In this document: one piece after another, positions 1 through 64,000 of the stretch
How the letters are laid out: every line of letters starts with the position of its first letter
Numbering within the stretch: position 1 is the stretch's first letter
Assembly: GCA_005223085.1 (NCBI GenBank)
Contig: NJBP01000003.1
Location: forward strand, 2,406 to 66,405
From: Candidatus Aerophobetes bacterium Ae_b3b
GTDB lineage: Bacteria; Aerophobota; Aerophobia; Aerophobales; AE-B3A
Direction: 5' to 3'
DNA: 64,000 nt
Position numbers and translations under genes: made by a program
Notes under the pieces: model-generated
Databases searched by the model: none
Seen by the model: the letters and a program-made list of their open reading frames with translations, nothing else
What the model was told of the DNA's origin: nothing

Positions 1-1
1 C

Positions 2-1516
2 CTTAAAGTAGAAGTCACGCTGGATCGAGGGATAGTTAAAGAAGCTAGGACCTCGGGTACACTTTTCCGGGGGTTTGAAATAATTCTTAAGGGGAGGGAC
101 CCCAGAGATGCCTCTCAAATAACTCAAAGGGTCTGTGGGGTTTGCCCCATTGCTCATGCCACCGCCTCGGTTTTTGCCCTGGATCAGGCCTTTGGCCTCG
201 AGGACAAAATTCCTTCCAATGCCAGGATCATTCGCAATCTTATCCTGGGTTCCAATTTTCTTCAGTCTAATATTCTCCACTTTTATCATCTGGCTGCCCT
301 TGACTTTGTGGATCTTAATCGTTTGGCCAGATATCAAGGCGAAGATGCCAGGGTGAGGGCACTGAAGGAATTTCTCGCCGGTGGAAATTCTTCTCCTTTC
401 CTTCCCCGGTATGAGGGGGACTACCGCTTGGATGATAGAGTTAATGAAGAGCTTGCTTCTCACTATCTTCTTGCTCTGGAGGTGAGGCGAAAGACCCACG
501 AGATGCTGGCCATTTTTGGAGGGAAAATGCCCCATAATGTGGGTATGGTGGCAGGAGGGGTTACAGAGAAACCCACCGTAGATAAAATCAGCGCCTTCCT
601 GTGGAGGGTGAATGAAATTAGAGAGTTCATCGATAATGTCTATTTTAGCGATGTGATGAGGATAGCGGAGAAATATGGGGACTACCTGGAGATGGGAGCC
701 AGTGGGTATCGTTTTCTCTCCTATGGAGCTTTCAATCTGGATCGACACCCGATTGACCAGACTAAGCGAAGCCGCCTTTATCCACAGGGATTAGCTGATC
801 CTACTCTCAAGCTTACGGATCTGGAACCAGGGAGGATCACTGAGCAGGTGAAGAATAGCTGGTACGAAGATGAAATCACTAATCGACATCCATCCCGTGG
901 AGATACAGTTCCCAGTGAAAATAAATCCGGGGGCTATTCCTGGATAAAAGCTCCTCGTTACGATGGAGAGCCCTGTGAGGTGGGGCCGCTGGCTCGCCTG
1001 GTGGTAGGATACTCCTTGAGTCAACCTCCTGTGCGGGATTTAGTGGAAAAGAGTCTCTCGGGAATGAAGTTGAAATTTCCTAATCTTTTGTCCTGTCTGG
1101 GACGCCATCTGGCTAGGGCTCTGGATACCAAGCTGGTTGCTGACGCTATGGCTGAATGGGTTCTTCAGCTTAAGCCTGGGGAGCCAATATATGTCGCCTA
1201 CGAGCTTCCTGAAGAGGCTGAAGGTATGGGGTTAACCGAAGCACCCCGAGGATCCGTGGGGCACTGGATCAGGATAAAAAGAGGGGTTATTGACAATTAT
1301 CAACTGGTGGTGCCCACCACCTGGAATGCCTCACCCCGAGATGATTCCAATCAGCCCGGTCCTATAGAAAAGGCTCTTACAGGAATCAAGGTAAGAGATA
1401 GTCGAAATCCTCTGGAAGTTGTGCGAATTATCCGTAGTTTCGATCCCTGTCTAGCCTGTGCAGTACATTTTGTTACTCCCAAGGGGAGAGAATTAGAGTG
1501 GTTTAGAATAAGCTAA
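2..1516 (+). CDS. [NiFe]-hydrogenase large (catalytic) subunit, 5'-truncated by the window edge
   Basis: Frame 2 is open from nt 2; the ORF track only starts at internal Met 308. The N-terminal Ni-binding motif RVCGVCPIAH lies at nt 128-157. EAPRGSVGHW and VPTTWNASPRD are present. The C-terminal DPCLACAVH motif lies at nt 1442-1468 and is followed by a 15-aa tail of the type removed by the maturation protease. Confidence 0.9.
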   Translation, partial: LKVEVTLDRGIVKEARTSGTLFRGFEIILKGRDPRDASQITQRVCGVCPIAHATASVFALDQAFGLEDKIPSNARIIRNLILGSNFLQSNILHFYHLAALDFVDLNRLARYQGEDARVRALKEFLAGGNSSPFLPRYEGDYRLDDRVNEELASHYLLALEVRRKTHEMLAIFGGKMPHNVGMVAGGVTEKPTVDKISAFLWRVNEIREFIDNVYFSDVMRIAEKYGDYLEMGASGYRFLSYGAFNLDRHPIDQTKRSRLYPQGLADPTLKLTDLEPGRITEQVKNSWYEDEITNRHPSRGDTVPSENKSGGYSWIKAPRYDGEPCEVGPLARLVVGYSLSQPPVRDLVEKSLSGMKLKFPNLLSCLGRHLARALDTKLVADAMAEWVLQLKPGEPIYVAYELPEEAEGMGLTEAPRGSVGHWIRIKRGVIDNYQLVVPTTWNASPRDDSNQPGPIEKALTGIKVRDSRNPLEVVRIIRSFDPCLACAVHFVTPKGRELEWFRIS

Positions 1517-1628
1517 AGAAGGATGAAAAAGAAGGTTTTCTGAGAATGCTTTTTGAGAGTGGTTGGAAAGAGAATTTTGGGGAACGAAGCCTACAAAAGC
1601 GTAATTGTGGCAGAGAGGAGGCTCAATA

Positions 1629-2336
1629 ATGATTGTTTCAGAGAGAAAGAGCTGGGAAGAAATTCTCTCTTTCCTGGAAGAGGAAAAAAATATTTTTCTC
1701 CTTGTTTGTGGAGGCTGTTCAGAAGCCTGTAAGACAGGAGGTCCGGAGGGATTGAGGGAGGCCAAGGATAGGTTGAGAGAAGCGGGGAAAAAAGTAACCG
1801 CTGCGGTTATCATCGATTTTGTATGTAACAAGGTGCTCCTTGGTATGCGTCTTAACCGATACATCGATGAGCTTAAGTCCTCTGACTCCATTCTTGTCGT
1901 CTCCTGTGGTATCGGGGTTCAGGCAGTGGCTAATATGGTAGATATTCCTGTTCAACCGGCAGATAATACCATACATATGGGGGGATTCCCAGGAGTCTGG
2001 CCGGGTGAGGAAAGATGTCTTCAATGTGGGGATTGCCAGTTGGCTGATACCGGGGGAATTTGTCCTTATGCTGATTGTCCTAAATTTCTGGTTAACGGGG
2101 CCTGTGGAGGTTCTGATAAGGGAAAATGTGAGACTGATCCAGAAAAAGATTGTGTTTGGACTCTCATCTATGAGAGGCTTAAGAATATAGGGAAGCTAGA
2201 AAACTTAAGAAAAATTCGCCCACCCCGGGATTACAATCTTATGCTTGCTCCAGCCGAGAGGAAGAAATCTATGTTCTGGGCACTGGAAACTGTGGAAGAG
2301 AAGCCGAAAGAGGAAGTATCTGTTTCTTCTGAATGA
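1629..2336 (+). CDS. metV: MetV, the Cys-rich partner subunit of acetogen-type methylenetetrahydrofolate reductase (MTHFR C-terminal-domain family)
   Basis: Cys cluster CLQCGDCQLADTGGICPYADCPKFLVNGACGGSDKGKCETDPEKDCVW, plus an N-terminal CGGC region. The ATG at 1629 follows a GGAGG RBS; the TTG at 1605 in the ORF track is less likely. It sits directly upstream of metF. Confidence 0.8.
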   Translation: MIVSERKSWEEILSFLEEEKNIFLLVCGGCSEACKTGGPEGLREAKDRLREAGKKVTAAVIIDFVCNKVLLGMRLNRYIDELKSSDSILVVSCGIGVQAVANMVDIPVQPADNTIHMGGFPGVWPGEERCLQCGDCQLADTGGICPYADCPKFLVNGACGGSDKGKCETDPEKDCVWTLIYERLKNIGKLENLRKIRPPRDYNLMLAPAERKKSMFWALETVEEKPKEEVSVSSE

Positions 2337-2391
2337 GACCTTTGTAAGATTTGCCTGTTGAGGAACCTGAAGAAAGGAGATTATCTACCCC

Positions 2392-3267
2392 ATGAAGCTA
2401 AAAGATCTCTTTGAAAAGGGTAAGTTTGTAGTTACTTCAGAGATTGGACCTCCCAAAGGGACAAATATAGAACCCATGCTGGAGGAGGCGGATCTCCTAA
2501 AGGATAAAGCTGATGCTATCAATGTCACCGAGAATCAGAGTTCGGTGATGCGGCTGGGGTCTATGGCCGTTTGTCGTTTGTTAAAGGAAAGAGGATTTGA
2601 GCCAGTTTTTCAGATAACCTGTCGGGATAGAAACAGATTGGCTCTTCAATCTGATCTTATTTCTGCCTCTGTCCTGGGGATTGAGAATGTCCTTTGTCTC
2701 ACCGGGGATCACGTAGTGCTGGGAGATCATCCTCAGACAAAGTCGGTCTTTGATCTGGATTCTATTCACTTGCTTAAAGTAGCCAGGGGACTAGGTAATG
2801 GTTATGATATGGTGGGGAATAAGCTGGATGGCGTACCAGATCTTTGCCTGGGTGCCGTGGCCAATCCCGGAGCCGATCCCCTGGAACCTCAGATAATCAA
2901 GATGGAAGCTAAGGTGGAAGTCGGAGCAGAGTTTTTTCAGACCCAGGCAGTCTATGAGGTCAAAAAATTTGAAGATTTTATGAAGGCGGCTGGGCACATT
3001 AAGGTCCCCATAATGGTAGGGATAGTTCTATTGAAGTCAGCGGGAATGGCTCGATTTATGAATGCTAATGTGGCGGGAGTCTTCGTTCCCGATAAATTTA
3101 TCAAGATTATGGCAGAAGCTTCCAAGGAGGATCGGCCCAGAAAAAGCATTGAGATTGCTGCCTCTCTTATTAAAGAGATGAAGGGGATGTGCCAGGGAGT
3201 TCATATTATGTCCTTAGGCTGGGATAGATACGTTCCTTCGGTTCTAGAAGCGGCTGAGCTTATCTAA
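2392..3267 (+). CDS. metF: 5,10-methylenetetrahydrofolate reductase
   Basis: 291 aa. MTHFR-family hallmarks are present (VVTSEIGPPKG, INVTENQSS, CLTGDH). AAAGGAG RBS upstream. Confidence 0.85.
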   Translation: MKLKDLFEKGKFVVTSEIGPPKGTNIEPMLEEADLLKDKADAINVTENQSSVMRLGSMAVCRLLKERGFEPVFQITCRDRNRLALQSDLISASVLGIENVLCLTGDHVVLGDHPQTKSVFDLDSIHLLKVARGLGNGYDMVGNKLDGVPDLCLGAVANPGADPLEPQIIKMEAKVEVGAEFFQTQAVYEVKKFEDFMKAAGHIKVPIMVGIVLLKSAGMARFMNANVAGVFVPDKFIKIMAEASKEDRPRKSIEIAASLIKEMKGMCQGVHIMSLGWDRYVPSVLEAAELI

Positions 3268-3281
3268 AAGAATGCCAGGAA

Positions 3282-3359
3282 GTCCATCATTGTCTTGCCT
3301 GCGCTGTGTACACTCTGAATCCCAGGGTAAATAAACTAGGAGAATATCAAATTTTATGA
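3282..3359 (+). pseudogene. Relic 3' end of a second [NiFe]-hydrogenase large-subunit gene (..VHHCLACAVY plus a 15-codon tail)
   Basis: The in-frame translation EVHHCLACAVYTLNPRVNKLGEYQIL* aligns with the true C-terminus DPCLACAVHFVTPKGRELEWFRIS*. CLACAV is identical, and within those codons the nucleotide differences are third-position only. The tail length is the same (15 aa) with P, K/R, L, F/Y and I positions matching. Its TGA overlaps the protease ATG (ATGA at 3356-3359). There is no ORF upstream. Confidence 0.55.
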
Positions 3360-3838
3360 GCAACTACCCAGGTGTTCTCATCTTAGGGGTGGGGAATATG
3401 CTCCTGGGAGATGAAGGGATTGGTGTTCACGTAATTAGAGAGCTGGAGAAAAAAAAGCTTCCCGGCAACATCGAACTTATGGATGCCGGAACTGCTCTGT
3501 TTTCTATCTTGCATTTACTGAAAAAAAGGAAGAAGATAGTTGTTATCGACGCGGCAAGGGGAGGGAAGAAGCCGGGAACCATTTATCGAATTTTACCTTC
3601 TCAGGCTAAAAATGAGTATAATAAACTCCTCTCACTGCATGAGATGGGCCTGATGGAGTGTCTAGCCGAGGTGGAGAATGAAGCAAGACCCCGAGATATC
3701 GTAATTATCGGCATAGAGCCGGACTCAATAGATTGGGGACTTCGACTCTCTTCTAGACTCCAGAAAAAGCTACCAGAAATCGTCAAAGCAGTAATGTCTG
3801 AGATTAGCAAACACAAGATTACACAGATTACCAAATGA
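3356..3838 (+). CDS. Hydrogenase maturation endopeptidase (HyaD/HybD/HycI family)
   Basis: 160 aa. The N-terminal LILGVGNMLLGDEGIGVHV and the later IIGIEP are typical of Ni-hydrogenase C-terminal processing proteases. Confidence 0.85.
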   Translation: MSNYPGVLILGVGNMLLGDEGIGVHVIRELEKKKLPGNIELMDAGTALFSILHLLKKRKKIVVIDAARGGKKPGTIYRILPSQAKNEYNKLLSLHEMGLMECLAEVENEARPRDIVIIGIEPDSIDWGLRLSSRLQKKLPEIVKAVMSEISKHKITQITK

Positions 3839-3964
3839 CGGGAGAACGGTTATATTAGGAGCTCGTATCTTGAAGTATGGGGCAAATAGGGGTAAAAGAT
3901 GATGGCAACTGAACCAAATCCAGTAGAGGAGATTCTGGATAAGCCATAGAAAGGAGGAAGGAGA

Positions 3965-5350
3965 TTGAGCGATACCAGGGTTATAATTGTCGGTGCCGGT
4001 CCGGCCGGGTATGTAGCGGCCATTCGAGCAGCTCAATTGGGTGCCGAAGTTAGCTTGATAGAAGCAGCCCAGGTTGGAGGAACCTGCCTTAATCGGGGTT
4101 GCATTCCTACCAAATCCCTTTTAGCTTCCACGGAAACTCTTTCTCTTATTAGAGGCGCAAAAAAGCTGGGGATTGAAGTAGAGGGGATAAAGCCGGACTT
4201 TACCCGCATGATGGAACGAAAAAATGGGATTGTTTCCCAGCTCAGAAAAGGAGTTGAGTATCTTCTTAAAGCAAACAAGGTGAAATTAGTGAGAGGAAAG
4301 GCAAGCTTTCTTAACCTTCATAGAATCGAGGTTAAAACAAATGAAGGTAAAGAGAAAATCGAAGGCGACTCTACTATTATGGCTACCGGCTCTAAGCCTA
4401 TTCTGCTTCCCTTTATTGACTTCAATCATCCGGCTGTCCTCACCAGTGAGACCACCTTGGAACTTGCGCAAATTCCCCAGAGTCTCCTTATTGTAGGAGC
4501 GGGAGTAATTGGCTGTGAATTTGCTTCTATTTTCGGTCCTCTAGGGACCCAGATCACTATGGTAGAGATGATGGATAGGATTCTTCCCCAGGAAGATAAA
4601 AGAATTAGCCTGATGATGAAACAAATCCTCCAAAAAAGAGGAATAAACATCTTCACTGACACCAGACTAGAAGAGATAACTGATTATGAGAAAGATGGCC
4701 TTACTGCGAGATTGGATAATGGCGAGAGAATTTCCACAGAAAAAATGCTGGTTTGTGTGGGGAGGTCTCCCTACACCGAGGGTCTTGGTCTGGAAAATCT
4801 AGATTTGCGACTTGATCAAAAAGGAAATATCACAGTTAATGAAAGGATGCAGACAAGTGAGGGGAGGGTTTATGCCATTGGTGATGTGGTGGGAGGATAT
4901 CTTTTAGCTCACGTAGCCTTTGAGGAAGGGATTGTAGCGGCCGAGAACGCTCTGGGGCTTGATTCTAAAATTAATTACACCAGTATCCCAAACTGTATCT
5001 TTACTTCTCCTCAGATTGGTACAGTAGGACTTACTCTCGATAAGGCCAGGGAAGAAGGAATTGAAACTAAGATTGGCAGATTCCCTTTTTCCGCCTCCGG
5101 TAAAGCTCAGGCTCTGAGTGAGATAGATGGCTTTGTGCAACTGGTCGTGGAGGAAGAAGATGGTAGGATTCTCGGCGGGCAGATCATAGGGCCTCATGCA
5201 GCCGATCTCGTACATGAAATTTCTCTGGCCATTAGATGGGAATTAACAGTTGATGAGATAGGTAGTACCGTTCATGCTCATCCTACCCTTTCCGAGGCTA
5301 TAATGGAAGCAGCCAAAAAAGCCCAGGGGAAACCGATTCATTTAACCTAA
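3965..5350 (+). CDS. lpdA: Dihydrolipoyl dehydrogenase (pyridine nucleotide-disulfide oxidoreductase class I)
   Basis: GAGPAGY FAD-binding motif, redox disulfide GGTCLNRGCIPTK, second dinucleotide fold VGAGVIGCEF, and C-terminal HAHPTLSE. TTG start behind AAAGGAGGAAGGAG. No E1/E2 genes are adjacent. Confidence 0.9.
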   Translation: MSDTRVIIVGAGPAGYVAAIRAAQLGAEVSLIEAAQVGGTCLNRGCIPTKSLLASTETLSLIRGAKKLGIEVEGIKPDFTRMMERKNGIVSQLRKGVEYLLKANKVKLVRGKASFLNLHRIEVKTNEGKEKIEGDSTIMATGSKPILLPFIDFNHPAVLTSETTLELAQIPQSLLIVGAGVIGCEFASIFGPLGTQITMVEMMDRILPQEDKRISLMMKQILQKRGINIFTDTRLEEITDYEKDGLTARLDNGERISTEKMLVCVGRSPYTEGLGLENLDLRLDQKGNITVNERMQTSEGRVYAIGDVVGGYLLAHVAFEEGIVAAENALGLDSKINYTSIPNCIFTSPQIGTVGLTLDKAREEGIETKIGRFPFSASGKAQALSEIDGFVQLVVEEEDGRILGGQIIGPHAADLVHEISLAIRWELTVDEIGSTVHAHPTLSEAIMEAAKKAQGKPIHLT

Positions 5351-5371
5351 ATCCCTCTCAAGGCATATCTT

Positions 5372-6370
5372 ATGCTTATTCTGGGAATAGAGACGTCCTG
5401 TGATGAGACAGCCGCCGCCGTGGTGGAAAATGGAAAAAAGATACTCTCCAATGTGGTAGCCTCTCAGGTTGATCTACATCGAAAATTCTGGGGGATAGTC
5501 CCTGAAATAGCCTCAAGGAAGCATCTGGAACTTATCATTCCCATTATAAAAGAATCTCTAGGCGAAGCCCGCATAAAGCTGAAAGATCTAGATGCTGTTG
5601 CCGCTACCTATGGACCAGGCCTGTTGGGATCACTTCTGGTAGGGTTAATTGTGGCCAAGGGGCTAGCTTACGCACTTGAGCTACCCTTTATCGGCATCAA
5701 TCACCTGGAAGCTCACTTTTATGCTAATTTCCTTAGCTATCCGGAAATTGTCCTTCCTTTAGTAGGTTTGATTATATCTGGCGGTCATACTGAACTCATC
5801 TATTTATCAAAGGAAAGAGAATATGAGATATTGGGTACCACCAGAGATGATGCCGTGGGAGAAGCGTTTGATAAGGTAGCCAGGATCCTTGATTTAGGAT
5901 ACCCAGGAGGCCCTGTCATTGAAAAAATGGCTGAAAAAGGAAACCCTCAATCCATAAAGCTACCTTTGACTCATTTCAAAAACAATAGCTTGGACTTTAG
6001 CTTCAGCGGAATAAAGACAGCCGTGCTCTATTATGTTAAAGATCTAGAAAGGAAAAAAGCTCCTGTTTCCACTGCCGATATTGCCGCCAGCTTTCAGCTC
6101 AAGATAGCTCAAATGCTCAGCAAAAATCTCTTTAAGGTGGCCTGTCTAAAAAAAGTAAAACAAATTATTTTGGGAGGAGGAGTATCAGCCAATCTTTTCC
6201 TTCGCTCATTTCTGGAAAAAGAAAAGCCCGATCACATAAAGATTTTCTTTCCTCCCTTAGAACTCTGTACCGATAACGCCGCTATGGTGGCTGCCTGCGC
6301 CTATCCCAAAGTTAAGCAGGGCAAAAGTTCCCCCCTTTCTCTCGATGCTCAACCTAACTTAGGCTTTTGA
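5372..6370 (+). CDS. tsaD: tRNA N6-adenosine threonylcarbamoyltransferase (Kae1/TsaD)
   Basis: ILGIETSCDETAAAVV at the N-terminus, GINHLEAH, and GGGVSAN. 332 aa. Confidence 0.9.
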   Translation: MLILGIETSCDETAAAVVENGKKILSNVVASQVDLHRKFWGIVPEIASRKHLELIIPIIKESLGEARIKLKDLDAVAATYGPGLLGSLLVGLIVAKGLAYALELPFIGINHLEAHFYANFLSYPEIVLPLVGLIISGGHTELIYLSKEREYEILGTTRDDAVGEAFDKVARILDLGYPGGPVIEKMAEKGNPQSIKLPLTHFKNNSLDFSFSGIKTAVLYYVKDLERKKAPVSTADIAASFQLKIAQMLSKNLFKVACLKKVKQIILGGGVSANLFLRSFLEKEKPDHIKIFFPPLELCTDNAAMVAACAYPKVKQGKSSPLSLDAQPNLGF

Positions 6371-6600
6371 AATCTGCAAGAAATCCTTCCTTTTTTAATA
6401 ATCCTTCAATTCTTTCAATAAAAGTCTGGTCTTCGTTAAATCTCTTCTCGGCCTCTTCTTTAGAGAATTTAAATCTCTTATAATCAGCCTTTTGTCTACC
6501 CTCAATTTGTTATTTGTCAAAGGAATTTTTAATTTTGTATTGATTCCGAAGACTGTCCCACCTGCGGAAGATTTTTCCTTTTAAGAAGGAAATAATTTCC

Positions 6601-6618
6601 TGTGGATAATGTGGATAA
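6601..6618 (+). promoter_or_regulatory. Two abutting perfect DnaA boxes (TGTGGATAA x2, the complement of TTATCCACA)
   Basis: The sequence reads tgtggataatgtggataat. A third 8/9 box, TGTGGATAT, lies at 6732-6740 in the same orientation. All three are inside the 443-bp AT-rich tsaD-PHP gap. Confidence 0.45.
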
Positions 6619-6758
6619 TTCTGTTAATAACTATCTTATAAGGGATAGAGAGTTATTGGCTGTGTTGGGCTCATTAAAAGAAAGAGAGAGATTTTCTGTT
6701 TGGAAACTGACCAACCATAGCTTCTTCGGCCTGTGGATATTTTTTTGCCGAGGAAGAT

Positions 6759-6787
6759 TTTACAAAATCCTAAAAATATGCTATTAT
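6759..6787 (+). promoter_or_regulatory. Candidate sigma-70-type promoter for the PHP gene (TTTACA-17-TATTAT)
   Basis: Hexamers at 6759-6764 and 6782-6787 with a 17-nt spacer, about 27 nt upstream of the TTG start. The DnaA-like box at 6732-6740 lies just upstream of the -35. Confidence 0.4.
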
Positions 6788-6813
6788 ACTAATAAAAATA
6801 GGAGCAGACCGCA

Positions 6814-7467
6814 TTGATCGACTTACATACTCATAGTCTCCTAAGTGATGGGCAGCTTTGTCCGGCTGAGCTGGTGCAAAGAGCAAAGAAAAAGGGATAT
6901 AGGGCTTTGGCCATCACTGATCATGTTGATTCATCGAATTTAGACTTGATAGTTCCTCAGATAGTTAAGTTTTGCCGAGAGAATGCACATCTAAATAGTG
7001 ATATTAGAGTAATTCCTGGGGTGGAGTTAACCCATTTATTACCTCCCCTGATCAATAAACTCGCCAGGAAAGCGCGAGAAAAAGGAGCTAAGCTCATAAT
7101 AGTACATGGAGAAACCATAGTAGAACCAGTTCCAAACCACACCAATACAGCAGCGTTAGACGCGGATATCGATATTCTAGCCCATCCGGGCCTGATCTCT
7201 GAAGAGGAAGTCAAAATAGCTAAGGAAAGAGGAATTTATCTGGAGATATCCAGCCGAAAAGGGCATAGCTTGACCAACGGATGGCTGGCAAGGCTGGCCA
7301 CCAAGTGGGGAACAAAACTTATCTTGAACACTGATGCTCACCGAGTAGAGGATCTAATAACTGGAGAGACGGCAAGAAAAATCCTACAAGGGGCAGGACT
7401 ATCTTATAGAGAAATAGAGTCGGTGATGAGAAACTCCCAAGAGTTAGTCGAGAAGATGAACCTTTAG
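6814..7467 (+). CDS. PHP-domain metal-dependent phosphoesterase (histidinol-phosphatase-like)
   Basis: IDLHTHSLLSDG, ALAITDHVD, VHGE and NTDAH motifs. TTG start with an AGGAG RBS. Confidence 0.75.
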   Translation: MIDLHTHSLLSDGQLCPAELVQRAKKKGYRALAITDHVDSSNLDLIVPQIVKFCRENAHLNSDIRVIPGVELTHLLPPLINKLARKAREKGAKLIIVHGETIVEPVPNHTNTAALDADIDILAHPGLISEEEVKIAKERGIYLEISSRKGHSLTNGWLARLATKWGTKLILNTDAHRVEDLITGETARKILQGAGLSYREIESVMRNSQELVEKMNL

Positions 7468-7535
7468 AAATCAAATTCGCCGATTTCTGGGAGGATGGTG
7501 TTGTTAAATAATACGGAGTTTGAGGAAAAGAATAA

Positions 7536-8870
7536 GTGAAAAAAAATAGAGGATGGCTAATTTTAATTGTCTTTTTCAGTATCGCCATAGGGGGAATCTT
7601 ATTCTCCCGGGTTTGGGCAGGGAGCGACCTTTTCCGGGATTTGGAGCCTTTAATTGACACCTATCAGACTATCCAGACTCAGTATATGGAAAAGGTTAAG
7701 CCTTCCAAGCTTATAGAGGGAGCCATTAAGGGGATGATTGAATCCTTAGAGGACCCTCATTCACACTGGATGGATCCTCGTAGTTATGAGGAATGGCAAA
7801 CGGAAAGGGAGGGAAAATTTGGGGGCTTGGGGATTCAGATCACTATCAAAGATAATTTCCTTACCATAGTCTCTCCCCTGGAGGGAACTCCTGCCAGTGA
7901 AGCTGGAATCGAGCCAGGGGATAGGATCATCAAGATAGAAGATAAATCAACGGAAGGAATTACCCTCATCGAGGCAGCGAGGAAGCTGCGAGGTGAACCA
8001 GGAACCCAGGTAAGGATAACTATTGAGAGAGAAGGAGAAAAAAAATATCTGGATTTTAATCTCACCAGGGCCATTATCAAGTCTCCCAACATTAAACAAA
8101 GGATATTACCTAATGACATAGGATATATTAAGATCATGAGTTTTATGGATGAAAATACGGATGAGGACTTTAAAGGGGCTCTGGCCCAGCTAGAAGATAG
8201 GAAGATAGAAGGGCTTATTCTGGATCTAAGATATAATTCGGGCGGACTTCTCATTCAAGCTGTAGAAGTAGCCGATGAATTTCTCGACTCGGGAGTCATC
8301 GTTTCCATAAAGGGAAGAGACTCCTCGCAAAATGAGATTTACCACGCCCGTCCTGGAGGTGAGGCAGTGAATATACCTCTGGTAGTCCTGATAAATGGAG
8401 GAAGTGCTAGTGCCTCAGAGATCGTGGCCGGGGCAATCAAAGACCACAACCGTGGGATTCTGATGGGAATCAAGAGCTTCGGTAAAGGAACGGTGCAGCA
8501 GATATTTCCCTTAGCCAACGAAGGAGCTATCGCCTTAACTACGGCGAAATATTATACTCCTTCAGGAGAAAGCATAGAGGGCAAGGGAATTGAACCTTAT
8601 ATGAAAGTGGAGGCCTTTAAACCAACTGAAGAAGAGAAAAAGACTTTAGCCCAATTAAAAAAATCAAAGTGGGTGAAAGAATTTCTGGCGAAGTATCCCC
8701 ACTGGGAGGAAATGGACTTAACTTTCTTCCTGGACAGACTTAAGGAGGAGGGGATTGAAGTTGAGGTTGATCTTTTAAAGAAATTTCTGCGGGAAGAAGA
8801 CAAAGATAGGGAAAACGATTATCTTAATGACCTTCAACTTCTGCAAGCGCTAAAGTTATTGAGTAAGTAG
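7536..8870 (+). CDS. Carboxy-terminal processing peptidase, family S41 (PDZ domain plus tail-specific protease core)
   Basis: N-terminal membrane anchor, PDZ region (GLGIQI..SPLEGTPASEAGIEPGDRIIKI), catalytic-Ser region NGGSASASEIVAGA, and FGKGTVQ. Confidence 0.85.
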   Translation: MKKNRGWLILIVFFSIAIGGILFSRVWAGSDLFRDLEPLIDTYQTIQTQYMEKVKPSKLIEGAIKGMIESLEDPHSHWMDPRSYEEWQTEREGKFGGLGIQITIKDNFLTIVSPLEGTPASEAGIEPGDRIIKIEDKSTEGITLIEAARKLRGEPGTQVRITIEREGEKKYLDFNLTRAIIKSPNIKQRILPNDIGYIKIMSFMDENTDEDFKGALAQLEDRKIEGLILDLRYNSGGLLIQAVEVADEFLDSGVIVSIKGRDSSQNEIYHARPGGEAVNIPLVVLINGGSASASEIVAGAIKDHNRGILMGIKSFGKGTVQQIFPLANEGAIALTTAKYYTPSGESIEGKGIEPYMKVEAFKPTEEEKKTLAQLKKSKWVKEFLAKYPHWEEMDLTFFLDRLKEEGIEVEVDLLKKFLREEDKDRENDYLNDLQLLQALKLLSK

Positions 8871-9941
8871 ATGGCAAAAAAATCTCACAAAATTCTATAT
8901 CTTTTAATTGGATTAATTATCTGTCTGGTAGGGATAGGGAGCTTCTTTTACCTCAAGATCTCTATCTATCAGAAAGAGCTTTCTAGGATAGACTCAAAAG
9001 TTGATGAGGTGGTTAAGGCACTTAATTTTTCCGTCTTGAGCAAAAAAATAAAGTGGGTAGGACCTTTTCCGACCTATCTCCAGGTACGAGAGACTCTGAA
9101 GATTCCCTTTGACTATCCGCTGGATAAGCTCCCTGATCAAATTCAGAGAGAGCTTCGGCGAAATTTGCTGAAGATCCACCAGATCAAGAGAGAAAATCTT
9201 AAGGATCGCTATAAAATAGTGGTAAGTCTCGGCTTTGATGAGAGAATTACCCATACTTTAGAGTTTATTCTCCAAAAACTTAAGATTGCCTTACTCATTG
9301 ATGACTTTGGATATTCGCATGGTAAGACGGTAGATTTTTTACTGAAAGAGCTGGATTTACCTTTTACTATCTCGATTATCCCTGGAACTCCTTACGCTAA
9401 AAGCATTGCCGAAGAGGCCCATCGTAATGGGAAGCAGGTTATCTTGCATCTTCCCATGGAACCCCAAAAAAATTTTATCAATCGTTATCGATGGATAGTT
9501 CTTAACCGGATGAGCTCCCAACAAATCAGCTCAATGGTCAAGGACGCAATAAAAGATGTACCCTATGTAGTAGGTTTAAGTAACCACATGGGTTCCCTTG
9601 TTACTACCCAGGAAAAACCTATGCGGGATGTGCTGCAGGCGGTAAAGGCCGAGGGACTCTATTTTGTCGATAGCAGAACTGTTTCCAGCTCCATAGCCTT
9701 TCCTTTAGCTCAGAAGATGGGAATAAAATCAACTCAGCGGCAGGTTTTCTTGGATAACCAAAAGGATTCGAGCTATATCGAATCACAATTTCAAACGCTC
9801 ATCTCCTCTGCTCAAAAGAGAGGAGGGGCGCTAGGGATTGCTCATGTTGACCCCATCACTGCGGAGGCTTTAAAGAAAATCTTATCTCGATTAGAAAAAA
9901 GGAAGATACAGTTGGTCTATATATCAGACATAGTAGACTAA
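8871..9941 (+). CDS. Divergent polysaccharide deacetylase family protein (YibQ-like)
   Basis: N-terminal TM helix, then IALLIDDFGYS, HLPMEP, NHMGS and HVDP motifs of the YibQ/DUF610-type deacetylase fold. Its start abuts the stop of the S41 protease. Confidence 0.7.
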   Translation: MAKKSHKILYLLIGLIICLVGIGSFFYLKISIYQKELSRIDSKVDEVVKALNFSVLSKKIKWVGPFPTYLQVRETLKIPFDYPLDKLPDQIQRELRRNLLKIHQIKRENLKDRYKIVVSLGFDERITHTLEFILQKLKIALLIDDFGYSHGKTVDFLLKELDLPFTISIIPGTPYAKSIAEEAHRNGKQVILHLPMEPQKNFINRYRWIVLNRMSSQQISSMVKDAIKDVPYVVGLSNHMGSLVTTQEKPMRDVLQAVKAEGLYFVDSRTVSSSIAFPLAQKMGIKSTQRQVFLDNQKDSSYIESQFQTLISSAQKRGGALGIAHVDPITAEALKKILSRLEKRKIQLVYISDIVD

Positions 9942-9947
9942 TAAAAA

Positions 9948-10916
9948 ATGATGGCTCAAAATAGATATAGCCTCGATTTTGAAAAGCCAATTCTGGAGTT
10001 GGAACGTAAAATTGAAGAACTAAAGGGTTTAACCTCCAAGGAAGGATTGGACTTCGAGGAGGAGATAAACCGGCTTCAACAACGCTTGAAAAAACTTGAA
10101 AAAGAAACCTTTGCTAATCTTACTCCCTGGCAGACGGTTCAGCTAGCCAGACACCCCAATCGCCCTAAATCCCTTACCCTGGCCAAATTGATCTTTGATG
10201 ATTTTATATTACTTCATGGAGATAGGTTATATTCTGATGATCAGGCCATCGTGGGGGGTTTTGCCAGAATGGGGGAGGAGAGACTGCTTTTTATCGGACA
10301 CCAGAAAGGGGAATCAATCAAGGAGAATCTTGTCAGAAATTTTGGTATGGCTCATCCTGAAGGGTATCGGAAGGCAAAGAGGTTAATGAACCTGGCAGAG
10401 AAATTTTCCCGACCCGTAGTTACCTTTATTGATACCCCCGGAGCGTACCCTGGAATCGAAGCAGAAGAAAGGGGACAAGCTGAGGCTATTGCAGCAAATT
10501 TGGAGTACATGTCTCAGTTAAAGGTCCCTATTGTTGTGATCATAATTGGGGAGGGAGGAAGCGGAGGAGCTTTAGGAATCGGGGTCGGGGACCGAACTCT
10601 GATGTTGGAGAATGCTATTTATTCGGTAATCTCTCCAGAGGGATGTGCGGCAATTCTCTGGAAAGATCAGGCCAAAATGGAGGAAGCAGCAAAGGCTTTG
10701 CGAATCACTTCTCAAGATCTTCTGGATCTAAAGATTATCGACGGCACCATCCCTGAACCCATGGGAGGAGCCCATCGAGACGCAGAACAAACAGCCCTCA
10801 ATATCAAGCAGGCCGTAACTAAACACCTTAGAGAGTTAAAGGATCTGACTCCAGCAGAGTTAATTCAAAAAAGGTATAAGAAATACCGAGGAATAGGGAA
10901 ATTTAAAAGAGGGTAA
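9948..10916 (+). CDS. accA: Acetyl-CoA carboxylase carboxyltransferase alpha subunit
   Basis: RHPNRP, FIDTPGAYPG, GEGGSGGALGIG and SPEGCAAILW. Confidence 0.9.
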   Translation: MMAQNRYSLDFEKPILELERKIEELKGLTSKEGLDFEEEINRLQQRLKKLEKETFANLTPWQTVQLARHPNRPKSLTLAKLIFDDFILLHGDRLYSDDQAIVGGFARMGEERLLFIGHQKGESIKENLVRNFGMAHPEGYRKAKRLMNLAEKFSRPVVTFIDTPGAYPGIEAEERGQAEAIAANLEYMSQLKVPIVVIIIGEGGSGGALGIGVGDRTLMLENAIYSVISPEGCAAILWKDQAKMEEAAKALRITSQDLLDLKIIDGTIPEPMGGAHRDAEQTALNIKQAVTKHLRELKDLTPAELIQKRYKKYRGIGKFKRG

Positions 10917-10918
10917 AA

Positions 10919-12811
10919 ATGGAAGAAGAATACGGCGCTAAACAGATCAAAGTCTTAAAGGATCTGGAGGCCGTTCGCAAAACACCCAGCATGTACATCG
11001 GAAGCACCGGACCACGAGGACTACATCACCTCATTAGTGAAGTAGTTGATAACTCCATTGATGAGGTCCTGGCTGGCTGCTGCCAGAATATAAAGGTAAC
11101 AATCCATTCTGATAACAGCATCACCGTAGTTGATGATGGAAGAGGCATCCCGGTAGCTCCCCATCCAGTTTATAAAAAATCCGCTCTGGAGCTGGTGATG
11201 ACCTCTCTTCATGCTGGGGGTAAATTCGACAACAAGATATACCGGGTGGCTGGAGGACTTCATGGAGTGGGAGTCTCGGTAGTCAATGCTCTTTCTGAAT
11301 GGTTAGAGGCAAAAATAGCCCGTGAAGGTAGGATCTGGCGTCAAAGATATAAAAGAGGTAAACCTACAACCAAGGTGAAGTGTATAGGAGAGGGCTCTTG
11401 CCCAAAAAATGGAACCGAGATCAGCTTTAGACCTGACCCAGAAATATTTGAATCCATAGAATTTGACTGGGAAAGAGTAACTCGTCGTTTGAGAGAACTG
11501 GCCTTTCTGAACCAGGGACTCAACATAGAGGTAGAGGATGAAAGAAGTGGTAGGAGGCGCACCTTTGCCTACGAAGGAGGGATTAGGACCTTTGTAAAGC
11601 ACCTCAACCGGAATCGAGAGGTTATTTTTGATGAGCCCATCTACCTTCAGGGAGAAAAAGATGATGTAGTCCTGGAGGTAGCCATTCAATATAATCAAAG
11701 TTTTATCCAGGACATTTTCGCCTTTGTCAATGATATTAATACTGAGGAAGGAGGAACTCACCTTTCTGGATTTAAGTCCGGCTTAACTAGAACCATCAAT
11801 GACTATGTTAAGAAAAAGGAAAACCAGCCAATCGTACTCTTAGGAGAAGACGTAAGAGAAGGTTTAACCGCTATTATTAATATGAAGATGCCCGATCCTC
11901 AGTTTGAGGGACAGACAAAAACCAGATTAGGCAATACCGAAGCCAAAGGAATTGTGGAGTCCATTGTTTATGGAAATCTCTCCCGATACCTGGAGGAGAA
12001 TCCCACCATAGGTAAATTGGTAATACAGAATGTAGTCTCTGCTTCACGGGTTCGACAGACTGCCCAGAAAGCAAGGGAAGTAGCTCGAAGAAAGGAAGGT
12101 CTGGTAGGGGGAGCCCTTCCTGGTAAACTGGCTGCTTGCTCCGAGGATGATCCCGAAAAAAGTGAGCTTTTCATAGTGGAGGGGGACTCAGCAGGAGGCT
12201 CCGCTAAGCAAGGAAGAGATAGGCGTTTCCAGGCTATCCTGCCCTTAAGGGGAAAAATTCTTAACGTGGAAAAGACTCATCTACTTAGGATCCTCAATAA
12301 TGAAGAGATAAAATCTATGATTGCCGCTATCGGCACCGGTATTAAGGAGGAATTCAGTCTGTCCGGACTGAGATATAGCAAAGTTATCCTTATGAGTGAT
12401 GCGGATGTGGATGGAGCTCATATCAGGACTCTTATTCTCACCTTCTTTTATCGGTATATGCAGGATTTAATTAGAGAAGGCCATGTTTATATCGCCCAAC
12501 CACCTCTCTATAAGGTTAACGGTAAAAATAAAGAATATTTTCTTTACAGCGAGGAGAACTTAAAGGAATTAACGAAAGAGCTGAGTCAGCAAAAACTAGA
12601 GGTTCAACGCTATAAAGGTCTAGGGGAGATGAATCCCGACCAGCTCTGGCAAGCCACCATGAATCCGGCCACCCGCACCATCTTTCAGGTTTCCATAGAA
12701 GATGCTGTCCAGGCTGATGAGCTATTTACCATCCTAATGGGAGGAGAAGTCGAGCCTCGTCGTAGGTTTATCGAAGATCATGCCCTGGAAGTGACCAACC
12801 TGGATATATAA
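10919..12811 (+). CDS. gyrB: DNA gyrase subunit B
   Basis: GLHHLISEVVDNSIDE (GHKL ATPase), QTKTRLGN, EGDSAGGSAKQGRDR, PLRGKILNVE and DADVDGAHI (Toprim). Confidence 0.95.
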   Translation: MEEEYGAKQIKVLKDLEAVRKTPSMYIGSTGPRGLHHLISEVVDNSIDEVLAGCCQNIKVTIHSDNSITVVDDGRGIPVAPHPVYKKSALELVMTSLHAGGKFDNKIYRVAGGLHGVGVSVVNALSEWLEAKIAREGRIWRQRYKRGKPTTKVKCIGEGSCPKNGTEISFRPDPEIFESIEFDWERVTRRLRELAFLNQGLNIEVEDERSGRRRTFAYEGGIRTFVKHLNRNREVIFDEPIYLQGEKDDVVLEVAIQYNQSFIQDIFAFVNDINTEEGGTHLSGFKSGLTRTINDYVKKKENQPIVLLGEDVREGLTAIINMKMPDPQFEGQTKTRLGNTEAKGIVESIVYGNLSRYLEENPTIGKLVIQNVVSASRVRQTAQKAREVARRKEGLVGGALPGKLAACSEDDPEKSELFIVEGDSAGGSAKQGRDRRFQAILPLRGKILNVEKTHLLRILNNEEIKSMIAAIGTGIKEEFSLSGLRYSKVILMSDADVDGAHIRTLILTFFYRYMQDLIREGHVYIAQPPLYKVNGKNKEYFLYSEENLKELTKELSQQKLEVQRYKGLGEMNPDQLWQATMNPATRTIFQVSIEDAVQADELFTILMGGEVEPRRRFIEDHALEVTNLDI

Positions 12812-12829
12812 ATAAATAAGGGGGTTACC

Positions 12830-15238
12830 ATGGCTTTGGAAAGTGGAATTGCTCCGCTTTATCTGGAAGAGGAAATGAAGACTTCTTACCTGAATTACGC
12901 TATGAGCGTAATTGTGGGTCGAGCCCTACCCGATGTCCGAGATGGACTAAAGCCGGTACAACGAAGGATTCTTTACGCCATGCAGGGATTGGGTTTACTT
13001 CCTAACAAGCCTTACAGAAAATCGGCTCGTCTGGTAGGGGAGGTTTTGGGAAAATACCATCCTCATGGAGATATGGCCGTCTATGAGGCTATGGTAAGAA
13101 TGGCTCAAGACTTTTCCCTGCGTCATCCTCTGGTTGACGGGCAGGGAAATTTTGGCTCTGTGGATGGGGACCCTCCGGCCGCTATGAGGTACACCGAGAT
13201 AAGACTCTCGCTCATAACCTCGGAAATCCTTGAGGATCTGGATAAGGATACAGTCGACTTTCTACCCAACTTTGACAATAGCCTGGAGGAGCCTCTTGTT
13301 CTACCAGCAAAAGTGCCTAATCTCTTACTAAATGGGAGCTCTGGAATAGCCGTGGGGATGGCCACCAATATCCCTCCTCATAATCTGAGTGAGGTGGTGG
13401 ATGCCTGTATCAGAATGATTGAGGATCCTCAAGTTTCTAGCGATGAGCTTTTAAAGATCATTCGAGGTCCAGATTTTCCCACAGCGGGGGTTATTATAGG
13501 GACGGAGGCGATTGAAAGAGCCTACCGGCACGGAAAGGCAAAGATAATCTTACAAGGAAAGGCCAATATTGAAACTACCCAGGACCGAGAAAGCATTATT
13601 ATTACTGAACTTCCCTATCAGGTCAATAAAGCAAAATTGATTGAGACTATTGCTGAGCTGTCTTCGAATAATAGAATAAAGGGGGTCAAGAATCTGCGGG
13701 ATGAATCGGACAGAAAGGGAATAAGGATTGCGATAGAGCTTTCCCGCAACACTAACGCTGAGGTCATTTTAAATCAACTTTATAAATATACCCCTCTTCG
13801 GACGACCTTTGGAGTTATTCTTTTAGCCATACTGGGTGGTAAGCCACGCCTTTTGAACCTGGTCGAGATGCTCCGGTGCTATCTTGATCATCGTAAAGAG
13901 GTAGTTACCCGACGGACAAAATTCCTTCTTTCCCGCGAGCAAAAAAAGGCTCACCTTTTGGAAGGACTCAAAAAGGCTCTGGGGAAACTGGATGAGGTAA
14001 TTAAGATTATAAGGTCGTCTTCCAATCCAGAAGAAGCCAGAAATCACCTGATAAAATTGTTAAGGCTAAGTGATGAGCAAGCCCGAGCGATTCTGGAGAT
14101 GAGGTTAGCTCGCTTGACCAGCCTGGAGAGGCATAAAGTGGACCAGGATTATGCCGAATCGGTAAAAATAATAGGTAGCTATGAGGAGATGCTGGCAAGG
14201 GAGCCCATGATTTGGGCAACCATTAAGGAAGAACTTGTCCAGATTAAGGAAAAATATGGAGAAGAGAGGCGTACCCGGATCAAGGCGGTAGTAAAAGAGT
14301 TAACCTTTAAACCAGAAGATTTGATCAAAAAAGAGGAGATCGTCGTTACTACCACCCGTCACGGCTATATAAAGTACACTTCCTTGAGAGCTTATAAGCG
14401 ACAAAGACGTGGGGGCAAGGGGATGAGCGGAATGATCACGGGAAAGGAAGATTTTGTAGAAGACCTTTTTATTACTCACACTCATTCTATCCTCTTATTT
14501 TTTACCAATTTAGGAAAGGTTCATTGGGCCAGAGCTTACGACATTCCTCAAAAGAAGCGGTCAGCTAAAGGTAGGGCGCTGGTTAACTTCCTCTCTATGG
14601 GAAAGAATGAGAGAGTGAGTAAAACTCTTCCTCTGGACAATTTTGACCAGGAAGGTTTTCTGGTTATGGTCACCAGGAAAGGGAAAGTAAAGAAAACCAG
14701 TCTTTCCGCTTATTCCCGTCCTAAAAAAGGAGGAATAAGGGGAATTCGTCTGCAGGAGGAAGATGAATTAATTAAAGTCCTGCCCACCCAAGGCGAAGAA
14801 AATATAGTCTTGGTCACCAGGAAAGGTAAGGCTATTCTTTTTTCTGAAAAAGATGTTCGTCCCACGGGAAGAACTTCACTAGGAGTAAAGGGGATTTCTT
14901 TAGGGGAAGAGGATGAGGTAATGGATGCCGTCATTGCCAAAGAGGATGAAGCTCTGCTCACCATTACCTCCAAAGGTTACGGGAAAAGAACTCTCTTTGC
15001 TAAGTACAGAAAAACCAGAAGAGGCGGCAAAGGAATCATTAACCTGCGTTTTGTTCCCCATAAGGGTGAGGTGGTGGGAGCAAAAAGAATAAAGAAGAGT
15101 GATGAGGTAATTGTTATCACCCGGAAGGGAAAGAGCATTCGCCTGGCAGCTAAAAATATCTCCCTTATTGGAAGAAATACCTCCGGTCCCCGCATAATCA
15201 GGTTAGGCCAAGATGACGAGGTTATTGCTCTGACATGA
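12830..15238 (+). CDS. gyrA: DNA gyrase subunit A
   Basis: GKYHPHGD, the AAMRYTE active-site Tyr region, and C-terminal beta-pinwheel repeats. 802 aa. Confidence 0.95.
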
Positions 15239-16158
15239 GAAAAATAGCTTTTCTTTTTCCCGGGCAGGGTTCTCAACACGTAGGAATGGGAAGAGGATTC
15301 ATTGATGGAAATTGTGGAGCTAAAAAAATCTTCCGGCAGGCCAGCAACGTCCTGGATTTTGATCTTGAGAAGCTATGTAATCATGGCCCGGAAGAAGAGC
15401 TGAAAAAGACCACTAATGCTCAGCCAGCTCTGTTGACAGTGAACTGGATCCTTACCAGAATTTTGAGAGAAAAGGGGATAGAGCCAAACGTGGTAGCCGG
15501 ACACAGTCTAGGAGAATACAGTGCGGTACTTTGCGCTAAGGTGGTTGACTATCCTGCTGCCTTAAGACTGGTTCGCCGAAGAGCCCAGTTTATGGAGGAG
15601 GCCTCGGCTGCCATAGATGGCGTGATGGCAGCCGTAATTGGACTACCCAGAGAGGCAGTTTTGTCAATTTGTCGGAGAATCAAAGGGGTAGAGGCGGTCA
15701 ACTTTAATTCTCCTTCTCAGGTAGTTATTGCTGGAAAAAAAAAAGCGGTAGAAATAGCAAGCAAAAGATTAGAGCAAGAGGGGTCAAAAAAGGTTATTCC
15801 CCTTTTGGTAAGTGGTCCCTTTCACACTTCCTTTATGAGACGCGCAGCTTTAAAATTCAGTCAAGAATTAGATAAAATTTCCTTCTCAGATCCTTGCTGT
15901 AAAGTTCTCACCAACGCCTTTGCCCGGTATGCCTTGAGTGCCGAGGAAATTAAAAAGGCCCTCCGTATGCAGATGGATCATCCCATTCTCTGGGAGGATT
16001 CTATGAGGAAACTGTTGTCTGAGGGAATCGATCTATTCGTTGAAGTAGGACCAGGAAAGGTTCTCAAAGGGCTCCTGCGAAGAATTGACGGGAGAGCATT
16101 GGTTTTAGGAATGGAAAGTCCCGAGGACCTAGAAAGAATCGAGCACTACTGTACCTAA
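15235..16158 (+). CDS. fabD: Malonyl-CoA:ACP transacylase
   Basis: FLFPGQGSQ and GHSLGEYSA (active-site Ser). Its ATG overlaps the gyrA stop (ATGA). Confidence 0.9.
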
Positions 16159-16217
16159 GCAGAAGTTCACAAAAAATTGCCCCCGGATGCCCCTACCCCT
16201 TGCAAGTGGGGAGGATG

Positions 16218-17492
16218 TCACTTCTTCATCATTTTTTCACTAACAACTGCAAATTTTGCTGGCCTTGGCCCATATGGTTCTTGCTTATATCTAACACCAC
16301 TGTTAATTAAATACTCAACTAAGTCTCCCATGTTTTCTGTAGTGCCTGCCATAACAAGTGGTTTCATAATTTCTTTTCTTAATTGTCCATCAGTTTTTAG
16401 CGCTTCAATAGTTTCCTTCCATGATTCATTATCCCTGCCCATGACCCTGATTCCTTTAACACTATTAAGGTTTAGCTCTTCGATTCCTGTCCTACCAGTT
16501 ACAAATGTGTGAATATCCATATTGGTACCGGGAATCATGACTTTCTTTCCTCCCGCAGGAAGACCATAATAAAATATCTTACCCCTCGGAGAAGCATACT
16601 CTATTACCATTTTTTGCAGTTTTTTCTGTCCGGTTAATTCAATACTTACAAATCCATCTTCTTGCCCAAGTTCTTCTTTTAACCGATTTAATTGTTGTTG
16701 ATCGTCAGAATTTACAAAGTAAAAGTTAGCATCTAAATCCATTACACATCTTTTCATATACATCATAGCTGATTTTCCTCTGTAAATTAAAACAAAATTC
16801 TTAACCCCCTTGCTGGCAAAGTATGGGACCATATACAGTGCCTGAGCACCACAACCACCCCATATAGCCAGAGTTTCAGGCACTCTACCACTTTTTTCGC
16901 TAACGATTCTTTCCATTTTGACGGTATTTCCAAGTGGCTCTGCAAATGAGGGAAAGAAATTGAACTTCTCTATGTCTTGTGTTGGTTTTGCACAGCATTG
17001 GTGGATAGAGACAAATTCGGCAAAAGCTCCATTTCTTAGCCAATCTTTTGGATTCCCAGATTTATACCAGCCGAGAAAACCCTCTTTTTGGCATCTATCA
17101 AATTTTCCCTCTAAACACGAGCTACACTGTAAACATGGGTAATGCTCCTCACCAACAACTGTCTGGCCAATAAGAGCCTTATTAACATTTTCACCAACAC
17201 CAACGATCCTTCCAGCAAATTCATGACCAAATACTGTCTTCTTTAAATCACCAGTTAAATCTACAAATTTGTTTGCATCAGAGGCACATATAGAAATCCA
17301 TAAAGGTTCTACTAAAACATCATCGGGTAGCATCTTTGGCAGGGGAACCTCTTCCAGAACAGTTTTTCCTCCCTTATAGGTAATCCATGCCTTCATTATT
17401 TCTGGGAGAGGATCCGGTATTTGATGTTTTGGCAATATAGATTTATAATCTGAGCCTATCGGTGTTAATTCTAATTTAGAAGTAGTTTTCAC
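16218..17492 (-). CDS. Zn-dependent MDR-family dehydrogenase, threonine-3-dehydrogenase-like but atypically long (424 aa)
   Basis: GHEFAGRIVGVG (catalytic Zn) and CLQCSSCLEGKFDRC (structural Zn). The GTG start overlaps the kbl stop (GTGA). An alternative start is Met33 (MKAWITYKG) at 17396. Pairing with kbl suggests threonine catabolism. Confidence 0.7.
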   Translation of the reverse strand: MKTTSKLELTPIGSDYKSILPKHQIPDPLPEIMKAWITYKGGKTVLEEVPLPKMLPDDVLVEPLWISICASDANKFVDLTGDLKKTVFGHEFAGRIVGVGENVNKALIGQTVVGEEHYPCLQCSSCLEGKFDRCQKEGFLGWYKSGNPKDWLRNGAFAEFVSIHQCCAKPTQDIEKFNFFPSFAEPLGNTVKMERIVSEKSGRVPETLAIWGGCGAQALYMVPYFASKGVKNFVLIYRGKSAMMYMKRCVMDLDANFYFVNSDDQQQLNRLKEELGQEDGFVSIELTGQKKLQKMVIEYASPRGKIFYYGLPAGGKKVMIPGTNMDIHTFVTGRTGIEELNLNSVKGIRVMGRDNESWKETIEALKTDGQLRKEIMKPLVMAGTTENMGDLVEYLINSGVRYKQEPYGPRPAKFAVVSEKMMKK

Positions 17493-18730
17493 TCCAAAAT
17501 GCCTTCTTTTTTTCCTGTCTCTTGGAATGACTTCAGTGCATAATCAAGATCGTGCCTCGTATGTGAAGCTAATATCTGAACTCTTATAGTATCTTGACCT
17601 CTGGGAACAACAGGATAAGTTAAAGCTACCACATAGATTCCTCTTTGATATAAGTCAAAGACCATTTGCTTAGCCTTAATTGCATCGCCAATTAAAATAG
17701 GAACTATGGGATGAATCCCTTCAATTGTTTTAAAACCAATCTGATTTATTCCCTTTCTAAAATATTCAGTATTTTCTCTTAATCTCTCCAATAATCTTAA
17801 TCCTTCATGGCTATCTAAAATCTCCAATGCTTTTAATGCAGCACCTGCCACTCCCGATCCTATTGGATTTGAATACACATATAAAGGAGAAGTCTCTCTT
17901 AAATACTCAATAACCTTTTCATTGGATACAATAAAACCGCCGTCTACCCCCAAGCCCTTTCCTAATGTTGCGGTTATTATATCAATCCTATCTTCCTGGG
18001 TAACCTCTCCAGTGCCCCTTCCGGTTTTCCCATAAGCTCCTATTCCGTGTGAGTCATCTACAACTGTTATAATTCCCTCTTCAAATTTTGGATCGTACTC
18101 CTCGGCCAAACAAGCTATATAGTGCAGGGGAGCATAATCTCCTCTCATACTAAATACACCATCGGTCACTATAATTAATCTTTTCCCATTACCCACAGAT
18201 TCATCTATGCACTTTCTGAGCTTGTCCATGTCACAGTGAGCATAAATTTTTTTCCTATCTCTGGGAACTCCAGCAAATCTTATGGCCATAATTATACTGT
18301 TATGATTTAACTCATCGCTTATAATATAGGTATCCTTATCCACTAATGGAGCAATAATTCCGCAATTAGCAGCATAAGCAGAACTAAATATCATAGCAGC
18401 CTCTGTTTTATAAAACTCTGCTAGTTTTTTCTCTAATTCAATATGAGGCTCTTGTGTCCCGGAGATAAACCTGACCGCACCTGGACCAACTCCAAACTTT
18501 AAATCTGCTTCATGTGCAGCTTTGATTAATCTTGGGTCATTAGAAATACCTAGGTAACTGTTGGAGGCAAAATTTAAGAGAGTGCGCTGGTCACTCATAA
18601 CTATTTTTCTACCAAATCCATCTCCAGGAGGCACTATATCAACGATGACTTTTTCTTTCCCCTTCAGTCTACCTTCCTTCTCTAATAGTTTTAACTTTGC
18701 ATCTAAAACAGATGTTAATTTATCAAGCAT
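17489..18730 (-). CDS. kbl: 2-amino-3-ketobutyrate CoA ligase (glycine C-acetyltransferase), alpha-oxoamine synthase family
   Basis: SNSYLG, DDSHGIG and the ATLGKGLG PLP-Lys region. 413 aa. GGAGAG RBS. Confidence 0.8.
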   Translation of the reverse strand: MLDKLTSVLDAKLKLLEKEGRLKGKEKVIVDIVPPGDGFGRKIVMSDQRTLLNFASNSYLGISNDPRLIKAAHEADLKFGVGPGAVRFISGTQEPHIELEKKLAEFYKTEAAMIFSSAYAANCGIIAPLVDKDTYIISDELNHNSIIMAIRFAGVPRDRKKIYAHCDMDKLRKCIDESVGNGKRLIIVTDGVFSMRGDYAPLHYIACLAEEYDPKFEEGIITVVDDSHGIGAYGKTGRGTGEVTQEDRIDIITATLGKGLGVDGGFIVSNEKVIEYLRETSPLYVYSNPIGSGVAGAALKALEILDSHEGLRLLERLRENTEYFRKGINQIGFKTIEGIHPIVPILIGDAIKAKQMVFDLYQRGIYVVALTYPVVPRGQDTIRVQILASHTRHDLDYALKSFQETGKKEGILE

Positions 18731-18991
18731 TTTTATCTCTCCGATATTTCATTGATGCTGTCATCAGGGCCTTGTTGTAGTTATCTCTCATCGACGGAGG
18801 TAAAAGCGGACTGATGACTTCCCACTGCCTGTCTGTAAATCACTTCTGGCCACCCTCCTATCTTATCCAACTTTTGAAGCTACTTCTAGTATTTCTTCGC
18901 CTCTTCCTTGTCATCTATTAGCTTCATCAGCTGTGCCAACTTCATGGCAGCACTGTATCTCTACTCTCCCTCCCTGGTTAACCATCAAAAG

Positions 18992-19861
18992 CTATCTAGA
19001 ACAAAGTATCTTTCTCATTCGCTTTGGAAACTTAAGAGCGTTCCCAGTGATTATACAGACCACTATATCATTTTCCTCTAGATCTACGTGTTTTAAGGCA
19101 GCGGCTGAGGCGGCAGAAGCTGGCTCTGATAATATACCTTGCTTAGCTAGGGAAATAGTTTCCTCAACAAGCTCTTTGTCTGAAACAGAGACAAATTGCC
19201 CACCAGAATCATTTACAGCATTCGATATCTTAGGTTCCTCCAACCGGTAAAATCCATGAATACTGTCCGCAATTTTGGTGAATTGTGAGGTAGCAGCTAT
19301 CATGCGCGGCGAAACCCCAGCTCTCTTCAATCCTTCCCAGACTCCGACAAGGTGAGTCCCATTGTTGGTAGGGCAGACTACGACATCCGGTGAGAACGGC
19401 GCAATTTCCCTTCCAATATAGGCATTGCCTACGATCTTGGCTTGGCAATACCCAGCATTTGCATTGTAGTATCCATGTTTTTCAGCGGCCTCGATTACCT
19501 TCTGTGTTGCAGCCATATAGTCGCCCTCAACTATTTCGATTTCGGGTTTGAAGATTCTGATGAGATCCAACTTTTCTTTACTGACATTGCTGCCAACAAA
19601 TATCTTTGCTTTCAATTCATTCATGTACATAAAGGCTGATAGCGATAAGGCGGCGTTGCCGGAACTAGCACAAACAGCAGTGCCATAGCCTTTCTCAATC
19701 ATCTCTAAAACAACCATGGCACTACCTCTGTCCTTGTGTGTACCTGTGGGGTTTACCGCCTCGAGTTTGGCGAAGACATTAGCCCCATACCTCTCTCTCC
19801 CTTTGGGAATCTTGACTAAGGGGGTATTCCATGTTGGCTCCTGTAGCTTATAACTTATCAT
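18992..19861 (-). CDS. Short threonine-synthase-like, fold-type II PLP enzyme
   Basis: NPTGTHKDRGS is the Lys motif; the canonical ThrC form is NPTGSFKDRG. About 289 aa, much shorter than canonical ThrC. I prefer the ATG at 19861 (GAGGTGG RBS 5 nt upstream) over the GTG at 19870 in the ORF track. Confidence 0.6.
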   Translation of the reverse strand: MISYKLQEPTWNTPLVKIPKGRERYGANVFAKLEAVNPTGTHKDRGSAMVVLEMIEKGYGTAVCASSGNAALSLSAFMYMNELKAKIFVGSNVSKEKLDLIRIFKPEIEIVEGDYMAATQKVIEAAEKHGYYNANAGYCQAKIVGNAYIGREIAPFSPDVVVCPTNNGTHLVGVWEGLKRAGVSPRMIAATSQFTKIADSIHGFYRLEEPKISNAVNDSGGQFVSVSDKELVEETISLAKQGILSEPASAASAAALKHVDLEENDIVVCIITGNALKFPKRMRKILCSR

Positions 19862-19879
19862 TCCATCCACCTCAAAGGT

Positions 19880-20722
19880 TCAGTACTCAAGTTTCATCCG
19901 AACGCTCTCACCAAGCATGAACATGGCTTGAAAAGCTTTGAAGAGCTCCAAGAAGTCGCTGGAAGTCAAAGACACTGTCGTACCACTCTTTCTTTCTGTG
20001 CCAGGGATTAGAGAGGCTGCATCCGCCATGTTCGTCATAAAGAAATCCACTTCTATGATCGTTGGGGTGTTGTAAACGAGCGGTGACATATCTTTTATTC
20101 TCCTTACTGCCATTCTGGCCATTTTTTTGATCACTTCGTTTGCCTTTGATAGAGGCAAACACTTTGCGGAGGTCATATTTATAGCCTTCTTTATGACAGC
20201 TACTTCGACTGTACCAAGCTGAGACTTTGCCTCCTCGGCTACGACGTTGTCACCTACTACTAGGGTGGTAGGCACGTTGAAATATCCGGCAATACCTGCA
20301 CTGACGCCGAGTTCTCCAACCGATTTACCATTGAGTCTGACGTCTCTTATACTCAGAGGGCAAAAAGAATGGTTCAAAACACCAGGGTGTGAGCCCATTT
20401 TCGCGTGGTAGCCTATGAGGAATGCGGCATCAAAGGTCTCATCAACTCCCTCCATCATGCATAGGGGTTTAGGTTGACCAGTTACGAGCTCGACGTTCTC
20501 GTCGTCGAACCTGTCGATCAAGAGGTTCCTCATCGTGTTGTGCGAATCGTTTATAACAAACTCCGTAGCATTTGCCTCTTTGGCCCCTTTGATTGCGGCG
20601 TTTACGTGTTCACACATAATGTGTCTGTCCCTGCCCCACTCTCCTGGATCAGCATTCTTTGAAAATTCCCAGTGTGTCTTACCAGCTCTGCCTTCCATAT
20701 CTGCTGAAATAAATACTTTCAT
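19880..20722 (-). CDS. dppA: D-aminopeptidase DppA (peptidase family M55)
   Basis: MKVFISADMEG.. N-terminus with NDSHN and GYHA motifs. The start at 20722 follows a GGGAGGA RBS; the ORF-track start at 20749 adds 9 unsupported codons. Confidence 0.8.
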   Translation of the reverse strand: MKVFISADMEGRAGKTHWEFSKNADPGEWGRDRHIMCEHVNAAIKGAKEANATEFVINDSHNTMRNLLIDRFDDENVELVTGQPKPLCMMEGVDETFDAAFLIGYHAKMGSHPGVLNHSFCPLSIRDVRLNGKSVGELGVSAGIAGYFNVPTTLVVGDNVVAEEAKSQLGTVEVAVIKKAINMTSAKCLPLSKANEVIKKMARMAVRRIKDMSPLVYNTPTIIEVDFFMTNMADAASLIPGTERKSGTTVSLTSSDFLELFKAFQAMFMLGESVRMKLEY

Positions 20723-20746
20723 TTTTAATCCTCCCAGGGTCTTGCC

Positions 20747-21002
20747 CAAGTTTGTGGCAAAGTTATAGAATTAATGTAAGATTCTGTTTCATCTTCCGCT
20801 CTTTGAAAATAGCTCATCACAAGATGAGGCCTAAAAGATTTGGAACAAGCTATACCTTGAAGGCTGACACAAGAAAAATGGCCATCTTAAAAAGACGTCA
20901 CGCTATTTATGAGTGTCCCTATGTGTGAGTATCTGTTTACCTAGAATTTTCGCTCAAATTAGCATTTGACAACGAAAAGGACGAGCAATTGCCACAAACT
21001 TG
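20747..21002. repeat. 256-bp non-coding element bounded by perfect 14-bp inverted repeats (CAAGTTTGTGGCAA ... TTGCCACAAACTTG)
   Basis: Read directly. IR-L is 20747-20760 and IR-R is 20989-21002. It lies in the ABC ATPase-dppA gap. No obvious target-site duplication. Confidence 0.6.
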
Positions 21003-21034
21003 AGTAAATTTCCTCCTGCCCTTTTTTTAGATTA

Positions 21035-22075
21035 TCAGCTATACAAGAAGCAGGATACAAGATGTCCTTTATCTGGACCGATTAGCTTGGGCTCTTCTTT
21101 ACTACACCTACTAAATGAAAACGGGCACCTCGTATGGAATCTGCATCCTGCTGGTGGATCAATAGGGGAAGGAACCTCCCCGGTAAGCTCTATTCTATCG
21201 ATTCTGTAAACTTCGCTTAGCAGTGGGCTGGATGAGGCTAATGACTTGGTGTAAGGATGGAGGCACTTTTGAAAAAGCTCCTTAGTTGGTGCCAACTCCA
21301 CCAGTTTACCCAAATACATGACACCAACAGTGTCCGAAACGTGACGTATCACAGAAAGGTCGTGTGCAATGAAGAGATAAGTTAAATCCCTTTTGTTCTG
21401 CAATTCCATAAGGAGATTCAGTATTTGCGCTTGTATGGATGTATCCAGAGCGGTTACTGGCTCATCCAGCACGATGAATTTAGGTTCTGTCGCTAATGCG
21501 CGGGCTATTGCGGCCCTCTGCCGCTGTCCTCCACTTAGTGCTTTTGGTTTTTTCGTGTAAAATACCTCGCTGAGCCCGACCTGGCCAAGTAAGTCTAGGC
21601 AATATTCTTTTATCATGTCCCTCTTGACGATTTCATGATGATTGATCACCTCCTTTAACATATTTCCAATTATCTTGTGTGGAGGCAAAGTCGAGTAGGG
21701 ATTTTGAAATACGACTTGCACCTCCTTTCTAAGCTTTTTGAGCTGCCTATCTGCTAAAGAACGGATGTTCTGCCCGAAAACTCGAATGTTACCAGCAGTA
21801 ATTGATTCGAGTCTAAGAACACACCTGCCTAAGGTCGACTTTCCGCAACCGCTCTCACCTACGAGTCCAAATGTCTCGCCTCTCCTTATGTCCAGGGAGA
21901 TATCGTCTACAGCTTTAACATACTTCTGTTCCCTCACAAGGATTTTGTCGATAAAACCCTTTCTCAGCACATAGTACTTTTTCAGATGGCCGATTTCTAT
22001 AACTGTCTCATTTCGGGAGATTTCTTTCATTTTGTTCTTGTGGTCCGAGACTATATCTACATCCAACGTCAGCAC
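21035..22075 (-). CDS. Dpp/Opp-type peptide ABC transporter ATPase (OppF-like)
   Basis: Walker A GESGCGKST, signature LSGGQRQR, Walker B VLDEP, and the C-terminal oligopeptide-transporter Cys motif region (GCRFHTRCP). Confidence 0.85.
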   Translation of the reverse strand: MLTLDVDIVSDHKNKMKEISRNETVIEIGHLKKYYVLRKGFIDKILVREQKYVKAVDDISLDIRRGETFGLVGESGCGKSTLGRCVLRLESITAGNIRVFGQNIRSLADRQLKKLRKEVQVVFQNPYSTLPPHKIIGNMLKEVINHHEIVKRDMIKEYCLDLLGQVGLSEVFYTKKPKALSGGQRQRAAIARALATEPKFIVLDEPVTALDTSIQAQILNLLMELQNKRDLTYLFIAHDLSVIRHVSDTVGVMYLGKLVELAPTKELFQKCLHPYTKSLASSSPLLSEVYRIDRIELTGEVPSPIDPPAGCRFHTRCPFSFSRCSKEEPKLIGPDKGHLVSCFLYS

Positions 22076-23079
22076 ACCCCCTGAAAACCGTGGTTCTTAG
22101 ACCGCGATAGTCTCTTGGCATCTTCTGGTTTTATGCAACGAATACTGTGATTTTCATCGATTTTTCTAAGTTCTATACTTTCTTGGAGGCAGCCTTCATC
22201 CCCTATTGGACACCGAGGGTAAAATTTGCATCCTTGGTGAGGAATTTCACTGAGCTCGCCCATTATAGTTGGAATCTTACCCTTAGGTTCGTAGTATATT
22301 ACGTTGGATCTAAGCAATCCGAATGTATAGGAGTGCAAGGGGTTTTCGAAAACGGTTTTCACCGTCCCCTGTTCCATTAATGTGCCAGCATACATTACAT
22401 TCACATAGTCACATATGCGCTTGATGACTCCGAGATCGTGCGTTATCCACAGCACCGAAACACCTATCTCACCTATGAGTTCCTCGAACTCATTCAAAAT
22501 CTGGTTTGCGATAGTTACATCTAGAGCTGTTGTCGGCTCATCCGCGATGATCAGTGACGGCTCGCAGCTCATTGCCATAGCGATCGTCACTCTTTGAATC
22601 ATCCCACCGCTGAGTTCGTGAGGATAGTTGTCAAAACGTTTTTCCGGGTCCGAGATCCTAACTTTCCTGAATAGATCTATTGCCTTCGTCTTTGCCTCCT
22701 TCTGTCCAATATCTTGGTGGAGCTTCAAAACACTAGTAATCTGTTCTCCAACGGTAAACAGTGGATTGAGCGATACCATTGGATCCTGAAAGATCATCGA
22801 GATCTCATTCCCCCTGATTTTGAACTGCATCTCCTTCTCGCTTAATTCCCTTATATTTATACCTTTAAAAATTATCCCACCGGACACGATTCTACCTGTT
22901 TCCGGCAGGATCCTAAGGAGCGAGTTGGCAATTGTGGTCTTGCCACTTCCCGACTCACCTACGAGGCCAACTACCTCCCTTTCTCTTATCGAAAGGTCGG
23001 CACCATCCACCGCCTTGACGATTGCCCCGTTTCCCTCAAAGTACGTGTGGAGGTCCTTTATTTCTAGTAAATTCATCAT
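22069..23079 (-). CDS. Dpp/Opp-type peptide ABC transporter ATPase (OppD-like)
   Basis: GESGSGKTT, LSGGMIQR, IADEPTTALD, and C-terminal GCKFYPRCP. Confidence 0.85.
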   Translation of the reverse strand: MMNLLEIKDLHTYFEGNGAIVKAVDGADLSIREREVVGLVGESGSGKTTIANSLLRILPETGRIVSGGIIFKGINIRELSEKEMQFKIRGNEISMIFQDPMVSLNPLFTVGEQITSVLKLHQDIGQKEAKTKAIDLFRKVRISDPEKRFDNYPHELSGGMIQRVTIAMAMSCEPSLIIADEPTTALDVTIANQILNEFEELIGEIGVSVLWITHDLGVIKRICDYVNVMYAGTLMEQGTVKTVFENPLHSYTFGLLRSNVIYYEPKGKIPTIMGELSEIPHQGCKFYPRCPIGDEGCLQESIELRKIDENHSIRCIKPEDAKRLSRSKNHGFQGVC

Positions 23080-23975
23080 TATTTCTCCAACATGTCTCGC
23101 AGGCCATCGCCGATCAGGCTAAAACCTATCACGGTATACATGATCCCAAGTGCTGGAAAAGTAGCAATCCACCAACCCACCTGCAGCAACTGCCTCCCTT
23201 CGGCTATCTGCGCCCCCCACTCAGGAATTGGGGGTTGTGCACCAACGCCAACAAAACTGAGGGAAGCTGCAACTAATATAACGAGTGCACAGTCAAGCGA
23301 AGCGTAAACAATGGTCGGCGCGATGGAGTTCGGCATCAAATGCCCGAATATTATTCTTTTGTCCGAAAAACCAACAGCTTCAGCTGCTCTGACATAATCC
23401 TCTTCCTTTTCTGAGAGGTACCTACTTCTAACAATCCTAGCATACTGACACCAACTTACAATAGCAATAGCAAAATACAAGTTTTTGAGACCGGGACCGA
23501 AGATAGCCATGATGGCAATGACAAGTACCAGAAAAGGAAAAGCCATAATCGAGTCAACAATGCGCATGATTATGGTATCGATCCAACCCTCGTAATAACC
23601 GGAAAGTGCTCCTGCTAAGTTGCCTACGATGAAGGCGATTCCGACACCGATTACGCAGATTTTCACTGCTATCCAGGCGCCGTGGATCACCCTTGACATT
23701 ACATCTCTCCCATACAGATCCGTGCCAAATAGGTGGCTAAGCCCTGGTGGTTCAAGGCTCTCAGTTAGGACCTGTTGGTACGGATCGTAAGGAGCGATGA
23801 AAGGCGCGAATATTCCTACCAGGGTTAATATACCGATCATTATCAGGCCGATTCTGCTATTAGGATTTCTGATAATTTTCTTTACTGTCTCCCATCTCGC
23901 GATGTTTTCATCGCCGAAGAGAAGGTTAATGGAACGAGATATTACACTGCCTGCATTCCTGTTATTCACTCTCAA
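23079..23975 (-). CDS. Dpp/Opp-type ABC permease (DppC/OppC-like)
   Basis: Multi-TM protein with an N-terminal OppC-type segment and an EAA-like loop (AAEAVGFSDKRIIFGHLMPN). Confidence 0.8.
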   Translation of the reverse strand: MRVNNRNAGSVISRSINLLFGDENIARWETVKKIIRNPNSRIGLIMIGILTLVGIFAPFIAPYDPYQQVLTESLEPPGLSHLFGTDLYGRDVMSRVIHGAWIAVKICVIGVGIAFIVGNLAGALSGYYEGWIDTIIMRIVDSIMAFPFLVLVIAIMAIFGPGLKNLYFAIAIVSWCQYARIVRSRYLSEKEEDYVRAAEAVGFSDKRIIFGHLMPNSIAPTIVYASLDCALVILVAASLSFVGVGAQPPIPEWGAQIAEGRQLLQVGWWIATFPALGIMYTVIGFSLIGDGLRDMLEK

Positions 23976-24913
23976 CTCCTGTAGATCCGTGGGTCTATTA
24001 ATCCATAAATGATGTCAACGATGTAGTTGTTTAACATTATTGCTAATGCAAATACAAGACTAATGCCCTGTATCAAGGGATAGTCCCTTACTATCACGGC
24101 ATCTAATAACATCGCCCCTATCCCAGGTAGAGAGAATACTGTTTCGATCACCACCGACGATCCGAGGAGCCACCCTAAGTTCAAACCAAGAACGGTAATA
24201 GTAGGCAAAAGCGCATTCTTGAGGACATACTTCAGATAAATTGTCCTGTCCGAGAAGCCATACGTCCTTGCTGTTCGTATATACTCTTTTTGCAAAACCT
24301 CGATCATATCTGACCTAAGAGTTCTCGTAACAAGAGCAGTCAGAAACAGTCCGAGGATGAAACTGGGGAGAAATAGGTGATATATGTTATCTAGCAGACC
24401 TGACCCCCATCCCCTAGTGGGGAACCAACCCAATCGGAGGGCGAAGATATTGAGGAATAGAAGACCCGTCCAGAATTCCGGCATCGAGAAGACGAAAAGT
24501 GACGAGATTCGCGCCACATAATCGGGGAACTTGCCACGGTGTTTCGTCGCCCATAAGCTGAGCGGAAGCGAAATGATAACGCAAAATACTGCTGACATAA
24601 AAACCAGCGAGAGCGTCACTCTTAACCTTGAAAAAATCAACTCAGTAATTGGAGCCTTATAGCGAATTGATGTTCCCAGGCTTCCACGTGCAAGCTGTGT
24701 GAGAAACACGTAAAACTGCTTGTGTAGTGGCTCATTGAGACCGAGACTCTTCCTCAGTTGCTCGAGGCGCTCCGGTGTAGCCATGATACCAAGTATATTC
24801 TTGGCTGGATCACCAGGTATGAAATGCAGCATAAGGAATACTATAAACAAAACAATGAATAAAACGGGTATCATTTCGAGAAATCTTCTTAGAGCATATC
24901 GTTCAAGAGACAT
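23972..24913 (-). CDS. Dpp/Opp-type ABC permease (DppB/OppB-like)
   Basis: IPGDPA N-terminal motif and an EAA loop (YIRTARTYGFSDRTIYLKYVLKNA). 313 aa. Confidence 0.8.
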   Translation of the reverse strand: MSLERYALRRFLEMIPVLFIVLFIVFLMLHFIPGDPAKNILGIMATPERLEQLRKSLGLNEPLHKQFYVFLTQLARGSLGTSIRYKAPITELIFSRLRVTLSLVFMSAVFCVIISLPLSLWATKHRGKFPDYVARISSLFVFSMPEFWTGLLFLNIFALRLGWFPTRGWGSGLLDNIYHLFLPSFILGLFLTALVTRTLRSDMIEVLQKEYIRTARTYGFSDRTIYLKYVLKNALLPTITVLGLNLGWLLGSSVVIETVFSLPGIGAMLLDAVIVRDYPLIQGISLVFALAIMLNNYIVDIIYGLIDPRIYRS

Positions 24914-25003
24914 AGGAGGTCACCCTAAGGTAAGCCGTTCATTGATATTTGGAACCATGGTACCTTGGGAGGAACCCACGGCACCATGGTTCTCGGGAAT
25001 ATT

Positions 25004-26527
25004 TTACTCTTCTATCCAGACATATTCCCACCTGTAGAAATCGTTAGCCGGGACCAGGAAACCATGTACGTTTGTCCGCATCGCTGTCGGGTTAGGAGTC
25101 GTCGTGACAAAGATCTGGGCGGCATCCTCATGTACTATTCTTTGTATGTCATAGTAAATCTCTCTTCGCTTCTCTTCGTCCAGGGCTACTCGCCCTAAAG
25201 CGTACAACTCTTCCACCCTGAGGTTGTGATAGTCGGAGAAATAAGCTTGATTTCCTGCATAGGATATTCCGAAGTCGGTTAACAGATCATCATCTAATAT
25301 GTCACTCGTATAGTAGTCAGGTGAAAGTTCATACTTCCTCGCAATTAGTCGATCCCACCTTGTTCCCTCTTCAACCTTTTCGATGGTAGCCTCGATGCCA
25401 ATATCCCTCAGATTCTGCTGGAGAATCGTTGCCATACTGATCATCATAGGCTCCCCGGCAGTGGCCAAAATGGTCGTCTTAAATCCTTTTTCGTATCCAG
25501 CCTCCTTCAAAAGCTGCTTGGCTTTTTCTGGATCGTAGGAGTATGGTTCTAGCTGATCATTGTAGTACTGAACTGGCGGCATGTAGGATGGAGCTATCTC
25601 ACCGTATCCGAAGAGTACGGTGTCAATGAAGCCCTGCTTGTTCATGGCATAGTTTAGAGCTTGTCTGACCTTCACATTGTTGAATGGCTCAATGCCGCAG
25701 TTAATTTTAACGAAGTCGTGGCGCCAAATTGTATCGACCGAGACTTTTACATCGGGGTCAGCTCTGAGGATCTCGATCTCACTGAATGGTACATAAGCGG
25801 CGACGTCAACGCTTCCGTCGCGAACTGCGAGTGTCCTCGATGTTGCGTCGGGCATTATGTAGTAATAGAGTTTGTCCACCTTGGGTTGTCCTTCTCGCCA
25901 ATAGTCTTCAAATTTGGAAAATAGTATCTCCTCGCCAGGTTTCCAATGTTCGAATTTGAACGGACCGGCCCCTATCGGATGTCGTCCGAACTTTTCGGTG
26001 CCACCAACTTCCAGGAAGTATTTCTCTGGAATTATGGCGGCATTGAACATAGCTAAATCCGCCAGTATCGGGGCATATGGAGCGCTCAATCTTATCTCGA
26101 CAGTGTACCTATCCACAGCCACCATCTCCTCAATCGGTTTGAACATATCCGCATAGGGACATTGCTCTGGGTCACGCGTCCTGTTCAGTGAAAATACGAC
26201 GTCTTCAGCAGTCACTTCGTTTCCATTGTGAAATTTTGCACCTTTCCGGAGATGGAAGGTGTAGATCAAATTGTCATCCGAGACCTCCCATGACTCAGCC
26301 AAGTCAGGTTCGATATATGTGGAATCATCAGATACCCGGACCAAACAATCATGAGCATTGTGCAAAGCCCATAGCGACGGATTGTCGGAGGGACCAACTG
26401 GATCCAAGGTCTTAGGTTCCGAGATCCAAGCCACTCTCAACACGCTCTCACACTTTTCTGCTCCAAGCCCAACCACAATGGCTAAAAGCATCGAAATCGT
26501 TAGTAGTGTTACAATCCCTCTCCTCAT
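25004..26527 (-). CDS. ABC substrate-binding protein, family 5 (peptide/nickel type)
   Basis: Signal-anchor N-terminus, 507 aa, with family-5 SBP features (LDPV.., GPFKFEHWKPGE). Confidence 0.8.
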   Translation of the reverse strand: MRRGIVTLLTISMLLAIVVGLGAEKCESVLRVAWISEPKTLDPVGPSDNPSLWALHNAHDCLVRVSDDSTYIEPDLAESWEVSDDNLIYTFHLRKGAKFHNGNEVTAEDVVFSLNRTRDPEQCPYADMFKPIEEMVAVDRYTVEIRLSAPYAPILADLAMFNAAIIPEKYFLEVGGTEKFGRHPIGAGPFKFEHWKPGEEILFSKFEDYWREGQPKVDKLYYYIMPDATSRTLAVRDGSVDVAAYVPFSEIEILRADPDVKVSVDTIWRHDFVKINCGIEPFNNVKVRQALNYAMNKQGFIDTVLFGYGEIAPSYMPPVQYYNDQLEPYSYDPEKAKQLLKEAGYEKGFKTTILATAGEPMMISMATILQQNLRDIGIEATIEKVEEGTRWDRLIARKYELSPDYYTSDILDDDLLTDFGISYAGNQAYFSDYHNLRVEELYALGRVALDEEKRREIYYDIQRIVHEDAAQIFVTTTPNPTAMRTNVHGFLVPANDFYRWEYVWIEE

Positions 26528-26650
26528 TTTTTATCTCCTTTGGTTAAATTATAAAGTGTTACTCTACTTATTCTTCTTTCGAACCTTGTCATCTATCACC
26601 CCCTTCAGAAGGTACTCTACATTTCATTCTCATCTATCACCCCCCTTGCT

Positions 26651-26860
26651 CTACTCTCCAATCTCCTTAATCCAACTATTGAAACCGTTACCGACCTTCG
26701 TCTCAATTACCCCGACAATTTGGAGAACGCATAAAGCTTCCCCAATAACTGGCCGACCTACCTCAGTCAAACTGGCAATACGATTTTCGGAGGGTAACTT
26801 ATTACCCTTTCTATATTCCTCTTCCCTGATCGACTGGAGGACTTGCCCTGCTATTTCCAT
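26651..26860 (-). CDS. GntR-type winged-HTH domain only (effector domain missing; truncated regulator)
   Basis: LPSENRIASLTEVGRPVIGEALCVLQIVGVIETKVGNG matches the GntR wHTH, and the ORF stops immediately after it. The ORF-track start at 26941 lies at or above the predicted TSS, so Met28 (26860) is preferred. Confidence 0.5.
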   Translation of the reverse strand: MEIAGQVLQSIREEEYRKGNKLPSENRIASLTEVGRPVIGEALCVLQIVGVIETKVGNGFNSWIKEIGE

Positions 26861-26943
26861 AGCTTTTCTCTTCCCGGTTTCCTGAACTTTCTTGAAGGTT
26901 GCTTCCAACCTCCAATACAAATCTGAATATCTGTAGCACAAGC

Positions 26944-26972
26944 ACTATACCACCATTCTCGAAATTTGTCAA
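26944..26972 (-). promoter_or_regulatory. Near-consensus sigma-70-type promoter (TTGACA-17-TATAGT) reading into GntR' and the dpp operon
   Basis: Reverse complement of 26967-26972 is TTGACA, and of 26944-26949 is TATAGT. The spacer is 17 nt. The -35 coincides with the left edge of repeat R. Confidence 0.5.
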
Positions 26973-27112
26973 TTCTTTTGGCTATAATGATACTGCCCAC
27001 TTTCTATTAGATTTTAGAGAGTTCGGAAAAGCTTTTATTTTATTTCAAAAGCGAAGGGAGTTATCTACCAAATCACTATTTTTCACATTATTTTTCAGAA
27101 CGTTATCCCCAA
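26966..27112. repeat. Repeat R, copy 1 (about 147 bp; intergenic sequence downstream of the lplA-like gene, includes the promoter -35)
   Basis: Aligns with 50808-50950 at roughly 80% identity by eye, with one ~11-nt indel (ttcttttggctaYaatgatact ... attagattttagaga ... ggaacgttatccccaa). Confidence 0.75.
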
Positions 27113-27559
27113 TCTCTTCTCAAATCCCAGAATGAGACTATTTATTATTTTTCCCCGATCTTTTTGCTCTTTCCTACTTTTAGGGGTAATCTTGCTGTCG
27201 ATCAGAATCGACCCGTGCTGGAAAAAGGCTTTGTTTTTCCTCCTTTGAGCGCTTCCCCCAATTTTTCTTCCGTCTTCAACGACATCGTATTTGGAGGGAT
27301 TGACAAAACAAAAATAAGGATCAGGTCTTTCAGTCTCTTTTCTTTCTAACTCGGCGTTTATCCCCAAATTTTGTAGACCGAGGATTATCGCCTCATGAAC
27401 TAGCTGCTGCGTTTTTGTAATATCCCTAAAGGCAGGAAATTCATTGGTAGAGCAAGCTAAAGAATAGGTTATCTCATTTCTATGAAGTATCGCACCTCCT
27501 CCGGCAAAGCGCCTCACAATGATTAGTTTTTGTCTTTTATATCTTTGCAAGGAAGGTCT
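27095..27559 (-). pseudogene. Lipoate-protein ligase / octanoyltransferase family gene (BPL_LplA_LipB), 5'-truncated
   Basis: VRRFAGGGAILHRNEITY corresponds to the RRxSGGGAVxHD motif, which normally sits about 60-70 aa into the protein. GRKIGGSAQRR is the catalytic Lys region, and FFQHGSILID is also present. The N-terminal ~60 aa are replaced by a gyrA fragment. Confidence 0.7.
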
Positions 27560-27756
27560 AGGCTAGCTCGCTTGACCAGCCTGGAGAGGCATAAAGTGGA
27601 CCAGGATTATGCCGAATCGGTAAAAAAAATAGGAAAGCTAGAGGAGATGCTGGTAAAGGAGCCCCTGATTTGGGCAACCATTAAGGAAGAACTTGTCCAG
27701 ATTAAGCAAAAATATGGAGAAGAGAGGCGTACCCGGATTAAGACCGTAGTAAAGGA
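27560..27756 (+). pseudogene. gyrA internal fragment (copy of nt 14102-14298)
   Basis: About 93% nucleotide identity by hand count (~14 mismatches, no indel). It is still in frame: [61 protein letters not shown]. Confidence 0.9.
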
Positions 27757-28021
27757 TAAACCTGACCGCACCGGGACCAACTCCAAACTTTAAATCTGCT
27801 TCATGTGCAGCTTTGATTAATCTTGGGTCATTAGAAATACCCAGGTAACTGTTGGAGGCAAAATTTAAGAGGACACGCTTATCACTCATAACTATTTTTC
27901 TACTAAATTCATCTTGAGGAGGCACTATATCAACAATGACTTTTTCTTTCCCCTTCAGTCTACCTTCCTTCTCTAATAGTTTTAACTTTGCATCTAAAAC
28001 AGGCGTTAGTTTGTTAAGCAT
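27755..28021 (-). pseudogene. kbl 5' fragment (copy of nt 18464-18730, including the start codon)
   Basis: About 93% identity by hand count (~18 mismatches in 267 nt, no indel). It encodes MLNKLTPVLDAKLKLLEKEGRLKGKEKVIVDIVPP... Homology stops exactly at the ATG. It has its own GGAGGA RBS. Confidence 0.9.
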
Positions 28022-28044
28022 CTTCTATCCTCCAACGCCATCCG

Positions 28045-28767
28045 CTATCGCTTCTTGGCCGGGGGTAAGGGATAGGTGATTCTACTATATGATAGTTTCA
28101 TATCTATAAGCCCCTCTGCATACTTAATCATGGCATGTACCGGGTCAATGACTGGCACCCTATATGACGCTTCCCATAGATCTCTCTGTAGGCTCGCTGC
28201 CATCCCCACCATGCCGGTACATCCTAGCGTTATCACTTGAGCGCCGTCCCTTTCAATTGCGGTCTTTGATTCTTCAAACAGCCTTTGCTCAATCTTCTTC
28301 CAGTTTTTGTCCAGCTCCAGCACTGGCATCTGTATATCTCTGATGGATGCGATCTTGCAAGCCAACCCGTAGATGCGAGCCCGATTCCACATCCGTGGTT
28401 TTACCTGAGGCAAAACCGTAATGATCGAGAATCTTTGACCTAACATGGAAGCTAGGTGCATACTGGTTTCTGCGGCTCCGATAATCGGGATGCCAGCTAC
28501 TTCTCGCGCTGCATCAATTCCGGGATCTCCAAAACAACTGATCATACAGGCATCCGCGCCACTCTTCTCAGCGTCCTTGGCCGCGCGCAAAATACCCGGT
28601 TCAGCTGCTACCACATCATACTCACACTCAATCGAAGCTGGGCCCTCTTCCAGACTTACCACCTGAACCTGAACGCCTTCTCTTGCAATTGACTTACACT
28701 CCTGTGCGGTCCTACGCTCAAGCTCCTCAAACTTTAGTATTGGCAAGAGCATGACCAGTTTTGTCAT
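28045..28767 (-). CDS. Asp/Glu/hydantoin racemase family protein (HyuE-like), copy 1
   Basis: Both catalytic-Cys regions are present (ISCFGDPG and LGCTGM). GPASIE and PVIDPV are also present. 240 aa. Confidence 0.75.
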   Translation of the reverse strand: MTKLVMLLPILKFEELERRTAQECKSIAREGVQVQVVSLEEGPASIECEYDVVAAEPGILRAAKDAEKSGADACMISCFGDPGIDAAREVAGIPIIGAAETSMHLASMLGQRFSIITVLPQVKPRMWNRARIYGLACKIASIRDIQMPVLELDKNWKKIEQRLFEESKTAIERDGAQVITLGCTGMVGMAASLQRDLWEASYRVPVIDPVHAMIKYAEGLIDMKLSYSRITYPLPPAKKR

Positions 28768-28832
28768 ACTTCCGTCCTCCCTTATTAATGGTTGCTAGCC
28801 GAGAGCCAACCCCAATTCCTGGTACTCCTAGC

Positions 28833-29654
28833 CTAAAACCTGAACCCGGCAAACCACTTGTCCAAGTTTGTAAACCGATTCACTATGAGCATTGACGACA
28901 CCACTATTGCGATAGAAACAGCACCAGCAGCGGCTACTCTGGGGTCATGGGAGAAGCGCAACGTGCTGTAGAGAGCTACGGGCAATGGATCCAAGTCTGG
29001 CGTGCTCAAATATAATGAAATGCTAAATTGGCCAAAAGAATAGATAAAAGCCAAGAAACCACCTACCATAATGCTCGGATAGATATTGGGCAACGTAACC
29101 TTAAAGAATGCCTGAATCGCATTTGCCCCCAGGATCCTGGCAGCGTTTTCGATGTCGATGTTGAAGTTAGACAAGGCTCCAACTACGGTAATAACCACAA
29201 AAGGCATCGCGATGATTATGTGTCCGACCAATAGACCTGGAAACGAGCGCGTCAATGCGCCAATATTGATGTAGTAGGCATAAAGCGCCAGACCGATCAC
29301 AGCTCCCGGAATCATCAGCGGAGCTACCAACAGCGCCTGCAATAAATCTCTTCCCGGAAACCTAACCCGAACCAGAGCAATTGAAGCAGGGATACCGAGA
29401 AGCAAGGCACCTATAGATGCTGCAGCCGCCAAGAGCAAGCTAAGCGTAAAGGATTGCGTGAATAGTGCTGAGGTCAAGTACGCAGTGATCCAACGGACTG
29501 AGAACCCCTTCAGGGGAAAGGAAAGGTATGAAGCGCTATTGAAGGAAGTCAACACCACAACCACCGCCGGAGCTATGAGAAGTGCACTTGCTATGACAGC
29601 AATTAATCTAAATCCACGTGGGTAGCCTTCTCGATAGTAGCGCTGCTTGTTCAT
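28833..29654 (-). CDS. Pot-type (spermidine/putrescine-like) ABC permease, PotC-like
   Basis: Six predicted TM segments and an EAA-type loop (ENAARILGANAIQAFFKVTLPNI). Confidence 0.75.
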   Translation of the reverse strand: MNKQRYYREGYPRGFRLIAVIASALLIAPAVVVVLTSFNSASYLSFPLKGFSVRWITAYLTSALFTQSFTLSLLLAAAASIGALLLGIPASIALVRVRFPGRDLLQALLVAPLMIPGAVIGLALYAYYINIGALTRSFPGLLVGHIIIAMPFVVITVVGALSNFNIDIENAARILGANAIQAFFKVTLPNIYPSIMVGGFLAFIYSFGQFSISLYLSTPDLDPLPVALYSTLRFSHDPRVAAAGAVSIAIVVSSMLIVNRFTNLDKWFAGFRF

Positions 29655-29681
29655 TTTCTGATCTCCGCAACAGAAGATGGT

Positions 29682-30557
29682 CTAGACTGCCAACATCCGT
29701 TTCGTGTACACCCGCGAATAGTAACGGATCAAGGCGAAAACCACCATCAGGTTTGTCAGCAACAGTACAATTGCAAAAGCCGCACCCCGTTGCCACAAGC
29801 CCTGATTTGAAATCTGTTGATAAACGTAAACCGGCAAGACAGCCCTTCCCCAACCTCCAAGTAGCACCGGTATCAGGTATGAGCTCATGGAAATTGCGAA
29901 CGCAAACAGCACACCGGTGATGATGCCCGGCACACTCAAAGGAAGCTCAACTTTCATAAATCCTTTCCACCTGTTGCATCCCAGTAATCGAGCCACGTTC
30001 AGAAGGTCAGGCGAGATACTTTCAATAATACCTATCAAAGGCAAGATTAGAAACGGCAGACTCAGATTTACCAAGCCGACTATGACCCCAAAGGAATTAT
30101 ACATCAAGGGAAGAGGGCGAGAAATGACCCCAGCTCTTATCAGACTTCCGTTGATTAGACCGTTATCACCCAGTATAGTTAAGTAGCCAAAAATCCGGAC
30201 TGTCAGATCTATCTGCATCGAAGAGAATACCAGGATCACCAGGAACGCTTGAACTCGCTTACTGGCGGTCCTCGCGATCATATAAGCCACAGGATATCCG
30301 ATCAGTAGGCATATCGCGGTAGCCGCCGATGTTAACCACAAAGAATTGATGAGACTTTGCCGATAAACCGGGTAGCTGAAGAAGAGTTTGAAATTCTCCA
30401 GCGTTAGTACCGGCTTGATCGCTATGCTTCCCAGCTCCTTTGGATTGAATGCAAGGGCCAATAAGGTGAAAATAGGCACGATGAAGAAAAAGGTGAAGAA
30501 CGCAAGGACGGGTAGAGCAAGAACCACAGTCCTATTCTCTCTAAGCATTCGTATCAT
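29682..30557 (-). CDS. Pot-type ABC permease, PotB-like
   Basis: Multi-TM protein with an EAA-type loop (NVARLLGCNRWKGFMKVELPLS). Confidence 0.75.
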   Translation of the reverse strand: MIRMLRENRTVVLALPVLAFFTFFFIVPIFTLLALAFNPKELGSIAIKPVLTLENFKLFFSYPVYRQSLINSLWLTSAATAICLLIGYPVAYMIARTASKRVQAFLVILVFSSMQIDLTVRIFGYLTILGDNGLINGSLIRAGVISRPLPLMYNSFGVIVGLVNLSLPFLILPLIGIIESISPDLLNVARLLGCNRWKGFMKVELPLSVPGIITGVLFAFAISMSSYLIPVLLGGWGRAVLPVYVYQQISNQGLWQRGAAFAIVLLLTNLMVVFALIRYYSRVYTKRMLAV

Positions 30558-31666
30558 TCTTCAAGCCTTTCATTCTTATTTGCACCTATAACCACCACAC
30601 CTGCTGGTTCCCAGCAAATTCTGACTTTGGACCCTTCGGTAAAACGGTTCTCGCTGGTGTTAATCGCATAGATATCGATCTGTTGATTACCCACCACCAG
30701 GGCTTTGTGCCTCAGTAGCGCTCCCTCGTAACTGCTTTGCAGAATTGAACCTTCAAAGCTGTTCACAGTTGAAGTGGTGCTAGCTGCGCTTTCCATGACT
30801 GAGATAGCCTCAGGCTTAACAAAAACATTGACAGGCTGACCTACTTCGAAAGTTCTGTTTCTTATAGTCGCGGTCACCTCGAAGCCTACGGTAAGTCTGA
30901 CTTGGACCTGATTGTCGTCTATGGTGGTCACGGTACCCTCGAAGCGGTTTGTCAGGCCCATGAAGTCCGCTACAAACATAGAAGCCGGGCTTTCATAGAT
31001 TTCTTGCGGGGTACCAATTTGTTCCACTCTACCAGCGTTTAGGACCAGAACATGGTCAGACAGTGATAGGGCCTCACTTTGGTCGTGAGTGACATAGATT
31101 GTTGTGGTTGTAAGATCTTCTTGAAAACTTCTCAGCCAGAATTTCATCTCTTCCCGGAGCTTCTTATCGAGGGCGCTAAGGGGTTCATCCAGAAGGAGGA
31201 CTTTGGGGTTTGGCGCTACTGCCCGAGCCAAAGCCACCCTTTGCTGTTCGCCTCCGCTCAACTGGTGAGGGTACTTCTTTTCATATCCCAGCAAACCTAC
31301 CCGATCTAACAGATCATGGACCTTAGTTTGAACGTGGCTCTCGCTCAGGTGTCTTAGCTTAAGCCCGAAGGCTACATTGTCGTAAACACTGAGGTGCGGG
31401 AATATCGCGTAGTTCTGAAATACCAACCCCAGACCCCGTTGCTCAGGTGCAAGACCTGTAATCTCCTTTCCATCCAGCAAAATTGAACCGTTGGCCGGAG
31501 TCGTTAGGCCTGCGATCATTCGCAGTATCGTGGTCTTGCCAGAACCACTTGGGCCGACCAGCGAAAAGAACTCACCGCTTTTTATGGTAACGTTGACTTG
31601 AGAAACAACCGTCAGTTTGCCATACCTCTTTGTGAGATCGACCAGTTGCAATGCTGAAGTTAACAT
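30554..31666 (-). CDS. Pot-type ABC transporter ATPase (PotA-like, with C-terminal TOBE-like domain)
   Basis: GPSGSGKTT, LSGGEQQRVALARA and LLDEPLSALD. 370 aa. Confidence 0.85.
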   Translation of the reverse strand: MLTSALQLVDLTKRYGKLTVVSQVNVTIKSGEFFSLVGPSGSGKTTILRMIAGLTTPANGSILLDGKEITGLAPEQRGLGLVFQNYAIFPHLSVYDNVAFGLKLRHLSESHVQTKVHDLLDRVGLLGYEKKYPHQLSGGEQQRVALARAVAPNPKVLLLDEPLSALDKKLREEMKFWLRSFQEDLTTTTIYVTHDQSEALSLSDHVLVLNAGRVEQIGTPQEIYESPASMFVADFMGLTNRFEGTVTTIDDNQVQVRLTVGFEVTATIRNRTFEVGQPVNVFVKPEAISVMESAASTTSTVNSFEGSILQSSYEGALLRHKALVVGNQQIDIYAINTSENRFTEGSKVRICWEPAGVVVIGANKNERLEE

Positions 31667-31722
31667 CTATTCCCCTATTACACCCAAATCATTCTGGATA
31701 CATAACCTCGTGCTGATAGTTT

Positions 31723-31763
31723 TCTGAAGAGACCAGGGGAGAGCGCTAGTTGATTCCCGACAC
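31723..31763 (-). terminator. Stem-loop just downstream of the SBP gene (9-bp stem CCAGGGGAG/CTCCCCTGG); candidate intra-operon attenuator
   Basis: Inverted repeat read directly. It sits about 23 nt after the SBP stop. The loop is 23 nt and the U-tract is weak. Confidence 0.35.
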
Positions 31764-31785
31764 CCTCCCCTGGTAATGACCACAG

Positions 31786-32880
31786 TTAGTGCCCAGCGAA
31801 AATGGATTCTGCCATCCTCACAATCTCGTCTTCATTCTCCCTGTACCAGGTGTACTCAGGAACCCAGATTTCCGCCACCGCTTCCGCAGTGTTCTTGACG
31901 CCCCATTTTGCCAACTTCTCCGGGACCCTTACGTATTTGTTGGTGGAGCGCAATCCTAAGCTGACTTCAGCTAATTCATACTGCCACCTTGCACTCAGGG
32001 CGCGGTTTATGAAGGCGTAGGCTAGCTTTTTCTCCAGGGCAGAGACATGCTTGGAGACAGTGAAAGTTTGGCTGAGGATTGCCCGGTAGCCTTTGGGCCA
32101 CCATACTACTCCTAGCGGCAATCCTGCCTCAAGCATCGTATAAAGCTCGCCGTCCCATTGTTCACCTATGACAACTTCGCCCTTTTCAAGGAGCATTTGC
32201 ATTGTGCCCGTGAAATCAACGATCTTCATAGGCATAGAGTCCTTCATTGCCTTCTCCATGGTGGCAACGTCGTGCGGGCCTTCGCCAAAAACCTGTGCGG
32301 CAGTCATCCACAAAGGCGGAAAGAGACCGTTCGAGGTAATATAACTGGCACGCATTCCATCAAATCTATCCTCCCAAAAATCGGCGAACTCTGCCGGATG
32401 AGGTTCTTCGACAAGGTCCTTTCGATAAACGAAACAATGCTCACCAAACCCCCATGTTACGCCTGTCCCACTTAGCCAAGCGAAGTCCCAAATCTGATCT
32501 GCATTAGGGATGTTAGCCTTGATTTCTTCAATATCAACGAAGAAATCACCTGCGTTTGCAGCTTTACTCATCTGAAAGAGATTCCAGTTGCTTACGGCGT
32601 GCGGTGGGTTCTTTTCTCCTCCTGCTACATACTTGGGGAACCATGGCCAGCCACCGTCGTAGCTGACCTTGCAATTGAAGTCCTTTTCAAATTCCGGGAT
32701 AAACTTCTCCATCCATTGTTCTTTCCAAAATCCCCCCCAATTCCCAAGGCGAAACGTTGCTCCTCCTGCATCAAAAGTTCCCCCGGTGTAGAGTATTTCC
32801 GGCTCTGCAGCTTGCCCAACGTAACTGAAACCCATTAGCAACCCTAACAACGCAACCAATAAGATACTAGATCGTTTCAT
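31786..32880 (-). CDS. ABC substrate-binding protein, PotD/PotF-like (family 1)
   Basis: Signal peptide (MKRSSILLVALLGLLMGFSYVGQA). 364 aa. First gene of the Pot-type operon. Confidence 0.7.
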   Translation of the reverse strand: MKRSSILLVALLGLLMGFSYVGQAAEPEILYTGGTFDAGGATFRLGNWGGFWKEQWMEKFIPEFEKDFNCKVSYDGGWPWFPKYVAGGEKNPPHAVSNWNLFQMSKAANAGDFFVDIEEIKANIPNADQIWDFAWLSGTGVTWGFGEHCFVYRKDLVEEPHPAEFADFWEDRFDGMRASYITSNGLFPPLWMTAAQVFGEGPHDVATMEKAMKDSMPMKIVDFTGTMQMLLEKGEVVIGEQWDGELYTMLEAGLPLGVVWWPKGYRAILSQTFTVSKHVSALEKKLAYAFINRALSARWQYELAEVSLGLRSTNKYVRVPEKLAKWGVKNTAEAVAEIWVPEYTWYRENEDEIVRMAESIFAGH

Positions 32881-33185
32881 CTCAATTCTCCTCCTTTCTT
32901 AATTGGCAAAGTTTCTCGACAGTTTTCTCTATAGATATCACCTCCCACATTTTTGAATTAAGGATGATGCATAGCCGTAGCGTAGTGCAAATCCTGGTTT
33001 GTTTATCGTCCTCGTCCATGGGATACGACGTTTTACCAATCGGTGTCTCGGTCGGAGATCACGGCCAAAACTCACGGGTTACCTATTGCAGAGAGCTTCT
33101 CTCCTCCGTTTCCCCTTAAACGAGGTTAGCTATTCCTTTGACCAAGGAATCTCCGCTCCCGAATTCAAACATCACCCTTGTTCAC

Positions 33186-33214
33186 ATTATCTACCTTGAT
33201 TCTCCTCTTGTCAA
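33186..33214 (-). promoter_or_regulatory. Near-consensus promoter (TTGACA-17-GATAAT) about 300 nt upstream of the Pot-type SBP start
   Basis: Reverse complement of 33209-33214 is TTGACA, and of 33186-33191 is GATAAT. The spacer is 17 nt. Confidence 0.5.
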
Positions 33215-33259
33215 ATGCTCCGAATGTCGACTAAAGAACTACCAGAATGACCTTTATCT

Positions 33260-34393
33260 TCAACCTTCTCCTCTCTTAGCGACGGTTTCGATGGGTTGGT
33301 ACTCAATGTCAAAGCCAAAGTGAGGTGGTCCCAGAATATCGAGCCCTTTGGGGGAGCGGAACTGTTCTACCGCACGTAACCCGATAACCGCTACAGAGTG
33401 TCCTTCAGCAATATGAGAGTTGGCGAAGGGCTCTCCGCTTTCGCGGTCAACTACAATTATCATGTCTGGACTGGTAACGTAAGGCTCGCCGTTAAGCCAC
33501 GAGATGTGGTTTTCATTCTTAAACCAAATCTTAAATTCTTGTCCAGCAAATCGGCCGATCCCAGACAGGGTGTGGGTACCCCAATAGTATCCTTCTTTAT
33601 CTTCCCACTCTTTGTTCGAAATATGCCCCTCAAACAGCAACCATCCATTCAATTGTTTTACCGTTTCTTCCACTGGGTTCCGGCCAGCCGCCCTGCTGGT
33701 GCGAATTAATCGACCAATTTCTAGACATTTGGAAAGAGTCTTAGGAATGAGCGCCCTCTTCATATCTTTACCCTTGAGCAAAAACCCTGCCTGACCTGCT
33801 AGTCCAAACGAGGCAGCAGCGAGAAATTTCCCCATTCTTTCCGCCATCTCATATCCGGTGCTTTCCGTAATAATAGCCTTGTTGCCATACTTATCTATAC
33901 TAGCAATTGGCCAGAGACTGAGACCGTTGAGATAGGGAGTTGTTTGAGGAATTTCAGGAATTGCGCGTCCCGTATAATCACCGTCTACTATGGGGACCCT
34001 CAACCGAGCTGCCGCCACAACTGCACCGGGAGTGTTCGATCCACCAAGTTCAATAGGAACGATCGCTTGGATCTCCGCTTTGGTATAGCTCTCTAGCAAA
34101 CGCACAGCCTCAGCCTGGATGCTCTTAACCGGCTCCTTAGTAAGACCAAGTGCCTGCATTCTCTGTTTCGCCTCCTCTGTACGTGGTGCAATGGAACCCA
34201 TAAGAAAGGGACACACCGTCCAGGCATCATCCTTGACCTCTTCGTACGGGGTGAACGAGAGAGTCAAATCTTCATCCAGTGCCGTCCGGAGCCAATCTAT
34301 CCCATCTTTAGGATCACCGCCCCCTCCTGTTCCCATGAGGGTACAACCCCGCACGAAATCATGAATGTCTTGCTCGTTCTGAATCTTTACCAT
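33260..34393 (-). CDS. DUF917-family protein (hydantoinase/oxoprolinase-associated family of unknown function)
   Basis: The N-terminal GCTLMGTGGGGDP motif and the length (377 aa) fit my recollection of DUF917. No catalytic assignment is possible from sequence alone. Confidence 0.55.
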   Translation of the reverse strand: MVKIQNEQDIHDFVRGCTLMGTGGGGDPKDGIDWLRTALDEDLTLSFTPYEEVKDDAWTVCPFLMGSIAPRTEEAKQRMQALGLTKEPVKSIQAEAVRLLESYTKAEIQAIVPIELGGSNTPGAVVAAARLRVPIVDGDYTGRAIPEIPQTTPYLNGLSLWPIASIDKYGNKAIITESTGYEMAERMGKFLAAASFGLAGQAGFLLKGKDMKRALIPKTLSKCLEIGRLIRTSRAAGRNPVEETVKQLNGWLLFEGHISNKEWEDKEGYYWGTHTLSGIGRFAGQEFKIWFKNENHISWLNGEPYVTSPDMIIVVDRESGEPFANSHIAEGHSVAVIGLRAVEQFRSPKGLDILGPPHFGFDIEYQPIETVAKRGEG

Positions 34394-34472
34394 ACCATCC
34401 TCCTTTGCCCAATAGTGTCAAACGTAAATATTCAGTGAGGAACGTTCCATGTTGTTGACTGCAAAGAGCAGA

Positions 34473-34556
34473 GCGGGTAGCCGCACCCTTTAGGGTGCGT
34501 ATAAACGCAGGCTAAGATTTTGCGCAGGCTGAAGCCTGCGGCTACCAGCGGCTACC
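34473..34556. repeat. REP-like nested-palindrome element
   Basis: The outer stem GGTAGCCGC (34476-34484) / GCGGCTACC (34538-34546) encloses two hairpins: CGCACCC-ttta-GGGTGCG (34482-34499) and CGCAGGC-tgaa-GCCTGCG (34523-34540). GCGGCTACC is directly repeated at 34548-34556. Confidence 0.55.
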
Positions 34557-34635
34557 GAGATTGCTTCGCTGGCAATGGGATTCACTAAGTATTTACCCTT
34601 CCTCCCAGTTCAGTTGGCGCAGTCTCCGCATTGGT

Positions 34636-35655
34636 TCATTCTAGGACCACGAGCTCTTCTGCTCGAGCTGCGAGTTCCTCAGCTCGATGGCACCAAACCA
34701 GGTGCCCAGGTCCCACTTTTACTGGAGAAGGTAACTCCTGGGAACATCTGGATTCAGCTATAGAGCATCTTGGATGGAAGGCGCACCCACCCGGCGGGTT
34801 CACTGGGCTTGGGATCTCACCTTCTTTGCTCATTTCTCGAGGTTTAACGCGTTCTTCCTCTTTGGATACGACCGGCGTAGCTGCAATCAGGGTCTTCGTA
34901 TATGGATGGACAGGATGACTAAAGAGCATTTCCATGGTGCCCAGTTCATAAATCTTTCCCAGATACATCACCCCTGCCCTGGCAGCAATTGTCCGCACTA
35001 AGCCTAGATTATGAGTAATAAAGAGATACGATAAGGCTAATTCCTTCTTGAGTCTAAGGAAAAGATTTATCAGTTTTGCTTGCACGGATACATCCAACGC
35101 TGATGTCGGTTCATCCAAAACCAGGAAAGAAGGATTTACAGCTAAGGCTCGAGCGATGGCAATCCTCTGTCTCTCACCCCCACTGAGCGCAGATGGATAT
35201 TTGTACATATAGCGGCTTGGCATCTCTACCTGTCCCAGCAATGTATGGATTATTCTCTTTCGCTCAACCCTTGATTTCCCTATTCCATGTATGATAAGCG
35301 GATCCTCTAAAATACTCATGACACTGCGCCGAGGATTTAATGAGGACTTGGGATCTTGAAAAACCATCTGTACCTCGCGGCGGAACCGTCCGATAGTTTG
35401 CTTGGTCAATTTTGACAAATTTTGTCCCTTGAAATAAATCATCCCACTTGTGGGGTTATAAATTTGCACAATAGTTTTCGCCACTGTAGATTTCCCTGAT
35501 CCTGACTCTCCAATTAATCCAAAGATCTCTCCTTTCTGCACGTCAAAAGAGACTTTGTCCACTGCTTTGACATGCGCCACTATCTTATGAAGGAGGCCTG
35601 AGCGAATAGGGAAATATTTCACTAGATTCTCGACCTTCAACACTGGCTCACTCAT
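34636..35655 (-). CDS. Opp-type peptide ABC transporter ATPase (OppF-like)
   Basis: GESGSGKST, LSGGERQR, VLDEPTSALD and GCAFHPRC. I moved the start to the ATG at 35655, which overlaps the upstream gene's TGA (ATGA). The ORF-track start at 35775 would overlap OppD by 124 nt. Confidence 0.85.
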   Translation of the reverse strand: MSEPVLKVENLVKYFPIRSGLLHKIVAHVKAVDKVSFDVQKGEIFGLIGESGSGKSTVAKTIVQIYNPTSGMIYFKGQNLSKLTKQTIGRFRREVQMVFQDPKSSLNPRRSVMSILEDPLIIHGIGKSRVERKRIIHTLLGQVEMPSRYMYKYPSALSGGERQRIAIARALAVNPSFLVLDEPTSALDVSVQAKLINLFLRLKKELALSYLFITHNLGLVRTIAARAGVMYLGKIYELGTMEMLFSHPVHPYTKTLIAATPVVSKEEERVKPREMSKEGEIPSPVNPPGGCAFHPRCSIAESRCSQELPSPVKVGPGHLVWCHRAEELAARAEELVVLE

Positions 35656-36653
35656 CCGCCCCCTCCGTGGTACAAGTAGCAAGCCACATGTTGCTTTGTT
35701 GAAACTTTCACCATAGGCGGTTTTTGCTGGGCACATTTTTCCATAGCCTGAGGGCATCGGGGATGGAATCGACACCCAGAAGGAGCCTCAGTATAGTCGG
35801 AGAGGGTGCCTGGTATGCCTTCGGCTAAGGCTTCCCCTGTGAGGCGAGGTACAGAAGAAAGCAGGCCTTGAGTATACGGATGTTTGGGGTCATCGAAAAT
35901 CTCAACTGTTTGTCCTTCTTCTACGACTCGCCCTGCATACATAATATAGACTCTCTCCACCGTTTCTCGAACGACCCCTAGATCATGGGTAATTAACAAA
36001 ACCGCGATGCCAGCCTCCTTCACTAGACTCTTCAATAGGGAGAGAATTTGGGCCTGAATGGTGACATCTAAAGCACTACCCGGCTCATCCGCGATTAGAA
36101 ACCGCGGCCTATTAACCAGCGCCATGGCGATCAGCACTCGCTGCCGCATCCCTCCGCTGAGCTCGAGAGGATATAGACTGAGGATGCGCCTGGGATCAGG
36201 CAATTGCACCGATGTCAGCGCCTCCATAGCTATCCCCCGAACCTTTGTTTTGGTAAGTGCACCATCATCTCGAATCCAGCGATGGCCAAAGCGAATTACG
36301 TCAAATATTTGCTGGCCCACGGTGAACACGGGATTGAGTGCACTGAGAGGATCTTGGAAGATCATGGAGATCGTCTTGCCCTTCATTCTGAGGAGTTCAA
36401 TAGGGGCCGCCTTTAATACATCTCGGCCAGCTAAGAGAACTTGTCCCTGAGGGAAGAGAGCAGGGGGAGATCTCAGAATTCCCATGGCCGTTTTCATGGC
36501 CACGGTTTTGCCACACCCTGTTTCCCCGACTAATCCCACATGCTCTCCCCCTCGAACATATAAGCTCACTCCGTCTAATACCCGCGAGACGCCCTCGTAA
36601 ACGCGAAACCAGACGTGCAAGTCCCGTATATCCAATATAGCTTTTTCTTCCAT
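35652..36653 (-). CDS. Opp-type peptide ABC transporter ATPase (OppD-like)
   Basis: GETGCGKT, LSGGMRQR, IADEPGSALD and GCRFHPRCP. Confidence 0.85.
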   Translation of the reverse strand: MEEKAILDIRDLHVWFRVYEGVSRVLDGVSLYVRGGEHVGLVGETGCGKTVAMKTAMGILRSPPALFPQGQVLLAGRDVLKAAPIELLRMKGKTISMIFQDPLSALNPVFTVGQQIFDVIRFGHRWIRDDGALTKTKVRGIAMEALTSVQLPDPRRILSLYPLELSGGMRQRVLIAMALVNRPRFLIADEPGSALDVTIQAQILSLLKSLVKEAGIAVLLITHDLGVVRETVERVYIMYAGRVVEEGQTVEIFDDPKHPYTQGLLSSVPRLTGEALAEGIPGTLSDYTEAPSGCRFHPRCPQAMEKCAQQKPPMVKVSTKQHVACYLYHGGGG

Positions 36654-36656
36654 CTG

Positions 36657-37574
36657 TTAGACCCCTTCTTCCACAGCCAGGACATCGCGCAATCCATCAC
36701 CCAACAGATTGAATCCCAAGATAATAAAGAAAATTGCCAAGCTAGGGAAGACCGTCATCCACCATCTCTCCGGTAGATACTTGGCACCAAAAGAAATCAT
36801 CGTTCCTAGATCTTCTGCGGGAGGCTGAGCACCTAAGCCTAAGAAGCTCAATCCTGCCCCGACCAGGATAACAAAGCCGGCATCCAGGGTAATCTTCACT
36901 ATGACCGGTGAGGCACAATTAGGAAGAATATCTTTGAAGATTATTCTTAAAGGGCTAGCTCCCAATACCTTGCTGGCTTGGACAAATTCCTCTGTTTTGA
37001 TGGAGCGGGTGATACCGTTCACCAGGCGACAGTGCCATGTCCACCAAATGGAGGCCACTGCCAGCATGGCTTTATCGATGCTGGGAGTGAAAGCGGCACA
37101 GATTGCCAAGGCCATCACCAGGGCAGGCAGAGATAAGAAAACGTCAGTCACCCTCATTATTACTGTTTCAGTCTTTCCACCCATATATCCTGAAATAAGA
37201 CCAAGGAAAACCCCGACTGGCACGCTGATGCCTAATACCACCGCAGTAAGCATAAGGGAAATCCGAGAACCAAAGATTATGCGAGTGAAAACATCACAGC
37301 CTAGTGCATCTGTTCCCAACCAATGTGATTTGCTTGGTGCTTGAAAGGCGTTTTGAAAATCAGTAAATGCTCCAGCATGTTTGGGGTAGGGGGTGACATA
37401 GGGAGCAAAAATAGCCAAGAGCACGCATAAGAGCACCATAACCCCACCGACAAGAGAGATCGGATTGCGTCTGAACTTATACCATCCTCTTCCCAAACGA
37501 TCCTTGATGATCATCCATCGCGTCTCATTCAATCCCGTGGTTACCTGATGGTGGGATGCTCGAGTAGACATCAC
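36657..37574 (-). CDS. Opp-type ABC permease (OppC-like)
   Basis: Multi-TM protein with an EAA loop (FVQASKVLGASPLRIIFKDILPN). Confidence 0.8.
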   Translation of the reverse strand: MMSTRASHHQVTTGLNETRWMIIKDRLGRGWYKFRRNPISLVGGVMVLLCVLLAIFAPYVTPYPKHAGAFTDFQNAFQAPSKSHWLGTDALGCDVFTRIIFGSRISLMLTAVVLGISVPVGVFLGLISGYMGGKTETVIMRVTDVFLSLPALVMALAICAAFTPSIDKAMLAVASIWWTWHCRLVNGITRSIKTEEFVQASKVLGASPLRIIFKDILPNCASPVIVKITLDAGFVILVGAGLSFLGLGAQPPAEDLGTMISFGAKYLPERWWMTVFPSLAIFFIILGFNLLGDGLRDVLAVEEGV

Positions 37575-37588
37575 AACCTCCTTTTGGT

Positions 37589-38617
37589 TTACTCTCCCTC
37601 CTCATGTTTAATGCGGACTCGAGGGTCCACATACCCAGCCAGGATATCAACGATTAGATTTACAATGACAAAAGCGAGACCAATGATAAGAACAACCCCC
37701 ATAACGGCGTTGAAATCCTTTCTCAGGATGGCACGGATGCCATATTTGGCTAGTCCAGGCCATGCGAAAACCGTTTCTACAAGAAAAGCGTTGCTCAGTT
37801 CTGAGGCAAAGGTCAGCCCTAAGATGGTAAGAGGAGCAATGGAAGCAGGCTTCAACATATACTTGAAAGCTATAACTCGATTAGGTATTCCAAATCCGCG
37901 AGATGCCTCTATGTAATCTTGGTTAGCAACGTCGCTCATGCTTGCCCTTGTCAGTCGGGCAATTTGTCCTATGCCTGTCATGGCAATGGCAAAAGAAGGG
38001 AGAATGATGTGTTTTAACGCATCCCCCAACGCACTAAAGTCTCCCTCTATCAAACTATCAAGCAACAGGAGTCCTGTTCGAAGAGGAGGAGCAGGCGTCA
38101 TCAAACTTAGTCGTCCTGTGGTAGGCAGAATGCCTAGAAGGTAAGAAAAGGTAAGCTGGAGAAAGAGTCCCACGACAAATGGGGGAACGGCAACACCGAT
38201 GAATGCCATAACCCGCACCAAATTGTCCACCCAACTATCCTTGTAGCGCGCTGCCAGTACTCCCAGGGGTACTCCCAGCACCAATACCCAGACTATAGCC
38301 ACGAGAACTAGCTCGACCGTGGCCGGCAGATAATGAGCAATGTCCAGCGCTACGTTCCTGCGGGTTTGAAATGAGAGGCCAAAATCGCCGTGAAATATCC
38401 CGGTAATGTACGTCCAGTATTGGAGGGGCAGGGGTTTGTCCATCCCCATTACGTGTCGGAGATGTTCAACCTGCTCCTGTAAAGCAAAAGGCCCTAGGGC
38501 TAGCCGCGCTGGATCACCTGGGAGCATGCGGGCGATAATGAATATCAGTATAGAAAGTCCGAACAAAACCAAAATCGAGTAGAGCCACCGGCGTAATACA
38601 AAGTAAGAAAACCGCAT
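37589..38617 (-). CDS. Opp-type ABC permease (OppB-like)
   Basis: LPGDPA N-terminal motif and an EAA loop (YIEASRGFGIPNRVIAFKYMLKPA). Confidence 0.8.
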   Translation of the reverse strand: MRFSYFVLRRWLYSILVLFGLSILIFIIARMLPGDPARLALGPFALQEQVEHLRHVMGMDKPLPLQYWTYITGIFHGDFGLSFQTRRNVALDIAHYLPATVELVLVAIVWVLVLGVPLGVLAARYKDSWVDNLVRVMAFIGVAVPPFVVGLFLQLTFSYLLGILPTTGRLSLMTPAPPLRTGLLLLDSLIEGDFSALGDALKHIILPSFAIAMTGIGQIARLTRASMSDVANQDYIEASRGFGIPNRVIAFKYMLKPASIAPLTILGLTFASELSNAFLVETVFAWPGLAKYGIRAILRKDFNAVMGVVLIIGLAFVIVNLIVDILAGYVDPRVRIKHEEGE

Positions 38618-38624
38618 GCTGTTC

Positions 38625-38655
38625 CTTTCTAGGAAAAGGGAGGGAAGTTTGACTC
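38625..38655 (-). terminator. Perfect 10-bp hairpin (AAAGGGAGGG/CCCTCCCTTT) followed by T-rich sequence, between the SBP and permease genes; candidate attenuator
   Basis: Read directly. On the - strand the 3' arm runs into CCCTCCCTTTTCC. Confidence 0.5.
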
Positions 38656-38682
38656 CCCTCCCTTTGAGCCTCTGTGCCTAGG

Positions 38683-40296
38683 TTATTTCTCGAACCACCA
38701 ATCGTAGAAGTAGTAATAGAAGCTCATAACCGGCCTGTAGGTGAAGCCCCTTAAGTAGTCTTGTATAGCCACCCGCAAAGGCATGACGTAGACAAAGATA
38801 TCGGGGCAACGTTCCACTATAACAGCTTGGGCAACGTTCATAATATGGGCTCGTTCTTCAGGGTCGAGCGTGGTCCGCTCCTGGTCGATCAGTTGGTCCA
38901 CCACTGGATCTTGCAGCCACTCCGTGGACATCCAGGTGCCGCTTCCCCGTGAGTGATACATGCAGTTGAGATAGGTATCGGCATCAGGGTAGTTCGAGGA
39001 CACCGAGGTCACCATGATGTTCGGTGTTGTCTCTACTGTAGTCGCCAGGTCGGTCATTCGTCCCCACGGTTCAACATGGATGTCAAGTTTCACTCCCAGC
39101 GGTTCAAGTTTTTCTTTGAATCGAACCGCCATCTTGCGCCGGTTCTCAAGCCCGGTGGGCAACACCAGGGTAATGGTTGGAACATCAGGATAGTACTTGC
39201 TTTGTTCGAGCTCCTGGCGGGCCTTGTCCAGGTCCATATGGTATTGGAAAACCCTGGGGTTATGGCCAGGAATACTAGCGGGAATTGGCCCTCTTGCGGG
39301 ACCTGACCCAGGTTCCAGTGTTTGGATCACCGTCTCGTAATCAAACGCCCAGGCCAACATTCTCCGGATATGAATGTCATCAGTGGGAGGCCTTTTGGTG
39401 TTAATCTTAAAACTCATCTCTTCAGGAGACAAGAAGGTGAGCACCTCAACGCCAGGGATTTTGGCCATGTCTTGATAATCGGGATAGGTGCGCCAATGTT
39501 CTACCATGGTTAGCTCGCCTCTTCGCAGCATCGTCTTCACCGTTGCTGTTTCTTGCAAGAAGATACTGTGTGCCTCGTCGATGTGCTTGTCTCCATGAGG
39601 CCATCCTCCCCAGTAGTCAAGGAAGCGCTCGAAAACGATCTCGCGCCCCCGATCCCAAGCCATGAGAGTATAAGGTCCGGAACCGGCGTCCTCATTGGTA
39701 GTTACAGCTAGCCAGTTGGTGCCGTAATCGCCGAACTCCCCGAAATCTCCGGGCTGCTTATGAGCCAGGATCACATCTTTGTTCACAATGAACAGCCAGG
39801 GGAGAGTAGAAAGGAATGGAGCGTATACTTTGCTCAGGTGGAAAGTAACCTTGAATGGGCCATCAACCGTGACTTCCTTAACGATGCCCGACCACAGCCA
39901 CGAATAACCATCCTTTAAGGCTAGTATTCGCTCCATCGAGAATTTGACGTCCTCAGCGGTTAGCTCGGTGGCATCGTGAAATTTCGCGCCCTGCCTTAGC
40001 TCAAAGGTATACGAGAGCCCATCAGCACTGATTGTCCAGCTCTTGGCCAACTTGGGTTCGATCTTACCTGTTGGGGATGGGAACACCAAGGGATCGTACA
40101 CATTCAGCATACCGTAGGACTCGGTGTAGTCCGTTCCACGAGCAGGATCGATTGTTCCAAATTCCTGAGTGTTGCTCATGGTGAAAATGTTCTTGGCGAC
40201 TCCCACTCCAATGTCGGTGCCCACGATTGTAATCGCAACCCCTAAGACCACTACGCCAAAAACAGCCAATTTACCAAATTGTCGGATAGACATCAT
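38683..40296 (-). CDS. ABC substrate-binding protein, family 5 (OppA-like)
   Basis: N-terminal anchor and 537 aa, with family-5 features (IDPARGTDY.., GPYTLMAWDRGRE). Confidence 0.8.
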   Translation of the reverse strand: MMSIRQFGKLAVFGVVVLGVAITIVGTDIGVGVAKNIFTMSNTQEFGTIDPARGTDYTESYGMLNVYDPLVFPSPTGKIEPKLAKSWTISADGLSYTFELRQGAKFHDATELTAEDVKFSMERILALKDGYSWLWSGIVKEVTVDGPFKVTFHLSKVYAPFLSTLPWLFIVNKDVILAHKQPGDFGEFGDYGTNWLAVTTNEDAGSGPYTLMAWDRGREIVFERFLDYWGGWPHGDKHIDEAHSIFLQETATVKTMLRRGELTMVEHWRTYPDYQDMAKIPGVEVLTFLSPEEMSFKINTKRPPTDDIHIRRMLAWAFDYETVIQTLEPGSGPARGPIPASIPGHNPRVFQYHMDLDKARQELEQSKYYPDVPTITLVLPTGLENRRKMAVRFKEKLEPLGVKLDIHVEPWGRMTDLATTVETTPNIMVTSVSSNYPDADTYLNCMYHSRGSGTWMSTEWLQDPVVDQLIDQERTTLDPEERAHIMNVAQAVIVERCPDIFVYVMPLRVAIQDYLRGFTYRPVMSFYYYFYDWWFEK

Positions 40297-40426
40297 AAAC
40301 CTCCTTTCGGTCTAATGCTCCTTACAGGATCGCACGTGCATATTTGCTCCGTACGGTCTTCAGTAATGTCCACCACCTCCTTTCTTTGATGGCATAGAGA
40401 CCCTTCTTTCATAAAAATATTCGCTG

Positions 40427-41641
40427 TTATTTCGTCCTTTCAGAATGCCATGTAGACATATGGGCCTTATCCATCTGGTCAAGATATTCAGGGAAAAATT
40501 TCTCATAGAAGCCGGTATCCAGATGATGAATTTGAGCAAGAATAGGTATAAACATGGCGTCGTGGTATTTTGGTATTCTGCCATACGTTTCATACACATA
40601 GCTACAGTATGACTTGGTGATTTCTACGATTGATTCGTATATCTTTGGCTTGGGAAGGTCATACCCTTTTTTGCCATATATGCCCTCAGAGCCCCACTTT
40701 TTAGCAGCTATTTCCTCCACCGCTTCCTCCACTGTTCTGTATGGCGGACAATATCCCTCCAATATGCCATCTATTCCTACTGGATTAACGGTTGCTTGAG
40801 GGAATGGTTCCCTTTCGAGCTGCTCGAAATGCATGTTCAATGACCTCATTACTGTTGGAAGGTCGATAGTATGCATCATGAAGGAACCAAGCCCCATGGC
40901 CGTAGCGGCAAGGGATAAGTTTTGCATGGCCATGCCAGCTTCGAGATTGCACAACCATGGCAGCATGGATTCATACTGGGTTATGGTCATCCGGTTACCA
41001 TTTAAGAATCCATCATCTATCCATTTACCAACTCCTGCAGGCTGATTCTTGACTTCATCCCACAATTGCCATCTAAATTGGGCTAAGCCAGTGAACAACA
41101 AATTGATATACTCTCTTGTGGTATCAGCAATCGGTATGAACAGAGTAGTTCCGGGTAAGTTTACCATGCTCTCAAATGCTGAGCCGATCACGTCACGGGG
41201 AATGTCTATTCTTCCGTCTTTTAGCTTGGTGGTGTTCTTTTTATAATCCTCAAGTATTTCCTTTCTATCTTCTAGAGTTTTTGTCCTAACTCGCTTTTTT
41301 GGAATGATCTCATCTGTGGAATCTGTTTTGTAGTAAAATACCCCCTCATCATTGCTAAAGAACAGATGTAAAGTAAGGGAAGCACAAGGACTGGCTGCAG
41401 TTCTCCCTATCACTGTCAAATGTCCAAGGAGATGCCTAATCTCCTCTACGGTCACTCCTGTTATCCCTGAGGTAGCGAAACATAAAATCGCTGTTTCTAG
41501 CTCACTGAGCGGGATTGGCTGCTCTTTAGAGTTGTAGTTGAGGCCAGCACGTCGTGAGAGCAATTTCCCCCCTTGAGGAAACCTCCTGGTTCTCCTTCTA
41601 TACATGGTTTCAAAAAGAGGCACATCAAAATCCATAGACAT
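40427..41641 (-). CDS. Nitroreductase-superfamily protein with large insertions (404 aa), function unknown
   Basis: N-terminal YRRRTRRF corresponds to the RRSxRxF motif. RTAASPCASLTLHLFF matches the PSaxNxQP-like strand. EAGMAMQNLSLAATAMGLGS is the typical nitroreductase helix. The protein is about twice the size of classical members. Confidence 0.55.
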   Translation of the reverse strand: MSMDFDVPLFETMYRRRTRRFPQGGKLLSRRAGLNYNSKEQPIPLSELETAILCFATSGITGVTVEEIRHLLGHLTVIGRTAASPCASLTLHLFFSNDEGVFYYKTDSTDEIIPKKRVRTKTLEDRKEILEDYKKNTTKLKDGRIDIPRDVIGSAFESMVNLPGTTLFIPIADTTREYINLLFTGLAQFRWQLWDEVKNQPAGVGKWIDDGFLNGNRMTITQYESMLPWLCNLEAGMAMQNLSLAATAMGLGSFMMHTIDLPTVMRSLNMHFEQLEREPFPQATVNPVGIDGILEGYCPPYRTVEEAVEEIAAKKWGSEGIYGKKGYDLPKPKIYESIVEITKSYCSYVYETYGRIPKYHDAMFIPILAQIHHLDTGFYEKFFPEYLDQMDKAHMSTWHSERTK

Positions 41642-41709
41642 CGATCTTTCACCTCACTTTAAGAGAGAAGTTTGATACCCTTACTTTTTGCTATAAAAGC
41701 TGTTAATAA

Positions 41710-42795
41710 TTAACTTCTCTCACATAAGTCCTCGAAGATTTGCTGAATAATCTCCACACCTTTTATCATATCTGCTACTGCTATTTTCTCATCTTTTGTG
41801 TGTTCTGATTGAACTCCCATCCCTATCACCGCTGTCTCGATACCCTTTTCGTTATAATGAGTAGCATCTGTTCCACCACATATAACCTTGACCCTTGGAT
41901 GCAGCCCTACGCTGCTGATAGCTTTTTTCGCAATTGTAACAGCTTCTGAATCTTGTGAAATGCGGTAACACCTTATCAGGAGTTCCATTGTGACATCTGC
42001 CCTTGCTCCGATAGAATCTGCTGCAGTGAGAAATATCTGCTTTATCAGGTTACTGTGCCCAAGGCACTTTTCATGGTTTTGGCTACGGCATTCAACTTTG
42101 ACTACTGTTTTTTCTGGTACGGCATTGAGAATCTCACCTCCCCTGATGACCCCCACGTTTACCGTTGTCTCATCATCGATCCAACCTTCTTTTAACATTG
42201 ATATGGCATGTGATGCGGCTTTAATAGAAGATATCCCCTTTTCTGGTTCCATCCCTGCATGAGCAGCCCTACCTGTTATATCTACTTTGATACTCATGTA
42301 GGAGGGCCCCCCTACAATAATATCCTCTAGATTATCCGTATCGATTACAAACCCCATTCTTGATTTGAGGAGAGATGCATCAGTATTCTTGGACCCTTTG
42401 AGACCTGTCTCCTCTTTCCTTGAAACCACAATCTCTATCGGGGGATAACAATTGGCTGTTCTGATCGCCTCAAAGAGTTCTGTTATACCCGCCTTGTCAT
42501 CTGCACCCAAAATTGTTTCTCCCTGGGAATGTATTATTCCATCTTTGAGAATTGGTTCAATTTCCTTACCGGGTTTAACCGTGTCTGCATGAACCCCAAA
42601 GAAGATTGGTTCAATCGAGCCTGAGTTTTTGGCCCTCACCTTTGCTATTAGGTTCCCAAATTTATCTAGAACACATTCAGCTTGCAGCTCTTTGGTAAAT
42701 AAATCCTTGAGGTAATGTATGAATTCCTTCTCATTGCCAGATTCACTGCTAATTCGAACCATTCTAAAGAAGGTATTTACTAATTCTCGCTTCAT
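41710..42795 (-). CDS. M20-family metallopeptidase (PepT / tripeptidase-like)
   Basis: HADTV, GADDKAG and SRKEETGLKGS (Glu-Glu catalytic region). The start at ATG 42795 follows an AAGGA RBS; the ORF-track TTG at 42828 is less likely. Confidence 0.75.
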   Translation of the reverse strand: MKRELVNTFFRMVRISSESGNEKEFIHYLKDLFTKELQAECVLDKFGNLIAKVRAKNSGSIEPIFFGVHADTVKPGKEIEPILKDGIIHSQGETILGADDKAGITELFEAIRTANCYPPIEIVVSRKEETGLKGSKNTDASLLKSRMGFVIDTDNLEDIIVGGPSYMSIKVDITGRAAHAGMEPEKGISSIKAASHAISMLKEGWIDDETTVNVGVIRGGEILNAVPEKTVVKVECRSQNHEKCLGHSNLIKQIFLTAADSIGARADVTMELLIRCYRISQDSEAVTIAKKAISSVGLHPRVKVICGGTDATHYNEKGIETAVIGMGVQSEHTKDEKIAVADMIKGVEIIQQIFEDLCERS

Positions 42796-42869
42796 CGGTT
42801 TTTCCTTAGATTTAGTTTTACACTTCAAAAAACAGCAGTTATCTTAAGTGAGCACCAGTGCAGAATACA

Positions 42870-43916
42870 TTAATGACCGCAGGCTTTTGCTAACTCTACT
42901 AAATCCGGATGTACAACTTCACCTTCTTCAGTTAGGGGCTCCTCATCACATGATACCGAACACGCCAAACATATGCCGTCTATGTGGGAAGCTGCCACCC
43001 TAGGTTTACCACCCGAATACATTGGGCCCTGATACCCAAAACCCCATTCCGTACTTCCCCATATCCTTTCATCCTCCGTAGCAGTGTACCCGAGCTTTGC
43101 ATTTGGATTAAAACCGTAACAAACATGTGCCACTAAGTACATAGTGGGATCGTTTAATTTTTCAAACCATTTTTTAACAATTTCCGCCTCCTTTCCACCT
43201 CGTATTTCTTTTATTCTTCCCTTTTTAACTTCGTATATAACTGGCTTTGAGACCACCCCTATATCTGCTTTACCACCACCTGAAATAGCACCATCAAAGA
43301 CTAGTGTTCCATTGATAGTTTCTTCTCTAGGCGCCCATCCAATCTGTCCTGTTAGAAAATGTCCCCCCGGTTTGTCAGCAATGTGCTCGTCAGCAAAAGG
43401 GCGATGGGGATCATTTTCAAATTCTATGTTTGTCCCCGCAGCATTAACAATCTTCATTTTTTTTGCACGCTTTGTTATCTCAACAACTTTTTCCTGAAAG
43501 GCTATTTGAGCTTCAATATCTACTTCTCCTATACAGCGAATCAACTGATCGGTTGATAAACCTCCAAGCATAAGATTTCGAGTACGGCCGTTTGTTACCG
43601 CCCGTTCCCAGGGTGTACTATATAGTAACCATTGGTTATTAAGTTCTATCCACGCATCTGCTTCAGGACATGCTGCTATAAGCGGAGCAGGCAAATATGG
43701 GTCAGTTGCCTTTCCATACCCCTTTGGTGTGGAATGCCAAGCCACCATCACCTTGGCACCAAGTGCCTCTCCCGCTTTGGCCATTTCCTCTGCCACCCTG
43801 AAGTCACTGATAGAGTCAATAGTAATGAGGAGATTTTCACCTTCTTTTACTCTAATGATTTCCTTAACTGTTTTATAGGCCGCTTTGAATAGTTCCAGAT
43901 CACTTATGGTTGGCAT
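42870..43916 (-). CDS. M29 (aminopeptidase T) / NicX-like superfamily protein, paralog 1
   Basis: 348 aa. The overall pattern resembles the thermophilic-metalloprotease / 2,5-dihydroxypyridine-dioxygenase fold (GQIGWAPRE, EDERIWGSTEWGFGYQGP, ASHIDGIC). Family assignment is from memory, not a search. Confidence 0.5.
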   Translation of the reverse strand: MPTISDLELFKAAYKTVKEIIRVKEGENLLITIDSISDFRVAEEMAKAGEALGAKVMVAWHSTPKGYGKATDPYLPAPLIAACPEADAWIELNNQWLLYSTPWERAVTNGRTRNLMLGGLSTDQLIRCIGEVDIEAQIAFQEKVVEITKRAKKMKIVNAAGTNIEFENDPHRPFADEHIADKPGGHFLTGQIGWAPREETINGTLVFDGAISGGGKADIGVVSKPVIYEVKKGRIKEIRGGKEAEIVKKWFEKLNDPTMYLVAHVCYGFNPNAKLGYTATEDERIWGSTEWGFGYQGPMYSGGKPRVAASHIDGICLACSVSCDEEPLTEEGEVVHPDLVELAKACGH

Positions 43917-44054
43917 GTTTCCTCCTAAAATCTGAAGTACTCACACCTATAGTATTGTTTTGAAACTGCGTCTGGCAGAAATTTGACATCGTTCCTGAGT
44001 CTCTGCATTTACCTTATTAATATATAGTTAAGGTCATCATCCTCAAAAGGTTAT

Positions 44055-44984
44055 TTAAGCACGTTTCGGATTCATTTTTCTTAATAATTTTTGTATATTC
44101 GGTGCTAATCCTTCGGGAAGAAGTACTATTACCAATATGAAAATTAATCCAAAAAATATACGAAGGTACCTTTCAACTGGTACCAAAAGTTCCGGTATAA
44201 GTATTACAAAAAGCGCACCTAAAACGGGGCCGTAGAAAACCTTACTTCCTCCTATAAGAGGAATGAAAAAGATATATAGAGTGGTAAAAACTTCTATATC
44301 CACCGATGAAATAAACCCGGTATAATTAACGTATAAAGCACCACCGAATCCGGATATGAATCCAGCAATACTATAGGCAAGTATCTTATACTTGCGAGTA
44401 TTGAGCCCCACCGTCTGGGTTAATCTGTCATTTTCGGATATTAAAGTTAAAATTCTTCCTGTTTTGGTTCCCATAATCCATAAAAAGAAAGCTACTATTG
44501 CTGCTGTTAAGAATATTACCAAGAGATATAGAGTTTTATATCCTACTAAAGCAGTGAGTCCACCAAAATATAAACCACTTCTGCCTCCTGTAATTGGCTG
44601 CAATGCTTCAATTAATTTAGGAAAGAGAATGGCAAGTAAGAAGGAGGCCATGCTTACATAAAAACCTCGGGCTCTACTGGTAGAAAGGAACATAAGTACT
44701 GCTATCACCGTGGCTAACACTGCACCTATGAATATGGATGCAAACAAAGGCCATTGAAACATTTCTGTTAGGACTATTGTTGCATAAGCCCCTATGGCCA
44801 TGGTGACGGAATAACCAAAAAATGGCTGGCCACTCTTAAAAAAGAGAAACCATGCCACATAACCCTGTATCAGGAATAAATACACGTATCCTGTTACTTC
44901 TTGTAGATAGCCTCCTTTGAAAACAAACAAGGAAGGTAACAAAAGCATTAAGATTGTTCCTATTTTCTCATAACGACCTTTCAC
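44055..44984 (-). CDS. Branched-chain amino acid-type ABC permease (LivM-like)
   Basis: Highly hydrophobic, 309 aa, in a Liv-type operon. Confidence 0.75.
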   Translation of the reverse strand: MKGRYEKIGTILMLLLPSLFVFKGGYLQEVTGYVYLFLIQGYVAWFLFFKSGQPFFGYSVTMAIGAYATIVLTEMFQWPLFASIFIGAVLATVIAVLMFLSTSRARGFYVSMASFLLAILFPKLIEALQPITGGRSGLYFGGLTALVGYKTLYLLVIFLTAAIVAFFLWIMGTKTGRILTLISENDRLTQTVGLNTRKYKILAYSIAGFISGFGGALYVNYTGFISSVDIEVFTTLYIFFIPLIGGSKVFYGPVLGALFVILIPELLVPVERYLRIFFGLIFILVIVLLPEGLAPNIQKLLRKMNPKRA

Positions 44985-45825
44985 TGCCTAAAATCCCCTT
45001 TGGAGCAACTATTAGAACAAGAATAACAATGAAATACAAAATAACACTCTGCCACATACCACCGAGCAGGTATCCACTAAAACTCATTACCATACCCATT
45101 ATTAAGGCACTGATTATTCCACCCCATATATTTCCAATCCCTCCTACCACAGCAATAATGAATCCAAGAAAACCTAAGTCCCAGCCAGTCATCAGGTTCA
45201 GGTTATACAATGATCCCCAAAAAATTGCTCCCACACAAGCCAAAGCACAGCCAATACCCGAGGCAATACTGAACACCCGGTTAGTCTTGATTCCAATTAG
45301 TTTTGCCAATTTTAGATTTTGAGATGTTGCCTGCCAGGATTTTCCAATCTCTGTATGCTCTTCTAATAGACGTATAATTACTAAAGTCCCCAGTGCAAAG
45401 AGAAGAGCAAAAATCTTGAAGCCTTCTACTGTAACTCCTGCAATATTTATTGTTCCTATACGGGGGAGTGCCAGGGATATGCTGGGTCGAGGGAAAATTG
45501 CTCTCATCAAACCCTCAAAAACAAAACCAAGAGAAACCGTTATTATAAAAAATAAGGTAGAGTCTCCTCCCCTTTCGCTGATGGGTGTGAGCAATATCCG
45601 CTGTATAATATATCCAATAGCGAAACAAAATACTACTCCAACTAAGATGGCTATCCCCATATTAAAAGAGAGGAAATACCACGTTAAAAAACCTCCAAAA
45701 ACACCGATGACCCCTATAGCAAAATTTGGGATACCAGTTATACCATAAATAACTGCTACACCCAGTACAGGAAGAGACAAAATCCCACCCATGATTAACC
45801 CGGTGATGATACCGTTTAAGATCAT
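44968..45825 (-). CDS. Branched-chain amino acid-type ABC permease (LivH-like)
   Basis: Hydrophobic, 285 aa, starting MILNGIITGLIMGGILSL. This is typical of the LivH N-terminus. Confidence 0.75.
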   Translation of the reverse strand: MILNGIITGLIMGGILSLPVLGVAVIYGITGIPNFAIGVIGVFGGFLTWYFLSFNMGIAILVGVVFCFAIGYIIQRILLTPISERGGDSTLFFIITVSLGFVFEGLMRAIFPRPSISLALPRIGTINIAGVTVEGFKIFALLFALGTLVIIRLLEEHTEIGKSWQATSQNLKLAKLIGIKTNRVFSIASGIGCALACVGAIFWGSLYNLNLMTGWDLGFLGFIIAVVGGIGNIWGGIISALIMGMVMSFSGYLLGGMWQSVILYFIVILVLIVAPKGILGSERSL

Positions 45826-45843
45826 ACTATTTCCTCATAAAAA

Positions 45844-46560
45844 TTAACTAATGGATCCTAGGTAGAGATCTTTTACCACGTCTCTACTGAGATTTTCTGT
45901 TTTTTCGTCAAATCTAATTTCCCCGGCTTCCAGTCCAAAAAGCCTATCCGCAATATTAAGAACCTTTATGTTCTGTTCAGAAAGCACGATTGTCTTACCG
46001 GTATCTTCCTTGATCTTTTTCAGAGTTTCAAACAATTTGGTCACCAATTTAGGTGCTAAGCCTATTGAAGGCTCATCAATCAGCATAATCTTTGCATTTG
46101 AAGCTATGCCAATACCAACAGCCAGCATCTTCTGTTGCCCACCGCTTAGAGTATTGGCTATTTGCCTTCTTTTCTCCCACAAGACAGGGAAGAGTTTATA
46201 GACGCGGTCAATGAGTTCTTCTTTCTTAGCCCGGTTACTGAGAATTACACTCACCTCAAGATTCTTCTTAACAGACATCAGGGGAAAAATATTTCCCTCT
46301 TGAGGTACGAGCATTAATCCAAGTTGACGGCGTTTAAGTACAGGCCATCTCTCAATTTGATGACCTAAAAAATTAATCTGTCCTTCCTTTATATGCATCG
46401 ATCCTGCTATAGATTCAAGCAGAGTGGTTTTACCAGCGCCATTTGGCCCAACTATACCGACAATTTCGTTATCATTAACATAGAAACCTATACCTTTTAA
46501 AGCACTTATCATCCCATAGCAGGCAGTCAAGCCAGAAACTTCTAAAATTGGCTCGCTCAA
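45844..46560 (-). CDS. Liv-type ABC ATPase (LivF-like)
   Basis: GPNGAGKTT, LSGGQQKMLA and LIDEPSIGLAP. Confidence 0.85.
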   Translation of the reverse strand: MSEPILEVSGLTACYGMISALKGIGFYVNDNEIVGIVGPNGAGKTTLLESIAGSMHIKEGQINFLGHQIERWPVLKRRQLGLMLVPQEGNIFPLMSVKKNLEVSVILSNRAKKEELIDRVYKLFPVLWEKRRQIANTLSGGQQKMLAVGIGIASNAKIMLIDEPSIGLAPKLVTKLFETLKKIKEDTGKTIVLSEQNIKVLNIADRLFGLEAGEIRFDEKTENLSRDVVKDLYLGSIS

Positions 46561-46575
46561 TTGTTTTCTCCCTTC

Positions 46576-47277
46576 TTATTCCAGATATACACTGTGGACA
46601 TCTTTATTATCTCTTATTTCCTCAGGTGAACCTTCAGCTATTTTGCATCCTTCATCTAAAACGAAAATCCAGTCAGAAGTTCTCATAATGGGTCTTATCT
46701 CATGTCCTATCTGGAATATGGTGTATCCTTGATCACGGAGAGTTTCAACAATTTGACAAATTTTCTCTATCTCTGTCGGAACTAGGCCACCTACAAGTTC
46801 ATCTAATAGTATTAACTTGGGAGTCGTAGCCAATGCTCTTCCTAATTCAACCAGCTTGCTATCAAGTGGGGGGAGACTTGAAACAATCTCTTTTTCTTTC
46901 TTTTCTAGCCCGAGAAACTCTAGGATTTCATAAACTCTTTCCTTCCTCCTCTGCTCTTCCATACTATCCTTTAACATTCCTGCGATTACATTGTCAAAAA
47001 CACTTAAGTTTGGGAAAAGGTTCTTCTGCTGATAGGTTCTGGCAATTCCCTTCCTGCAGATTTCATAGGGTTTCATATCTGTAATATCCTCACCCATAAA
47101 TTCAATCTTCCCCGAGTCTGCAGGAAGGGTTCCCGTTATCAAGTTAAAAAGAGTGGTTTTACCAGCCCCATTCGGCCCAATCAAGCTCCAGATTTTTCTG
47201 CTTTCCAGAACAAGGCTAACGTTTTCAAGAGCATGAAGTCCACCAAACCTTTTGTGTAAATTTCTTATCATCAACAT
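46576..47277 (-). CDS. Liv-type ABC ATPase (LivG-like)
   Basis: GPNGAGKTT and LLDELVGGL. 233 aa. Confidence 0.8.
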   Translation of the reverse strand: MLMIRNLHKRFGGLHALENVSLVLESRKIWSLIGPNGAGKTTLFNLITGTLPADSGKIEFMGEDITDMKPYEICRKGIARTYQQKNLFPNLSVFDNVIAGMLKDSMEEQRRKERVYEILEFLGLEKKEKEIVSSLPPLDSKLVELGRALATTPKLILLDELVGGLVPTEIEKICQIVETLRDQGYTIFQIGHEIRPIMRTSDWIFVLDEGCKIAEGSPEEIRDNKDVHSVYLE

Positions 47278-47347
47278 GGTTAATTTTTAATCCACCCTTC
47301 TTAGCTAGATATTTCTATTTGCCGACAATAAACTCCTGAACTATATT

Positions 47348-48667
47348 TTACCGCGCTCTCTCATATTTTTCCCCTGATTCAAGTTTTTTGAATCCTTTCA
47401 ATTCATCGAGTATTTCCAGCATAGTACTCTCAGCCGTTTCGTACACTCTCACCAATTCTGGATGGAGACCAAAGGTAGGATCCAGATCAGAAGAACCAGG
47501 TACGAACTTAATAATCGCACCCTTGGCGCCTTTATTGTTTCCATATCCGTCCAATGGTCCCATTGGACTAATACATACGTTTTGGAACGATGTTTTTTGC
47601 ATCAAATCAATAATCACATCGGGATCTTTGGTCCCCGCCTTTTCATAAACTTCTTTAATCCAGTAGATCACTTGATAGTAATTATTAGTGTATGCCTCAG
47701 GGTAAGCTTTTTCACCGTATTTAGCTTTCCATTTCTTTACAAAGTCTTTCCAGGCTTCGCTCGTTGGATCATGATCGGCAAGGGTATATATATTTTCTGC
47801 TCCATACTCTCCGGTTATCTTTGCACCCCCCATGTTTGAGTAGGTTGTACCATAGAGCATTATCCGGGGCATGGCGCCAGCATCCCGCAACTGTTTAGCC
47901 ACGCTAAACCATCCAGCTCCAGTATATGGACAGAAAATCGCATCCGGTTTTTCCTCTTTAATGATTAATACCTCAGTGCTGTAATCTGTTTTGTCAAGTG
48001 GAGTATAGATGACCGGGCTTATCTCAAAAGGTTTACCGTTCTTTTCCCAATAGGCTTTTAAGCCCATACCATTACTGTATCCCCAATCGTAATCCCCTCC
48101 TATGAGTGCTACCTTTTTTGCTCCCATTTCCTCAAAGAACCTGCCCGCAAGCTGACCGGCAAAATAATCAGCATAACCATAGTAGACTACCCATTTGCTC
48201 ACTGGAACTTCTCCAGGAGGAAGATACTTACTCATACTGAGGTGCCCTCCCACAAAGCATGGGATTTTATATTTTGGAGCTTCCACACATAGCGGGCTAA
48301 TGGTAGTTTCAAGAGCTGCTCCTCCCATTACATCGGGTTTCCAAGTTCCCACTTCTCTGCTGAGCTTTCTCTTAAGTACGGAAGGTTTTGTCTCCGTATC
48401 TATAACCTTATATTCAATCCCTGAAAAGCCTTTTATACCCTCTCTATTAATCTCTTCCACAGCCAATTTCATAGCTCTATCATAAGCCGGACCTATGTTA
48501 CCTGCAGCCCCTGAAAAAGCAACAGTACCCAGAATCCGTATAGGTTCTTCCTTCTTTTCTGCTGATGCTACCAAAATGCTGGAGACAAGTCCAACAGCCA
48601 GCAATACCCCAATGCCCCCTACGATCATCAGCTTCAGCCTGCTTTTTTTAAATATTTTCCTTAACAT
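47348..48667 (-). CDS. Liv-type periplasmic substrate-binding protein (type I, Leu/Ile/Val-binding-like)
   Basis: N-terminal anchor and 439 aa. First gene of the Liv-type operon. Confidence 0.7.
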   Translation of the reverse strand: MLRKIFKKSRLKLMIVGGIGVLLAVGLVSSILVASAEKKEEPIRILGTVAFSGAAGNIGPAYDRAMKLAVEEINREGIKGFSGIEYKVIDTETKPSVLKRKLSREVGTWKPDVMGGAALETTISPLCVEAPKYKIPCFVGGHLSMSKYLPPGEVPVSKWVVYYGYADYFAGQLAGRFFEEMGAKKVALIGGDYDWGYSNGMGLKAYWEKNGKPFEISPVIYTPLDKTDYSTEVLIIKEEKPDAIFCPYTGAGWFSVAKQLRDAGAMPRIMLYGTTYSNMGGAKITGEYGAENIYTLADHDPTSEAWKDFVKKWKAKYGEKAYPEAYTNNYYQVIYWIKEVYEKAGTKDPDVIIDLMQKTSFQNVCISPMGPLDGYGNNKGAKGAIIKFVPGSSDLDPTFGLHPELVRVYETAESTMLEILDELKGFKKLESGEKYERAR

Positions 48668-48973
48668 ATGCTCCCTCCCTTGGTCAATAATTCTTTAATA
48701 TCTTTTTGACATGGTTCATTTTTCTGGGCAAAGCTCCCGAAAGAGAAGTTAATCTTTCAACACTTTTCTCTTCGGAAAGCCCTGCTTGGCCTTGAGCTAG
48801 TGGCCTGCCTACCTTCTCACCTCCCTCCAGCCTCATTTTTACTTTTTCCTTGCTAAGGACCTACCTTCCTGCTTTTTCTTTACCTATTCAAGACTTTCCA
48901 ACTTACCATTTTAATTTCGTCTTCCCCCGCAAATCTATCACTCACACCTTCACATTACCCCAAAATCGCTCAT

Positions 48974-50017
48974 CTATTTTCCCATTGCCTGTGCAATTTC
49001 GCTTAGTTCAGGATGCACTACTTTCCCTTCTTTGAGTAACAACTCATCATCTACCCATACAGTAGAATTCAAGCATATCCCGTCAGCATGAGATACAGCA
49101 TCTCCCAGACTACCTTCAAACATGGGTCCCTGATAACCATTTCCCCATTCAGTAGATCCCCATACACGTTCATCCTCAGTACATAACCCTGTGAGTATTG
49201 CTCCCGGATTGAACCCGTAACATATATGAGCCAAATTATACATATTCGGATCACCGAGCTTTTTCAGCCAATTACTCATCTTTTTGGCTTCATCCTGACC
49301 CTTAACTTCAACAATTCTCCCTTCTTTTATGGTCAATTCAATCGGATGAGCAAGGATTCCGAGATCAGCTTCCCCGCCACCAGAAAATGATCCATCAAAT
49401 ACTATAACCCCATTAATACTTTCTTCACGAGGGGCCCATCCAATCTGGCCTACCAGAAAATGTGGTCCCGGTACATCTGCTCGCAGCTCATTGGTAATGG
49501 GGCGCTCGTGCACATTCTCAAAAGAAACGTCAGTACCTGCTGGTGTCGTAACACGCATCTTGGAAGCTTTTTTCGTGAGCTCGACCACCTTATTCTGAAA
49601 TTTTTCTTGCAAATCCATATCAAGTTTGGCAATACATCTGGTAATGCGTTCTGGATCTAATCCTCCTAGAAAAAGGTACCGCGTTCTCTCGTTGGACATC
49701 GCTTCTATCCACGGAGTGGAATATAGGAGCCACTGGTTATTGAATTCTATCCATACATCTGCTGCTGGTATGGCTTTTTTAAGAGATTCCGGTAACTGCG
49801 GATCAGCCACTTTGCCATAACCATTGGGCGTTGTATGCCACGCTACCATTACTTTCCCGCCAGCAGCTTCAGCTGCCTTGGCAACTTCTACTACTGGTTT
49901 AAAATACATTGCTGAATCTACTGTTAGTATTACGGATTCTCCTTTTTTGATTCTACACATTTCATGAGCTACTATATAGCTCGCTTTTCCTAATTCTAAT
50001 TCAAACCTCTCTGGCAT
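48974..50017 (-). CDS. M29 / NicX-like superfamily protein, paralog 2
   Basis: 347 aa. It is colinear with 42870-43916 and by eye more than half of positions are identical (KVMVAWH.TP.GYGK, NNQWLLYSTPW, GQIGWAPRE, EDER.WGSTEWG.GYQGPM). Confidence 0.5.
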   Translation of the reverse strand: MPERFELELGKASYIVAHEMCRIKKGESVILTVDSAMYFKPVVEVAKAAEAAGGKVMVAWHTTPNGYGKVADPQLPESLKKAIPAADVWIEFNNQWLLYSTPWIEAMSNERTRYLFLGGLDPERITRCIAKLDMDLQEKFQNKVVELTKKASKMRVTTPAGTDVSFENVHERPITNELRADVPGPHFLVGQIGWAPREESINGVIVFDGSFSGGGEADLGILAHPIELTIKEGRIVEVKGQDEAKKMSNWLKKLGDPNMYNLAHICYGFNPGAILTGLCTEDERVWGSTEWGNGYQGPMFEGSLGDAVSHADGICLNSTVWVDDELLLKEGKVVHPELSEIAQAMGK

Positions 50018-50037
50018 CTTCTCTTCCTCCTTCTTTT

Positions 50038-50739
50038 TTAAAGCATTTCTTTCTCTGAGGGCGCCTCATACGCAATTGTGCTCGTCTTAAGACCCATACT
50101 CACATATATTTCTGCCAACCTCAATGAGGCCACTGCCGGATCAACTACCGGTACTCCTAATTTCTGTTGTAATTTTTTTGCTAAAGATGACATGCCGGTA
50201 CACCCAAGAACGATACCTTCCGTCCCATCGTTTTCTATAGCTATTTTAGCTTCTGCCAAGATAGCCTTAAATGCCTTTTCCTCATCTTTTAGGTCCAATA
50301 CAGGAATATTAGCAAACCGTACCGAGGCCACCCTGCTTCCAAAACCATACTTGTTTATGTTTTCTCTGATTTCATCGGCAGTACTTTTTAATACGGTGAC
50401 TACCGAAAACTTCCTGCACAATCCGAGAGCCAGAAGATAGCTCGCTTCACCTGCACTGGTGACAGGTATTGTAACTGCTTCGCGGCAGGCTCTTACAACA
50501 GTATCCATGGCACAATCTAAACTTACCGCATCATAACCTTCTTTCTCTGCCTTTTTGACTTCTTCGATAATATATGGGGCTGCAAGAGCCTCATCATATG
50601 CTGATTCAATAGATACTGGTCCATGACTTAAACATACAACTTCTACTTCATTTCCAGGTGAGGCTGCCTTTCTTCGCTCTTCAACTTGGCTATCTCTAAA
50701 TTTAATCGATGAGTTTGGTATTACTATCTTAACTCTCAT
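50038..50739 (-). CDS. Asp/Glu/hydantoin racemase family protein, copy 2
   Basis: GPVSIES, Cys regions LDCAMD and LGCTGM, and PVVDPA. It is distantly related to copy 1, roughly a third of positions by eye. Confidence 0.7.
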   Translation of the reverse strand: MRVKIVIPNSSIKFRDSQVEERRKAASPGNEVEVVCLSHGPVSIESAYDEALAAPYIIEEVKKAEKEGYDAVSLDCAMDTVVRACREAVTIPVTSAGEASYLLALGLCRKFSVVTVLKSTADEIRENINKYGFGSRVASVRFANIPVLDLKDEEKAFKAILAEAKIAIENDGTEGIVLGCTGMSSLAKKLQQKLGVPVVDPAVASLRLAEIYVSMGLKTSTIAYEAPSEKEML

Positions 50740-50786
50740 ATCTGATTATTTTGCATCCTCCTTTTTTGATTATTGTTCCTGTGAGA

Positions 50787-50814
50787 ATAGTAGAACATAT
50801 GTATAATCTGTCAA
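50787..50814 (-). promoter_or_regulatory. Candidate promoter (TTGACA-16-TACTAT) reading into racemase-2 and the long co-directional array
   Basis: Reverse complement of 50809-50814 is TTGACA, and of 50787-50792 is TACTAT. The -35 again coincides with the left edge of repeat R (copy 2). Confidence 0.4.
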
Positions 50815-50950
50815 GAAAAAAATTCTTTTGGCTACAATGATACTATTGACTTTTTATTAGATTTTAGAGAACTCCGAAAAACTCCTATTTGATTTTAAAA
50901 GTGGAGGGAACCATCTGCCAAATTACTATTTTTCGGAACGTTATCCCCAA
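50808..50950. repeat. Repeat R, copy 2
   Basis: See copy 1 at 26966-27112. Confidence 0.75.
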
Positions 50951-51006
50951 CTTCCCACTGTTTCTGTAAATTCCATGAAGGTAGGAAATTCACGGGTAGA
51001 GCAAGC
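50934..51006 (-). pseudogene. Second remnant of the lplA-like gene, with ~290-bp internal deletion and 5' truncation
   Basis: 50934-50950 matches 27096-27112. 50958-51006 matches about 27403-27465 (ggaaattca..ggtagagcaagc). The sequence between these matches in copy 1 is absent here. Confidence 0.6.
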
Positions 51007-51402
51007 AAAAGATTAGAGCAAGAGGGGGCAAAAAAGGTTATTCCCCTTCCGGTAAGTGGTCCCTTTCACACCTCCTTTATGAGACGCGCAGCTTTAAAAT
51101 TCAGTCAAGAATTAGATCGCATCGCTTTCTCTGATCCCTGCTGCAAAGTTCTCACCAATGCCTTTGCCCGCTATGCCTTAAGCGGCGAAGAAATTAAAAG
51201 CGCCCTTCGGATGCAGATGGATCATCCCGTTCTCTGGGAGGATTCTATGAGGAAACTACTCACTGATGGAATCGATCTATTCATTGAAGTAGGACCAGGA
51301 GAGGTTCTCAAGGGGCTCCTGCGAAGAATTGACAGGAGAGCATCGGTTTTGGGAATGGAAAATTCCGAGGATCTAGAGAGAATTGAGGACTACGGTAGCT
51401 AA
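51000..51402 (+). pseudogene. fabD 3' fragment (copy of nt 15756-16158, up to and including the stop codon)
   Basis: 403 nt against 403 nt with no indel. About 88% identity by hand count over the last 327 nt (~40 mismatches). It is in frame throughout (..[54 protein letters not shown]..). About 18 of ~34 altered codons are synonymous. Confidence 0.9.
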
Positions 51403-51448
51403 ATTTTATTTACAATTTGGGATTAAAGTAGACTAAAAAGGAGCCTTC

Positions 51449-51485
51449 CCAGGGTATTTAGCTTATGTCAGGCTAAATACCCTGG
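51449..51485. terminator. Perfect 14-bp stem-loop (CCAGGGTATTTAGC-9 nt-GCTAAATACCCTGG) between the convergent fabD' fragment and potD
   Basis: Read directly. No long U-tract on either side, so it is a hairpin of uncertain terminator efficiency. Confidence 0.45.
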
Positions 51486-51578
51486 CAGCCTCACTCAGGT
51501 TTTTAGAGACCCATGTTTCTCCCATCTTTCTTTGAAAAGGTACTGGTAGTCTGCGATAAATACTTTGATCTTCTTATT

Positions 51579-52682
51579 CTATGGGGCTGCTTTTACCTCT
51601 TGCCACATTTCTATCCAATCTGCCATAGTAGCGTATTTGCCAGGCTCAAGTGGCAAAGGACCATTGGGTTTACTCTCTGCAAAAAACTCTACCAGAGTAT
51701 CATAGGGATACAGACTTTTTTCCTCCTCACTTAACAACGGCTTAACGTCAGTAGTTACGGCACCCCAATAATTCTTTACCACACCCACATGCTGAACGTA
51801 AGGTGTTAGCACCTCATTAATCAGTGCATATGCAGCTTCTGGGTTAGGGGCATTGACGGGGATGCAATAGCTGTCAATAAAAACAAGGGTACCTTCCTTC
51901 GGGATATTCCACTCTAAATTATACCCTTCTTCTTTCGCCAGTTTTGCTATCATGAGATCCCCACTAGTAGCCTGTAGATCAACTTCTCCGCTTATAAGCA
52001 TCGATTTTGCTTCTCCCTTGGAAATCACTATTGCTCTTGCGCCCTTTTTCAGTTTGATCAGGAAATCCTTAGCCTTAGCAAATTCCTCCGGCGTCAAAAG
52101 ACTCGGGTCACCCTTCTTTCCAGTGGCTTTTGCTGCCTGTGTTATCGCCCCCAGCGCCTCATCCTGCATAATATATCTACCTTTCCATTCAGGTTTAAGT
52201 AAATCCCAGTAGGACTCTAGAGGACCCACTTTATCTGCGTTATAGACGACATCGTTTTTGCCAAAGTTTATTGGTACAGCCCATACTTTCCCTTCGAAGT
52301 TAAACATCTCCATTGCGTCCAGGATTCCGGGATCAAGATTTTTATAGTTTGGTATTTTGCTTACGTCAATCGGTTGCAGTAGATTGTTCACCACTAGTTG
52401 TTCAATATTCGCTTGATTCGGAGTTACAATATCATACTCGGCTCCTGCTTTCAGTTTTGCAAATATCTCATCGTTACTGGCTATGTAAGTCGGATCAATT
52501 GTCACTCCATATTTTTCTTTAAACTCTTTGAATGCTTCAGTGAATTCATAACCTTCCCAACCAAGTATTCTGATCGACCCACTTATCTTCTTTTCTGCAA
52601 AGGATACGCCTAAAGCGAAACTACTAACCAGCACACATAGAGTCAAAGAAGTGATAATCAAGAGTTTTCTTTTCTTTAACAT
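51579..52682 (-). CDS. PotD-like polyamine-type ABC substrate-binding protein
   Basis: Signal anchor and 367 aa, with PotD/PotF-like features (ILGWEGY, YDIVTP). Confidence 0.75.
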   Translation of the reverse strand: MLKKRKLLIITSLTLCVLVSSFALGVSFAEKKISGSIRILGWEGYEFTEAFKEFKEKYGVTIDPTYIASNDEIFAKLKAGAEYDIVTPNQANIEQLVVNNLLQPIDVSKIPNYKNLDPGILDAMEMFNFEGKVWAVPINFGKNDVVYNADKVGPLESYWDLLKPEWKGRYIMQDEALGAITQAAKATGKKGDPSLLTPEEFAKAKDFLIKLKKGARAIVISKGEAKSMLISGEVDLQATSGDLMIAKLAKEEGYNLEWNIPKEGTLVFIDSYCIPVNAPNPEAAYALINEVLTPYVQHVGVVKNYWGAVTTDVKPLLSEEEKSLYPYDTLVEFFAESKPNGPLPLEPGKYATMADWIEMWQEVKAAP

Positions 52683-52976
52683 TGGTAACCTCCTCGATTA
52701 TACTACAAAACTTGTAACTCAAGACGGTTTAAACTCCCACGGAAATTTCCCGGGAGAAATGCCAACTATCCAACACCTCTCCTCAGACAACTTCCATTCC
52801 CAAGCCGAAGCGGCCTACCCGCATTCTCACCCCCTCCTGGCCTTTTATTTCTAGCTTTTACTTTCTTGAAGAAAGATTTTGCCAATATTTTATCGATCCT
52901 TTTTCGTCAAAAAACTACCGTTCTCATCATAGCTTCACGTCCTCTTGCATAGTCCAAAGAAGCCGATAAACGAGGA

Positions 52977-53777
52977 TTAATACAGAGTTCTCAATTTCGC
53001 GATTCTATTCGCTATTATGATTAACGTGATGGAAATAGCTAAAACCATAGTTGCAATTACGTTTACTGTGGGAGAAACTCCTCTTCTTAACATTCCCCAT
53101 ATCACTATAGGAAGGGTATTTTTCCTCCCTACCACAAAAAAAGTAACGAGAAATTCATCAAAAGAGAGGCCAAAACTAAGCATCATAGTTCCAATTAATG
53201 AAGGTCTTATTAGAGGAAAGGTCACATACCTGAATGTTTGTAGTGCATTTGCCCCAAGATCCTTAGCTGCTTCCTCAATCGTAATGTCAAATTTATCAAG
53301 CCGCGCATTCATAATTAGTACCACAAATGGTGTAACAAATACTACGTGACTTAACGTAACCGTCAAAAGTGATCTAGAAATTCCCAATACAGATGCGAAA
53401 AAAGATAATAGTGAAATGCCAAGAATAATGGCCGGCAGAGTGATTGGTAGAAGGACAATGTATGACATCATTTCTTTAAACCTGAACCGATACCTTGTTA
53501 AAGCAAATGAGGCAAGCACTCCTATGAAAACCGATACACATGAAACCATAAGCCCCACATAAACGCTATTTATTAGTGCCGAAATAAAGATTTCATTTCT
53601 TAATACCTCTCGATACCATTTTGTGGTGAAACCCCTCATTGGGAATACAGTGGCAGAAGTAGGGTTGAAAGAGAAAAGCACAATAATTACTATTGGCAAC
53701 AATAGAAAGATCATAATTAACACAGTAGATAAATCTAGTACTCCGAATCTAAAACTCTTGCCTCTTGTTGTCCTCAC
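52977..53777 (-). CDS. Pot-type ABC permease (PotC-like)
   Basis: EAA loop EEAAKDLGANALQTFRYVTFPLI. Confidence 0.8.
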   Translation of the reverse strand: MRTTRGKSFRFGVLDLSTVLIMIFLLLPIVIIVLFSFNPTSATVFPMRGFTTKWYREVLRNEIFISALINSVYVGLMVSCVSVFIGVLASFALTRYRFRFKEMMSYIVLLPITLPAIILGISLLSFFASVLGISRSLLTVTLSHVVFVTPFVVLIMNARLDKFDITIEEAAKDLGANALQTFRYVTFPLIRPSLIGTMMLSFGLSFDEFLVTFFVVGRKNTLPIVIWGMLRRGVSPTVNVIATMVLAISITLIIIANRIAKLRTLY

Positions 53778-53784
53778 TTAAAGA

Positions 53785-54633
53785 TTACCTCCTAAGCTTC
53801 AGAATCTTGAGTATCCAAATCAAACAGTACACTAGAAGAGCCAGTAGAAATAAGGTGAAGTAAGAAAGAGCAGACCCAAATGGCCAGTTATAGCGCATTC
53901 CAAACTGATCCGCTATAATCTTTCCTATCATCATTCCAGTTGTTCCACCAACAAGTTGTGGAGTAACATAATCTCCCGCGGAAAGTATAAAACTAAAAAT
54001 AAAGCCAGTTACCACCCCCGACATGCTCAAAGGGAGAGTGACCTTGTAAAAAGCCTCAAAATTGTTTGCCCCCAGGTCCTTAGCAGCTTCAATTAACTCT
54101 GGTTTGACATTCTGTAGGGAAGAAAATATTGGGAGAATGGTAAAGGGGACAAATATAAATACCAGCGTTATTATCACTGCTGTTGGACTATACAAAAGAA
54201 ATGAGAGTGGTTCTTTTGTTAAGCCTATGTACTGTAAGATCTGATTGATTAGTCCCTGTCTCCCAAGAATAGTCTTCCAAGCATAAATCCTAACCAGGTA
54301 ACTGCTAAAGAGTGAGATCAAAATCAAATATAAAACAAAATCCTGCATTTTTTTGTATTTGAAAGTTAGTGAGTAGGCAACTGGATAGCTCACAACCACA
54401 CAGATTATGGCAGCTATAAAGGCTATGCGAATTGACCTTAGTATAATAATAAGGTAGAGTTTTTTTGAAAAAATGGCCCAGTAATTCTCCAGCGTAAACG
54501 TTGGCACAAGTCCTCTTGCTGTTGTTAACCAAAAACTATAAGTGAGCAAAATACCCAGAGGAATAAAAAAGAACAAGATATAATAAACCCAGAAAGGCAA
54601 CAGCAAAAATATGTGTATTTTCCCCTTTCTCAT
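53785..54633 (-). CDS. Pot-type ABC permease (PotB-like)
   Basis: EAA loop IEAAKDLGANNFEAFYKVTLPLS. Confidence 0.8.
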   Translation of the reverse strand: MRKGKIHIFLLLPFWVYYILFFFIPLGILLTYSFWLTTARGLVPTFTLENYWAIFSKKLYLIIILRSIRIAFIAAIICVVVSYPVAYSLTFKYKKMQDFVLYLILISLFSSYLVRIYAWKTILGRQGLINQILQYIGLTKEPLSFLLYSPTAVIITLVFIFVPFTILPIFSSLQNVKPELIEAAKDLGANNFEAFYKVTLPLSMSGVVTGFIFSFILSAGDYVTPQLVGGTTGMMIGKIIADQFGMRYNWPFGSALSYFTLFLLALLVYCLIWILKILKLRR

Positions 54634-54674
54634 AACAAAAAACAGCCTTCCTTTTCAGAAAAACTAACTTGCAC

Positions 54675-55769
54675 TCATTCCGGGAAAACGTTAAGACTTT
54701 CTCTTGTAAAGGCTAAAGTGACTCCATCACCAATTTTGATGCTTCTAGCATTGCTTTCGTCTGTTATTCTGTCTTCGGCTACCATAGTAATATTTTCCGA
54801 TATCCGTAGGTAATACTTGACAACAGAACCAAAAAATACCGCATCTACCATTTTTCCCCTAATCTGGTTACCAAATGATTTGCCCTCTAACTCACCAGTT
54901 ATCCTGAGCTTTTCTGGTCTTATTGCCAAAGTAACTGGATCTCCCGTTTTTACATTAATGGTTCTATTCGCAAACAGCTCCAATCCATCAACGGAAATTA
55001 CCAAGCAGTCACTGTTGACCTTAACAACCGTTCCTTTTAAGAGATTGTTTTCTCCAACGAACATTGCCGAAAATTTAGAATTCGGGTGGTTATATATCCT
55101 CTTTGGGGTACCAACCTGCATTATTTCTCCCTCATTCATTAATACAATTCTGTCTGACATTACTAGAGCTTCTTCTTGATCATGTGTCACATAGATAAAA
55201 GTTATTCTGAGCTTCTCTTGAATATTTTTGAGTTCAATTTGCATCTGCTTCCTTATCTTCAAATCCAGTGCCCCGAGCGGCTCATCAAGCAATAAGACTT
55301 TTGGTTCATTTATGAGAGCCCGAGCGAGAGCCACTCTTTGACACTGCCCACCCGAAAGCTGGTTGGGTCCTCTTGTTTCAAAACCTTCCAATTGGACTAA
55401 CTGGAGCATTTTCCTGACTTTCCTTGCCACTTCTTCCTTAGGTTTTTTCTTTAGAAATTGACTGAATGCAATATTTTCGAAAACACTCATATGTGGAAAA
55501 AGAGCATAACTTTGAAAAACCATATTCATTGTCCTTCTATAAGGCGGAAGATCAATAATACTCTCGCCATTCATTAAAACATCACCTGAATCAAGTGTTT
55601 CAAAACCGGCAATAATTCGCAGTAGAGTAGTTTTTCCACATCCACTTGGGCCGAGTAAACAAACAAATTCCCCATCTTTTACTTGAAGACTAAAATTTTT
55701 CACAGCCACCACTTGCCCAAAACTCCGAGAAGCACCTTTGATTACTAATAGTGTATTTTCGTATGACAT
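54675..55769 (-). CDS. Pot-type ABC ATPase (PotA-like)
   Basis: GPSGCGKTT, LSGGQCQRVALARA and LLDEPLGALD, with a C-terminal TOBE-like region. Confidence 0.85.
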   Translation of the reverse strand: MSYENTLLVIKGASRSFGQVVAVKNFSLQVKDGEFVCLLGPSGCGKTTLLRIIAGFETLDSGDVLMNGESIIDLPPYRRTMNMVFQSYALFPHMSVFENIAFSQFLKKKPKEEVARKVRKMLQLVQLEGFETRGPNQLSGGQCQRVALARALINEPKVLLLDEPLGALDLKIRKQMQIELKNIQEKLRITFIYVTHDQEEALVMSDRIVLMNEGEIMQVGTPKRIYNHPNSKFSAMFVGENNLLKGTVVKVNSDCLVISVDGLELFANRTINVKTGDPVTLAIRPEKLRITGELEGKSFGNQIRGKMVDAVFFGSVVKYYLRISENITMVAEDRITDESNARSIKIGDGVTLAFTRESLNVFPE

Positions 55770-55818
55770 TAGCCCCTCTTCGAATCAAAGATAGAAGGAT
55801 TGGTCATCATTAGGATTA

Positions 55819-55847
55819 ATTCTAAACAAATTTTTTTCCCTTGTCAA
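55819..55847 (-). promoter_or_regulatory. Near-consensus promoter (TTGACA-17-TAGAAT) upstream of the second Pot-type operon
   Basis: Reverse complement of 55842-55847 is TTGACA, and of 55819-55824 is TAGAAT. The spacer is 17 nt. It lies about 50 nt upstream of the potA-like ATG. Confidence 0.5.
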
Positions 55848-56042
55848 GAAACGCGCTTTTTGAGAAAATTGCATCTTTTACCTTCCCAGAGAGGAAAAGG
55901 CCTTTTGAGTTTCTCTCGATGAAATTCAAACAAGGATATGCCATTTTCTTCGTTCCTCGGTGTAAAAGAGCTTTAGTTTACATAATCCGGGTTTAAATCT
56001 ATCTATTCCTACTATCCACGAATGTTGGGGGAGCATTCTCGA

Positions 56043-56822
56043 TTATTCTATTCTTCGATACTGCTGTATTGATAAACCTCCATCGATAATAATTGTATGT
56101 CCTTGAATATATTTAGAATCATCAGAAGCCAGGAAAACAGCGGCTCCCACACAATCCTCCACCGTACCGAGTCTGCCGAGGGGAGTCTTTGAAAGTACCG
56201 CCTCGTTAAATTGAGGGTCCTCCATAAATCCCTCCGGCACTATATCTGTTCCCGTAATAACTCCTGGAGCAAGTCCGTTAACATTAATATTGTAAGGCCC
56301 CAATTCCACCGCCATGGATGCAGTAAGCATATCAAGACCACCTTTAGAGACATTATAGTGGGCTCTACCAGGTTCTACCTGAAATCCGTTAACCGAGGAT
56401 ACATTTATGATCTTACCGGAGATTTTATTTTCCACCATTTTCCTGGCAACCGCTTGACTACATAAAAAAGCTCCTTTTAGATTAACAGCCAAGACTCTAT
56501 CCCAGGTTTTCTCGCTCACTTTTAGAAAAGGCACCTCGGGACTTATACCGGCGTTATTCACTAAAATATCGATTTTCCCTAGCATAGCCCATGCTCCATC
56601 AATTAACCCGGTTACGTCATCAATTTTGGCTACGTCGGCTTGAATAGCTATTGCTCTTCTCCCCAAATTTTTGACAATGTTAACCGTTTCTTCCGCTAAA
56701 TTCTTTCTAGAGTGATAATTAACCACTACATTGGCACCTTCTTTAGCAAAACCTATTGCAATTCCTTTTCCTATTCCACTCGAACTCCCAGTTACTAAAG
56801 CAACTTTATTTTCCAATTTCAT
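56043..56822 (-). CDS. Short-chain dehydrogenase/reductase (glucose-1-dehydrogenase / 3-oxoacyl-ACP reductase-like)
   Basis: TGSSSGIGKG, NNAG and YNVSK. The start at 56822 follows a GGGGAGG RBS; the ORF-track start at 56876 adds 18 unsupported codons. Confidence 0.85.
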   Translation of the reverse strand: MKLENKVALVTGSSSGIGKGIAIGFAKEGANVVVNYHSRKNLAEETVNIVKNLGRRAIAIQADVAKIDDVTGLIDGAWAMLGKIDILVNNAGISPEVPFLKVSEKTWDRVLAVNLKGAFLCSQAVARKMVENKISGKIINVSSVNGFQVEPGRAHYNVSKGGLDMLTASMAVELGPYNINVNGLAPGVITGTDIVPEGFMEDPQFNEAVLSKTPLGRLGTVEDCVGAAVFLASDDSKYIQGHTIIIDGGLSIQQYRRIE

Positions 56823-57073
56823 AATTACCTCCCCTACTATAATCTTCACCGGACCGTGGGTGCAGATTTCCCACATGAAAGCTCTTCATCGATATTTCCC
56901 TGTCTCAAGGCTAGGCATAGGCTAAGTAATAGATCTTTGGCTAACAAAAGCGACTATACGTGGTATTATGAAAAGACTCGCCTCTCTTCTTCGCACCAGC
57001 CTTTTCTCTACAGCAAAAAAAAGACAAGAGAGAAGAGAGGCCCCGAGAGCAAGGAGTGACAGTGACTACATTG

Positions 57074-57946
57074 CTACTTTACAGTACCCATAGTTAGTCC
57101 TCGAACAAAGTATTTCCTGGCCAAAATGCCTAGGGCAAAGAGAGGCAACATAGAAATTGTTGAAATAGCTCCTACTTCACCCCACATAATCATTTGCTGG
57201 CCAAACAAAGATGGTAAGAAAACAGAAAGAGGAATTACTCGTCGCCTAGCAAGAATGAGCGCATAAGGGTACTCCTGCCAGCTAAAGATAAAACAAAACA
57301 TCGCGGTTACAATCAACCCTGGCGCGGCTAATGGTAAGACGACTCTCCAAAAAACTCCTACCTCAGAACATCCGTCAATTCTGGCACTTTCTTGCGCCTC
57401 TTGGGGAATTTCCCGAAAGAATCCCCTCATCATCCATACGGTAAAAGGTAGATTAAAAACAAGGTGCATTAAGATTATAGCAAGATACGTATCAATTATA
57501 CGGAGTTCTTTAAAGAAAAGAAATACTGGAAAAACCACAGCAATAGGTGGGAGAACTCGTAAGGTTAGAAGTCCAAAAGGAAAGCTTTTGCCCCCGGTTT
57601 TCCAGCGCGTGATGCTGTAGGCCGCCAAGGAACCTATTACGACAACACAAGCGGTACTCAAGCCAGCAATTATTAAACTATCCTTAAAGGACTTATATCC
57701 GTTCAATTCTTGAACCCCTATGTAGTGAGCAAAGGTTAGCTCTTTGGGTAACCAGATTGGCGGACTGTGCAGAATGTCAGAAGGAAACTTAACCGAAGTT
57801 AATACAGTCCATACTATAGGGAAGAGAGCAAATGCTACTGCTAGGCCGACGATGACGTAGCGAGCTATCTTCACCGCCTTCAAGTTTTTCCGTTTCTGAA
57901 TACGTTTTGGCTCTTTATTAGTGTATATATGTCTTTTATCACCCAT
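57074..57946 (-). CDS. Carbohydrate (CUT1) ABC permease, MalG-like
   Basis: EAA loop EAQESARIDGCSEVGVFWRVVLPLA. Confidence 0.8.
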   Translation of the reverse strand: MGDKRHIYTNKEPKRIQKRKNLKAVKIARYVIVGLAVAFALFPIVWTVLTSVKFPSDILHSPPIWLPKELTFAHYIGVQELNGYKSFKDSLIIAGLSTACVVVIGSLAAYSITRWKTGGKSFPFGLLTLRVLPPIAVVFPVFLFFKELRIIDTYLAIILMHLVFNLPFTVWMMRGFFREIPQEAQESARIDGCSEVGVFWRVVLPLAAPGLIVTAMFCFIFSWQEYPYALILARRRVIPLSVFLPSLFGQQMIMWGEVGAISTISMLPLFALGILARKYFVRGLTMGTVK

Positions 57947-57948
57947 AC

Positions 57949-58830
57949 CTATCCCCCTCGTTCTATTCTTAACAGTCTAACTGCAACAACAAGGAAACAA
58001 CCGACCGCAACTAGAAGTACAATGTTAGCAGCAGATGCGTACCCCATACGAAAGTACTGAAATCCTATGCGATACAGGTACAAAGAGATTGTTTCAGTAG
58101 AGGTTCCTGGTGCTCCTTGAGTAAGAGCAACGATTATGTCAAAGATTTTGAAAGACTCCAAACCTCGAAAGAGCAGCGCCACCCCGATTACGGGGCGCAT
58201 TAAGGGGAGAGTGATGCTTCTGAATCGAGCCCAAGGAGAAGCTCCGTCTATCGCTGCTGCCTCGTATATTTCAGGAGAAAGAGATGTTAGTCCAGCGAGC
58301 AATATCAGGAAAATAAAAGGGGTCCACTCCCACAAATCCGTAACGATAATACTTATGAAGGCAGTTGGAGTTTTTGCTAACCAGAGAATATTAATTTCTT
58401 TTCCTAGAAGCCCAGTGAGAATATGATTAATAGGCCCGTATTGGTCGTTCCATAACAACTTCCAGGTATATCCGACTACTATGGGAAGCATCATCACTGG
58501 TAATACTACCATTACGAGCGCAGCGTTTCTCCCTTTAAACTCTTCCACGAATATGAGAGCAAGTGCAAGTCCCAGCATAAACTCCAGACCCAGTGCTGCA
58601 GACAAGATAATAACTGTTGTCCCGAGAGCACTAAAATATCTTCCGTCTTGAAACACATTCAGGTAGTTCTGGATTCCTATGAAAGGTCTTCCCATAATCT
58701 GATAATCCCATTGAAAGAAACTGAGTACAAAGGCATAGATAAAGGGAAAAATAGTTACAAAGGACAGTATACCCATGGTGGGGAGCACAAAAAGCAACGG
58801 CAACGTCTTTTTACTCTTAAGTCGTATCAT
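57949..58830 (-). CDS. Carbohydrate (CUT1) ABC permease, MalF-like
   Basis: EAA loop YEAAAIDGASPWARFRSITLPLM. Confidence 0.8.
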   Translation of the reverse strand: MIRLKSKKTLPLLFVLPTMGILSFVTIFPFIYAFVLSFFQWDYQIMGRPFIGIQNYLNVFQDGRYFSALGTTVIILSAALGLEFMLGLALALIFVEEFKGRNAALVMVVLPVMMLPIVVGYTWKLLWNDQYGPINHILTGLLGKEINILWLAKTPTAFISIIVTDLWEWTPFIFLILLAGLTSLSPEIYEAAAIDGASPWARFRSITLPLMRPVIGVALLFRGLESFKIFDIIVALTQGAPGTSTETISLYLYRIGFQYFRMGYASAANIVLLVAVGCFLVVAVRLLRIERGG

Positions 58831-58876
58831 CTTCTTTTTCCCATAGTCTTAGTGGACAAAAAAAGTTTTGGAGTAT

Positions 58877-58902
58877 CCCGGTCCTCCTGTGAGAGGACCG
58901 GG
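58877..58902 (-). terminator. 10-bp GC-rich hairpin (CCCGGTCCTC/GAGGACCGGG) after the sugar SBP gene; candidate attenuator
   Basis: Read directly. On the - strand a T-run (cttttttt) begins about 13 nt after the stem. Confidence 0.4.
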
Positions 58903-58922
58903 ATTGACGTCCGATCCTGCTA

Positions 58923-60359
58923 CTACGGACTCTGCCCTACAGATCTTAGCCATTCAATGTAGAACTTCCTCTGAGTCTCTCTACCCAATCGGTTGGTGAT
59001 TTTCTCCCACTTGTCAGCCGCTTCGTCTAAAGCTGCCTGGACATCTTTTCCGCCATATGCGGCAGTCATAGCCTCCTCCAGAGCACGGAAGTATTCGAAC
59101 GCTGCGGGAATAGCCAACTCCCATACGCCGTGCATAGCGGATTCTTTTAAAGTATCCAGGTATTCACCAGCATTTCCCCAGGCATTTCGATAAAGGGGAG
59201 CTTCAAAATGGGATATTCTCCAGGGATCACAAAGCGCAAAGGGAAGCATAACTGTCTGAAGACTGATTTCAGGACTGCTCGCCCATTGCGCAAAGAGATA
59301 GGCTGCTTCCTTGTTCTTGCTCCCCGAATTCACACCCAGGGAGAAACAACCAGCATGAGTTGATCTTCCCAGGGGCATAGGTCCGTAACCAACGTTTCCG
59401 GCAATTTCTGTCTTGGGAACCCATGCGAGCTGCTTGGTGTAGGTCCCATAGCCCTCTGACCATCGGCCAATTGGAGGCCAGGTAATTATCATGGCCACTT
59501 TCCCAGACAACCAAGCACTTAGAACATCCATGAAATCCCATGTCTCTATGCCTGGAGGCATAACTTTGTTTTGCTCTACCATTTCCGTTAGAGTTCTTAC
59601 TCCGATAGCGTTGTTGATCTCAGGTTCCATCGTTTCGGGATTGAAGTATCTTCCTCCGTAAGCCACAAAAGGAGCCTCAAACCAGGTATAAGTCTGCATT
59701 GCTCTTTGTATCGCCGCACCATAAATGTCTGGAGCATACTTCGCGGTGAAAAATGTAGCTATCTCCTGAAATTCCCTCCAAGTTTGTGGGCATCGCAGCT
59801 CATACCCATATTGGGACTCAAATTCCGCCTTATTCTGGGAATCCTCAAACAGATCTTTTCTATAAAAGAGAGTGAGTATATCTAGGTCGATGGGCAAACC
59901 GTAGAACGTACCCCCCCACATCATCAGGTTTTTGCGGACAATAGGCGGAATGTCTTCAAGATCTTCCTTGTTCATGTACTTCTCAACGTAACGGTCTAAG
60001 GGTTCCATCAAGCCAGCAGCTATGAAGTCAGGTACCCACAAAGGGGAGTATTGGACAATATCGTACGCTCCTGTTGCCGCCAGGTGTTCCGCAATCTGCT
60101 TGTCATGAAGAGCGTAGTAGTCCATACCCACTACCTCTACCTTCATGCCGGTTGCCTTCTCCCACTGAGGAGCCAAAGCAAGAGGACCTTGCATGAACAG
60201 TCCTGATTCAGTGGGAAAAACAATAGTTTTGCCAGCATATTTTTTCCCTTCTTCTATAGCCACCTTCATAGAGCTACGCTGAGCAAAAGCTGCTCCTGCA
60301 CCCAACACAAGAACAATACAGACAAAAACCACCCACGCATTTTTCTTGTTCAATTTCAT
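58923..60359 (-). CDS. Carbohydrate ABC substrate-binding protein (family 1)
   Basis: Signal peptide (..GAGAAFA) and 478 aa. First gene of the CUT1-type operon. Confidence 0.75.
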   Translation of the reverse strand: MKLNKKNAWVVFVCIVLVLGAGAAFAQRSSMKVAIEEGKKYAGKTIVFPTESGLFMQGPLALAPQWEKATGMKVEVVGMDYYALHDKQIAEHLAATGAYDIVQYSPLWVPDFIAAGLMEPLDRYVEKYMNKEDLEDIPPIVRKNLMMWGGTFYGLPIDLDILTLFYRKDLFEDSQNKAEFESQYGYELRCPQTWREFQEIATFFTAKYAPDIYGAAIQRAMQTYTWFEAPFVAYGGRYFNPETMEPEINNAIGVRTLTEMVEQNKVMPPGIETWDFMDVLSAWLSGKVAMIITWPPIGRWSEGYGTYTKQLAWVPKTEIAGNVGYGPMPLGRSTHAGCFSLGVNSGSKNKEAAYLFAQWASSPEISLQTVMLPFALCDPWRISHFEAPLYRNAWGNAGEYLDTLKESAMHGVWELAIPAAFEYFRALEEAMTAAYGGKDVQAALDEAADKWEKITNRLGRETQRKFYIEWLRSVGQSP

Positions 60360-60676
60360 TAGCTTTCCTCCTTCTTACGTAATATCCCTTTGTGTTCTAA
60401 AACAACCATCGTCAACCTCTTACTGTGCCATTCTGAGCATGATATGAGTGGATAAGCCATGCTATCTTTGACGATCTTGACCGTATCTATACTTTTTCCC
60501 TGTCACGACATACCTCCGTCAGGGTAAGGTGCGATCTCTCACCTCCTTCTATGCGGACTTTATACCTAGGGTCTTGTGCTTGTTAAGCAGTATCACCCCC
60601 TCTCGCTTCGATTTTTGACCCATCCTTTCACTTTAGAGAAGATTATTGGAGTCTGTTTTAATAAGAGGCTCATTCA

Positions 60677-61438
60677 TTATTCATTTTTATTTAGATTTGT
60701 TTTCAGTCTGAAGACAGATTTGGCTGTTTTACCTAGTGCCCAATCAATTTCCTCATTTGTTAATCCAATGCTTCTGTATTTTATTAACTCTACTGCTGCG
60801 TTATCGGCATGATCCGAACCAAACATTATTCTGTCTTTGCCAATACATTTTATCCATTCTTTAATAAGAAAACCAGCTGTCCAACTACACTCAAGAAATA
60901 CATTCACGTGTTTCTTGGTAAGATAAGCTGCTTCTGAGGCAAAAACCATCATACCTGCATGCGCAACAATAATTTTCACCGTCGAATATTCCTCGGCGAT
61001 CGGATGCAATAAAGAGGGTTCTGACCATGGAATTCCCGATCCGGTATGGACCATTACTGGAATTTTCAGTTTGTTTGCCAGAGCAAATACCTTTCGTCCA
61101 TCATGACCAAGCGGATTAACCGCATGAGCAAATGGTTGAAGTTTTACTCCCACAAACTTTAATTTGCTTATACAACGCCGAAGTTCCACCTCGTAGATAT
61201 TTTCAGGTAAATGAGGATTGGGATTGGCCATACCGTAGAAACGACCTGGATATCGCTTGCAAAGCTCGAATATCCTGTCGTGCTGTTTTTTGACATCCTC
61301 AATGGAATTGACGGTGGCAGGCTGGACAATTGTTATGTTGATCCCGTTTCGCTTCTGAGCCTCGATAAGTTCTTCTTCACCGAACTCCTCGTCAAAAACC
61401 TTATCTTTACCTAGATGAGCATGTGTATCAATTATCAT
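60677..61438 (-). CDS. Amidohydrolase-2 / TatD-like metal-dependent hydrolase (possible sugar lactonase)
   Basis: MIIDTHAHL, MVHTGSG, VAHAG and FGSDH are metal-ligand motifs. 253 aa. Confidence 0.65.
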   Translation of the reverse strand: MIIDTHAHLGKDKVFDEEFGEEELIEAQKRNGINITIVQPATVNSIEDVKKQHDRIFELCKRYPGRFYGMANPNPHLPENIYEVELRRCISKLKFVGVKLQPFAHAVNPLGHDGRKVFALANKLKIPVMVHTGSGIPWSEPSLLHPIAEEYSTVKIIVAHAGMMVFASEAAYLTKKHVNVFLECSWTAGFLIKEWIKCIGKDRIMFGSDHADNAAVELIKYRSIGLTNEEIDWALGKTAKSVFRLKTNLNKNE

Positions 61439-62288
61439 CTTTTTTCAGCTTTTCTGGATGTAACATAAGATTTATTGTTTTTCGGATCATTTCTGGTTCA
61501 AACAATACCTTCTTCCAATCGGGTTTAAAAAACCATTCTTTCCCTAATTTGATAGCAACCTTGCATGCATCAGAGAAAAGAGCGTCGGTGGTTCCAAAAA
61601 CAATACCTAATTCAATGCAAGCATGACCCAGCATAAATGATTCGGCAGCTTCTTTTGGCACGCCATGATCGTTGACAGCAATGTCAACTGCTTCCTTTAA
61701 AACAGATGCGAGTGCAGCCCCGAGAACTTCTGCTACCATCGGTTCCAGTATAGCCATCTGTTCAAGGGTGACTCTGTGACATTTATCAACAGGACCCCAC
61801 ATCTCACAGCAGAGCTCCTTTGCCTTAGTGAAGTTCTCCTCCGAACCCTGTATTAAGCCGACTATGATGTCTTGGACTGCTCTACCGCCCCACCAGTCTT
61901 TTCTCGTTACAGGAGTCTCCTGCTCCTTAAAGGGGGAGACGTGACACGGGTGAGCTGCCACATAGGTCACATCATCCCTCATGGGAATCCCCCCGACATA
62001 GGGAACAGCTGCATCAAGGAGAACCACGGTAGCATCGCTTTTAAGCATGGGAGTTATATTTTTAGCGATGCTACTCATCAAAATGTCGGGAACAGCCATA
62101 ATAACAATATCGGTAACAGGTACAGCTTCCTCAGCGGGCGTAGCTTTCAAACCCTTCTCTTGAAGTTTTTTCAGACCATCACCTTCTTCACAGAGTAAAA
62201 GCCTATAGTTTTCTTTCATAAGCTTATCTCTACATCGACTACCCATTTTTCCACCAGCTCCAAGTAATGCTACTGTTTGTGTCATCAT
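61428..62288 (-). CDS. NAD(P)-binding Rossmann-fold oxidoreductase (6-phosphogluconate / prephenate dehydrogenase-like N-domain), specific function unknown
   Basis: N-terminal VALLGAGGKMG dinucleotide-binding motif. 286 aa. It overlaps the downstream hydrolase start by 11 nt. Confidence 0.5.
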   Translation of the reverse strand: MMTQTVALLGAGGKMGSRCRDKLMKENYRLLLCEEGDGLKKLQEKGLKATPAEEAVPVTDIVIMAVPDILMSSIAKNITPMLKSDATVVLLDAAVPYVGGIPMRDDVTYVAAHPCHVSPFKEQETPVTRKDWWGGRAVQDIIVGLIQGSEENFTKAKELCCEMWGPVDKCHRVTLEQMAILEPMVAEVLGAALASVLKEAVDIAVNDHGVPKEAAESFMLGHACIELGIVFGTTDALFSDACKVAIKLGKEWFFKPDWKKVLFEPEMIRKTINLMLHPEKLKKDDN

Positions 62289-62448
62289 GACTCCTCTTTT
62301 TTTAAACCGAATTAAATCACGTCAAACCTAACCGAAAAGGGACTACTTGAATCGTTTCCAATGACACTTTTGGCACAATTTGGCACCAGACTCTGACCTT
62401 GAGACCACCAAATGATGTACTTTTCCAGCACGTTCCTAGATATTTCTA

Positions 62449-63972
62449 TTACAGTGAAGAAAGTTCAGCAAACTTATCTTTTAAAAGGGGATACAAAGAA
62501 CGATATAATAAATAATAGTCTTCATATCTTTTTACGTTATCCTTAATAGGATAGGTCTCTTCTATGACTCTAATCAGTCGATTACAAACCTCATTAACGC
62601 TATTATACAAACCCGACCCTACACTAGCCAGTATTGCTGCACCATAAGCTGCACCCTCCAAGGAATTCACCGTTATAACTTTTGAATTAGTTACATCAGC
62701 CAGTATTTGCTTCCACAGCTTGGCGCGCGCACCCCCTCCGGTAGCCCGAATCTCGCTAATTGGTATATGGAGTTCCTTCATAACTTCTATAGAATCCCTT
62801 AATCCGAAAACAACCCCTTCCAAAATAGATCTTATCATGTGAGCTTTATGGTGACGCATATCCAATCCAAAGAAAATCCCTCTCGCTTTTGCATCGGAAT
62901 GGGGGTGTCTTTCTCCACTCAAATAAGGCAAAAATATGAGATTTTCGCTTCCCGCAGGTACTCTTTCTGCCTGTTCCACGATGAGTTGGTAAACATCTTG
63001 CCGTTTATTTTCAGCCTCTTTTATTTCGGCATCACACAGAGTATCGCGAAACCATCTTAACGATCCACCTGCCGATTGCATAACTCCCATTGTATGCCAG
63101 GTATCCGGAATGGCAAAGCAAAAACTATCTAATCGACCTCGATCGTCGTGTCGAATAAGACTGGTAGGAGCAAAGACAACTCCCGAGGTACCCATGGTAC
63201 AGGCCAAAACCCCTTCCTTAATGACTCCGGTGCCTATGGCTTGAGCTGATTGATCACCGGCTCCGGCAACCACTGGTGTGCCATAATTAAGTCCCGTTAA
63301 TTCACTGGCTTTTTTGGTAATTGCGCCAGAGATCTCTATTGATTCTCGGCAATCCGGTAATATGTCTTTGTCTAAATCAAGTTTGTCCACTATTTGGGAA
63401 GACCACCTTCTCTCAGGGACATCCAGCAGGAGAGTTCCGGAAGCATCAGTTACATCAGTAACCAAATTACCCGTAAGTTTCAAACGAACATAATCTTTAG
63501 GAAGTAAAAAATGAGATAACTTCTCATAGACTTGTGGTTCATTCTCTTTTACCCAGAGTATCTTGCATACAGTAAAATAATAAGAAGCCGGATTACCGGT
63601 AATCCTCAACAGCTCTTCCTTGCTTATTCTTTTACTTATATATTCAACCTGTTCAGTGGTTCGTTGGTCACACCAAAGAATACAAGGTCGAAGAACGTGG
63701 TGGGCTTTGTCAAGCAGGACAGCTCCATGGTATTGGCCGGATAATCCTATACCAGCAATCTCACGAGTCTTGACAGAAGCATCACCCATGACTTTAGCTA
63801 TTCCTTTCATAGTAGCCTTCCACCAATCTTCTGGGTCTTGTTCTACCCAGTCTACTTGAGGAGTTGACAAAGGGTAATCTTCGAAGGCGCTCGCTGTAAC
63901 CTTGCCTGCTTCTGTTACTAAAACAACCTTGGTTCCCGTAGTCCCTACATCAATGCCCAGTAAATACTTCAT
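62449..63972 (-). CDS. FGGY-family carbohydrate kinase (xylulokinase-like)
   Basis: LGIDVGTTGTK, GAGDQSAQAIG and ATGGGARAKLWKQILADV. The start at ATG 63972 follows an AAGGAG RBS; the GTG at 63990 is unlikely. Confidence 0.8.
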   Translation of the reverse strand: MKYLLGIDVGTTGTKVVLVTEAGKVTASAFEDYPLSTPQVDWVEQDPEDWWKATMKGIAKVMGDASVKTREIAGIGLSGQYHGAVLLDKAHHVLRPCILWCDQRTTEQVEYISKRISKEELLRITGNPASYYFTVCKILWVKENEPQVYEKLSHFLLPKDYVRLKLTGNLVTDVTDASGTLLLDVPERRWSSQIVDKLDLDKDILPDCRESIEISGAITKKASELTGLNYGTPVVAGAGDQSAQAIGTGVIKEGVLACTMGTSGVVFAPTSLIRHDDRGRLDSFCFAIPDTWHTMGVMQSAGGSLRWFRDTLCDAEIKEAENKRQDVYQLIVEQAERVPAGSENLIFLPYLSGERHPHSDAKARGIFFGLDMRHHKAHMIRSILEGVVFGLRDSIEVMKELHIPISEIRATGGGARAKLWKQILADVTNSKVITVNSLEGAAYGAAILASVGSGLYNSVNEVCNRLIRVIEETYPIKDNVKRYEDYYLLYRSLYPLLKDKFAELSSL

Positions 63973-64000
63973 TATTATACTCCTTGCCACAAAAAAGACC

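Follow-up and report, generated by a model that had tools for sequence, protein, structure and literature searches.

What donates electrons to MetVF-type methylene-tetrahydrofolate (methylene-THF) reductases in the cell is a recognised open question of Wood–Ljungdahl bioenergetics; for type II MetVF, ferredoxin serves as donor only in vitro and the physiological donor is unresolved (PMC8760232). Type IV methylene-THF reductase (MTHFR), HdrABC–MvhD–MetVF, is described from Moorella thermoacetica and the marine Chloroflexi DscP3 (PMC5736913), and Sporomusa ovata carries out a membrane H2-dependent methylene-THF reduction in which H2 is the ultimate donor (PMC9430772). An adjacency of HysAB and MetVF was described in one sentence on two OTUs of Ca. 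Bipolaricaulia MAGs from the Great Salt Lake; that study suggests the hydrogenase as the electron source of methylene-THF reduction, and its HydDB run on the Bipolaricaulia homologue returned 'group 1a' (PMC11287216, 2024). This single sentence was the only published precedent that we found, and our search returned no biochemistry.

The window, the whole stretch of DNA that we analysed, is 64,000 nucleotides long and comes from Candidatus Aerophobetes bacterium Ae_b3b, an uncultured bacterium of marine sediment. A first-pass annotation had read hydL, metV, metF, a maturation protease and lpdA in this order on one strand with gaps of 55–126 bp, and open reading frames and family scans bore this out:

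<1..1516, plus strand: hydL, [NiFe] hydrogenase large subunit (PF00374, 500 bits)
1535..1615, no strand: hydL–metV spacer segment of 81 nt, found in this genome alone and absent from the same-genus genome G003
1629..2336, plus strand: metV, methylene-THF reductase FeS/Zn subunit, 235 aa (PF12225, 109 bits)
2392..3267, plus strand: metF, methylene-THF reductase catalytic flavoprotein subunit, 291 aa (PF02219, 127 bits)
3285..3359, plus strand: remnant of a hydL 3′ end, its TGA overlapping the protease ATG (ATGA)
3356..3838, plus strand: hydrogenase maturation endopeptidase, HyaD/HybD-type, 160 aa (TIGR00072, 139 bits, cut-off 47; PF01750, 91 bits)
3839..3964, no strand: protease–lpdA gap, containing a synteny breakpoint
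3965..5350, plus strand: lpdA, dihydrolipoyl dehydrogenase, 461 aa (TIGR01350, 570 bits, cut-off 409)
5372..6370, plus strand: tsaD, tRNA t6A synthesis (TIGR03723, 420 bits), 22 bp 3′ of lpdA

The intergenic gaps from hydL to lpdA are, in order, 112 (or 88), 55, 88 and 126 bp. The metV ATG at 1629 is preceded by a GAGGAGG ribosome-binding site; an alternative TTG start at 1605 gives the 88-bp gap implied earlier. lpdA has a TTG start with an AGGAGG site before it. A terminator scan returned 10 sites against 9.0 expected by chance; every plus-strand site lay inside an ORF and none in the hydL–lpdA intergenic gaps, in line with the earlier view that no terminator separates these genes. The 81-nt segment occurs once in the genome and forms a blastn gap against G003. 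The full hydL gene (C29:2362-3921, 519 aa) has its 3′ 1,516 nt in the window, and the 5′ part of the unit RR-RR-hydS-hydL-metV-metF-protease lies at C29:538-2405, just upstream. The module comprises hydS, hydL, metV, metF and the protease, probably together with the two receiver proteins; lpdA and tsaD are not members.

HydL contains the motifs first noted in its translation (EAPRG..HW, VPTTWN..PRD and DPCLACAVH) and both the L1 and L2 motifs of group 1a (QRVCGVCPIAH and DPCLACAVH). The Ni–Fe ligand cysteines lie in RVCGVC and DPCLACAVH, and alignment A1 shows no variation at C60, C63, C498, C501 and H504. The protein scores 651 bits with NF033181 (cut-off 600), and among solved structures it is closest to the periplasmic [NiFeSe]/[NiFe] enzymes of group 1a (5jsu_B, 465 bits; 1cc1_L, 433 bits; 4kl8_L is also among the top PDB matches). 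No selenocysteine was found in the C-terminal motif: unlike the Hys [NiFeSe] type, HydL has a cysteine in DPCLAC, encoded by TGT. Together with a score of 535 bits for the HysA model NF045518, below its cut-off of 780, this speaks against the [NiFeSe] subtype.

The first-pass annotation had cautioned that the enzyme might be periplasmic, in which case any coupling to MetVF would be indirect. The contig extends upstream of the window, and the small subunit, HydS, was found there. It starts METKRQPVIWLQ, 8 residues ahead of the conserved PVIWLQ motif and only 10 in-frame codons from the upstream stop, and its alignment with the mature small-subunit chain of 1cc1 (1cc1_S) begins at HydS residue 3, opposite residue 5 of that chain. 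Read on this upstream sequence, the HydS N-terminus has no Tat leader. Around hydSL we found no cytochrome b or cytochrome c3 gene; the neighbours are two receiver proteins, metV, metF and the protease. A true Tat leader was likewise absent from 74 other HydS N-termini and was present in only two homologues, L059, which lacks MetVF, and L053, which shows no MetVF on its short contig. The missing Tat leader argues that this hydrogenase is a cytoplasmic offshoot of the group 1a [NiFe] hydrogenases, and the periplasmic caveat loses its ground. One lineage of these 'periplasmic uptake' enzymes would thus work inside the cell, which matters for metagenome surveys that read physiology from HydDB classes.

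We next examined gene order in other genomes. In each of the 12 relatives checked within the order, HydS–HydL–MetV–MetF was contiguous, at HydL identities down to 51%; the metV orthologue always lay directly after hydL, and MetF identity was 80% for family f6 and 65% for f5. Within the order, MetV of the window's type occurs only beside HydSL, so that both are present or absent as a unit. Beyond the order, we collected 80 loci from species-representative genomes, 68 of them with enough downstream sequence to judge. The hydrogenase was paired with MetVF in 67 of these 68, in genomes that carry about ten phylum-level labels, among them Aerophobetes, Chloroflexota, Elusimicrobia, Spirochaetota and Bipolaricaulia. 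MetV was the first or second gene after HydL in 58 informative loci, the order MetV–HydS–HydL–MetF occurred in 8 and a variant of that order in 1. In 48 loci the partner MetVF was of the window's type, in 23–27 of a second type. Such conservation of gene order, both within an order and between phyla, puts the arrangement far beyond chance; recurrence in relatives had been proposed as a check on the first-pass idea. The Bipolaricaulia locus (L098) is one of the 80.

Module loci often lie within Wood–Ljungdahl clusters. Four further loci, in Dehalococcoidia, Elusimicrobia and Aerophobetes MAGs and one unlabelled metagenome contig, also carry the module; in two (L025 and L026) it is embedded among CODH/ACS genes, and L025–L027 have further Wood–Ljungdahl genes such as fhs at the locus. 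The cassette is not strictly a Wood–Ljungdahl enzyme, because acetyl-CoA synthase was not found in two carriers (G018 and G007). The genome encodes a fused MetV–MetF beside GcvH and a third MetF as well, and relatives without the cassette still run the Wood–Ljungdahl pathway, which makes the module an accessory isoenzyme.

The order HydS–HydL–protease–MetV–MetF is the usual one elsewhere. As the first-pass annotation noted, metVF here separates the gene of the catalytic subunit from that of its protease, but this placement is not intrinsic to the module. The short remnant ahead of the protease gene reads HHCLACAVYTLNPRVNKLGEYQIL*, that is, CLACAV plus a tail, and is ATGA-coupled to that gene. 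It matches the true hydL tail at 38 of 69 nt, the best of 127,864 ungapped windows; apart from hydL itself, no other site encodes CLACAV when the 2.04-Mb assembly is translated in six frames, and G003 retains CLACAVH. In family f6 the protease orthologue immediately precedes tsaD. On these alignments, a secondary, lineage-specific rearrangement that left a hydL-tail remnant behind best accounts for the odd place of the protease gene. The protease, the only such gene found in the assembly, would mature HydL, whose 15-residue extension after His504, FVTPKGRELEWFRIS, is its expected substrate.

Transcription across the junctions, another check proposed earlier, was followed in metatranscriptome contigs, which derive from relatives of about 96% identity and are assemblies rather than reads, with DNA carry-over possible. 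Such contigs bridge hydL–metV (X27) and metV–metF (X27 and X28), and those of runs X27 and X26 skip the 81-nt segment, with a joint of 1534 to 1616. In runs clearly labelled RNA, none bridged metF–protease–lpdA; the match of the X27 lpdA contig starts at exactly 3928.

The earlier suggestion of H2-linked methylene-THF reduction gains support from the missing Tat leader, the lack of a cytochrome b gene, the recurrent synteny and the bridging RNA-derived contigs. On balance, we consider it reasonably probable that the cassette is a soluble, cytoplasmic H2:methylene-THF oxidoreductase, with lpdA a separate gene that likely encodes an L-protein. HydL would oxidise H2 at its Ni–Fe site, electrons would pass through the Tat-less HydS, with its three FeS clusters, to the FeS centres of MetV and on to the MetF flavin, and methylene-THF would be reduced to methyl-THF. 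H2 thus probably feeds methylene-THF reduction directly; we infer both that the four proteins form a physical complex and that electrons flow in this direction. Against this direct reading of a putative complex, all cassette carriers are uncultured MAGs, and gene linkage fits co-regulation through a soluble carrier equally well. Soluble HydSL could reduce a diffusible ferredoxin or flavodoxin on which MetVF draws, both being made when H2 is present. Type II MetVF accept reduced ferredoxin in vitro (PMC8760232), regulated expression is suggested by receiver-only response regulators, which adjoin the module in 21 of the 80 loci, and by a sensor kinase found within it in Anaerolineales, and NuoE/NuoF-like genes occur at some Dehalococcoidia loci. 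However, hydS and hydL are nested between metV and metF in the 8 loci noted above, as is typical of subunits of one enzyme, the linkage outlasts MetVF lineage exchange and inter-phylum transfer, no ferredoxin gene is a conserved cassette member, and H2 reduces low-potential ferredoxin poorly at the concentrations found in sediment. We regard co-regulation without a complex as possible but unlikely.

Energetics bear on two further readings. Electron transfer from H2 to methylene-THF would be exergonic by about 41 kJ/mol (E0′ about −414 mV versus −200 mV), and to discard this would be odd for energy-limited sediment organisms. By analogy with MvhADG–HdrABC, HydSL–MetVF might instead be a soluble, four-subunit, H2-using enzyme that bifurcates, coupling methylene-THF reduction to ferredoxin reduction. 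We rate this bifurcating fifth MTHFR type as speculative and quite unlikely; if true, it would recover the energy otherwise lost and settle both the MetVF electron donor and the energetics for many uncultured Wood–Ljungdahl organisms. Operation in reverse, with methyl-THF from demethylation or acetate oxidation being oxidised and electrons vented as H2 at very low H2 pressure, would suit anoxic sediment, where syntrophy is common, and methyltransferase-type genes (Pterin_bind and URO-D) adjoin the third MetF. Those genes adjoin another MetF than that of the cassette, though; the nearest characterised hydrogenases are uptake enzymes, and methyl-THF oxidation (−200 mV) with proton reduction (−414 mV) is strongly endergonic in a cassette that has no energy-input module. 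We hold this direction to be highly improbable.

LpdA had been proposed as an electron-transfer partner, a role that our comparisons speak against. lpdA and tsaD, a housekeeping anchor of the backbone, adjoin in families f1, f3, f5 and f7 with or without the cassette. In a same-genus genome the genes upstream of lpdA are unrelated and homology begins 37 bp before lpdA; homology with G001 begins at 3928, inside the protease–lpdA gap. A promoter-like site (TTACCA-17-TATATT, 3828-3856) overlaps the protease stop codon and extends into this gap. Elsewhere, LpdA was near the module in only 1 of the 80 loci. From this synteny, lpdA lies outside the module, a neighbour by chromosomal position within an lpdA–tsaD block. 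Its translation shows the redox-active CxxxxC motif (GGTCLNRGCIPTK) and the C-terminal HxxxxE motif (HAHPTLSE). The glycine-cleavage operon of the genome (C55: SHMT-GcvT-GcvT, GcvH, GcvPA, GcvPB, LplA) contains no L-protein gene, and LpdA is most likely the missing L-protein; the glycine cleavage system makes the methylene-THF that MetVF consumes. This cannot be its only role, because LpdA orthologues are kept in four relatives (G016, G018, G019 and G025) in which GcvP/T were not found; some LpdA-keeping relatives also lack GcvH.

A functional tie between LpdA and MetVF has been considered for clostridial Wood–Ljungdahl clusters: NADH would reduce lipoyl-GcvH via LpdA, and this would feed MetVF or provide a second donor or acceptor. 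MetVF and LpdA adjoin in f5 (G018 and G023), in an actinobacterial MAG (L099) and in C. ljungdahlii, G007 has the paralogues MetV2-MetF2-RR-RR-LpdA′, the order keeps a fused MetV–MetF with GcvH after it even where GcvP/T are absent, and LpdA persists in genomes without GcvP. Set against these are the rarity of LpdA at loci outside the order, the block that occurs without the cassette and the breakpoint described above. In PMC8760232 the LpdA/GcvH model is called 'highly unlikely', and dihydrolipoate gave no stimulation of H2-dependent methylene-THF reduction in Sporomusa ovata. We consider such a partnership very unlikely here.

Co-encoding of a hydrogenase with MetVF in hundreds of uncultured sediment and subsurface species offers a testable answer to the donor question, namely H2 itself, and a direct HydSL–MetVF enzyme would raise the number of known MTHFR types from four to five. 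To the adjacency reported for Bipolaricaulia we add the missing Tat signal, the phyletic breadth and the nested gene orders, none of which, nor any experiment, is mentioned in that one sentence of PMC11287216. Both hydrogenase subunits match best the group 1a enzymes of the Hys type from Desulfovibrio vulgaris Hildenborough and Desulfomicrobium baculatum (5jsu, 1cc1 and 4kl8), with which they share the Ni–Fe ligand motifs, three FeS clusters in HydS with the His-ligated distal cluster motif HENC, and a HydL C-terminal extension with a HyaD/HybD-type protease, cleavage here being predicted. They differ in having no Tat leader, no cytochrome c3 or b partner gene and genes tied to MetVF, and the fourth ligand position of the HydS medial cluster is Val here versus Cys in 1cc1. 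MetV (PF12225) and MetF (PF02219) resemble the type II enzymes of Clostridium ljungdahlii, C. formicoaceticum, Thermoanaerobacter kivui and Eubacterium callanderi (PMC8760232), and lpdA adjoins metVF in C. ljungdahlii as at this locus; type II enzymes stand alone, whereas here hydS and hydL directly precede metV. As in type IV MTHFR, an added input module would give MetVF its electrons, but no hdrA/B/C or mvhD was found in the cassette or its flanks, and in contrast to both type IV and S. ovata, Hdr, MvhD, quinone and cytochrome genes are all missing from the cassette. The S. ovata hydrogenases are Tat-exported and anchored by cytochrome b, whereas the hydrogenase described here appears to be cytoplasmic and its genes lie next to those of MetVF.

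The window opens with five genes, hydL to lpdA, which fit into 5.4 kb and are separated by spacers of 55–126 bp. Open reading frames and family matches confirmed the order hydL-metV-metF-protease-lpdA on one strand that the first-pass annotation had proposed. A consensus terminator scan placed no site in any of these spacers, in agreement with the absence of hairpins noted earlier, and its terminator-like sites (10 in all versus 9.0 expected) were at chance level. The assembly comprises 2.04 Mb in 86 contigs, and extending the contig that holds the window (C29) upstream recovered the small subunit of the hydrogenase. The features of the locus are as follows.

C29:3-452, contig start, same strand as the module: C-terminal fragment of an IS200/IS605-type TnpB with a Cas12f-like TNB domain
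C29:538-936 and C29:1004-1393, same strand: two receiver-only (CheY-like) response regulators, directly 5' of hydS
C29 upstream of the window, same strand: hydS, small subunit of 290 aa (Oxidored_q6 and NiFe_hyd_SSU_C)
Window up to 1516, + strand: hydL, [NiFe]-hydrogenase large subunit, 3' part
Window 1629-2336, + strand: metV
Window 2392-3267, + strand: metF
Window 3356-3838, + strand: HyaD/HybD-type maturation endopeptidase gene
Window 3965-5350, + strand: lpdA
Window from 5372: tsaD, next after lpdA

The hydL-metV spacer contains an 81-nt segment (window 1535-1615) that is missing in a genome of the same genus (G003) and in metagenome and metatranscriptome contigs of relatives; as it is single copy in the genome, we rejected a repeat or mobile element.

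HydS begins METKRQPVIWLQGAGCTGCS, with an upstream stop only 10 in-frame codons before its start, and its alignment with the Desulfomicrobium baculatum [NiFeSe] hydrogenase, taken in its mature form after signal cleavage, pairs residue 3 with residue 5 from the start; it therefore neither carries a Tat leader nor has space for one. The closest enzymes to both subunits are the group 1a periplasmic hydrogenases 5jsu, 1cc1 and 4kl8, and no cytochrome gene was found around hydSL. Together, these features identify the hydrogenase as a predicted cytoplasmic relative of group 1a enzymes. We therefore rejected a periplasmic uptake enzyme, and the earlier caveat that a periplasmic location would leave any coupling indirect was not borne out. 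HydL has cysteine in place of selenocysteine in its active-site motif (DPCLAC) and a 15-residue C-terminal extension, so that a protease is needed.

Linkage of this hydrogenase to methylene-THF reductase extends well beyond the window. Orthologues of the window's MetV occur in 12 relatives of the order, spanning three families and HydL identities down to 51%, and HydS-HydL-MetV-MetF is contiguous on one strand in every one of them. Distant HydL homologues (58–65% identity) examined in public assemblies showed these orders:

Dehalococcoidia: RACo-CooC-AcsD-AcsE-Fhs-FolD-HydS-HydL-HycI-MetV-MetF-NuoE-NuoF-Fdh
Unlabelled 273-kb contig: CODH/ACS genes, next HydS-HydL-HycI-MetV-MetF
Elusimicrobia: Fhs-HydS-HydL-HycI-MetV-MetF
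Aerophobetes public assembly: HydS-HydL-MetV-MetF

A scan of species-representative genomes returned at least 577 stretches encoding a relative, from which we took the best 80 loci (56–91% identity); 68 had enough downstream sequence for judging linkage:

58 of 68 loci: HydL is followed by MetV directly or after one other gene, with the protease between in 43 of the 58
8 of 68 loci, Anaerolineae/Chloroflexota MAGs: MetV-HydS-HydL-MetF, the hydrogenase genes inside the metV/metF pair
1 of 68 loci: variant of the MetV-HydS-HydL-MetF order
1 of 68 loci (L059): without MetVF

The synteny thus recurs in 67 of the 68 informative loci elsewhere, as in 12 of 12 relatives within the order, and on these comparative genomic grounds the H2-linked reduction of methylene-THF originally suggested for the locus is well supported. 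The loci are labelled Aerophobetes, Anaerolineae, Dehalococcoidia, Elusimicrobia, Spirochaetota, Bipolaricaulia, 'delta proteobacterium'/Desulfobacteraceae, Fraserbacteria, Poribacteria, Thermotogae and an actinobacterium, and 20 of them (among the best 80 of at least 577) are flanked by Wood-Ljungdahl genes. In a quick maximum-likelihood tree of HydL, all fall in one clade whose branching departs from taxonomy, which suggests that the cassette was transferred as a unit. Every MetVF-linked HydS starts at most about 10 residues ahead of the PVIWLQ motif, and a true Tat leader was found among the 80 loci only in L059 and L053 (SRREFLKF and TRRDFLKL); the latter lacks MetVF on its contig, which is short. 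Both are Anaerolineales MAGs with large subunits 61% identical to the query, and their tree neighbours are MetVF-linked Chloroflexota, so export status has switched inside a close-knit clade.

The genome encodes three MetF copies, two of them outside the window:

C33:4778-6892: fused MetV-MetF of 551 aa, with a second GcvH 60 nt later
C15:17591-20789: third MetF, without MetV, beside a pterin-binding methyltransferase and a URO-D-family protein

HydSL is partnered by the window's type of MetVF in 48 loci and by the C33-fusion type in 23–27 loci. The pairing therefore outlasts exchange of the reductase, and we rejected the idea of one MetVF subfamily specialised for the hydrogenase. The fusion and its GcvH are kept as a pair throughout the order (G003, G002, G019, G023, G024, G025 and G028), also in genomes in which a search found neither GcvP nor GcvT, suggesting that the second GcvH functions with MetVF and not in glycine cleavage. 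The C15 cluster points to methyl transfer (demethylation) as a way into the folate pool. Acetyl-CoA synthase genes (C69), Fhs and FolD (C62) are also present, as are group 3-like and group 4-like hydrogenases. Relatives without the cassette have acetyl-CoA synthase, and the synthase was not found in some cassette-bearing relatives. The module is thus predicted to be an accessory H2-linked isoenzyme that is not obligatory for the pathway.

Transcript data bridged part of the proposed operon. Relatives of the locus occur in two metatranscriptome-labelled runs, X27 and X28. One X27 contig (752 nt, ~96% identical) runs from hydL through the spacer into metV, and contigs of both runs span the metV-metF junction; the metF-protease and protease-lpdA junctions are spanned by no contig of either run. 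An X27 lpdA contig starts its match exactly at window position 3928. These contigs support, without proving, cotranscription of hydL, metV and metF, as they are assembled, come from relatives and may include DNA carry-over. We set aside X25 and X26, which may be DNA given their library label ('METAGENOMIC RNA-Seq') and flat depth of ~5x.

The 88-bp gap between metF and the protease gene holds a frame, HHCLACAVYTLNPRVNKLGEYQIL and a stop (window 3285-3359), whose TGA overlaps the protease ATG (ATGA). It is a remnant of a hydL 3' end, made up of CLACAV and a tail of 16 codons; it may still be translated, for example from an internal GTG, and thereby couple translation of the protease. No other of 127,864 ungapped windows matches the real hydL tail as well as this remnant, and six-frame translation of the whole assembly yielded no CLACAV besides it and hydL's own. 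In G003 the frame reads CLACAVH plus the same tail, keeping the cleavage-site His; in G002, also of this genus, it is lost. Elsewhere, family f5 of this order included, the genes usually run HydS-HydL-protease-MetV-MetF. Family f6 has the protease gene directly 5' of tsaD, with HydSL-MetVF on other contigs, and no remnant was found 5' of these unlinked protease genes. The simplest reading is an ancestral order HydS-HydL-protease-MetV-MetF-LpdA-TsaD. In this genus metVF would then have come to precede the protease gene. One possible route is a tandem duplication begun inside the hydL 3' end and followed by reciprocal losses, which would have left the scar of the hydL tail in its present coupling with the protease gene.

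LpdA had been put forward as a possible electron-transfer partner, a role that the comparison does not support. The lpdA-tsaD block, often followed by PHP-ctp, is kept in families f1, f3, f5 and f7 with or without the cassette upstream, and elsewhere LpdA is present in one of 80 loci (best 80 of at least 577); this synteny led us to reject LpdA as part of the module's core. In G001, of the same genus, LpdA is 90% identical and homology with the window's contig starts at 3928, within the 126-bp gap and 37 bp 5' of the lpdA start. A promoter-like site lies at window 3828-3856. In the cassette's place, the 5 kb 5' of lpdA in G001 (L120, G001:C10, 7304-11768) encode a helicase of the SNF2 family (770 aa), a zinc-ribbon protein of 378 aa and a protein with a PIN domain, possibly an island for defence or a toxin-antitoxin system. 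This indel and the TnpB fragment suggest that the region 5' of lpdA is a variable spot.

A glycine-cleavage operon on C55 encodes an aminotransferase, an SHMT-GcvT-GcvT fusion, a transketolase-like gene, GcvH, GcvPA, GcvPB and LplA, and lacks an L-protein gene. Long frames like its fusion also occur in G003, G020, G015 and G024.

C55:5754-9536, - strand: SHMT-GcvT-GcvT fusion ORF of 1,260 aa

Because the window's LpdA is the sole strong dihydrolipoyl dehydrogenase in the assembly, it is most likely the L-protein of this system, which makes methylene-THF, the substrate of MetVF. A role purely in glycine cleavage is weakened by its retention in relatives in which GcvP/T were not found. Donation of electrons to MetVF by LpdA/GcvH would fit the MetVF-LpdA adjacency repeated by paralogues in G007 and seen in Clostridium ljungdahlii (PMC8760232), and the fused MetV-MetF and second GcvH kept across the order even where GcvP/T were not found; the authors of that study weighed the model as 'highly unlikely', and we too consider it improbable. 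LpdA as the C55 L-protein remains our preferred reading.

In 21 of 80 loci from other phyla (best 80 of at least 577), the module is accompanied by receiver pairs homologous to those 5' of hydS. An Anaerolineales locus has a sensor histidine kinase between hydL and metF (L047:8617-10512). This genome also carries a second Tat-less HydSL on C2 (9004-16339, - strand); it is 35% identical, and genes for a PAS histidine kinase and three response regulators come next. The C2 enzyme may be an H2 sensor controlling the hydSL-metVF operon, although its large subunit retains a C-terminal extension, which sets it apart from classical sensory hydrogenases.

Acetogen methylene-THF reductases have been grouped into four types, MetF alone, MetVF, RnfC2-MetVF and HdrABC-MvhD-MetVF, with the electron donor of the MetVF type unresolved (PMC8760232). 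Sporomusa ovata reduces methylene-THF with H2 by way of quinone and of hydrogenases that are exported by Tat and linked to cytochrome b (PMC9430772). Our literature search for hydrogenase-MetVF arrangements returned Hdr/MvhD-type or membrane-bound systems and, as the one mention of the present arrangement, a single sentence about two Great Salt Lake OTUs of Ca. Bipolaricaulia (PMC11287216). We class the module as a putative fifth input module for these reductases and its hydrogenase as a cytoplasmic offshoot of group 1a, to which the window adds a rearranged protease with a hydL-tail scar and a clean split from the lpdA-tsaD backbone.

Follow-up and report, generated by a model that had tools for sequence, protein, structure and literature searches.

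Two alternative cargo islands, and probably a third, stand in series behind the conserved genes gyrB-gyrA-fabD in the DNA analyzed here (the window, 64,000 nucleotides in all), and the interval from these genes to the conserved gcvH-gcvPA-gcvPB-lplA operon is a hypervariable zone in the Aerophobetes lineage to which the window belongs. The modules of the zone differ from strain to strain, carrying different genes for peptide, amino-acid and sugar transport and catabolism; stacking has joined, in one chromosome, alternative transporter and catabolic islands that occupy a single slot in related strains, and at the seams it has left small fragments of gyrA, fabD, kbl and lplA as orphans. We suggest, with about as much confidence as doubt, that the stack arose by additive joining, in which allelic versions of the zone were appended one after another, each through one homologous and one illegitimate join and then trimmed by deletion. 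We regard the locus as a naturally occurring case of an already known kind of recombination and not as a new mechanism.

The window comes from the metagenome-assembled genome (MAG) 'Ca. Aerophobetes bacterium Ae_b3b', a short-read assembly of an uncultured sediment bacterium, and its gene identities were assigned by Pfam search. Self-blastn and a repeat search recovered five repeat pairs in the window, all direct, and no inverted repeats (Table 1). The order is S1, S3, S5, island 1, R-lplA', S1'-S5', island 2, R'-lplA'', S3', hairpin, just as the first-pass annotation had described it, and the fabD pair terminates exactly at the fabD stop codon.

Table 1. Features of the window, with the matching coordinates of each repeat pair
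Feature	Position	Strand	Basis and remarks
gyrA, intact	12830..15238	+	Pfam DNA_topoisoIV + DNA_gyraseA_C; belongs to conserved left flank
S1, internal gyrA segment with orphan copy S1'	14102..14306	+	Self-blastn 92.7% to 27560..27763, E 2e-79
fabD, intact	15235..16158	+	Pfam Acyl_transf_1; last conserved gene ahead of the variable zone
S3, fabD 3' segment with orphan copy S3'	15756..16158	+	Self-blastn 89.3% over 403 nt, ungapped, to 51000..51402, E 1e-151
tdh-kbl cassette	16218..18730	-	Pfam ADH_N + Aminotran_1_2
tdh	16218..17492	-	Zinc-ADH type, 424 aa
kbl, intact	17489..18730	-	
S5, kbl 5' end and 12 nt upstream, with orphan copy S5'	18464..18742	-	Self-blastn 92.5% to 27755..28033, E 1e-112
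Island 1	18743..26970	-	Pfam: PALP enzyme, M55 D-aminopeptidase, DppFDCBA-type ABC transporter, GntR fragment
Predicted promoter, sigma-70-like	26944..26972	-	TTGACA-17-TATAGT, 11/12 positions, with TG; consensus match only
R	26971..27112	-	Self-blastn 81.6% to R' (26971..27084 against 50821..50934)
lplA'	27095..27559	-	Truncated LplA/LipB-family ORF (27095..27550); Pfam LplA-B_cat profile positions 50-152 of 200; self-blastn 82.5% to lplA'' (27411..27467 against 50960..51016)
S1', orphan gyrA fragment	27560..27763	+	In frame, stop-free
S5', orphan kbl 5' end	27755..28033	-	Still joined to island 2
Island 2, 22.8 kb	28034..50820	-	Pfam; NicX assigned via homologues
Predicted promoter, sigma-70-like	50787..50814	-	TTGACA-16-TACTAT, 10/12 positions; consensus match only
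R', second R copy	50821..50950	-	Self-blastn and comparison with relatives
lplA''	50951..51016	-	57-nt internal lplA remnant
S3', orphan fabD 3' end + 9 nt	51000..51411	+	
Hairpin, 14-bp stem	51449..51485	.	-29.7 kcal/mol, z = -4.9
Module D	51579..64000	-	Pfam: Pot-like ABC system, SDR, sugar-type ABC system, amidohydrolase, PGDH-like protein, FGGY kinase

Comparison with related loci delimits the zone on both sides. The gyrB-fabD block is 95.9% identical in nucleotide sequence between the window and L002 and L089, and 88-96% identical across L001-L003 and L089, yet the sequences after fabD all differ; L001-L003 part from the window, and from one another, approximately 10-70 nt past the fabD stop. 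The tdh-kbl cassette is kept in all relatives compared (84-95% nucleotide identity), with homology bounded by the tdh stop on one side and, on the other, by a point 12-19 nt ahead of the kbl ATG, and at least six different genes lie directly upstream of kbl across the relatives. On the right, intact lplA is always the last gene of its operon, and the content downstream varies: 16 lplA loci, including L107, have the gcv genes upstream in common and diverge 0-300 nt past the lplA stop, with at least five distinct points of divergence. The JGI contig Ga0315544_1000602 reads gyrB-gyrA-fabD-tdh-kbl-island 2-R'-lplA, scar-free and without island 1, its kbl intact and its lplA undeleted, and L001 is a deletion derivative of a haplotype of this type, with fabD joined to window position 41218. 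The proposal, made in the first-pass annotation, that the stretch from the kbl start to R-lplA is a variable slot is borne out by this contig and by the diversity upstream of kbl. The lplA part of the kbl...lplA framework it expected in relatives is really the 3' end of the gcv operon; of the single-island relatives it predicted, an island-2-only haplotype exists, whereas neither an island-1-only nor a module-D-only haplotype was found among the relatives' loci, which leaves two of the three presumed donor alleles without a sampled representative.

At the inner seam, island 1 (whose GntR fragment has the HTH only) is followed by R, a conserved sequence that in intact alleles lies approximately 200 nt downstream of lplA (position read in L091) and that matches the copies in L099, L103 and L117 at 84-89% identity across 142 nt. 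The adjacent lplA', 89% identical in nucleotide sequence to the intact lplA of L091, lacks its 5' end, which is cut off where the gyrA piece joins; approximately 300 nt at its 3' end are missing too, in this genome alone, through a deletion bounded by TTGGG repeats. It meets S1' at a microhomology of approximately 3 nt, and S1' meets S5' at one of 2-4 nt; intact kbl occupies the position of S5' in the island-2-only relative. The whole lplA|gyrA|kbl seam is present in three other contigs (Ga0115863_1002215, Ga0309839_1110046 and Ga0209986_10004284), and in the first and last of these island 1 with the same seam is 98.4-98.8% identical.

Island 2 encodes two Asp/Glu racemases, a Pot-like ABC system, S-Me-THD, an Opp/Dpp-type ABC system, a nitroreductase-like protein, an M20 peptidase, two NicX-like proteins and a Liv-type ABC system, and it is 95-98.5% identical to its counterpart in Ga0315544_1000602. 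Beyond R', lplA'' is what remains after a deletion of approximately 600 nt and not a shortened copy of lplA'; its junction with fabD lies inside a 19-nt stretch in which 17 positions match. S3' retains 134 codons in frame with the stop codon, and the 9 nt that end it, ATTTTATTT, are the sequence 3' of fabD in relatives. This outer seam occurs in at least seven other contigs and in two erosion states, uneroded with an identical junction in Ga0114919_10102281, and reduced to a 123-nt fabD scar by a secondary 385-nt deletion in at least six contigs from different samples. To the right of the scar, module D is probably a third stacked cargo; two alternative cargoes in series, as first annotated, are indeed there, with seams that recur elsewhere, but the stack probably has three. 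In L107 the FGGY end of the module (98.9% nucleotide identity to the window) is followed by three genes and then by intact lplA and gcvPB, and if the window continues as L107 does, the stack probably ends in an intact lplA beyond it. The three modules have no cargo genes in common except distant paralogues (63-71% nucleotide identity). The window's own MAG supplies the only contig on which all three are seen together; each of the others reaches across a single seam.

The edges of the conserved flanks are hypervariable in every pairwise comparison: the S3-type fabD 3' segment shows 85-93% identity in all lineage pairs and the kbl 5' end 84-97%, both against approximately 96% overall. The gnd gene, beside the O-antigen rfb cluster of E. 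coli, is likewise the hypervariable flank of an exchanged locus, and there as here polymorphism is much higher where a gene borders the variable zone than elsewhere in the conserved block; unlike gnd, the gene edges here also have orphan copies, which join in the exchange. Scars that share identical junctions differ by approximately 10% while their flanks are 98-100% identical, and S3' and S5' have themselves been overwritten by recombination, so scar divergence is unable to date the events and the unequal divergence of the repeats no longer speaks for separate events or donors, as had been proposed. The scars are in frame, with dN/dS of approximately 0.26-0.28 (0.26 for S3 against S3'), and S1' is closer to the gyrA of L002 (95.6-96.6%) than to this genome's own (91.7-92.7%), which points to functional alleles of related lineages as their source; judging from their sequences, they are not the product of in-place decay of a resident copy. 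In a population this mosaic, the affinity of a scar to one allele or another says little about its donor.

Modules of the zone would normally be swapped by homologous recombination in both conserved flanks, a route suggested by the hypervariable flank edges. At least twice, however, the zone allele of a related lineage may have been added rather than swapped in, one end joining by homologous recombination in a conserved flank and the other illegitimately at a short microhomology. Each addition would leave one allele's truncated right flank (R and part of lplA) abutting what is left of the next allele's left flank (part of gyrA or fabD), and later microhomology deletions would remove redundant DNA: approximately 4.2 kb from the gyrA 3' end through the 3' part of kbl, approximately 600 nt of lplA'', approximately 300 nt of lplA' in this genome, and 385 nt of the outer scar in other strains. 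Deletions are bounded by short direct repeats, and the junction microhomologies span 2-17 nt. The outcome would be island 1, island 2 and probably module D in series, with only the outermost gyrA, fabD, tdh and kbl intact, along with, presumably, the outermost lplA. Repeats, junctions, the scar-free haplotype with island 2 alone, the reappearance of the two seams in other assemblies and the lack of mobile-element genes are observed directly; in which direction and order the events ran, which lineages were donors and what form the substrate took (linear DNA, circle or sister chromosome) are what we infer. Additive joining does not on its own account for the fact that, inside lplA, the ends of the two left-hand alleles lie no more than 92 nt apart.

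Direct repeats that bracket inserted DNA, and a left fabD copy that stays intact as it does with islands targeting the 3' ends of genes, recall site-specific insertion, integrase-mediated or other, into the fabD 3' or kbl 5' end, the repeats being att sites. That reading is contradicted by the features tested and is most improbable. Pfam and tRNA searches found no integrase, recombinase, transposase or tRNA in 14-52 kb (Rfam gave no match), the repeats are 200-400 nt long at 89-93% identity, unlike short exact cores, the breakpoints downstream of lplA vary between haplotypes, and the fabD scar starts at 15901 in L107 as against 15756 in the window. The earlier judgment that the joins are of an illegitimate type agrees with the microhomology at the junctions and the lack of an integrase-like gene. 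It is just as hard to credit that the contig is a chimera of co-occurring strains whose seams exist in no cell. The window does come from a short-read MAG, and assemblers struggle at this locus, as shown by one related scaffold in which a gap of 281 N within fabD is flanked by overlapping sequence; but the seams are non-homologous joins, which an assembler cannot create from shared k-mers, and each is found base for base in several assemblies from other samples. This recurrence in independent metagenome assemblies indicates that the seams are not assembly artefacts, and it largely refutes the chimera for individual seams.

In the model of the first-pass annotation, taken in its circular form, a segment running from gyrA or fabD to lplA was excised, closed by the lplA|gyrA or lplA|fabD illegitimate junction and returned to a chromosome by a Campbell-type single homologous crossover, twice, with a later deletion in the inner copy. 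Its topology is exact, S3 and S3' bracketing 35 kb and S5 and S5' bracketing island 1-R-lplA'-S1'; microhomology is expected of illegitimate circularization; and the steps are as many as in the linear model. The flanked DNA, however, is without a replication, mobilization or recombinase gene by Pfam, and the 45 loci compared from this clade include no circular-form contig. Linear one-sided integration, homologous at one end and illegitimate at the other, or unequal exchange, would yield the same product, which therefore lends the circle no specific support, and we consider it unlikely while allowing it some weight. In-place tandem duplication and then triplication, by unequal sister-chromosome exchange at microhomologies, with the cargo of individual copies later replaced through ordinary homologous recombination with other strains and redundant genes deleted, would also join the end of a unit to its start, and the mosaic identity profiles make frequent allelic replacement evident. 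Transformation-triggered tandem duplications are documented in S. pneumoniae merodiploids (Johnston et al. 2013, PMC3784515), which resemble our stack in that serial copies can leave one intact copy of each gene. Those merodiploids depend on long repeats already in the chromosome (IS861 remnants), between which unequal crossover takes place, and span 100-900 kb with identical copies (PMC3784515), whereas the stack has no such repeats, its copies differ in cargo and they meet at microhomologies. Duplication also demands more steps (the duplication itself, full replacement of the cargo in each copy, and deletions), and neither the affinity of S1' for the L002 gyrA nor the restriction of shared genes to distant paralogues favors it; we think it improbable.

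Additive joining has a close parallel in the T6SS effector-immunity modules of Vibrio cholerae, which undergo sequential displacement (Kirchberger et al. 2017, PMC5361080), and Rhs loci, as cited in that paper, have related C-terminal displacement arrays. In V. cholerae, too, a conserved anchor lies beside a variable module, no integrase is involved, and repeated rounds give arrays in which the new module is added and the old one is kept and, together with what remains of its anchor-proximal gene, shifted further along; ordinary two-sided homologous replacement presumably occurs more often (PMC5361080). Our case differs in that the modules are catabolic and transport islands of 8-23 kb rather than pairs of toxin and immunity genes, the scars are fragments that housekeeping genes of both conserved flanks (gyrA, fabD, kbl and lplA) have left, and there is no obvious selective reason, such as retained immunity, for keeping a displaced module. 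Inserts obtained in experiments on homology-facilitated illegitimate recombination are usually about 1 kilobase long, often with deletion of recipient DNA. That process shares with ours one homologous anchor, one short-microhomology join and the trapping of DNA beside conserved sequence; the inserts inferred here, in contrast, would be 8-35 kb, allelic rather than foreign, with part of the flank duplicated, and the 17/19-nt microhomology of one junction is unusually long. The experiments cited in PMC5361080 were made in Acinetobacter baylyi, Streptococcus pneumoniae and Pseudomonas stutzeri (de Vries and Wackernagel 2002; Prudhomme et al. 2002; Meier and Wackernagel 2003), and the process is also reported for E. 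coli conjugation (PMC3240628).

Each R copy adjoins a predicted promoter, the one beside R pointing into island 1 and the one beside R' into island 2. The hairpin, whose sequence is the same in L117 and L118, sits between the fabD scar and a convergent SBP gene and is probably a terminator.

The fabD-to-lplA locus adds a well-documented natural case to an already known class of recombination products, here in a little-studied phylum. All five repeat pairs reported by the first-pass annotation were recovered by self-comparison of the window, every one of them direct and located where it had been placed, and Pfam bears out the gene names. The genes gyrB, gyrA, and fabD occupy the plus strand; after fabD, the minus strand carries a zinc-ADH-type tdh, kbl, and island 1 (a PALP enzyme, an M55 peptidase, a Dpp-type ABC system, and a GntR stub). 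Beyond island 1 lie a truncated lipoate ligase open reading frame and island 2 (22.8 kb), and past the second scar a further series of ABC transporter and sugar genes makes up module D. The cargo genes that the three modules share are distant paralogues only (63-71% nucleotide identity by self-comparison); island 2 retains remnants of kbl 5' and gyrA, and module D retains a remnant of fabD 3'. The hairpin that follows the second scar was not called by a terminator pattern scan and has no adjoining T run.

Coordinates of features at the locus (window positions), with the anatomy of the junctions
Feature	First copy or span	Second copy	Identity, size, or anatomy	Basis
gyrA internal direct repeat, S1/S1'	14102-14306	27560-27763	92.7%	self-comparison
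fabD 3' direct repeat, S3/S3'	15756-16158	51000-51402	89.3%, 403 nt, ungapped	self-comparison
kbl 5' direct repeat, S5/S5'	18464-18742	27755-28033	92.5%	self-comparison
Direct repeat downstream of lplA, R/R'	26971-27084	50821-50934	81.6%	self-comparison
lplA piece, direct repeat	27411-27467	50960-51016	82.5%	self-comparison
lplA-gyrA junction			microhomology ~3 nt, possibly plus a few nt of filler	
gyrA-kbl junction			microhomology 2-4 nt	
lplA-fabD junction			19-nt stretch, 17/19 positions matching	
Island 1	18743-26970			
Island 2	28034-50820			
Module D	51579-64000			
Hairpin	51449-51485		14-bp stem	
Window-specific stretch, fabD-tdh boundary	16159-16226		68 nt	
tdh	16218-17492		424 aa	
GntR-family gene	26651-26941			
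NicX-like paralogues	42870-43916	48974-50017	~66% nt	
Asp/Glu racemase genes	28045-28767	50038-50739		
MITE-like element	34424-34596		single window copy	

Some smaller features of the gene content may be recorded here. Island 2 contains two NicX-like paralogues and both begins and ends with an Asp/Glu racemase gene, and the GntR-family gene on the lplA side of island 1 encodes an HTH domain only (85-96 aa), a state seen in the window and in all of the related contigs encountered. Exactly at the convergent fabD-tdh boundary (~16000), the sign of the GC skew reverses and the genes turn from the plus to the minus strand, which could mark a replication terminus or could reflect merely coding-strand composition.

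Both seams, the inner (lplA'-gyrA'-kbl') and the outer (lplA''-fabD'), are real and old. The inner seam is found with identical breakpoints in Ga0115863_1002215 (98.4-98.8% identical to window 17309-37624), Ga0309839_1110046 (94-97%), and Ga0209986_10004284 (98.4-99.6%), and these three contigs have, between the truncated lplA' and R, ~295 nt that in the window have been deleted between short direct repeats. The outer seam has a base-for-base copy in Ga0114919_10102281, and six more contigs, from other samples, run from module D through the hairpin, ATTTTATTT, the fabD scar, and R' into island 2, with a secondary 385-nt deletion and a fabD remnant of 123 nt. The lplA'' remnant is a 57-nt piece, the remainder having been removed by a ~600-nt deletion. 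Scaffold Ga0115863_1002215 (locus L097) also contains, at 13328-13613, a gap of 281 Ns inside fabD with overlapping flanks; window 15614-15791 is present on both sides of it (91.9% and 97.9% identity), and the assembler was probably misled by an additional fabD copy.

A haplotype with a single island had been predicted, and one exists. JGI contig Ga0315544_1000602 (32.6 kb, carrying loci L089 and L091) begins with accA-gyrB-gyrA-fabD at 95.9% identity to the window, continues through tdh, an intact kbl (94.6%), and island 2 (95-98.5%), and ends in R', ~290 nt, and an lplA without deletions; it is free of the gyrA and fabD scars, and island 1 is absent. Compared directly, its kbl 5' end is 90.3% identical to the orphan copy S5', 98.5% being the island average. 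Neither an island-1-only haplotype (intact lplA-R-GntR-dpp) nor a module-D-only haplotype (full fabD-ATTTTATTTACAATTT-hairpin-SBP) was found in 19 lplA, 80 fabD, and 8 SBP loci. Loci L081-L083, taken up as a third example of the order lplA...GntR...PALP...kbl, were dropped at protein identities of 25% for LplA and 27% for PALP. Since zone content differs between conserved flanks, the island-2-only haplotype exists, and the seams recur elsewhere, the earlier description of a variable slot holding alternative alleles in series is upheld.

That description framed the slot with lplA, which is correct as a right-hand frame and incomplete, the frame really being a gcvH-gcvPA-gcvPB-lplA operon. Querying metagenomes with the L091 lplA returned 19 loci; lplA is preceded by gcvH-gcvPA-gcvPB in all that have upstream sequence, and gcvH-PA-PB-lplA is conserved in 16. 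Downstream of lplA the loci part company at at least five different points, 0-300 nt past the stop, which argues against a site-specific mechanism. Three loci (L099, L103, and L105) have an intact gcvPB-lplA-R'-racemase arrangement, that is, island 2 joined to an intact operon, and in two more distant relatives (L087 and L088) kbl-tdh-gcvT-gcvH-gcvP-lplA forms a single operon. The latter, spanning 1775-12014 in L087, reads in full kbl-tdh-SHMT/gcvT-gcvH-gcvPA-gcvPB-lplA, and its kbl-tdh is ~85% identical to the window's at the nucleotide level. The order in the window's clade is circularly permuted (gcv-lplA, cargo, kbl-tdh), and the variable zone therefore lies inside a former single threonine/glycine catabolic operon.

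Serial stacking also stands, with the count of two modules needing revision. In locus L107, gcvPB and a 243-aa intact lplA are followed by three genes, then by an FGGY kinase (98.9% identity to window 62406-64000), a SIS gene, and a 267-nt fabD scar; in L118, those three genes and the kinase lead, with the remainder of module D, into the outer seam. Judging from these two loci, an intact lplA probably lies a few kb past the window's right end, and the stack probably comprises island 1, island 2, and, as a third member, module D. A 622-nt sequence is shared by L106 (2519-3140) and L107 (7032-7653) at 98.9% identity; it begins 18 nt past the lplA stop in L106, and in L107 it abuts the fabD scar, which starts at window position 15901. 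This junction is a third, independent join of fabD 3' into the zone.

On the left, scanning species-representative genomes with fabD turned up three close relatives, whose identity to the window up to the fabD stop is 95.9% (L002), 91.3% (L001), and 87.6% (L003) and whose gene content differs beyond it; gyrB-gyrA-fabD is 88-96% conserved at the nucleotide level across these three and L089. The 9 nt after the fabD stop are ATTTTATTT in all three relatives and after the orphan S3', and those following the window's intact fabD differ. Beyond ATTTTATTT, L001 and L002 have ~50-70 nt matching the fabD-tdh spacer and the final codons of a 441-aa tdh variant; L001 then resumes at window 41218, within island 2, and is therefore a deletion derivative of the fabD-tdh-kbl-island 2 arrangement. 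The 441-aa tdh, with its differing C-terminus, is present in L089 and L097 together with the ATTTTATTT spacer and a MITE, and the window's shorter tdh, of the length seen in distant relatives, lies 59 nt from fabD. This difference at the fabD-tdh boundary, where the window has a stretch of its own, is one more local replacement. In more distant relatives the kbl-tdh cassette is 84-87% conserved, with homology reaching no further than the tdh stop on one side and a point 12-19 nt before the kbl ATG on the other, and at least six different genes stand upstream of kbl among relatives. Sliding identity profiles of the window against L002 and L001 gave no sharp recombination breakpoint at 15756 in the intact fabD, and thus no evidence of which fabD half is donor-derived.

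The three orphan gene pieces, all in frame and stop-free, are pieces of functional alleles. Of the 43 differences between S3 and S3', 23 fall at third codon positions (dS 0.29, dN/dS 0.26), and S1' is 95.6-96.6% identical to the gyrA of L002 versus 91.7-92.7% to the resident gyrA; the scars have since been overwritten by recombination. Over the 403 nt of fabD 3', identity is 85-93% in all lineage pairs, even between the window and L002 (96% overall). The S3' scars of the window and L117 have identical junctions and flanks 98-100% identical, yet the scars themselves are only 88.8% identical (dS 0.287, dN/dS 0.28), a range that matches functional allele pairs; against three other contigs, the window's differences are concentrated at 27842-27979, within S5'. 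Because such divergent scars share junctions and flanks, we conclude that scars and zone-edge genes have been repeatedly overwritten by other alleles, and since recombination goes on in orphan fragments that adjoin variable loci, divergence is of no use for dating the events. The suggestion that unequal repeat divergence reflects separate donors is accordingly not supported. Two orphan fabD fragments that are 11% apart and still open, with dN/dS of 0.28, point either to repeated conversion from functional alleles or to selection on the fragments. We give only a slim chance to the reading that the zone is a standing, integrase-free cargo-stacking locus in which the orphan fragments are maintained homology handles, not inert scars; were it so, the fabD 3', kbl 5', and R-lplA handles would permit whole catabolic modules to be added, swapped, reordered, and removed.

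At each seam, the truncated right flank of one zone allele meets the next allele's truncated left flank. This could come about when a linear donor fragment is integrated with homology anchoring one end and a microhomology join at the other, when a circle re-enters by a single crossover, or by unequal exchange; the three routes give the same product, and sequence alone does not separate them. The circular intermediate invoked by the first-pass annotation therefore has no specific support. We favor the linear, one-anchor route as the more general description, because it would need no episome (none was seen) and it matches the sequential-displacement model published for T6SS effector-immunity arrays and Rhs loci (PMC5361080). 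As in HFIR-type and sequential-displacement arrays, the window has a conserved anchor adjoining a variable module, a non-homologous junction at short microhomology, and a displaced module kept with a flank-gene remnant. Tandem duplication in place, with the cargo replaced afterwards, fits less well, demanding more steps and agreeing more poorly with the allele affinities of the scars. Merodiploidy by unequal crossover between long repeats is opposed by junctions that have microhomology only, with no IS in 14-52 kb, and by units that do not carry the same genes, distant paralogues being all that the modules share. Assembly chimerism is contradicted by the recurrence of the seams, with the same breakpoints, in other assemblies and samples.

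The earlier claim that no integrase is involved agrees with the Pfam scan of window open reading frames, in which 0 of 58 (308-63990) proved to be recombinase genes; among those scanned in 14-52 kb there was no integrase or transposase, and IS elements are likewise absent there. A tRNA scan found no tRNA or tmRNA genes in the whole window, and Rfam gave no matches across it, R (114-142 nt) included. The window's repeats span 114-403 nt at 82-93% identity, as against the short exact att repeats of integrase islands, and breakpoints vary between haplotypes. An integrase-mediated genomic island or ICE was rejected on these grounds (recombinase, tRNA, and short exact att all lacking, breakpoints variable), and an integron-like cassette array is unlikely, Pfam having found no integrase and R having no Rfam match.

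Anchor-assisted illegitimate integration is well characterized in the laboratory. Clear natural cases are, to our knowledge, scarce, and most are toxin-immunity or Rhs arrays. Here the same logic applies to large metabolic islands in an uncultured sediment phylum, and public metagenomes yield the precursor haplotype as well as the stacked product, along with scars at successive stages of erosion. Stacking, if recurrent, would give slow-growing subsurface bacteria a means of extending their transport and catabolic capacity that needs no mobile elements. There is a practical warning as well: orphan fragments also break or mis-scaffold short-read assemblies.

A MITE-like element of 177 nt, with terminal inverted repeats GTAAATATTCAGTGA...TCACTGAATATTTAC, has its single window copy within island 2; L089 and L097 (12595-12771 in each) have an additional copy in the fabD-tdh interval, flanked by an 8-bp duplication, TTATTTTC. 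In other samples (L122, 1258-7019; L120, 464-1924), group II intron reverse transcriptases and a DDE transposase, which the window lacks, split the ABC ATPase gene of module D.

Follow-up and report, generated by a model that had tools for sequence, protein, structure and literature searches.

Introduction

Homology-facilitated illegitimate recombination is known from natural transformation in Acinetobacter, Streptococcus pneumoniae and Pseudomonas stutzeri. Tandem-duplication join points that decay into gene remnants are a known outcome of segmental duplication in bacteria (reviewed by Reams and Roth). Here we compare with these systems, and also with Campbell-type single-crossover integration and genomic islands of the att type, a pair of gene fragments located between positions 27560 and 28033 of a 64-kb stretch of DNA (64,000 nt, hereafter the window). 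One fragment derives from gyrA and the other from a kbl-like gene.

The locus is similar to a tandem-duplication join point. A right end (lplA) is fused head-to-tail to a left end (gyrA) where homology is scarce or absent; deletion then removes the redundant copy and leaves promoter-less truncated fragments behind. However, the two units are unequal in gene content, and functional counterparts of the relic alleles are found in other lineages. It is therefore probable that two different versions of one variable locus were joined, and not that a single version was duplicated. As in homology-facilitated illegitimate recombination, one crossover would be homologous and the other lies at a microhomology of 2-4 nt, and several kb of presumably foreign DNA are added beside a conserved anchor. 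Unlike in that process, the illegitimate end lies here inside the homologous block, which results in duplication instead of replacement; competence and incoming DNA would also have to be presumed for this uncultured organism.

The insert lies between direct repeats (B and B′, described below) with one intact and one truncated copy of the gene, and the sequences of these repeats resemble the reciprocal products of recombination between two alleles. This makes the locus similar to the product of Campbell-type integration. However, plasmid or replicon functions are absent, and a circle needs two illegitimate joins (J1 and J2) unless J2 came later. The likeness to att-type islands is that core-gene ends are duplicated at variable borders: the copy of the fabD 3′ end reaches exactly to the stop codon, and that of the kbl 5′ end to the start codon. 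Integrase and tRNA genes are lacking, though, the repeats are long and diverged, and internal gyrA and lplA fragments stand at the borders.

We suggest that 27560-28033 is most likely a non-functional recombination scar, left by a duplicative insertion (the J1 join together with a homologous crossover) with later deletion of the second copy. The scar is a well-documented case of a known phenomenon, relics of recombination join points along the edge of a hypervariable region, and not a new system.

Results

The parent locus and the relic pair

The parent locus consists of gyrA (12830-15238, plus strand; above the NCBIfam equivalog cut-off), a true fabD (15235-16158, plus strand), a weakly Tdh-like gene of the zinc alcohol-dehydrogenase family (16218-17492, minus strand) and a gene for a PLP acyltransferase of the BioF/Kbl family (17489-18730, minus strand). 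The latter scores 390 bits against a cut-off of 460 and is therefore termed kbl-like (kbl for short, as the preceding gene is tdh). Gene strand and GC skew switch at the fabD/tdh boundary. The GC content of the block at 28-40 kb is 0.49-0.50, compared with 0.38-0.45 elsewhere in the window. From ORF sizes the window had also been considered as an origin region (dnaA-dnaN-recF-gyrBA); this was rejected, since Pfam gave hydrogenase, MTHFR, TsaD, CtpA, AccA, gyrB and gyrA.

The features of the relic pair, of its parents and of their surroundings are as follows.

14102-14306, plus strand: A, the stretch of intact gyrA that matches A′ (self-blastn and alignment with the gyrA alleles of relatives)
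18464-18742, minus strand: B, the 5′ end of the intact kbl-like gene and counterpart of B′
27560-27763, plus strand: A′, the gyrA relic, GyrA codons 425-492 of 802, in frame, without a start of its own
27755-28033, minus strand: B′, the kbl-like relic, with ribosome-binding site, ATG at 28021 and codons 1-89 of 413
27755-27757: J2, at which a deletion of 4,158 nt brings gyrA nt 14306 next to kbl nt 18464, with GA/AGA microhomology
28045-28767, minus strand: racemase 1, an Asp/Glu/hydantoin-racemase gene, native upstream neighbor of kbl, its stop 23 nt from the relic ATG

Self-blastn of the window aligns 27560-27763 with 14102-14306 at 92.7% identity over 206 columns (E 2e-79) and 27755-28033 with 18464-18742 at 92.5% over 280 columns (E 1e-112), both in equal orientation. 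An earlier note on this DNA had counted about 93% by hand for the gyrA copy and for the kbl 5′ copy with its ATG, and had allowed that recomputed alignments might lose this identity; they keep it. Its structural description of a collinear second gyrA...kbl copy with an internal deletion also agrees with our self-comparison, where the parent pieces of the two relics are separated by 4,158 nt. The 2-3 nt shared at the gyrA/kbl junction are likewise found again (GA/AGA), and homology on the kbl side does end at the start codon and its ribosome-binding site. The statement that the gyrA copy has no indel is correct for the relic itself; the apparent compensated pair of 1-nt indels relative to the parent is an oddity of the window's own gyrA allele.

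The relic pair thus has significant nucleotide identity to full-length genes of the same genome, is truncated and lacks the parts needed for function. The two relic ORFs, including ORF 27530-27793, match no Pfam family. Exact-protein look-ups of the window's kbl, of its racemase and of both relic ORFs returned no match in an index that does not contain the window's own contig.

Composition of the additional 9,291 bp

B and B′ are direct repeats that flank an extra segment of 9,291 nt. It spans 18464-27754 and comprises the new kbl 5′ end, a 260-nt spacer, the PALP-M55-OppFDCBA cassette, a truncated gntR, the flank D, a truncated lplA and the gyrA relic. The features not yet listed are given below.

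18743-26970, minus strand: inserted cassette with a PALP enzyme, an M55 D-aminopeptidase, OppFDCBA and the truncated gntR; absent where the ancestral arrangement is found
26651-26941, minus strand: truncated gntR of 96 aa, reduced to the winged-helix domain by deletion of the FCD domain
26971-27084: D, non-coding flank downstream of lplA; the second copy at 50821-50934 is 81.6% identical
27095-27556 (ORF 27095-27550), minus strand: lplA relic, positions 50-152 of 200 of the LplA-B_cat profile
27556-27560: J1, where the 5′-truncated lplA meets gyrA nt ~14099-14102; the microhomology does not exceed 3 nt (compared with the intact lplA of contigs L040 and L041)

The cassette is modular. A homologue occurs in three contigs (L102-L104) at 80-82% nucleotide identity within unrelated flanks, and the homology ends at window positions 18989 and 26972. 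The GntR encoded there is full length, 258 aa with the FCD domain.

The flank D is also present in L038, L039, L051 and L070. It ends at the -35 box of a predicted strong minus-strand promoter (26972-26944; 11/12 match with extended TG). No Rfam family matches within the window, and D is therefore not a known riboswitch or sRNA.

About 60 N-terminal codons are missing from the lplA relic, and a 295-nt deletion between GGGATAA repeats took away its 3′ end; L038 and L039 keep these 295 nt. Intact lplA of 247-253 aa is the last gene of gcvH-gcvPA-gcvPB-lplA in six relatives (L040, L041, L042, L046, L048 and L051); therefore, it is lplA that J1 cuts. The downstream neighbors of lplA differ in every lineage, and the ~150-300 nt following it, D included, are conserved in several. 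The presumed donor arrangement, intact lplA beside D-gntR-Opp, was not found in the contig searches; L053 has an analogous, non-orthologous layout.

The resulting order at the gyrA/kbl seam is truncated gntR, D, truncated lplA, gyrA relic, kbl relic and racemase 1. J1 and J2 join sequences that are not neighbors in the parent and that have little homology, if any. Between the copies, identity is unbroken over 63-68 nt at most, and these stretches lie inside the repeats, away from the junctions.

Ancestral arrangement in relatives

Relatives were collected with a metagenome scan, for which the query ran from the kbl relic through the antisense gyrA stretch into the lplA relic (42 loci), and with exact-protein look-ups of homologues (25 further loci). 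A scan of a genome collection gave one close match, L035, which matches 18470-21236 at 98.5% and breaks off at the boundary of the repeat. Two contigs with inverted gyrA-fabD pieces (L076 and L077), which look like amplification or assembly chimeras, were left out.

Five independent contigs (L061, L092, L093, L094 and L099) carry a full-length kbl directly beside the racemase gene. The gene order in all of them is SMeTHD, ABC transporter 1 (ABC1), racemase 1 and then full kbl, and the 23-nt spacer between racemase and kbl is identical to the spacer beside B′. L092 runs on into tdh, and L061 (32.6 kb) through tdh, fabD, gyrA and gyrB. In the more distant L060 and L062 (89-91%) kbl-tdh-fabD-gyrA is linked to SMeTHD and a second Opp operon (Opp2). 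PALP-linked kbl is seen only in a clade of 98-99% identity, consisting of the window, L038 and L035. Hence, B′ marks the original position of kbl, and the 9,291 bp at 18464-27754 are derived. The fragments had been noted as core-gene pieces unexpected in a transporter region; this does not hold for the kbl piece, which stands at the native place of kbl.

In close relatives gyrB-gyrA-fabD on the plus strand is followed by the convergent tdh-like/kbl-like pair and then by minus-strand operons for transporters and amino-acid metabolism, whose content varies between lineages. The gcvH-gcvPA-gcvPB-lplA genes border such variable DNA on its downstream side. Almost all lineages have a sequence of their own upstream of the kbl start codon. 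The sequence after the fabD stop codon (+9 nt) differs as well: it is tdh-kbl in most lineages and two DDE transposases in L075. Group II introns lie nearby in L086 and L088, and involvement of IS elements in the wider region is possible. The gyrBA-fabD genes thus border a zone of exchangeable minus-strand operons, as gcv-lplA does in relatives. The window resembles a series of three versions of this variable zone, with relics of the flanks at each seam.

Alleles and age of the relics

The alleles of kbl are mosaic. The first ~128 nt of B′ are identical to the functional kbl allele of L092. In the intact kbl 5′ end nt 129-267 equal the L093 allele, and its first 128 nt (the start of B) are an allele that only the window and L038 share, with a partial occurrence in L061. 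A reading of B′ as a ~99% copy of the L061 kbl was rejected: the measured identity is 90.3% over the whole segment, and the mosaic showed in the alignment with L092 and L093. The pattern is suggestive of B and B′ being the reciprocal products of a crossover between two alleles inside the kbl 5′ end. Since alleles in this population are strongly mosaic, such allele-sharing arguments are suggestive and not proof.

The relics appear young. There are no stops or indels in their 874 nt, and one amino-acid change is unique to B′, nearly all others being polymorphisms of functional alleles. The dN/dS values for three relic-parent pairs are 0.51, 0.27 and 0.26, with 0.20-0.41, 0.06-0.16 and 0.15-0.26 for functional pairs, and most of the differences that enter them are shared polymorphisms. 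The divergence of ~7% therefore seems, from the aligned alleles, to be mostly allelic, and for the most part it would not record the decay of an in-situ paralogue. Many differences between A and A′ and between C and C′ (the fabD pair described below) are polymorphisms of functional alleles or oddities of the window's genes, and thus percent identity is unusable as a duplication clock. We note that among lineages with kbl sequences 4-10% apart the 28-40 kb block keeps an identity of 98.4-99.5%.

A second seam at 50.8-51.4 kb

The fragment pair is real and represents one of two seams, the other lying at 50.8-51.4 kb, with truncated lplA in both. The features of the second seam are as follows.

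50821-51016, minus strand: D′ and E′; D′ is the second copy of D (50821-50934), E′ a 57-nt lplA remnant (50960-51016)
51000-51402, plus strand: C′, fabD 3′ copy, last ~134 codons up to the stop codon; its 403 nt are 89.3% identical to 15756-16158
50821-51402: seam with J3, the lplA remnant E′ joined to fabD nt 15756 at 17-22 nt of imperfect homology

The two stretches 26971-27084 and 27411-27467 are together ~82% identical to 50821-50934 and 50960-51016. Features that had previously gone unnoticed are the fabD 3′ copy, the two copies of the lplA remnant with its flank and the truncated lplA to the left of the gyrA relic.

The order at this seam is racemase 2, D′, lplA remnant, fabD relic and a solute-binding-protein gene. 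L051 has intact gcvPB-lplA-D′-racemase2 in place of the seam. No contig with intact fabD beside the solute-binding-protein gene at 51579 was found; L090 and L091 (76-77%) have that gene in other contexts. C′ is common to the window, L070 and L080-L089, and what remains of it is 403 nt in the window, 273 nt in L070 and 123 nt, joined to a shortened D′, in L084-L089 (six samples). The junction of L070 connects lplA 27330 with fabD 15886, with another lplA breakpoint and a different right flank, and that of L084-L089 connects D′ 50894 with C′ 51280. The second seam is the product of the same kind of event as the gyrA/kbl seam. It is also the older of the two, because the fabD relic is common to lineages 5% apart and has been trimmed by different nested deletions.

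Discussion

Proposed formation of the scar

Step 1: In the starting state the resident chromosome would be of the L061/L092 type, with kbl at the racemase gene. DNA carrying gyrA-fabD-tdh-kbl-cassette-lplA may then have been joined to it by two crossovers. One would be illegitimate, between the middle of lplA and gyrA nt ~14100, with the formation of J1. The other would be homologous, in the common gyrA...kbl block, and probably falls within the first ~130-150 nt of kbl. The lineage of the window would in this way have gained 9,291 bp between kbl and racemase. A Campbell-style circle, tandem duplication followed by allelic replacement, and homology-facilitated illegitimate recombination of linear DNA are possible routes, which the data do not tell apart.

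Step 2: The expected result is a chromosome with two gyrA′-fabD-tdh-kbl copies flanking the cassette.

Step 3: The redundant second copy would have lost 4,158 nt at the GA microhomology of J2, and 205 nt of gyrA would thus be fused to 267 nt of kbl. A deletion before integration and one after it are both compatible with this scheme.

Step 4: Later microhomology deletions trimmed lplA and gntR. The truncations of both genes are seen directly in the window, and the stepwise course of the microhomology deletions is seen in the contigs that retain more.

Amplification in situ as an alternative

The same end product might be reached by tandem amplification in situ from gyrA nt 14102 through lplA, with one original lplA/gyrA junction, differential loss and allelic replacement, and without transfer between strains. 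The geometry of J1 is that of the join point of a head-to-tail duplication. One deletion of 1.74 kb between similar sequences of 17-22 nt would convert a J1-type join into J3. A star tree with slow parents also fits, the D/D′ divergence of 18% being close to that of A/A′ (7.3%) plus that of C/C′ (10.7%). However, the three units have no recent paralogues beyond the relics; the other paralogues are 25-56% identical at the protein level, and amplification would therefore need a huge differential loss. The relic alleles are identical to functional alleles of other lineages with almost no decay. D and D′ are followed by different operons, each of which has relatives with matching context (L051 and L038), and the block at 28-40 kb has its distinct GC content. 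Taking these points together we consider amplification in situ improbable, and prefer insertion by J1 and a homologous crossover.

Possible transcription and function of the relics

The relic ORF of 127 aa consists of Kbl residues 1-89 followed by 38 out-of-frame residues. Its intact ribosome-binding site and ATG, placed 23 nt past the racemase stop, would allow its translation together with the racemase operon. No terminator is predicted from 28045 to the promoter at 26972. Read-through therefore probably extends across the relics and would yield, among other products, an RNA antisense to gyrA codons 425-492. The gyrA relic is 93-95% identical to gyrA, and pairing of such a read-through RNA from the racemase operon with gyrA mRNA is conceivable, though more speculative still than the recurrent stacking considered under Implications. 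That the relics have been retained for either of them is nevertheless very unlikely. Neither relic ORF matches Pfam, and residues 1-89 alone can hardly form a working enzyme, as the Pfam aminotransferase match of the full-length kbl-like protein covers residues 50-401. Closely related lineages manage without the relics. Piece by piece, deletions are also removing the second seam and the neighboring relics of lplA and gntR, which is the pattern of neutral junk and makes a role unlikely. Judged from these sequence features, the relics are most likely without function.

Recurrence of the junctions in other assemblies

The earlier note had also raised the possibility of an assembly chimera, in which variants from different strains would have been concatenated into one contig, with the fragments as mis-joins. 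The population is indeed rich in strains and its alleles are mosaic; B′ and C′ are places where many contigs break, and L076 and L077 are clearly chimeric. Against this, no sequence is shared at J1 or J2 by which an assembler might be led astray, and both junctions recur in another sample. L038, from another metagenome (Ga0209986), covers window positions 27837-17408 at 98.4-99.6% with J1 and J2 included, and its gyrA relic differs from that of the window by three substitutions. J1 is also present in L039 from a third metagenome (Ga0114930), and the variants of the second seam recur in six samples. Six more contigs at 99.1-99.5% all end inside B′, which is usual assembly behavior because B′ is a repeat. 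L039 is the only contig carrying gyrA beyond J2: its additional 141 nt have 0 mismatches to the true gyrA. It may represent the state before the deletion; an assembly switch is also possible, given the absence of mismatches. The fragments are thus real, and we give hardly any weight to a chimera.

Even less credible is a site-specific integrative element or a transposon with target duplication, with B/B′ as attL/attR: direct repeats do flank a 9.3-kb cassette that is present elsewhere in other contexts, and some relatives have DDE transposases right after fabD or group II introns nearby, but no tRNA or tmRNA gene occurs in the 64-kb window and no integrase, recombinase or transposase is found among its ORFs scanned with Pfam (four Opp2/Liv ORFs being named by paralogy only), the repeats of 279 nt at 92% identity are unlike att cores or target-site duplications, and lplA and gyrA fragments at the ends of the insert are not the expected cargo of such an element. 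The fabD 3′ copies at 15756-16158 and 51000-51402 were also considered as attL/attR of a 35-kb integrative element; this candidate was rejected, with integrase and tRNA missing and the second copy adjoining an lplA remnant.

Implications

With duplicative insertion followed by deletion as the preferred reading, the relics have practical meaning. Short matches to gyrA, kbl and fabD at this locus are neither extra gene copies nor contamination, which calls for caution in annotation and binning. Such relics also mark the polarity of rearrangements and the boundaries of hypervariable regions. A transporter cassette was added here to the chromosome of an uncultured marine-sediment bacterium, probably a member of Candidatus Aerophobetes, without mobile-element machinery, as evidenced from many independent metagenomes.

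Finally, we tentatively propose that stacking at this locus is recurrent, versions of the region between gyrBA-fabD and gcv-lplA being added serially by illegitimate joins of lplA to gyrA or fabD; this is possible, but clearly less secure than the origin of the scar itself. The switch of gene strand and GC skew at the fabD/tdh boundary hints that stacking might be tied to a replication-termination zone. If stacking does occur, the window would consist of three such units, and long arrays of transporter operons would be built in this way in a slow-growing subsurface bacterium.

Second seam and other features near lplA and fabD

In the window, the second seam comprises the following stretches.

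51000-51402, with 50821-51016: second seam

At this seam the 3' end of fabD is present as a 403-nt copy, fused to what remains of an lplA gene (57 nt) and to a duplicate of the flank downstream of lplA; trimming of the seam differs in the related contigs L070 and L084-L089. Elsewhere, a deletion at 27103/27112 has removed 295 nt from the window. Among the lost nucleotides is a stretch downstream of lplA, found at ~900-1020 of a further related contig, L038, and conserved in several lineages (L070, L042-L045, L048, L049); this stretch holds a possible 38-codon ORF (MKFTELVEKLETKL...).

Pieces of gyrA-fabD are inverted or shuffled in L076 and L077 (JREQ and BARV records); the two contigs seem to be chimeras produced by amplification or assembly, and they were left out of the evidence.

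Near ~16160-16220 of the window the gene strand changes from plus to minus, fabD and tdh being convergent, and the cumulative GC skew reaches its maximum. The switch may mark a zone of replication termination, or it may be a mere coding-strand effect; a dif-like site was not seen in the fabD/tdh spacer, which was viewed by eye only.

Repeats and mobile elements

A repeat of ~175 nt with internal inverted repeats lies at 34424-34598 of the window. Extra copies are found at three places in the related contig L061, one of them between fabD and tdh, and the L075 copy is inserted at window position ~6795. The repeat looks like a small non-autonomous, MITE-like mobile element.

The GntR-Opp-M55-PALP transporter cassette of L102 is flanked by a 54-nt direct repeat (81%; 566-619 and 9875-9928), and a 150-nt sequence downstream of this cassette recurs in L104 (2571-2721), where it lies upstream of the cassette and in inverted orientation. 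Possibly these sequences serve as recombination sites, or they are small repeats linked to cassette mobility.

Relatives carry mobile elements at the following loci.

L086 464-1924: mobile-element locus
L088 1258-7019: mobile-element locus
L075 1811-4935: mobile-element locus

In relatives, the equivalent of the ABC ATPase gene at window 54675-55769 is interrupted by reverse transcriptases of group II introns and by a DDE transposase, and two DDE transposases lie immediately 3' of fabD in L075. None of these elements occurs in the window; since relatives carry them, mobile elements are active in the region across the population.

Blocks, cassettes and paralogues

Two paralogous genes without an assigned function (42870-43916 and 48974-50017, 56% identical) each adjoin one of two amino-acid transporter modules; the precomputed label of their L084 equivalents is PF26233 (NicX).

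The sugar-type ABC transporter cassette at 56835-60598 (two permeases and a binding protein) is missing from L080-L089, contigs otherwise 95-99.9% identical; it is a cassette presence/absence polymorphism.

One further block stands out.

28045-40296: racemase 1, ABC transporter 1, S-Me-THD and Opp2 (second Opp operon)

Its GC content is 0.49-0.50, against 0.38-0.45 in the surroundings, and its identity is 98.4-99.5% across lineages that differ by 4-10% in the neighbouring kbl. This suggests that the block spread recently between lineages.

Follow-up and report, generated by a model that had tools for sequence, protein, structure and literature searches.

The displaced 3′ end of fabD in the window (the whole 64,000-nucleotide stretch of DNA that was analysed) is probably part of a gene-remnant scar left by the head-to-tail joining of versions of the fabD-lplA interval through microhomology-mediated illegitimate recombination. 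The fragment, designated fabD′, occupies positions 51000-51402 on the plus strand and corresponds to the terminal 403 nt of a second fabD, from codon 175 through codon 307 and the stop codon. It constitutes the right half of a scar of ∼590 nt (50821-51411), is fused at its own left edge to remnants of lplA, and is best read as a non-functional remnant of the second fabD.

The last 403 nt of fabD (15756-16158, plus strand; the resident copy of the repeat) were found to recur at 51000-51402 in direct orientation by self-BLAST (E = 1e-151). The two copies differ by 44 mismatches (89.3% identity), contain no gaps and end at the same TAA stop, which confirms the repeat of equal length described in the earlier note. 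Over the last 327 nt the 40 mismatches correspond to 87.8% identity, in agreement with the value of ∼88% that had been counted by hand. The copies differ in 38 codons, 19 by synonymous and 19 by non-synonymous changes, consistent with the earlier statement that about half of the changed codons are synonymous. The dN/dS ratio between fabD and fabD′ was 0.26 (Nei-Gojobori), compared with 0.14-0.22 for the same codons between the intact genes of relatives; the divergence is like that of functional alleles and not that of decay in place, as had been proposed. The longest exact run common to the two copies is 45 nt. Sequence specific to fabD begins in the second copy at ∼51006, and the preceding 50999-51005 is microhomology in common with lplA.

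The intact gene (15235-16158, plus strand) encodes a malonyl-CoA:ACP transacylase of 307 aa (Pfam PF00698, E = 4.5e-31) identical to TKJ46185.1, one of several entries of Candidatus Aerophobetes bacterium Ae_b3b to which proteins of the window are identical, and is the final gene of the plus-strand block accA-gyrB-gyrA-fabD. The GHSLG active-site serine motif is located at residues ∼89-93 of the intact protein, a region that fabD′ does not contain. Beginning at codon 175, the fragment does not hold the complete acyltransferase domain (PF00698) expected of an enzyme, and its 134-aa translation had no Pfam match at E ≤ 0.001. An ORF within the fragment (51079-51402, plus strand) has been deposited as the 107-aa hypothetical protein CEE35_00980.

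The stop codon of fabD′ is followed by the 9-nt ATTTTATTT (51403-51411), a conserved 3′ flank of fabD that lies directly after the intact fabD stop in 9 of 11 relatives; homology to the intact loci of the relatives stops at the end of this element. In most relatives it is followed in turn by a conserved spacer of ∼70 nt, designated D1. The 9-nt flank was kept by fabD′ and lost from the resident copy, where ATTTTATTT and D1 are replaced by a spacer (16159-16217) that extends from the stop of fabD to that of the tdh-like gene, the same joint being present in two relatives (L101 and L106). The observation that intact fabD runs into a convergent tdh-like gene was correct, the gap to this Zn-ADH (tdh-like) gene being 59 nt.

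The left part of the scar is the second copy of a sequence designated X (50821-50934), 81.6% identical to 26971-27084 by self-BLAST. Two promoter-like hexamer pairs on the minus strand of this copy are at chance level only. Two short remnants of lplA, together designated lplA″ (50927-51005, minus strand), align to 27089-27112 and 27411-27467. The first (50927-50950) contains the last codons and the stop of lplA and the second (50960-51005) is internal, the ∼298 nt between them having been deleted. Alignment showed that 50821-51016 is the same X and lplA sequence as 26971-27467 less these ∼298 nt, and the self-BLAST match of 27411-27467 to 50960-51016 overlaps the start of fabD′. X was evaluated as a neutral yardstick of divergence and rejected, since the window's X differs by ∼15% even from contigs with 97.6% identity elsewhere, indicating that X is itself mosaic.

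Both parents of the lplA/fabD joint are identifiable. The lplA parent reads GGTAGAGCAAGC followed by TAAAGAATAGG, the fabD parent GGTAGAAATAGCAAGC followed by AAAAGATTAGA, and the product GGTAGAGCAAGC followed by AAAAGATTAGA, with the two parents sharing an exact 7-nt microhomology (AGCAAGC) inside an imperfect patch of ∼24 nt. In the relative L100, fabD on the plus strand is followed by lplA on the minus strand, and in the scar the 3′ part of lplA is followed by the 3′ part of fabD on the same strands, which is the opposite order. Since fabD and lplA are convergent neighbours in L100, the joint is of the head-to-tail, duplication type. Its anatomy identifies it as a product of illegitimate recombination and not as an attachment site. 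A point against this reading is that X, taken here as the flank of lplA, is absent from L100.

The earlier note had described the two fabD copies as bracketing a single cargo of ∼35 kb. The intervening DNA is indeed absent from L100, but it is not one cargo, since a second scar at 27-28 kb (lplA′/gyrA′/kbl′; 26971-28033) divides it into two blocks. The interval versions thus delimited are V1 (16.2-27.1 kb), V2 (28.0-50.8 kb) and V3 (from 51.4 kb). The second scar starts with the first copy of X (26971-27084), which is non-coding, located just 3′ of lplA and matches 50821-50934; a counterpart in L099 lies between lplA and a GntR remnant. The adjoining lplA′ (27095-27556, minus strand; ORF 27095-27550) is a lipoate-protein ligase gene without its 5′ part, matching positions 50-152 of the 200 in profile PF21948, and intact homologues have 243 aa. 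It is followed by gyrA′ (27560-27763, plus strand), an internal gyrA fragment of 204 nt with one 1-nt deletion that is 92.7% identical to 14102-14306, and by kbl′ (27755-28033, minus strand), which comprises the first 89 codons and 12 nt upstream of a kbl-like gene and is 92.5% identical to 18464-18742. The gyrA′/kbl′ joint is located at (G)ATAAACCT, a microhomology in which 9 of 11 positions match and the exact core spans 5 nt (AACCT); the lplA′/gyrA′ joint shows little clear microhomology. A chimeric kbl′-gyrA′ ORF of 127 aa is present also in two independent JGI contigs (P0131 and P0132).

Two relatives document the origins of these parts. L099 is 99.6% identical to 24243-27556 of the window and the homology ends at 27556, where gyrA′ begins; its lplA is intact and preceded by gcvPA-gcvPB, forming an lplA-gcvPB-gcvPA locus. 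In L105 an intact kbl is located directly upstream of the next gene and the order gyrA-fabD-tdh-kbl-racemase-V2 is collinear, which explains the kbl′ remnant. The possibility that kbl′ derives from an L105-type allele was rejected, since the identity is 90.3% to L105 versus 93.2% to the window's own kbl.

Pfam assignments identified V1 (16218-26527, minus strand) as tdh-like and kbl-like genes, a PLP enzyme, an M55 D-aminopeptidase and an Opp-type peptide ABC transporter. The genes of V2 (28045-50739, minus strand) encode a racemase, two ABC transporters, an S-Me-THD-like protein, an Opp-type transporter, a nitroreductase-like protein, an M20 peptidase, two NicX-like paralogues, a branched-chain amino-acid ABC transporter and a further racemase. 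V3 starts with a pot-like ABC transporter (51579-55769, minus strand) consisting of a binding protein, two permeases and an ATPase. Parts of V2 match L105 (27755-33225, 98.5%) and L096 (48240-50818, 95.4%). Self-comparison revealed no nucleotide homology of V1, V2 and V3 to each other besides the scars, and the units are therefore not the copies of each other that a simple tandem duplication would produce. Every large ORF from 16218 to 64000 is on the minus strand and the GC skew flips sign at the same point. The minus-strand genes form operons for uptake and catabolism of amino acids and peptides, and the GC content of the cargo ranges from 38 to 52%.

A hairpin downstream of fabD′ (51449-51485) had been thought to fit a native fabD terminator. 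The hairpin itself is real, with a perfect stem of 14-16 bp (z = −3.3 to −3.7), but it is absent downstream of intact fabD in every locus examined. On the minus strand the extended stem runs directly into UUUUU. Since the U-run abuts the stem on that strand, the structure suits the pot operon better, and is probably the terminator of this convergent pot-like operon; a consensus terminator scan called none at 51449-51485.

The site downstream of intact fabD is hypervariable. Eleven relatives with an intact fabD were examined (L001-L003 and L100-L107; 85-91% amino-acid identity, plus L100), among which at least nine different contents follow the gene. The only compact site is that of the closest "empty" relative, L100, a JGI contig 97.3% identical to 6793-16158 of the window, in which gyrB-gyrA-fabD is followed by a 190-nt spacer (TAA-ATTTTATTT and D1) and a convergent intact lplA of 243 aa. 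L101 and L106, 97.5-97.7% identical to the window, carry the window's own fabD/tdh joint. The gene is followed by MITE-D1-tdh-kbl-racemase in L105 and by tdh-kbl-S-Me-THD-Opp in L107, and in both tdh-kbl comes after ATTTTATTT-D1. Nitroreductase-like and M20 genes homologous to ∼40.4-42.6 kb of the window follow fabD in L104 and L001. The remaining contents are a different ABC transporter (L002), aminotransferase, FAD oxidase and proline racemase genes (L003), two DDE transposases (L102) and TIM-barrel, ADH and SDR genes (L103). The breakpoints lie 0, 9, ∼23, ∼45-60 and >70 nt past the fabD stop in different relatives, a distribution that has the character of scatter trimmed by selection on fabD and not of a single core site. 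The empty site predicted by the earlier note, fabD-ACAATTTGGG-hairpin-pot, was found in none of the 11 relatives, and none continues into 51412 onward. The arrangement that the note itself had named as evidence against its interpretation, fabD followed by tdh/kbl, was found in L101, L106, L105 and L107 within the contig parts covered.

The interpretation preferred here starts from the observed anatomy of the joint, the ancestral adjacency of fabD and lplA, the recurrence of the scar and the hypervariability of the site. In the ancestral state, convergent fabD and lplA would have bounded a hypervariable interval. The order and orientation of the lplA/fabD joint allow only one kind of origin, in which one copy of the interval, ending in lplA, was set head to tail before another starting inside fabD, and the joint would have been formed by illegitimate recombination at a short microhomology. 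Such joining would have occurred at least twice, the second event having given lplA′/gyrA′, and a later microhomology deletion extending from gyrA to kbl would have given gyrA′/kbl′. The outcome would be the three stacked interval versions V1, V2 and V3 with different operons for amino-acid/peptide uptake and catabolism. There are three candidate routes to the stack: tandem duplication in situ with allelic replacement afterwards, integration of DNA from a related lineage by recombination that was homologous on one side and illegitimate on the other, and entry of a circularised segment by a Campbell-type crossover. Since the stacked units differ in their interiors, a simple tandem duplication is excluded. 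The fragments fabD′, gyrA′ and kbl′ are 7-11% diverged from the resident genes with substitutions that appear filtered by selection, and for this reason integration from a related lineage would be favoured over in-situ duplication; the 7-11% divergence combined with a dN/dS of 0.26 is compatible with a donor from a diverged lineage. Stacking predicts an intact lplA-gcvP beyond V3, outside the window, and the direct repeats of fabD could let RecA delete V1 and V2 together.

An alternative with some claim to attention, albeit an unlikely one, is a recombinase-free form of the earlier note's proposal, in which a circular segment with its own fabD 3′ end entered fabD by a single RecA-dependent crossover of the Campbell type. 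The segment would have consisted of fabD from 15756 to the stop, cargo, X and part of lplA, and its entry would have restored fabD and displaced the native end to a position beside the pot operon. Such an event would leave 403-nt direct repeats bracketing the cargo, as observed, and a circle junction equal to the observed lplA/fabD joint. Retention of the ancestral ATTTTATTT by the displaced copy, which has 8 private changes versus 15 in the resident copy, is in accord with this alternative, as is the copy-2-like C-terminus of the intact FabD proteins P0135 and P0136 (92.5% over 107 aa). A circular or tandem 4.8-kb gyrB′-gyrA-fabD′ unit (L108) indicates that head-to-tail products do arise at the locus. 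However, the empty site with hairpin and pot operon is missing from all 11 relatives, the cargo is composite with a second scar inside, and crossover would be inefficient between copies that are 89% identical and have no exact run in common longer than 45 nt. Moreover, formation of the circle needs the same illegitimate lplA/fabD event, so that this alternative differs from head-to-tail joining only in the mode of integration.

A more speculative extension of head-to-tail joining, which we consider doubtful, is that the remnants fabD′ and lplA′ serve as portable homology handles, with which host recombination could stack, exchange and pop out metabolic modules of 10-25 kb at the fabD/lplA boundary with no dedicated recombinase. 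Selection, or else repeated conversion by functional alleles of fabD, would keep the handle intact, which would explain the open ORF and a dN/dS <1 across ∼14% divergence. At this boundary gene orientation and GC skew switch in a terminus-like manner.

It is very unlikely that a classical island or prophage entered the 3′ end of fabD by means of an integrase that has since been lost. Duplication of a 3′ end restores the gene in such insertions, the direct repeats are present (403 nt, 89.3%), the GC content of the cargo varies between 38 and 52%, and the relative L102 has transposases after fabD. However, a Pfam scan of ORFs ≥120 aa between 10.9 and 56.9 kb identified no integrase, recombinase, resolvase or transposase, in agreement with the earlier note as regards the integrase; excisionase, phage and conjugation genes were likewise absent. 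The window contains no tRNA genes and no match to the dif-like site CATAATRTAYATTATGTHAA with ≤3 mismatches, Rfam gave nothing at the gathering threshold in the window and only chance-level matches at the scar, and no relative was found among viral contigs. The cargo consists throughout of ordinary metabolic operons co-oriented with the flank, and the breakpoints are scattered with no single core. On the left, the boundary is formed by what is left of the native neighbour lplA, joined by microhomology, rather than by DNA of an element, contrary to the earlier proposal that the direct repeats mark an insertion into fabD with restoration of its end. Thus, the recombinase, the empty site and the single core, three of the four features that define such elements, were not found.

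The 403-nt alleles of the fabD 3′ end are roughly equidistant (86-95%). In a neighbour-joining tree the fragments were not monophyletic and the intact gene of L100 nested among them, which requires later recombination between fragments and intact alleles. Comparison of five sequences assigned the most private changes to the resident copy (15, versus 8 in fabD′), and divergence of the window from L100 or L002 climbs from ∼3% in gyrA to ∼8% at the end of fabD. Derived changes common to the fragments are located at 15780, 15817, 16057 and 16120. Since these four fragment-only changes occur across fragment lineages, a single origin of the fragments is indicated, and the overall pattern suggests that the joint arose once and that fragments and functional alleles then recombined to give a mosaic. 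A conversion tract was considered as the source of the near-identity of the two copies over their first 118 nt and rejected: the second copy equals L100 there, and the four differences are private to the first copy.

It is highly improbable that the 107-codon ORF (51079-51402) or its transcript is functional and selected, for instance by encoding a small protein, giving an antisense RNA or serving as a recombination handle. The reading frame is uninterrupted in 8 of 8 scar-bearing contigs, both indels (in L091 and L097) are located upstream of the ATG, and dN/dS from fragment to fragment is 0.22-0.55. Fragment-only changes, after removal of alignment artefacts in L097, number 18 non-synonymous and 12 synonymous, compared with ∼3:1 expected if neutral. 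However, rare changes in the intact genes have the same ratio (42:27), and most differences between fragments are also alleles of intact genes, so that recombination explains the pattern. As most of the divergence is common to the intact alleles, only ∼1.3 nonsense changes are expected among the 30 fragment-specific changes, and the open ORF is therefore not statistically surprising. Neither a Shine-Dalgarno-like sequence before the ATG (CACCTCCTTTATG) nor a plus-strand promoter-like site was found, and the product would have no catalytic Ser region, half of the large subdomain missing and no Pfam match.

The scar was found in eight independent metagenome contigs (including L091-L097) in three flank combinations. 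Contigs L092-L094 (JGI), 96-97.6% identical, have both flanks in common with the window, and L095 (ENA) carries the scar with a 192-nt insert bounded by inverted repeats beside X. L096 (NCBI MAG) has only the left flank (NicX-like, racemase), with D1, a ComEC remnant and an inositol-phosphatase gene on the right; L091 has only the right flank (hairpin), with yajC-surA on the left. In L097 the same joint retains 354 nt of lplA, D1 lies beyond the stop and 17 nt have been lost by a slip deletion; this contig represents an intermediate form of the lplA/fabD joint. The search for the junction in other genomes that had been proposed thus recovered the joint in independent contigs L091-L097. The presence of the scar in eight independent contigs with three flank combinations speaks against misassembly; there was no sign of the strain-level misassembly that had been a concern, each junction being repeated in independent assemblies, and misassembly is unlikely. 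All ten independent contigs that carry the pot operon (99.3-99.96% identity) terminate within fabD′, as expected for a repeat common to co-occurring alleles, and no independent contig spans both fabD copies. An assembly chimera between co-occurring strains, which might be suspected from the metagenome-assembled source, the break of all ten pot-operon contigs inside fabD′ and the mosaic identity to relatives, deserves almost no credence in view of independent occurrence of the fabD/tdh joint in L101 and L106, of the lplA″/fabD′ joint with both flanks in L092-L094 and of the kbl′/gyrA′ joint in P0131 and P0132, the overlaps of 5-9 nt at the joints, far under assembler k-mer sizes, and the fact that the fabD copies have no exact stretch of more than 45 nt in common.

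The findings correct the public annotation, in that CEE35_00980 (107 aa), CEE35_00865 (151 aa) and CEE35_00870 (127 aa) are gene remnants and not hypothetical proteins. The scar also explains why short-read assemblies of these populations break at fabD′. The locus offers a readable record of an uncultured deep-sediment lineage enlarging its repertoire of amino-acid/peptide uptake operons, apparently by stacking interval versions head to tail via microhomology joints, with no machinery of mobile elements involved. Events of this kind are already known, and the value of the locus is that of a clear natural example in a poorly known phylum.

In E. coli, the prophages e14 and phage 21 restore the end of icd, the gene in which they reside; both carry phage genes, an integrase gene and a defined attachment core. 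The fabD locus resembles them in that the 3′ end of the intact gene is one of two diverged direct repeats, the other being a 3′ fragment that is still in frame but has been displaced to the distal end of the insert. It differs in having no recombinase, an inner boundary that is an lplA remnant joined by microhomology, and an insert of two stacked blocks of metabolic operons. The join points of bacterial tandem duplications are similar to the joints described here in that they are novel and head to tail, with the reference order reversed and 5-9 nt of microhomology. In contrast, the cargo differs between the units at the fabD locus, and the fragments that flank them have diverged by 7-11%; therefore either this is no simple recent duplication or allelic replacement followed. 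Homology-facilitated illegitimate recombination is known from natural transformation of Acinetobacter baylyi and Streptococcus pneumoniae, where in experiments it usually deletes recipient DNA and does not duplicate the anchor. The fabD locus would have in common with this process a one-sided anchor (gyrA-fabD), a joint at a few bases of microhomology, a donor from a related lineage and new DNA added beside the anchor; unlike the experimental cases, a duplicated anchor has been left. Finally, the locus resembles chromosomal hotspots or plasticity regions in that conserved flanks, fabD and lplA, enclose different content in each relative, with small mobile repeats at the fabD site and IS transposases in one relative. 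Unlike the usual replacement at such hotspots, a single genome here contains alternative versions of the interval in a stack, separated by scars that can still be read.

The contig of one relative, L108 (JREQ01000465.1), overlaps itself exactly at its termini over 88 nt and contains an internal joint at which fabD (window-equivalent 16053) is fused to gyrB (11240). The contig is a 4.8-kb gyrB'-gyrA-fabD' unit, either circular or tandemly repeated, and represents a further head-to-tail product at the fabD locus. Among all loci viewed, the only mobility genes at the fabD site were two DDE transposase genes located directly 3' of fabD in L102 (11163-14146), a relative with intact fabD.

A MITE-like element of ∼175 nt, whose terminal inverted repeats are 15 nt long (GTAAATATTCAGTGA...TCACTAAGTATTTAC), was found at 34422-34598 of the window. 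The intact-fabD relative L105 carries three copies (5565-5741, 13642-13819 and 15118-15320), one of them immediately 3' of the ATTTTATTT flank that follows the fabD stop codon. Single copies in L100 (12107-12254) and L102 (1357-1504) split the site equivalent to window 6793/6799. A second small insert, of 150-190 nt with imperfect inverted repeats at its ends (TATCTCGGGACTCTTCCCC...GGGGAAAGTCCCTCGATA), is present in three carriers of the fabD scar, L095 (159-350), L096 (2580-2728) and L091 (∼2385-2562), where it occupies the left edge of X, the non-coding sequence just 3' of lplA. The window lacks the insert at the equivalent position, 50818/50831. The left end of the insert in L091 is the exact start of homology to the other contigs.

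The presence or absence of an ABC-transporter block (56835-60598) is further module-level variation among near-identical strains. The block is missing in relatives L081-L083, in which 56834 is joined directly to 60599; identity to the window is 99.3-99.7% before the block but only 89-92% in the flank beyond it. The gene block V2 (28045-50739, minus strand) contains two NicX-like paralogues (42870-43916 and 48974-50017) that are 56% identical in amino-acid sequence. Two Asp/Glu/hydantoin racemase genes, deposited as 'HupH', also lie in this block (28045-28767 and 50038-50739).

A short minus-strand ORF (∼26650-26860), flanked on one side by the Opp binding-protein gene and on the other by X, encodes only the N-terminus of a GntR-type winged-helix protein and is probably another truncated gene; the counterpart in L099, a locus with intact lplA, is called as a GntR gene of 96 aa. 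Mismatches to L099 are concentrated in the final ∼40 nt (27520-27556) before the joint of truncated lplA with the gyrA fragment, while the preceding 3.3 kb are 99.6% identical. The cluster could be the result of error-prone repair at the joint, or could represent a different allele.

All large ORFs of the window (1-64000) are on the plus strand through fabD and on the minus strand beyond it. A search for a dif-like site found none. The GC skew changes sign and the cumulative skew peaks at the same strand switch (16158/16218), a pattern that is not separable here from coding-strand bias and that looks like a replication terminus.
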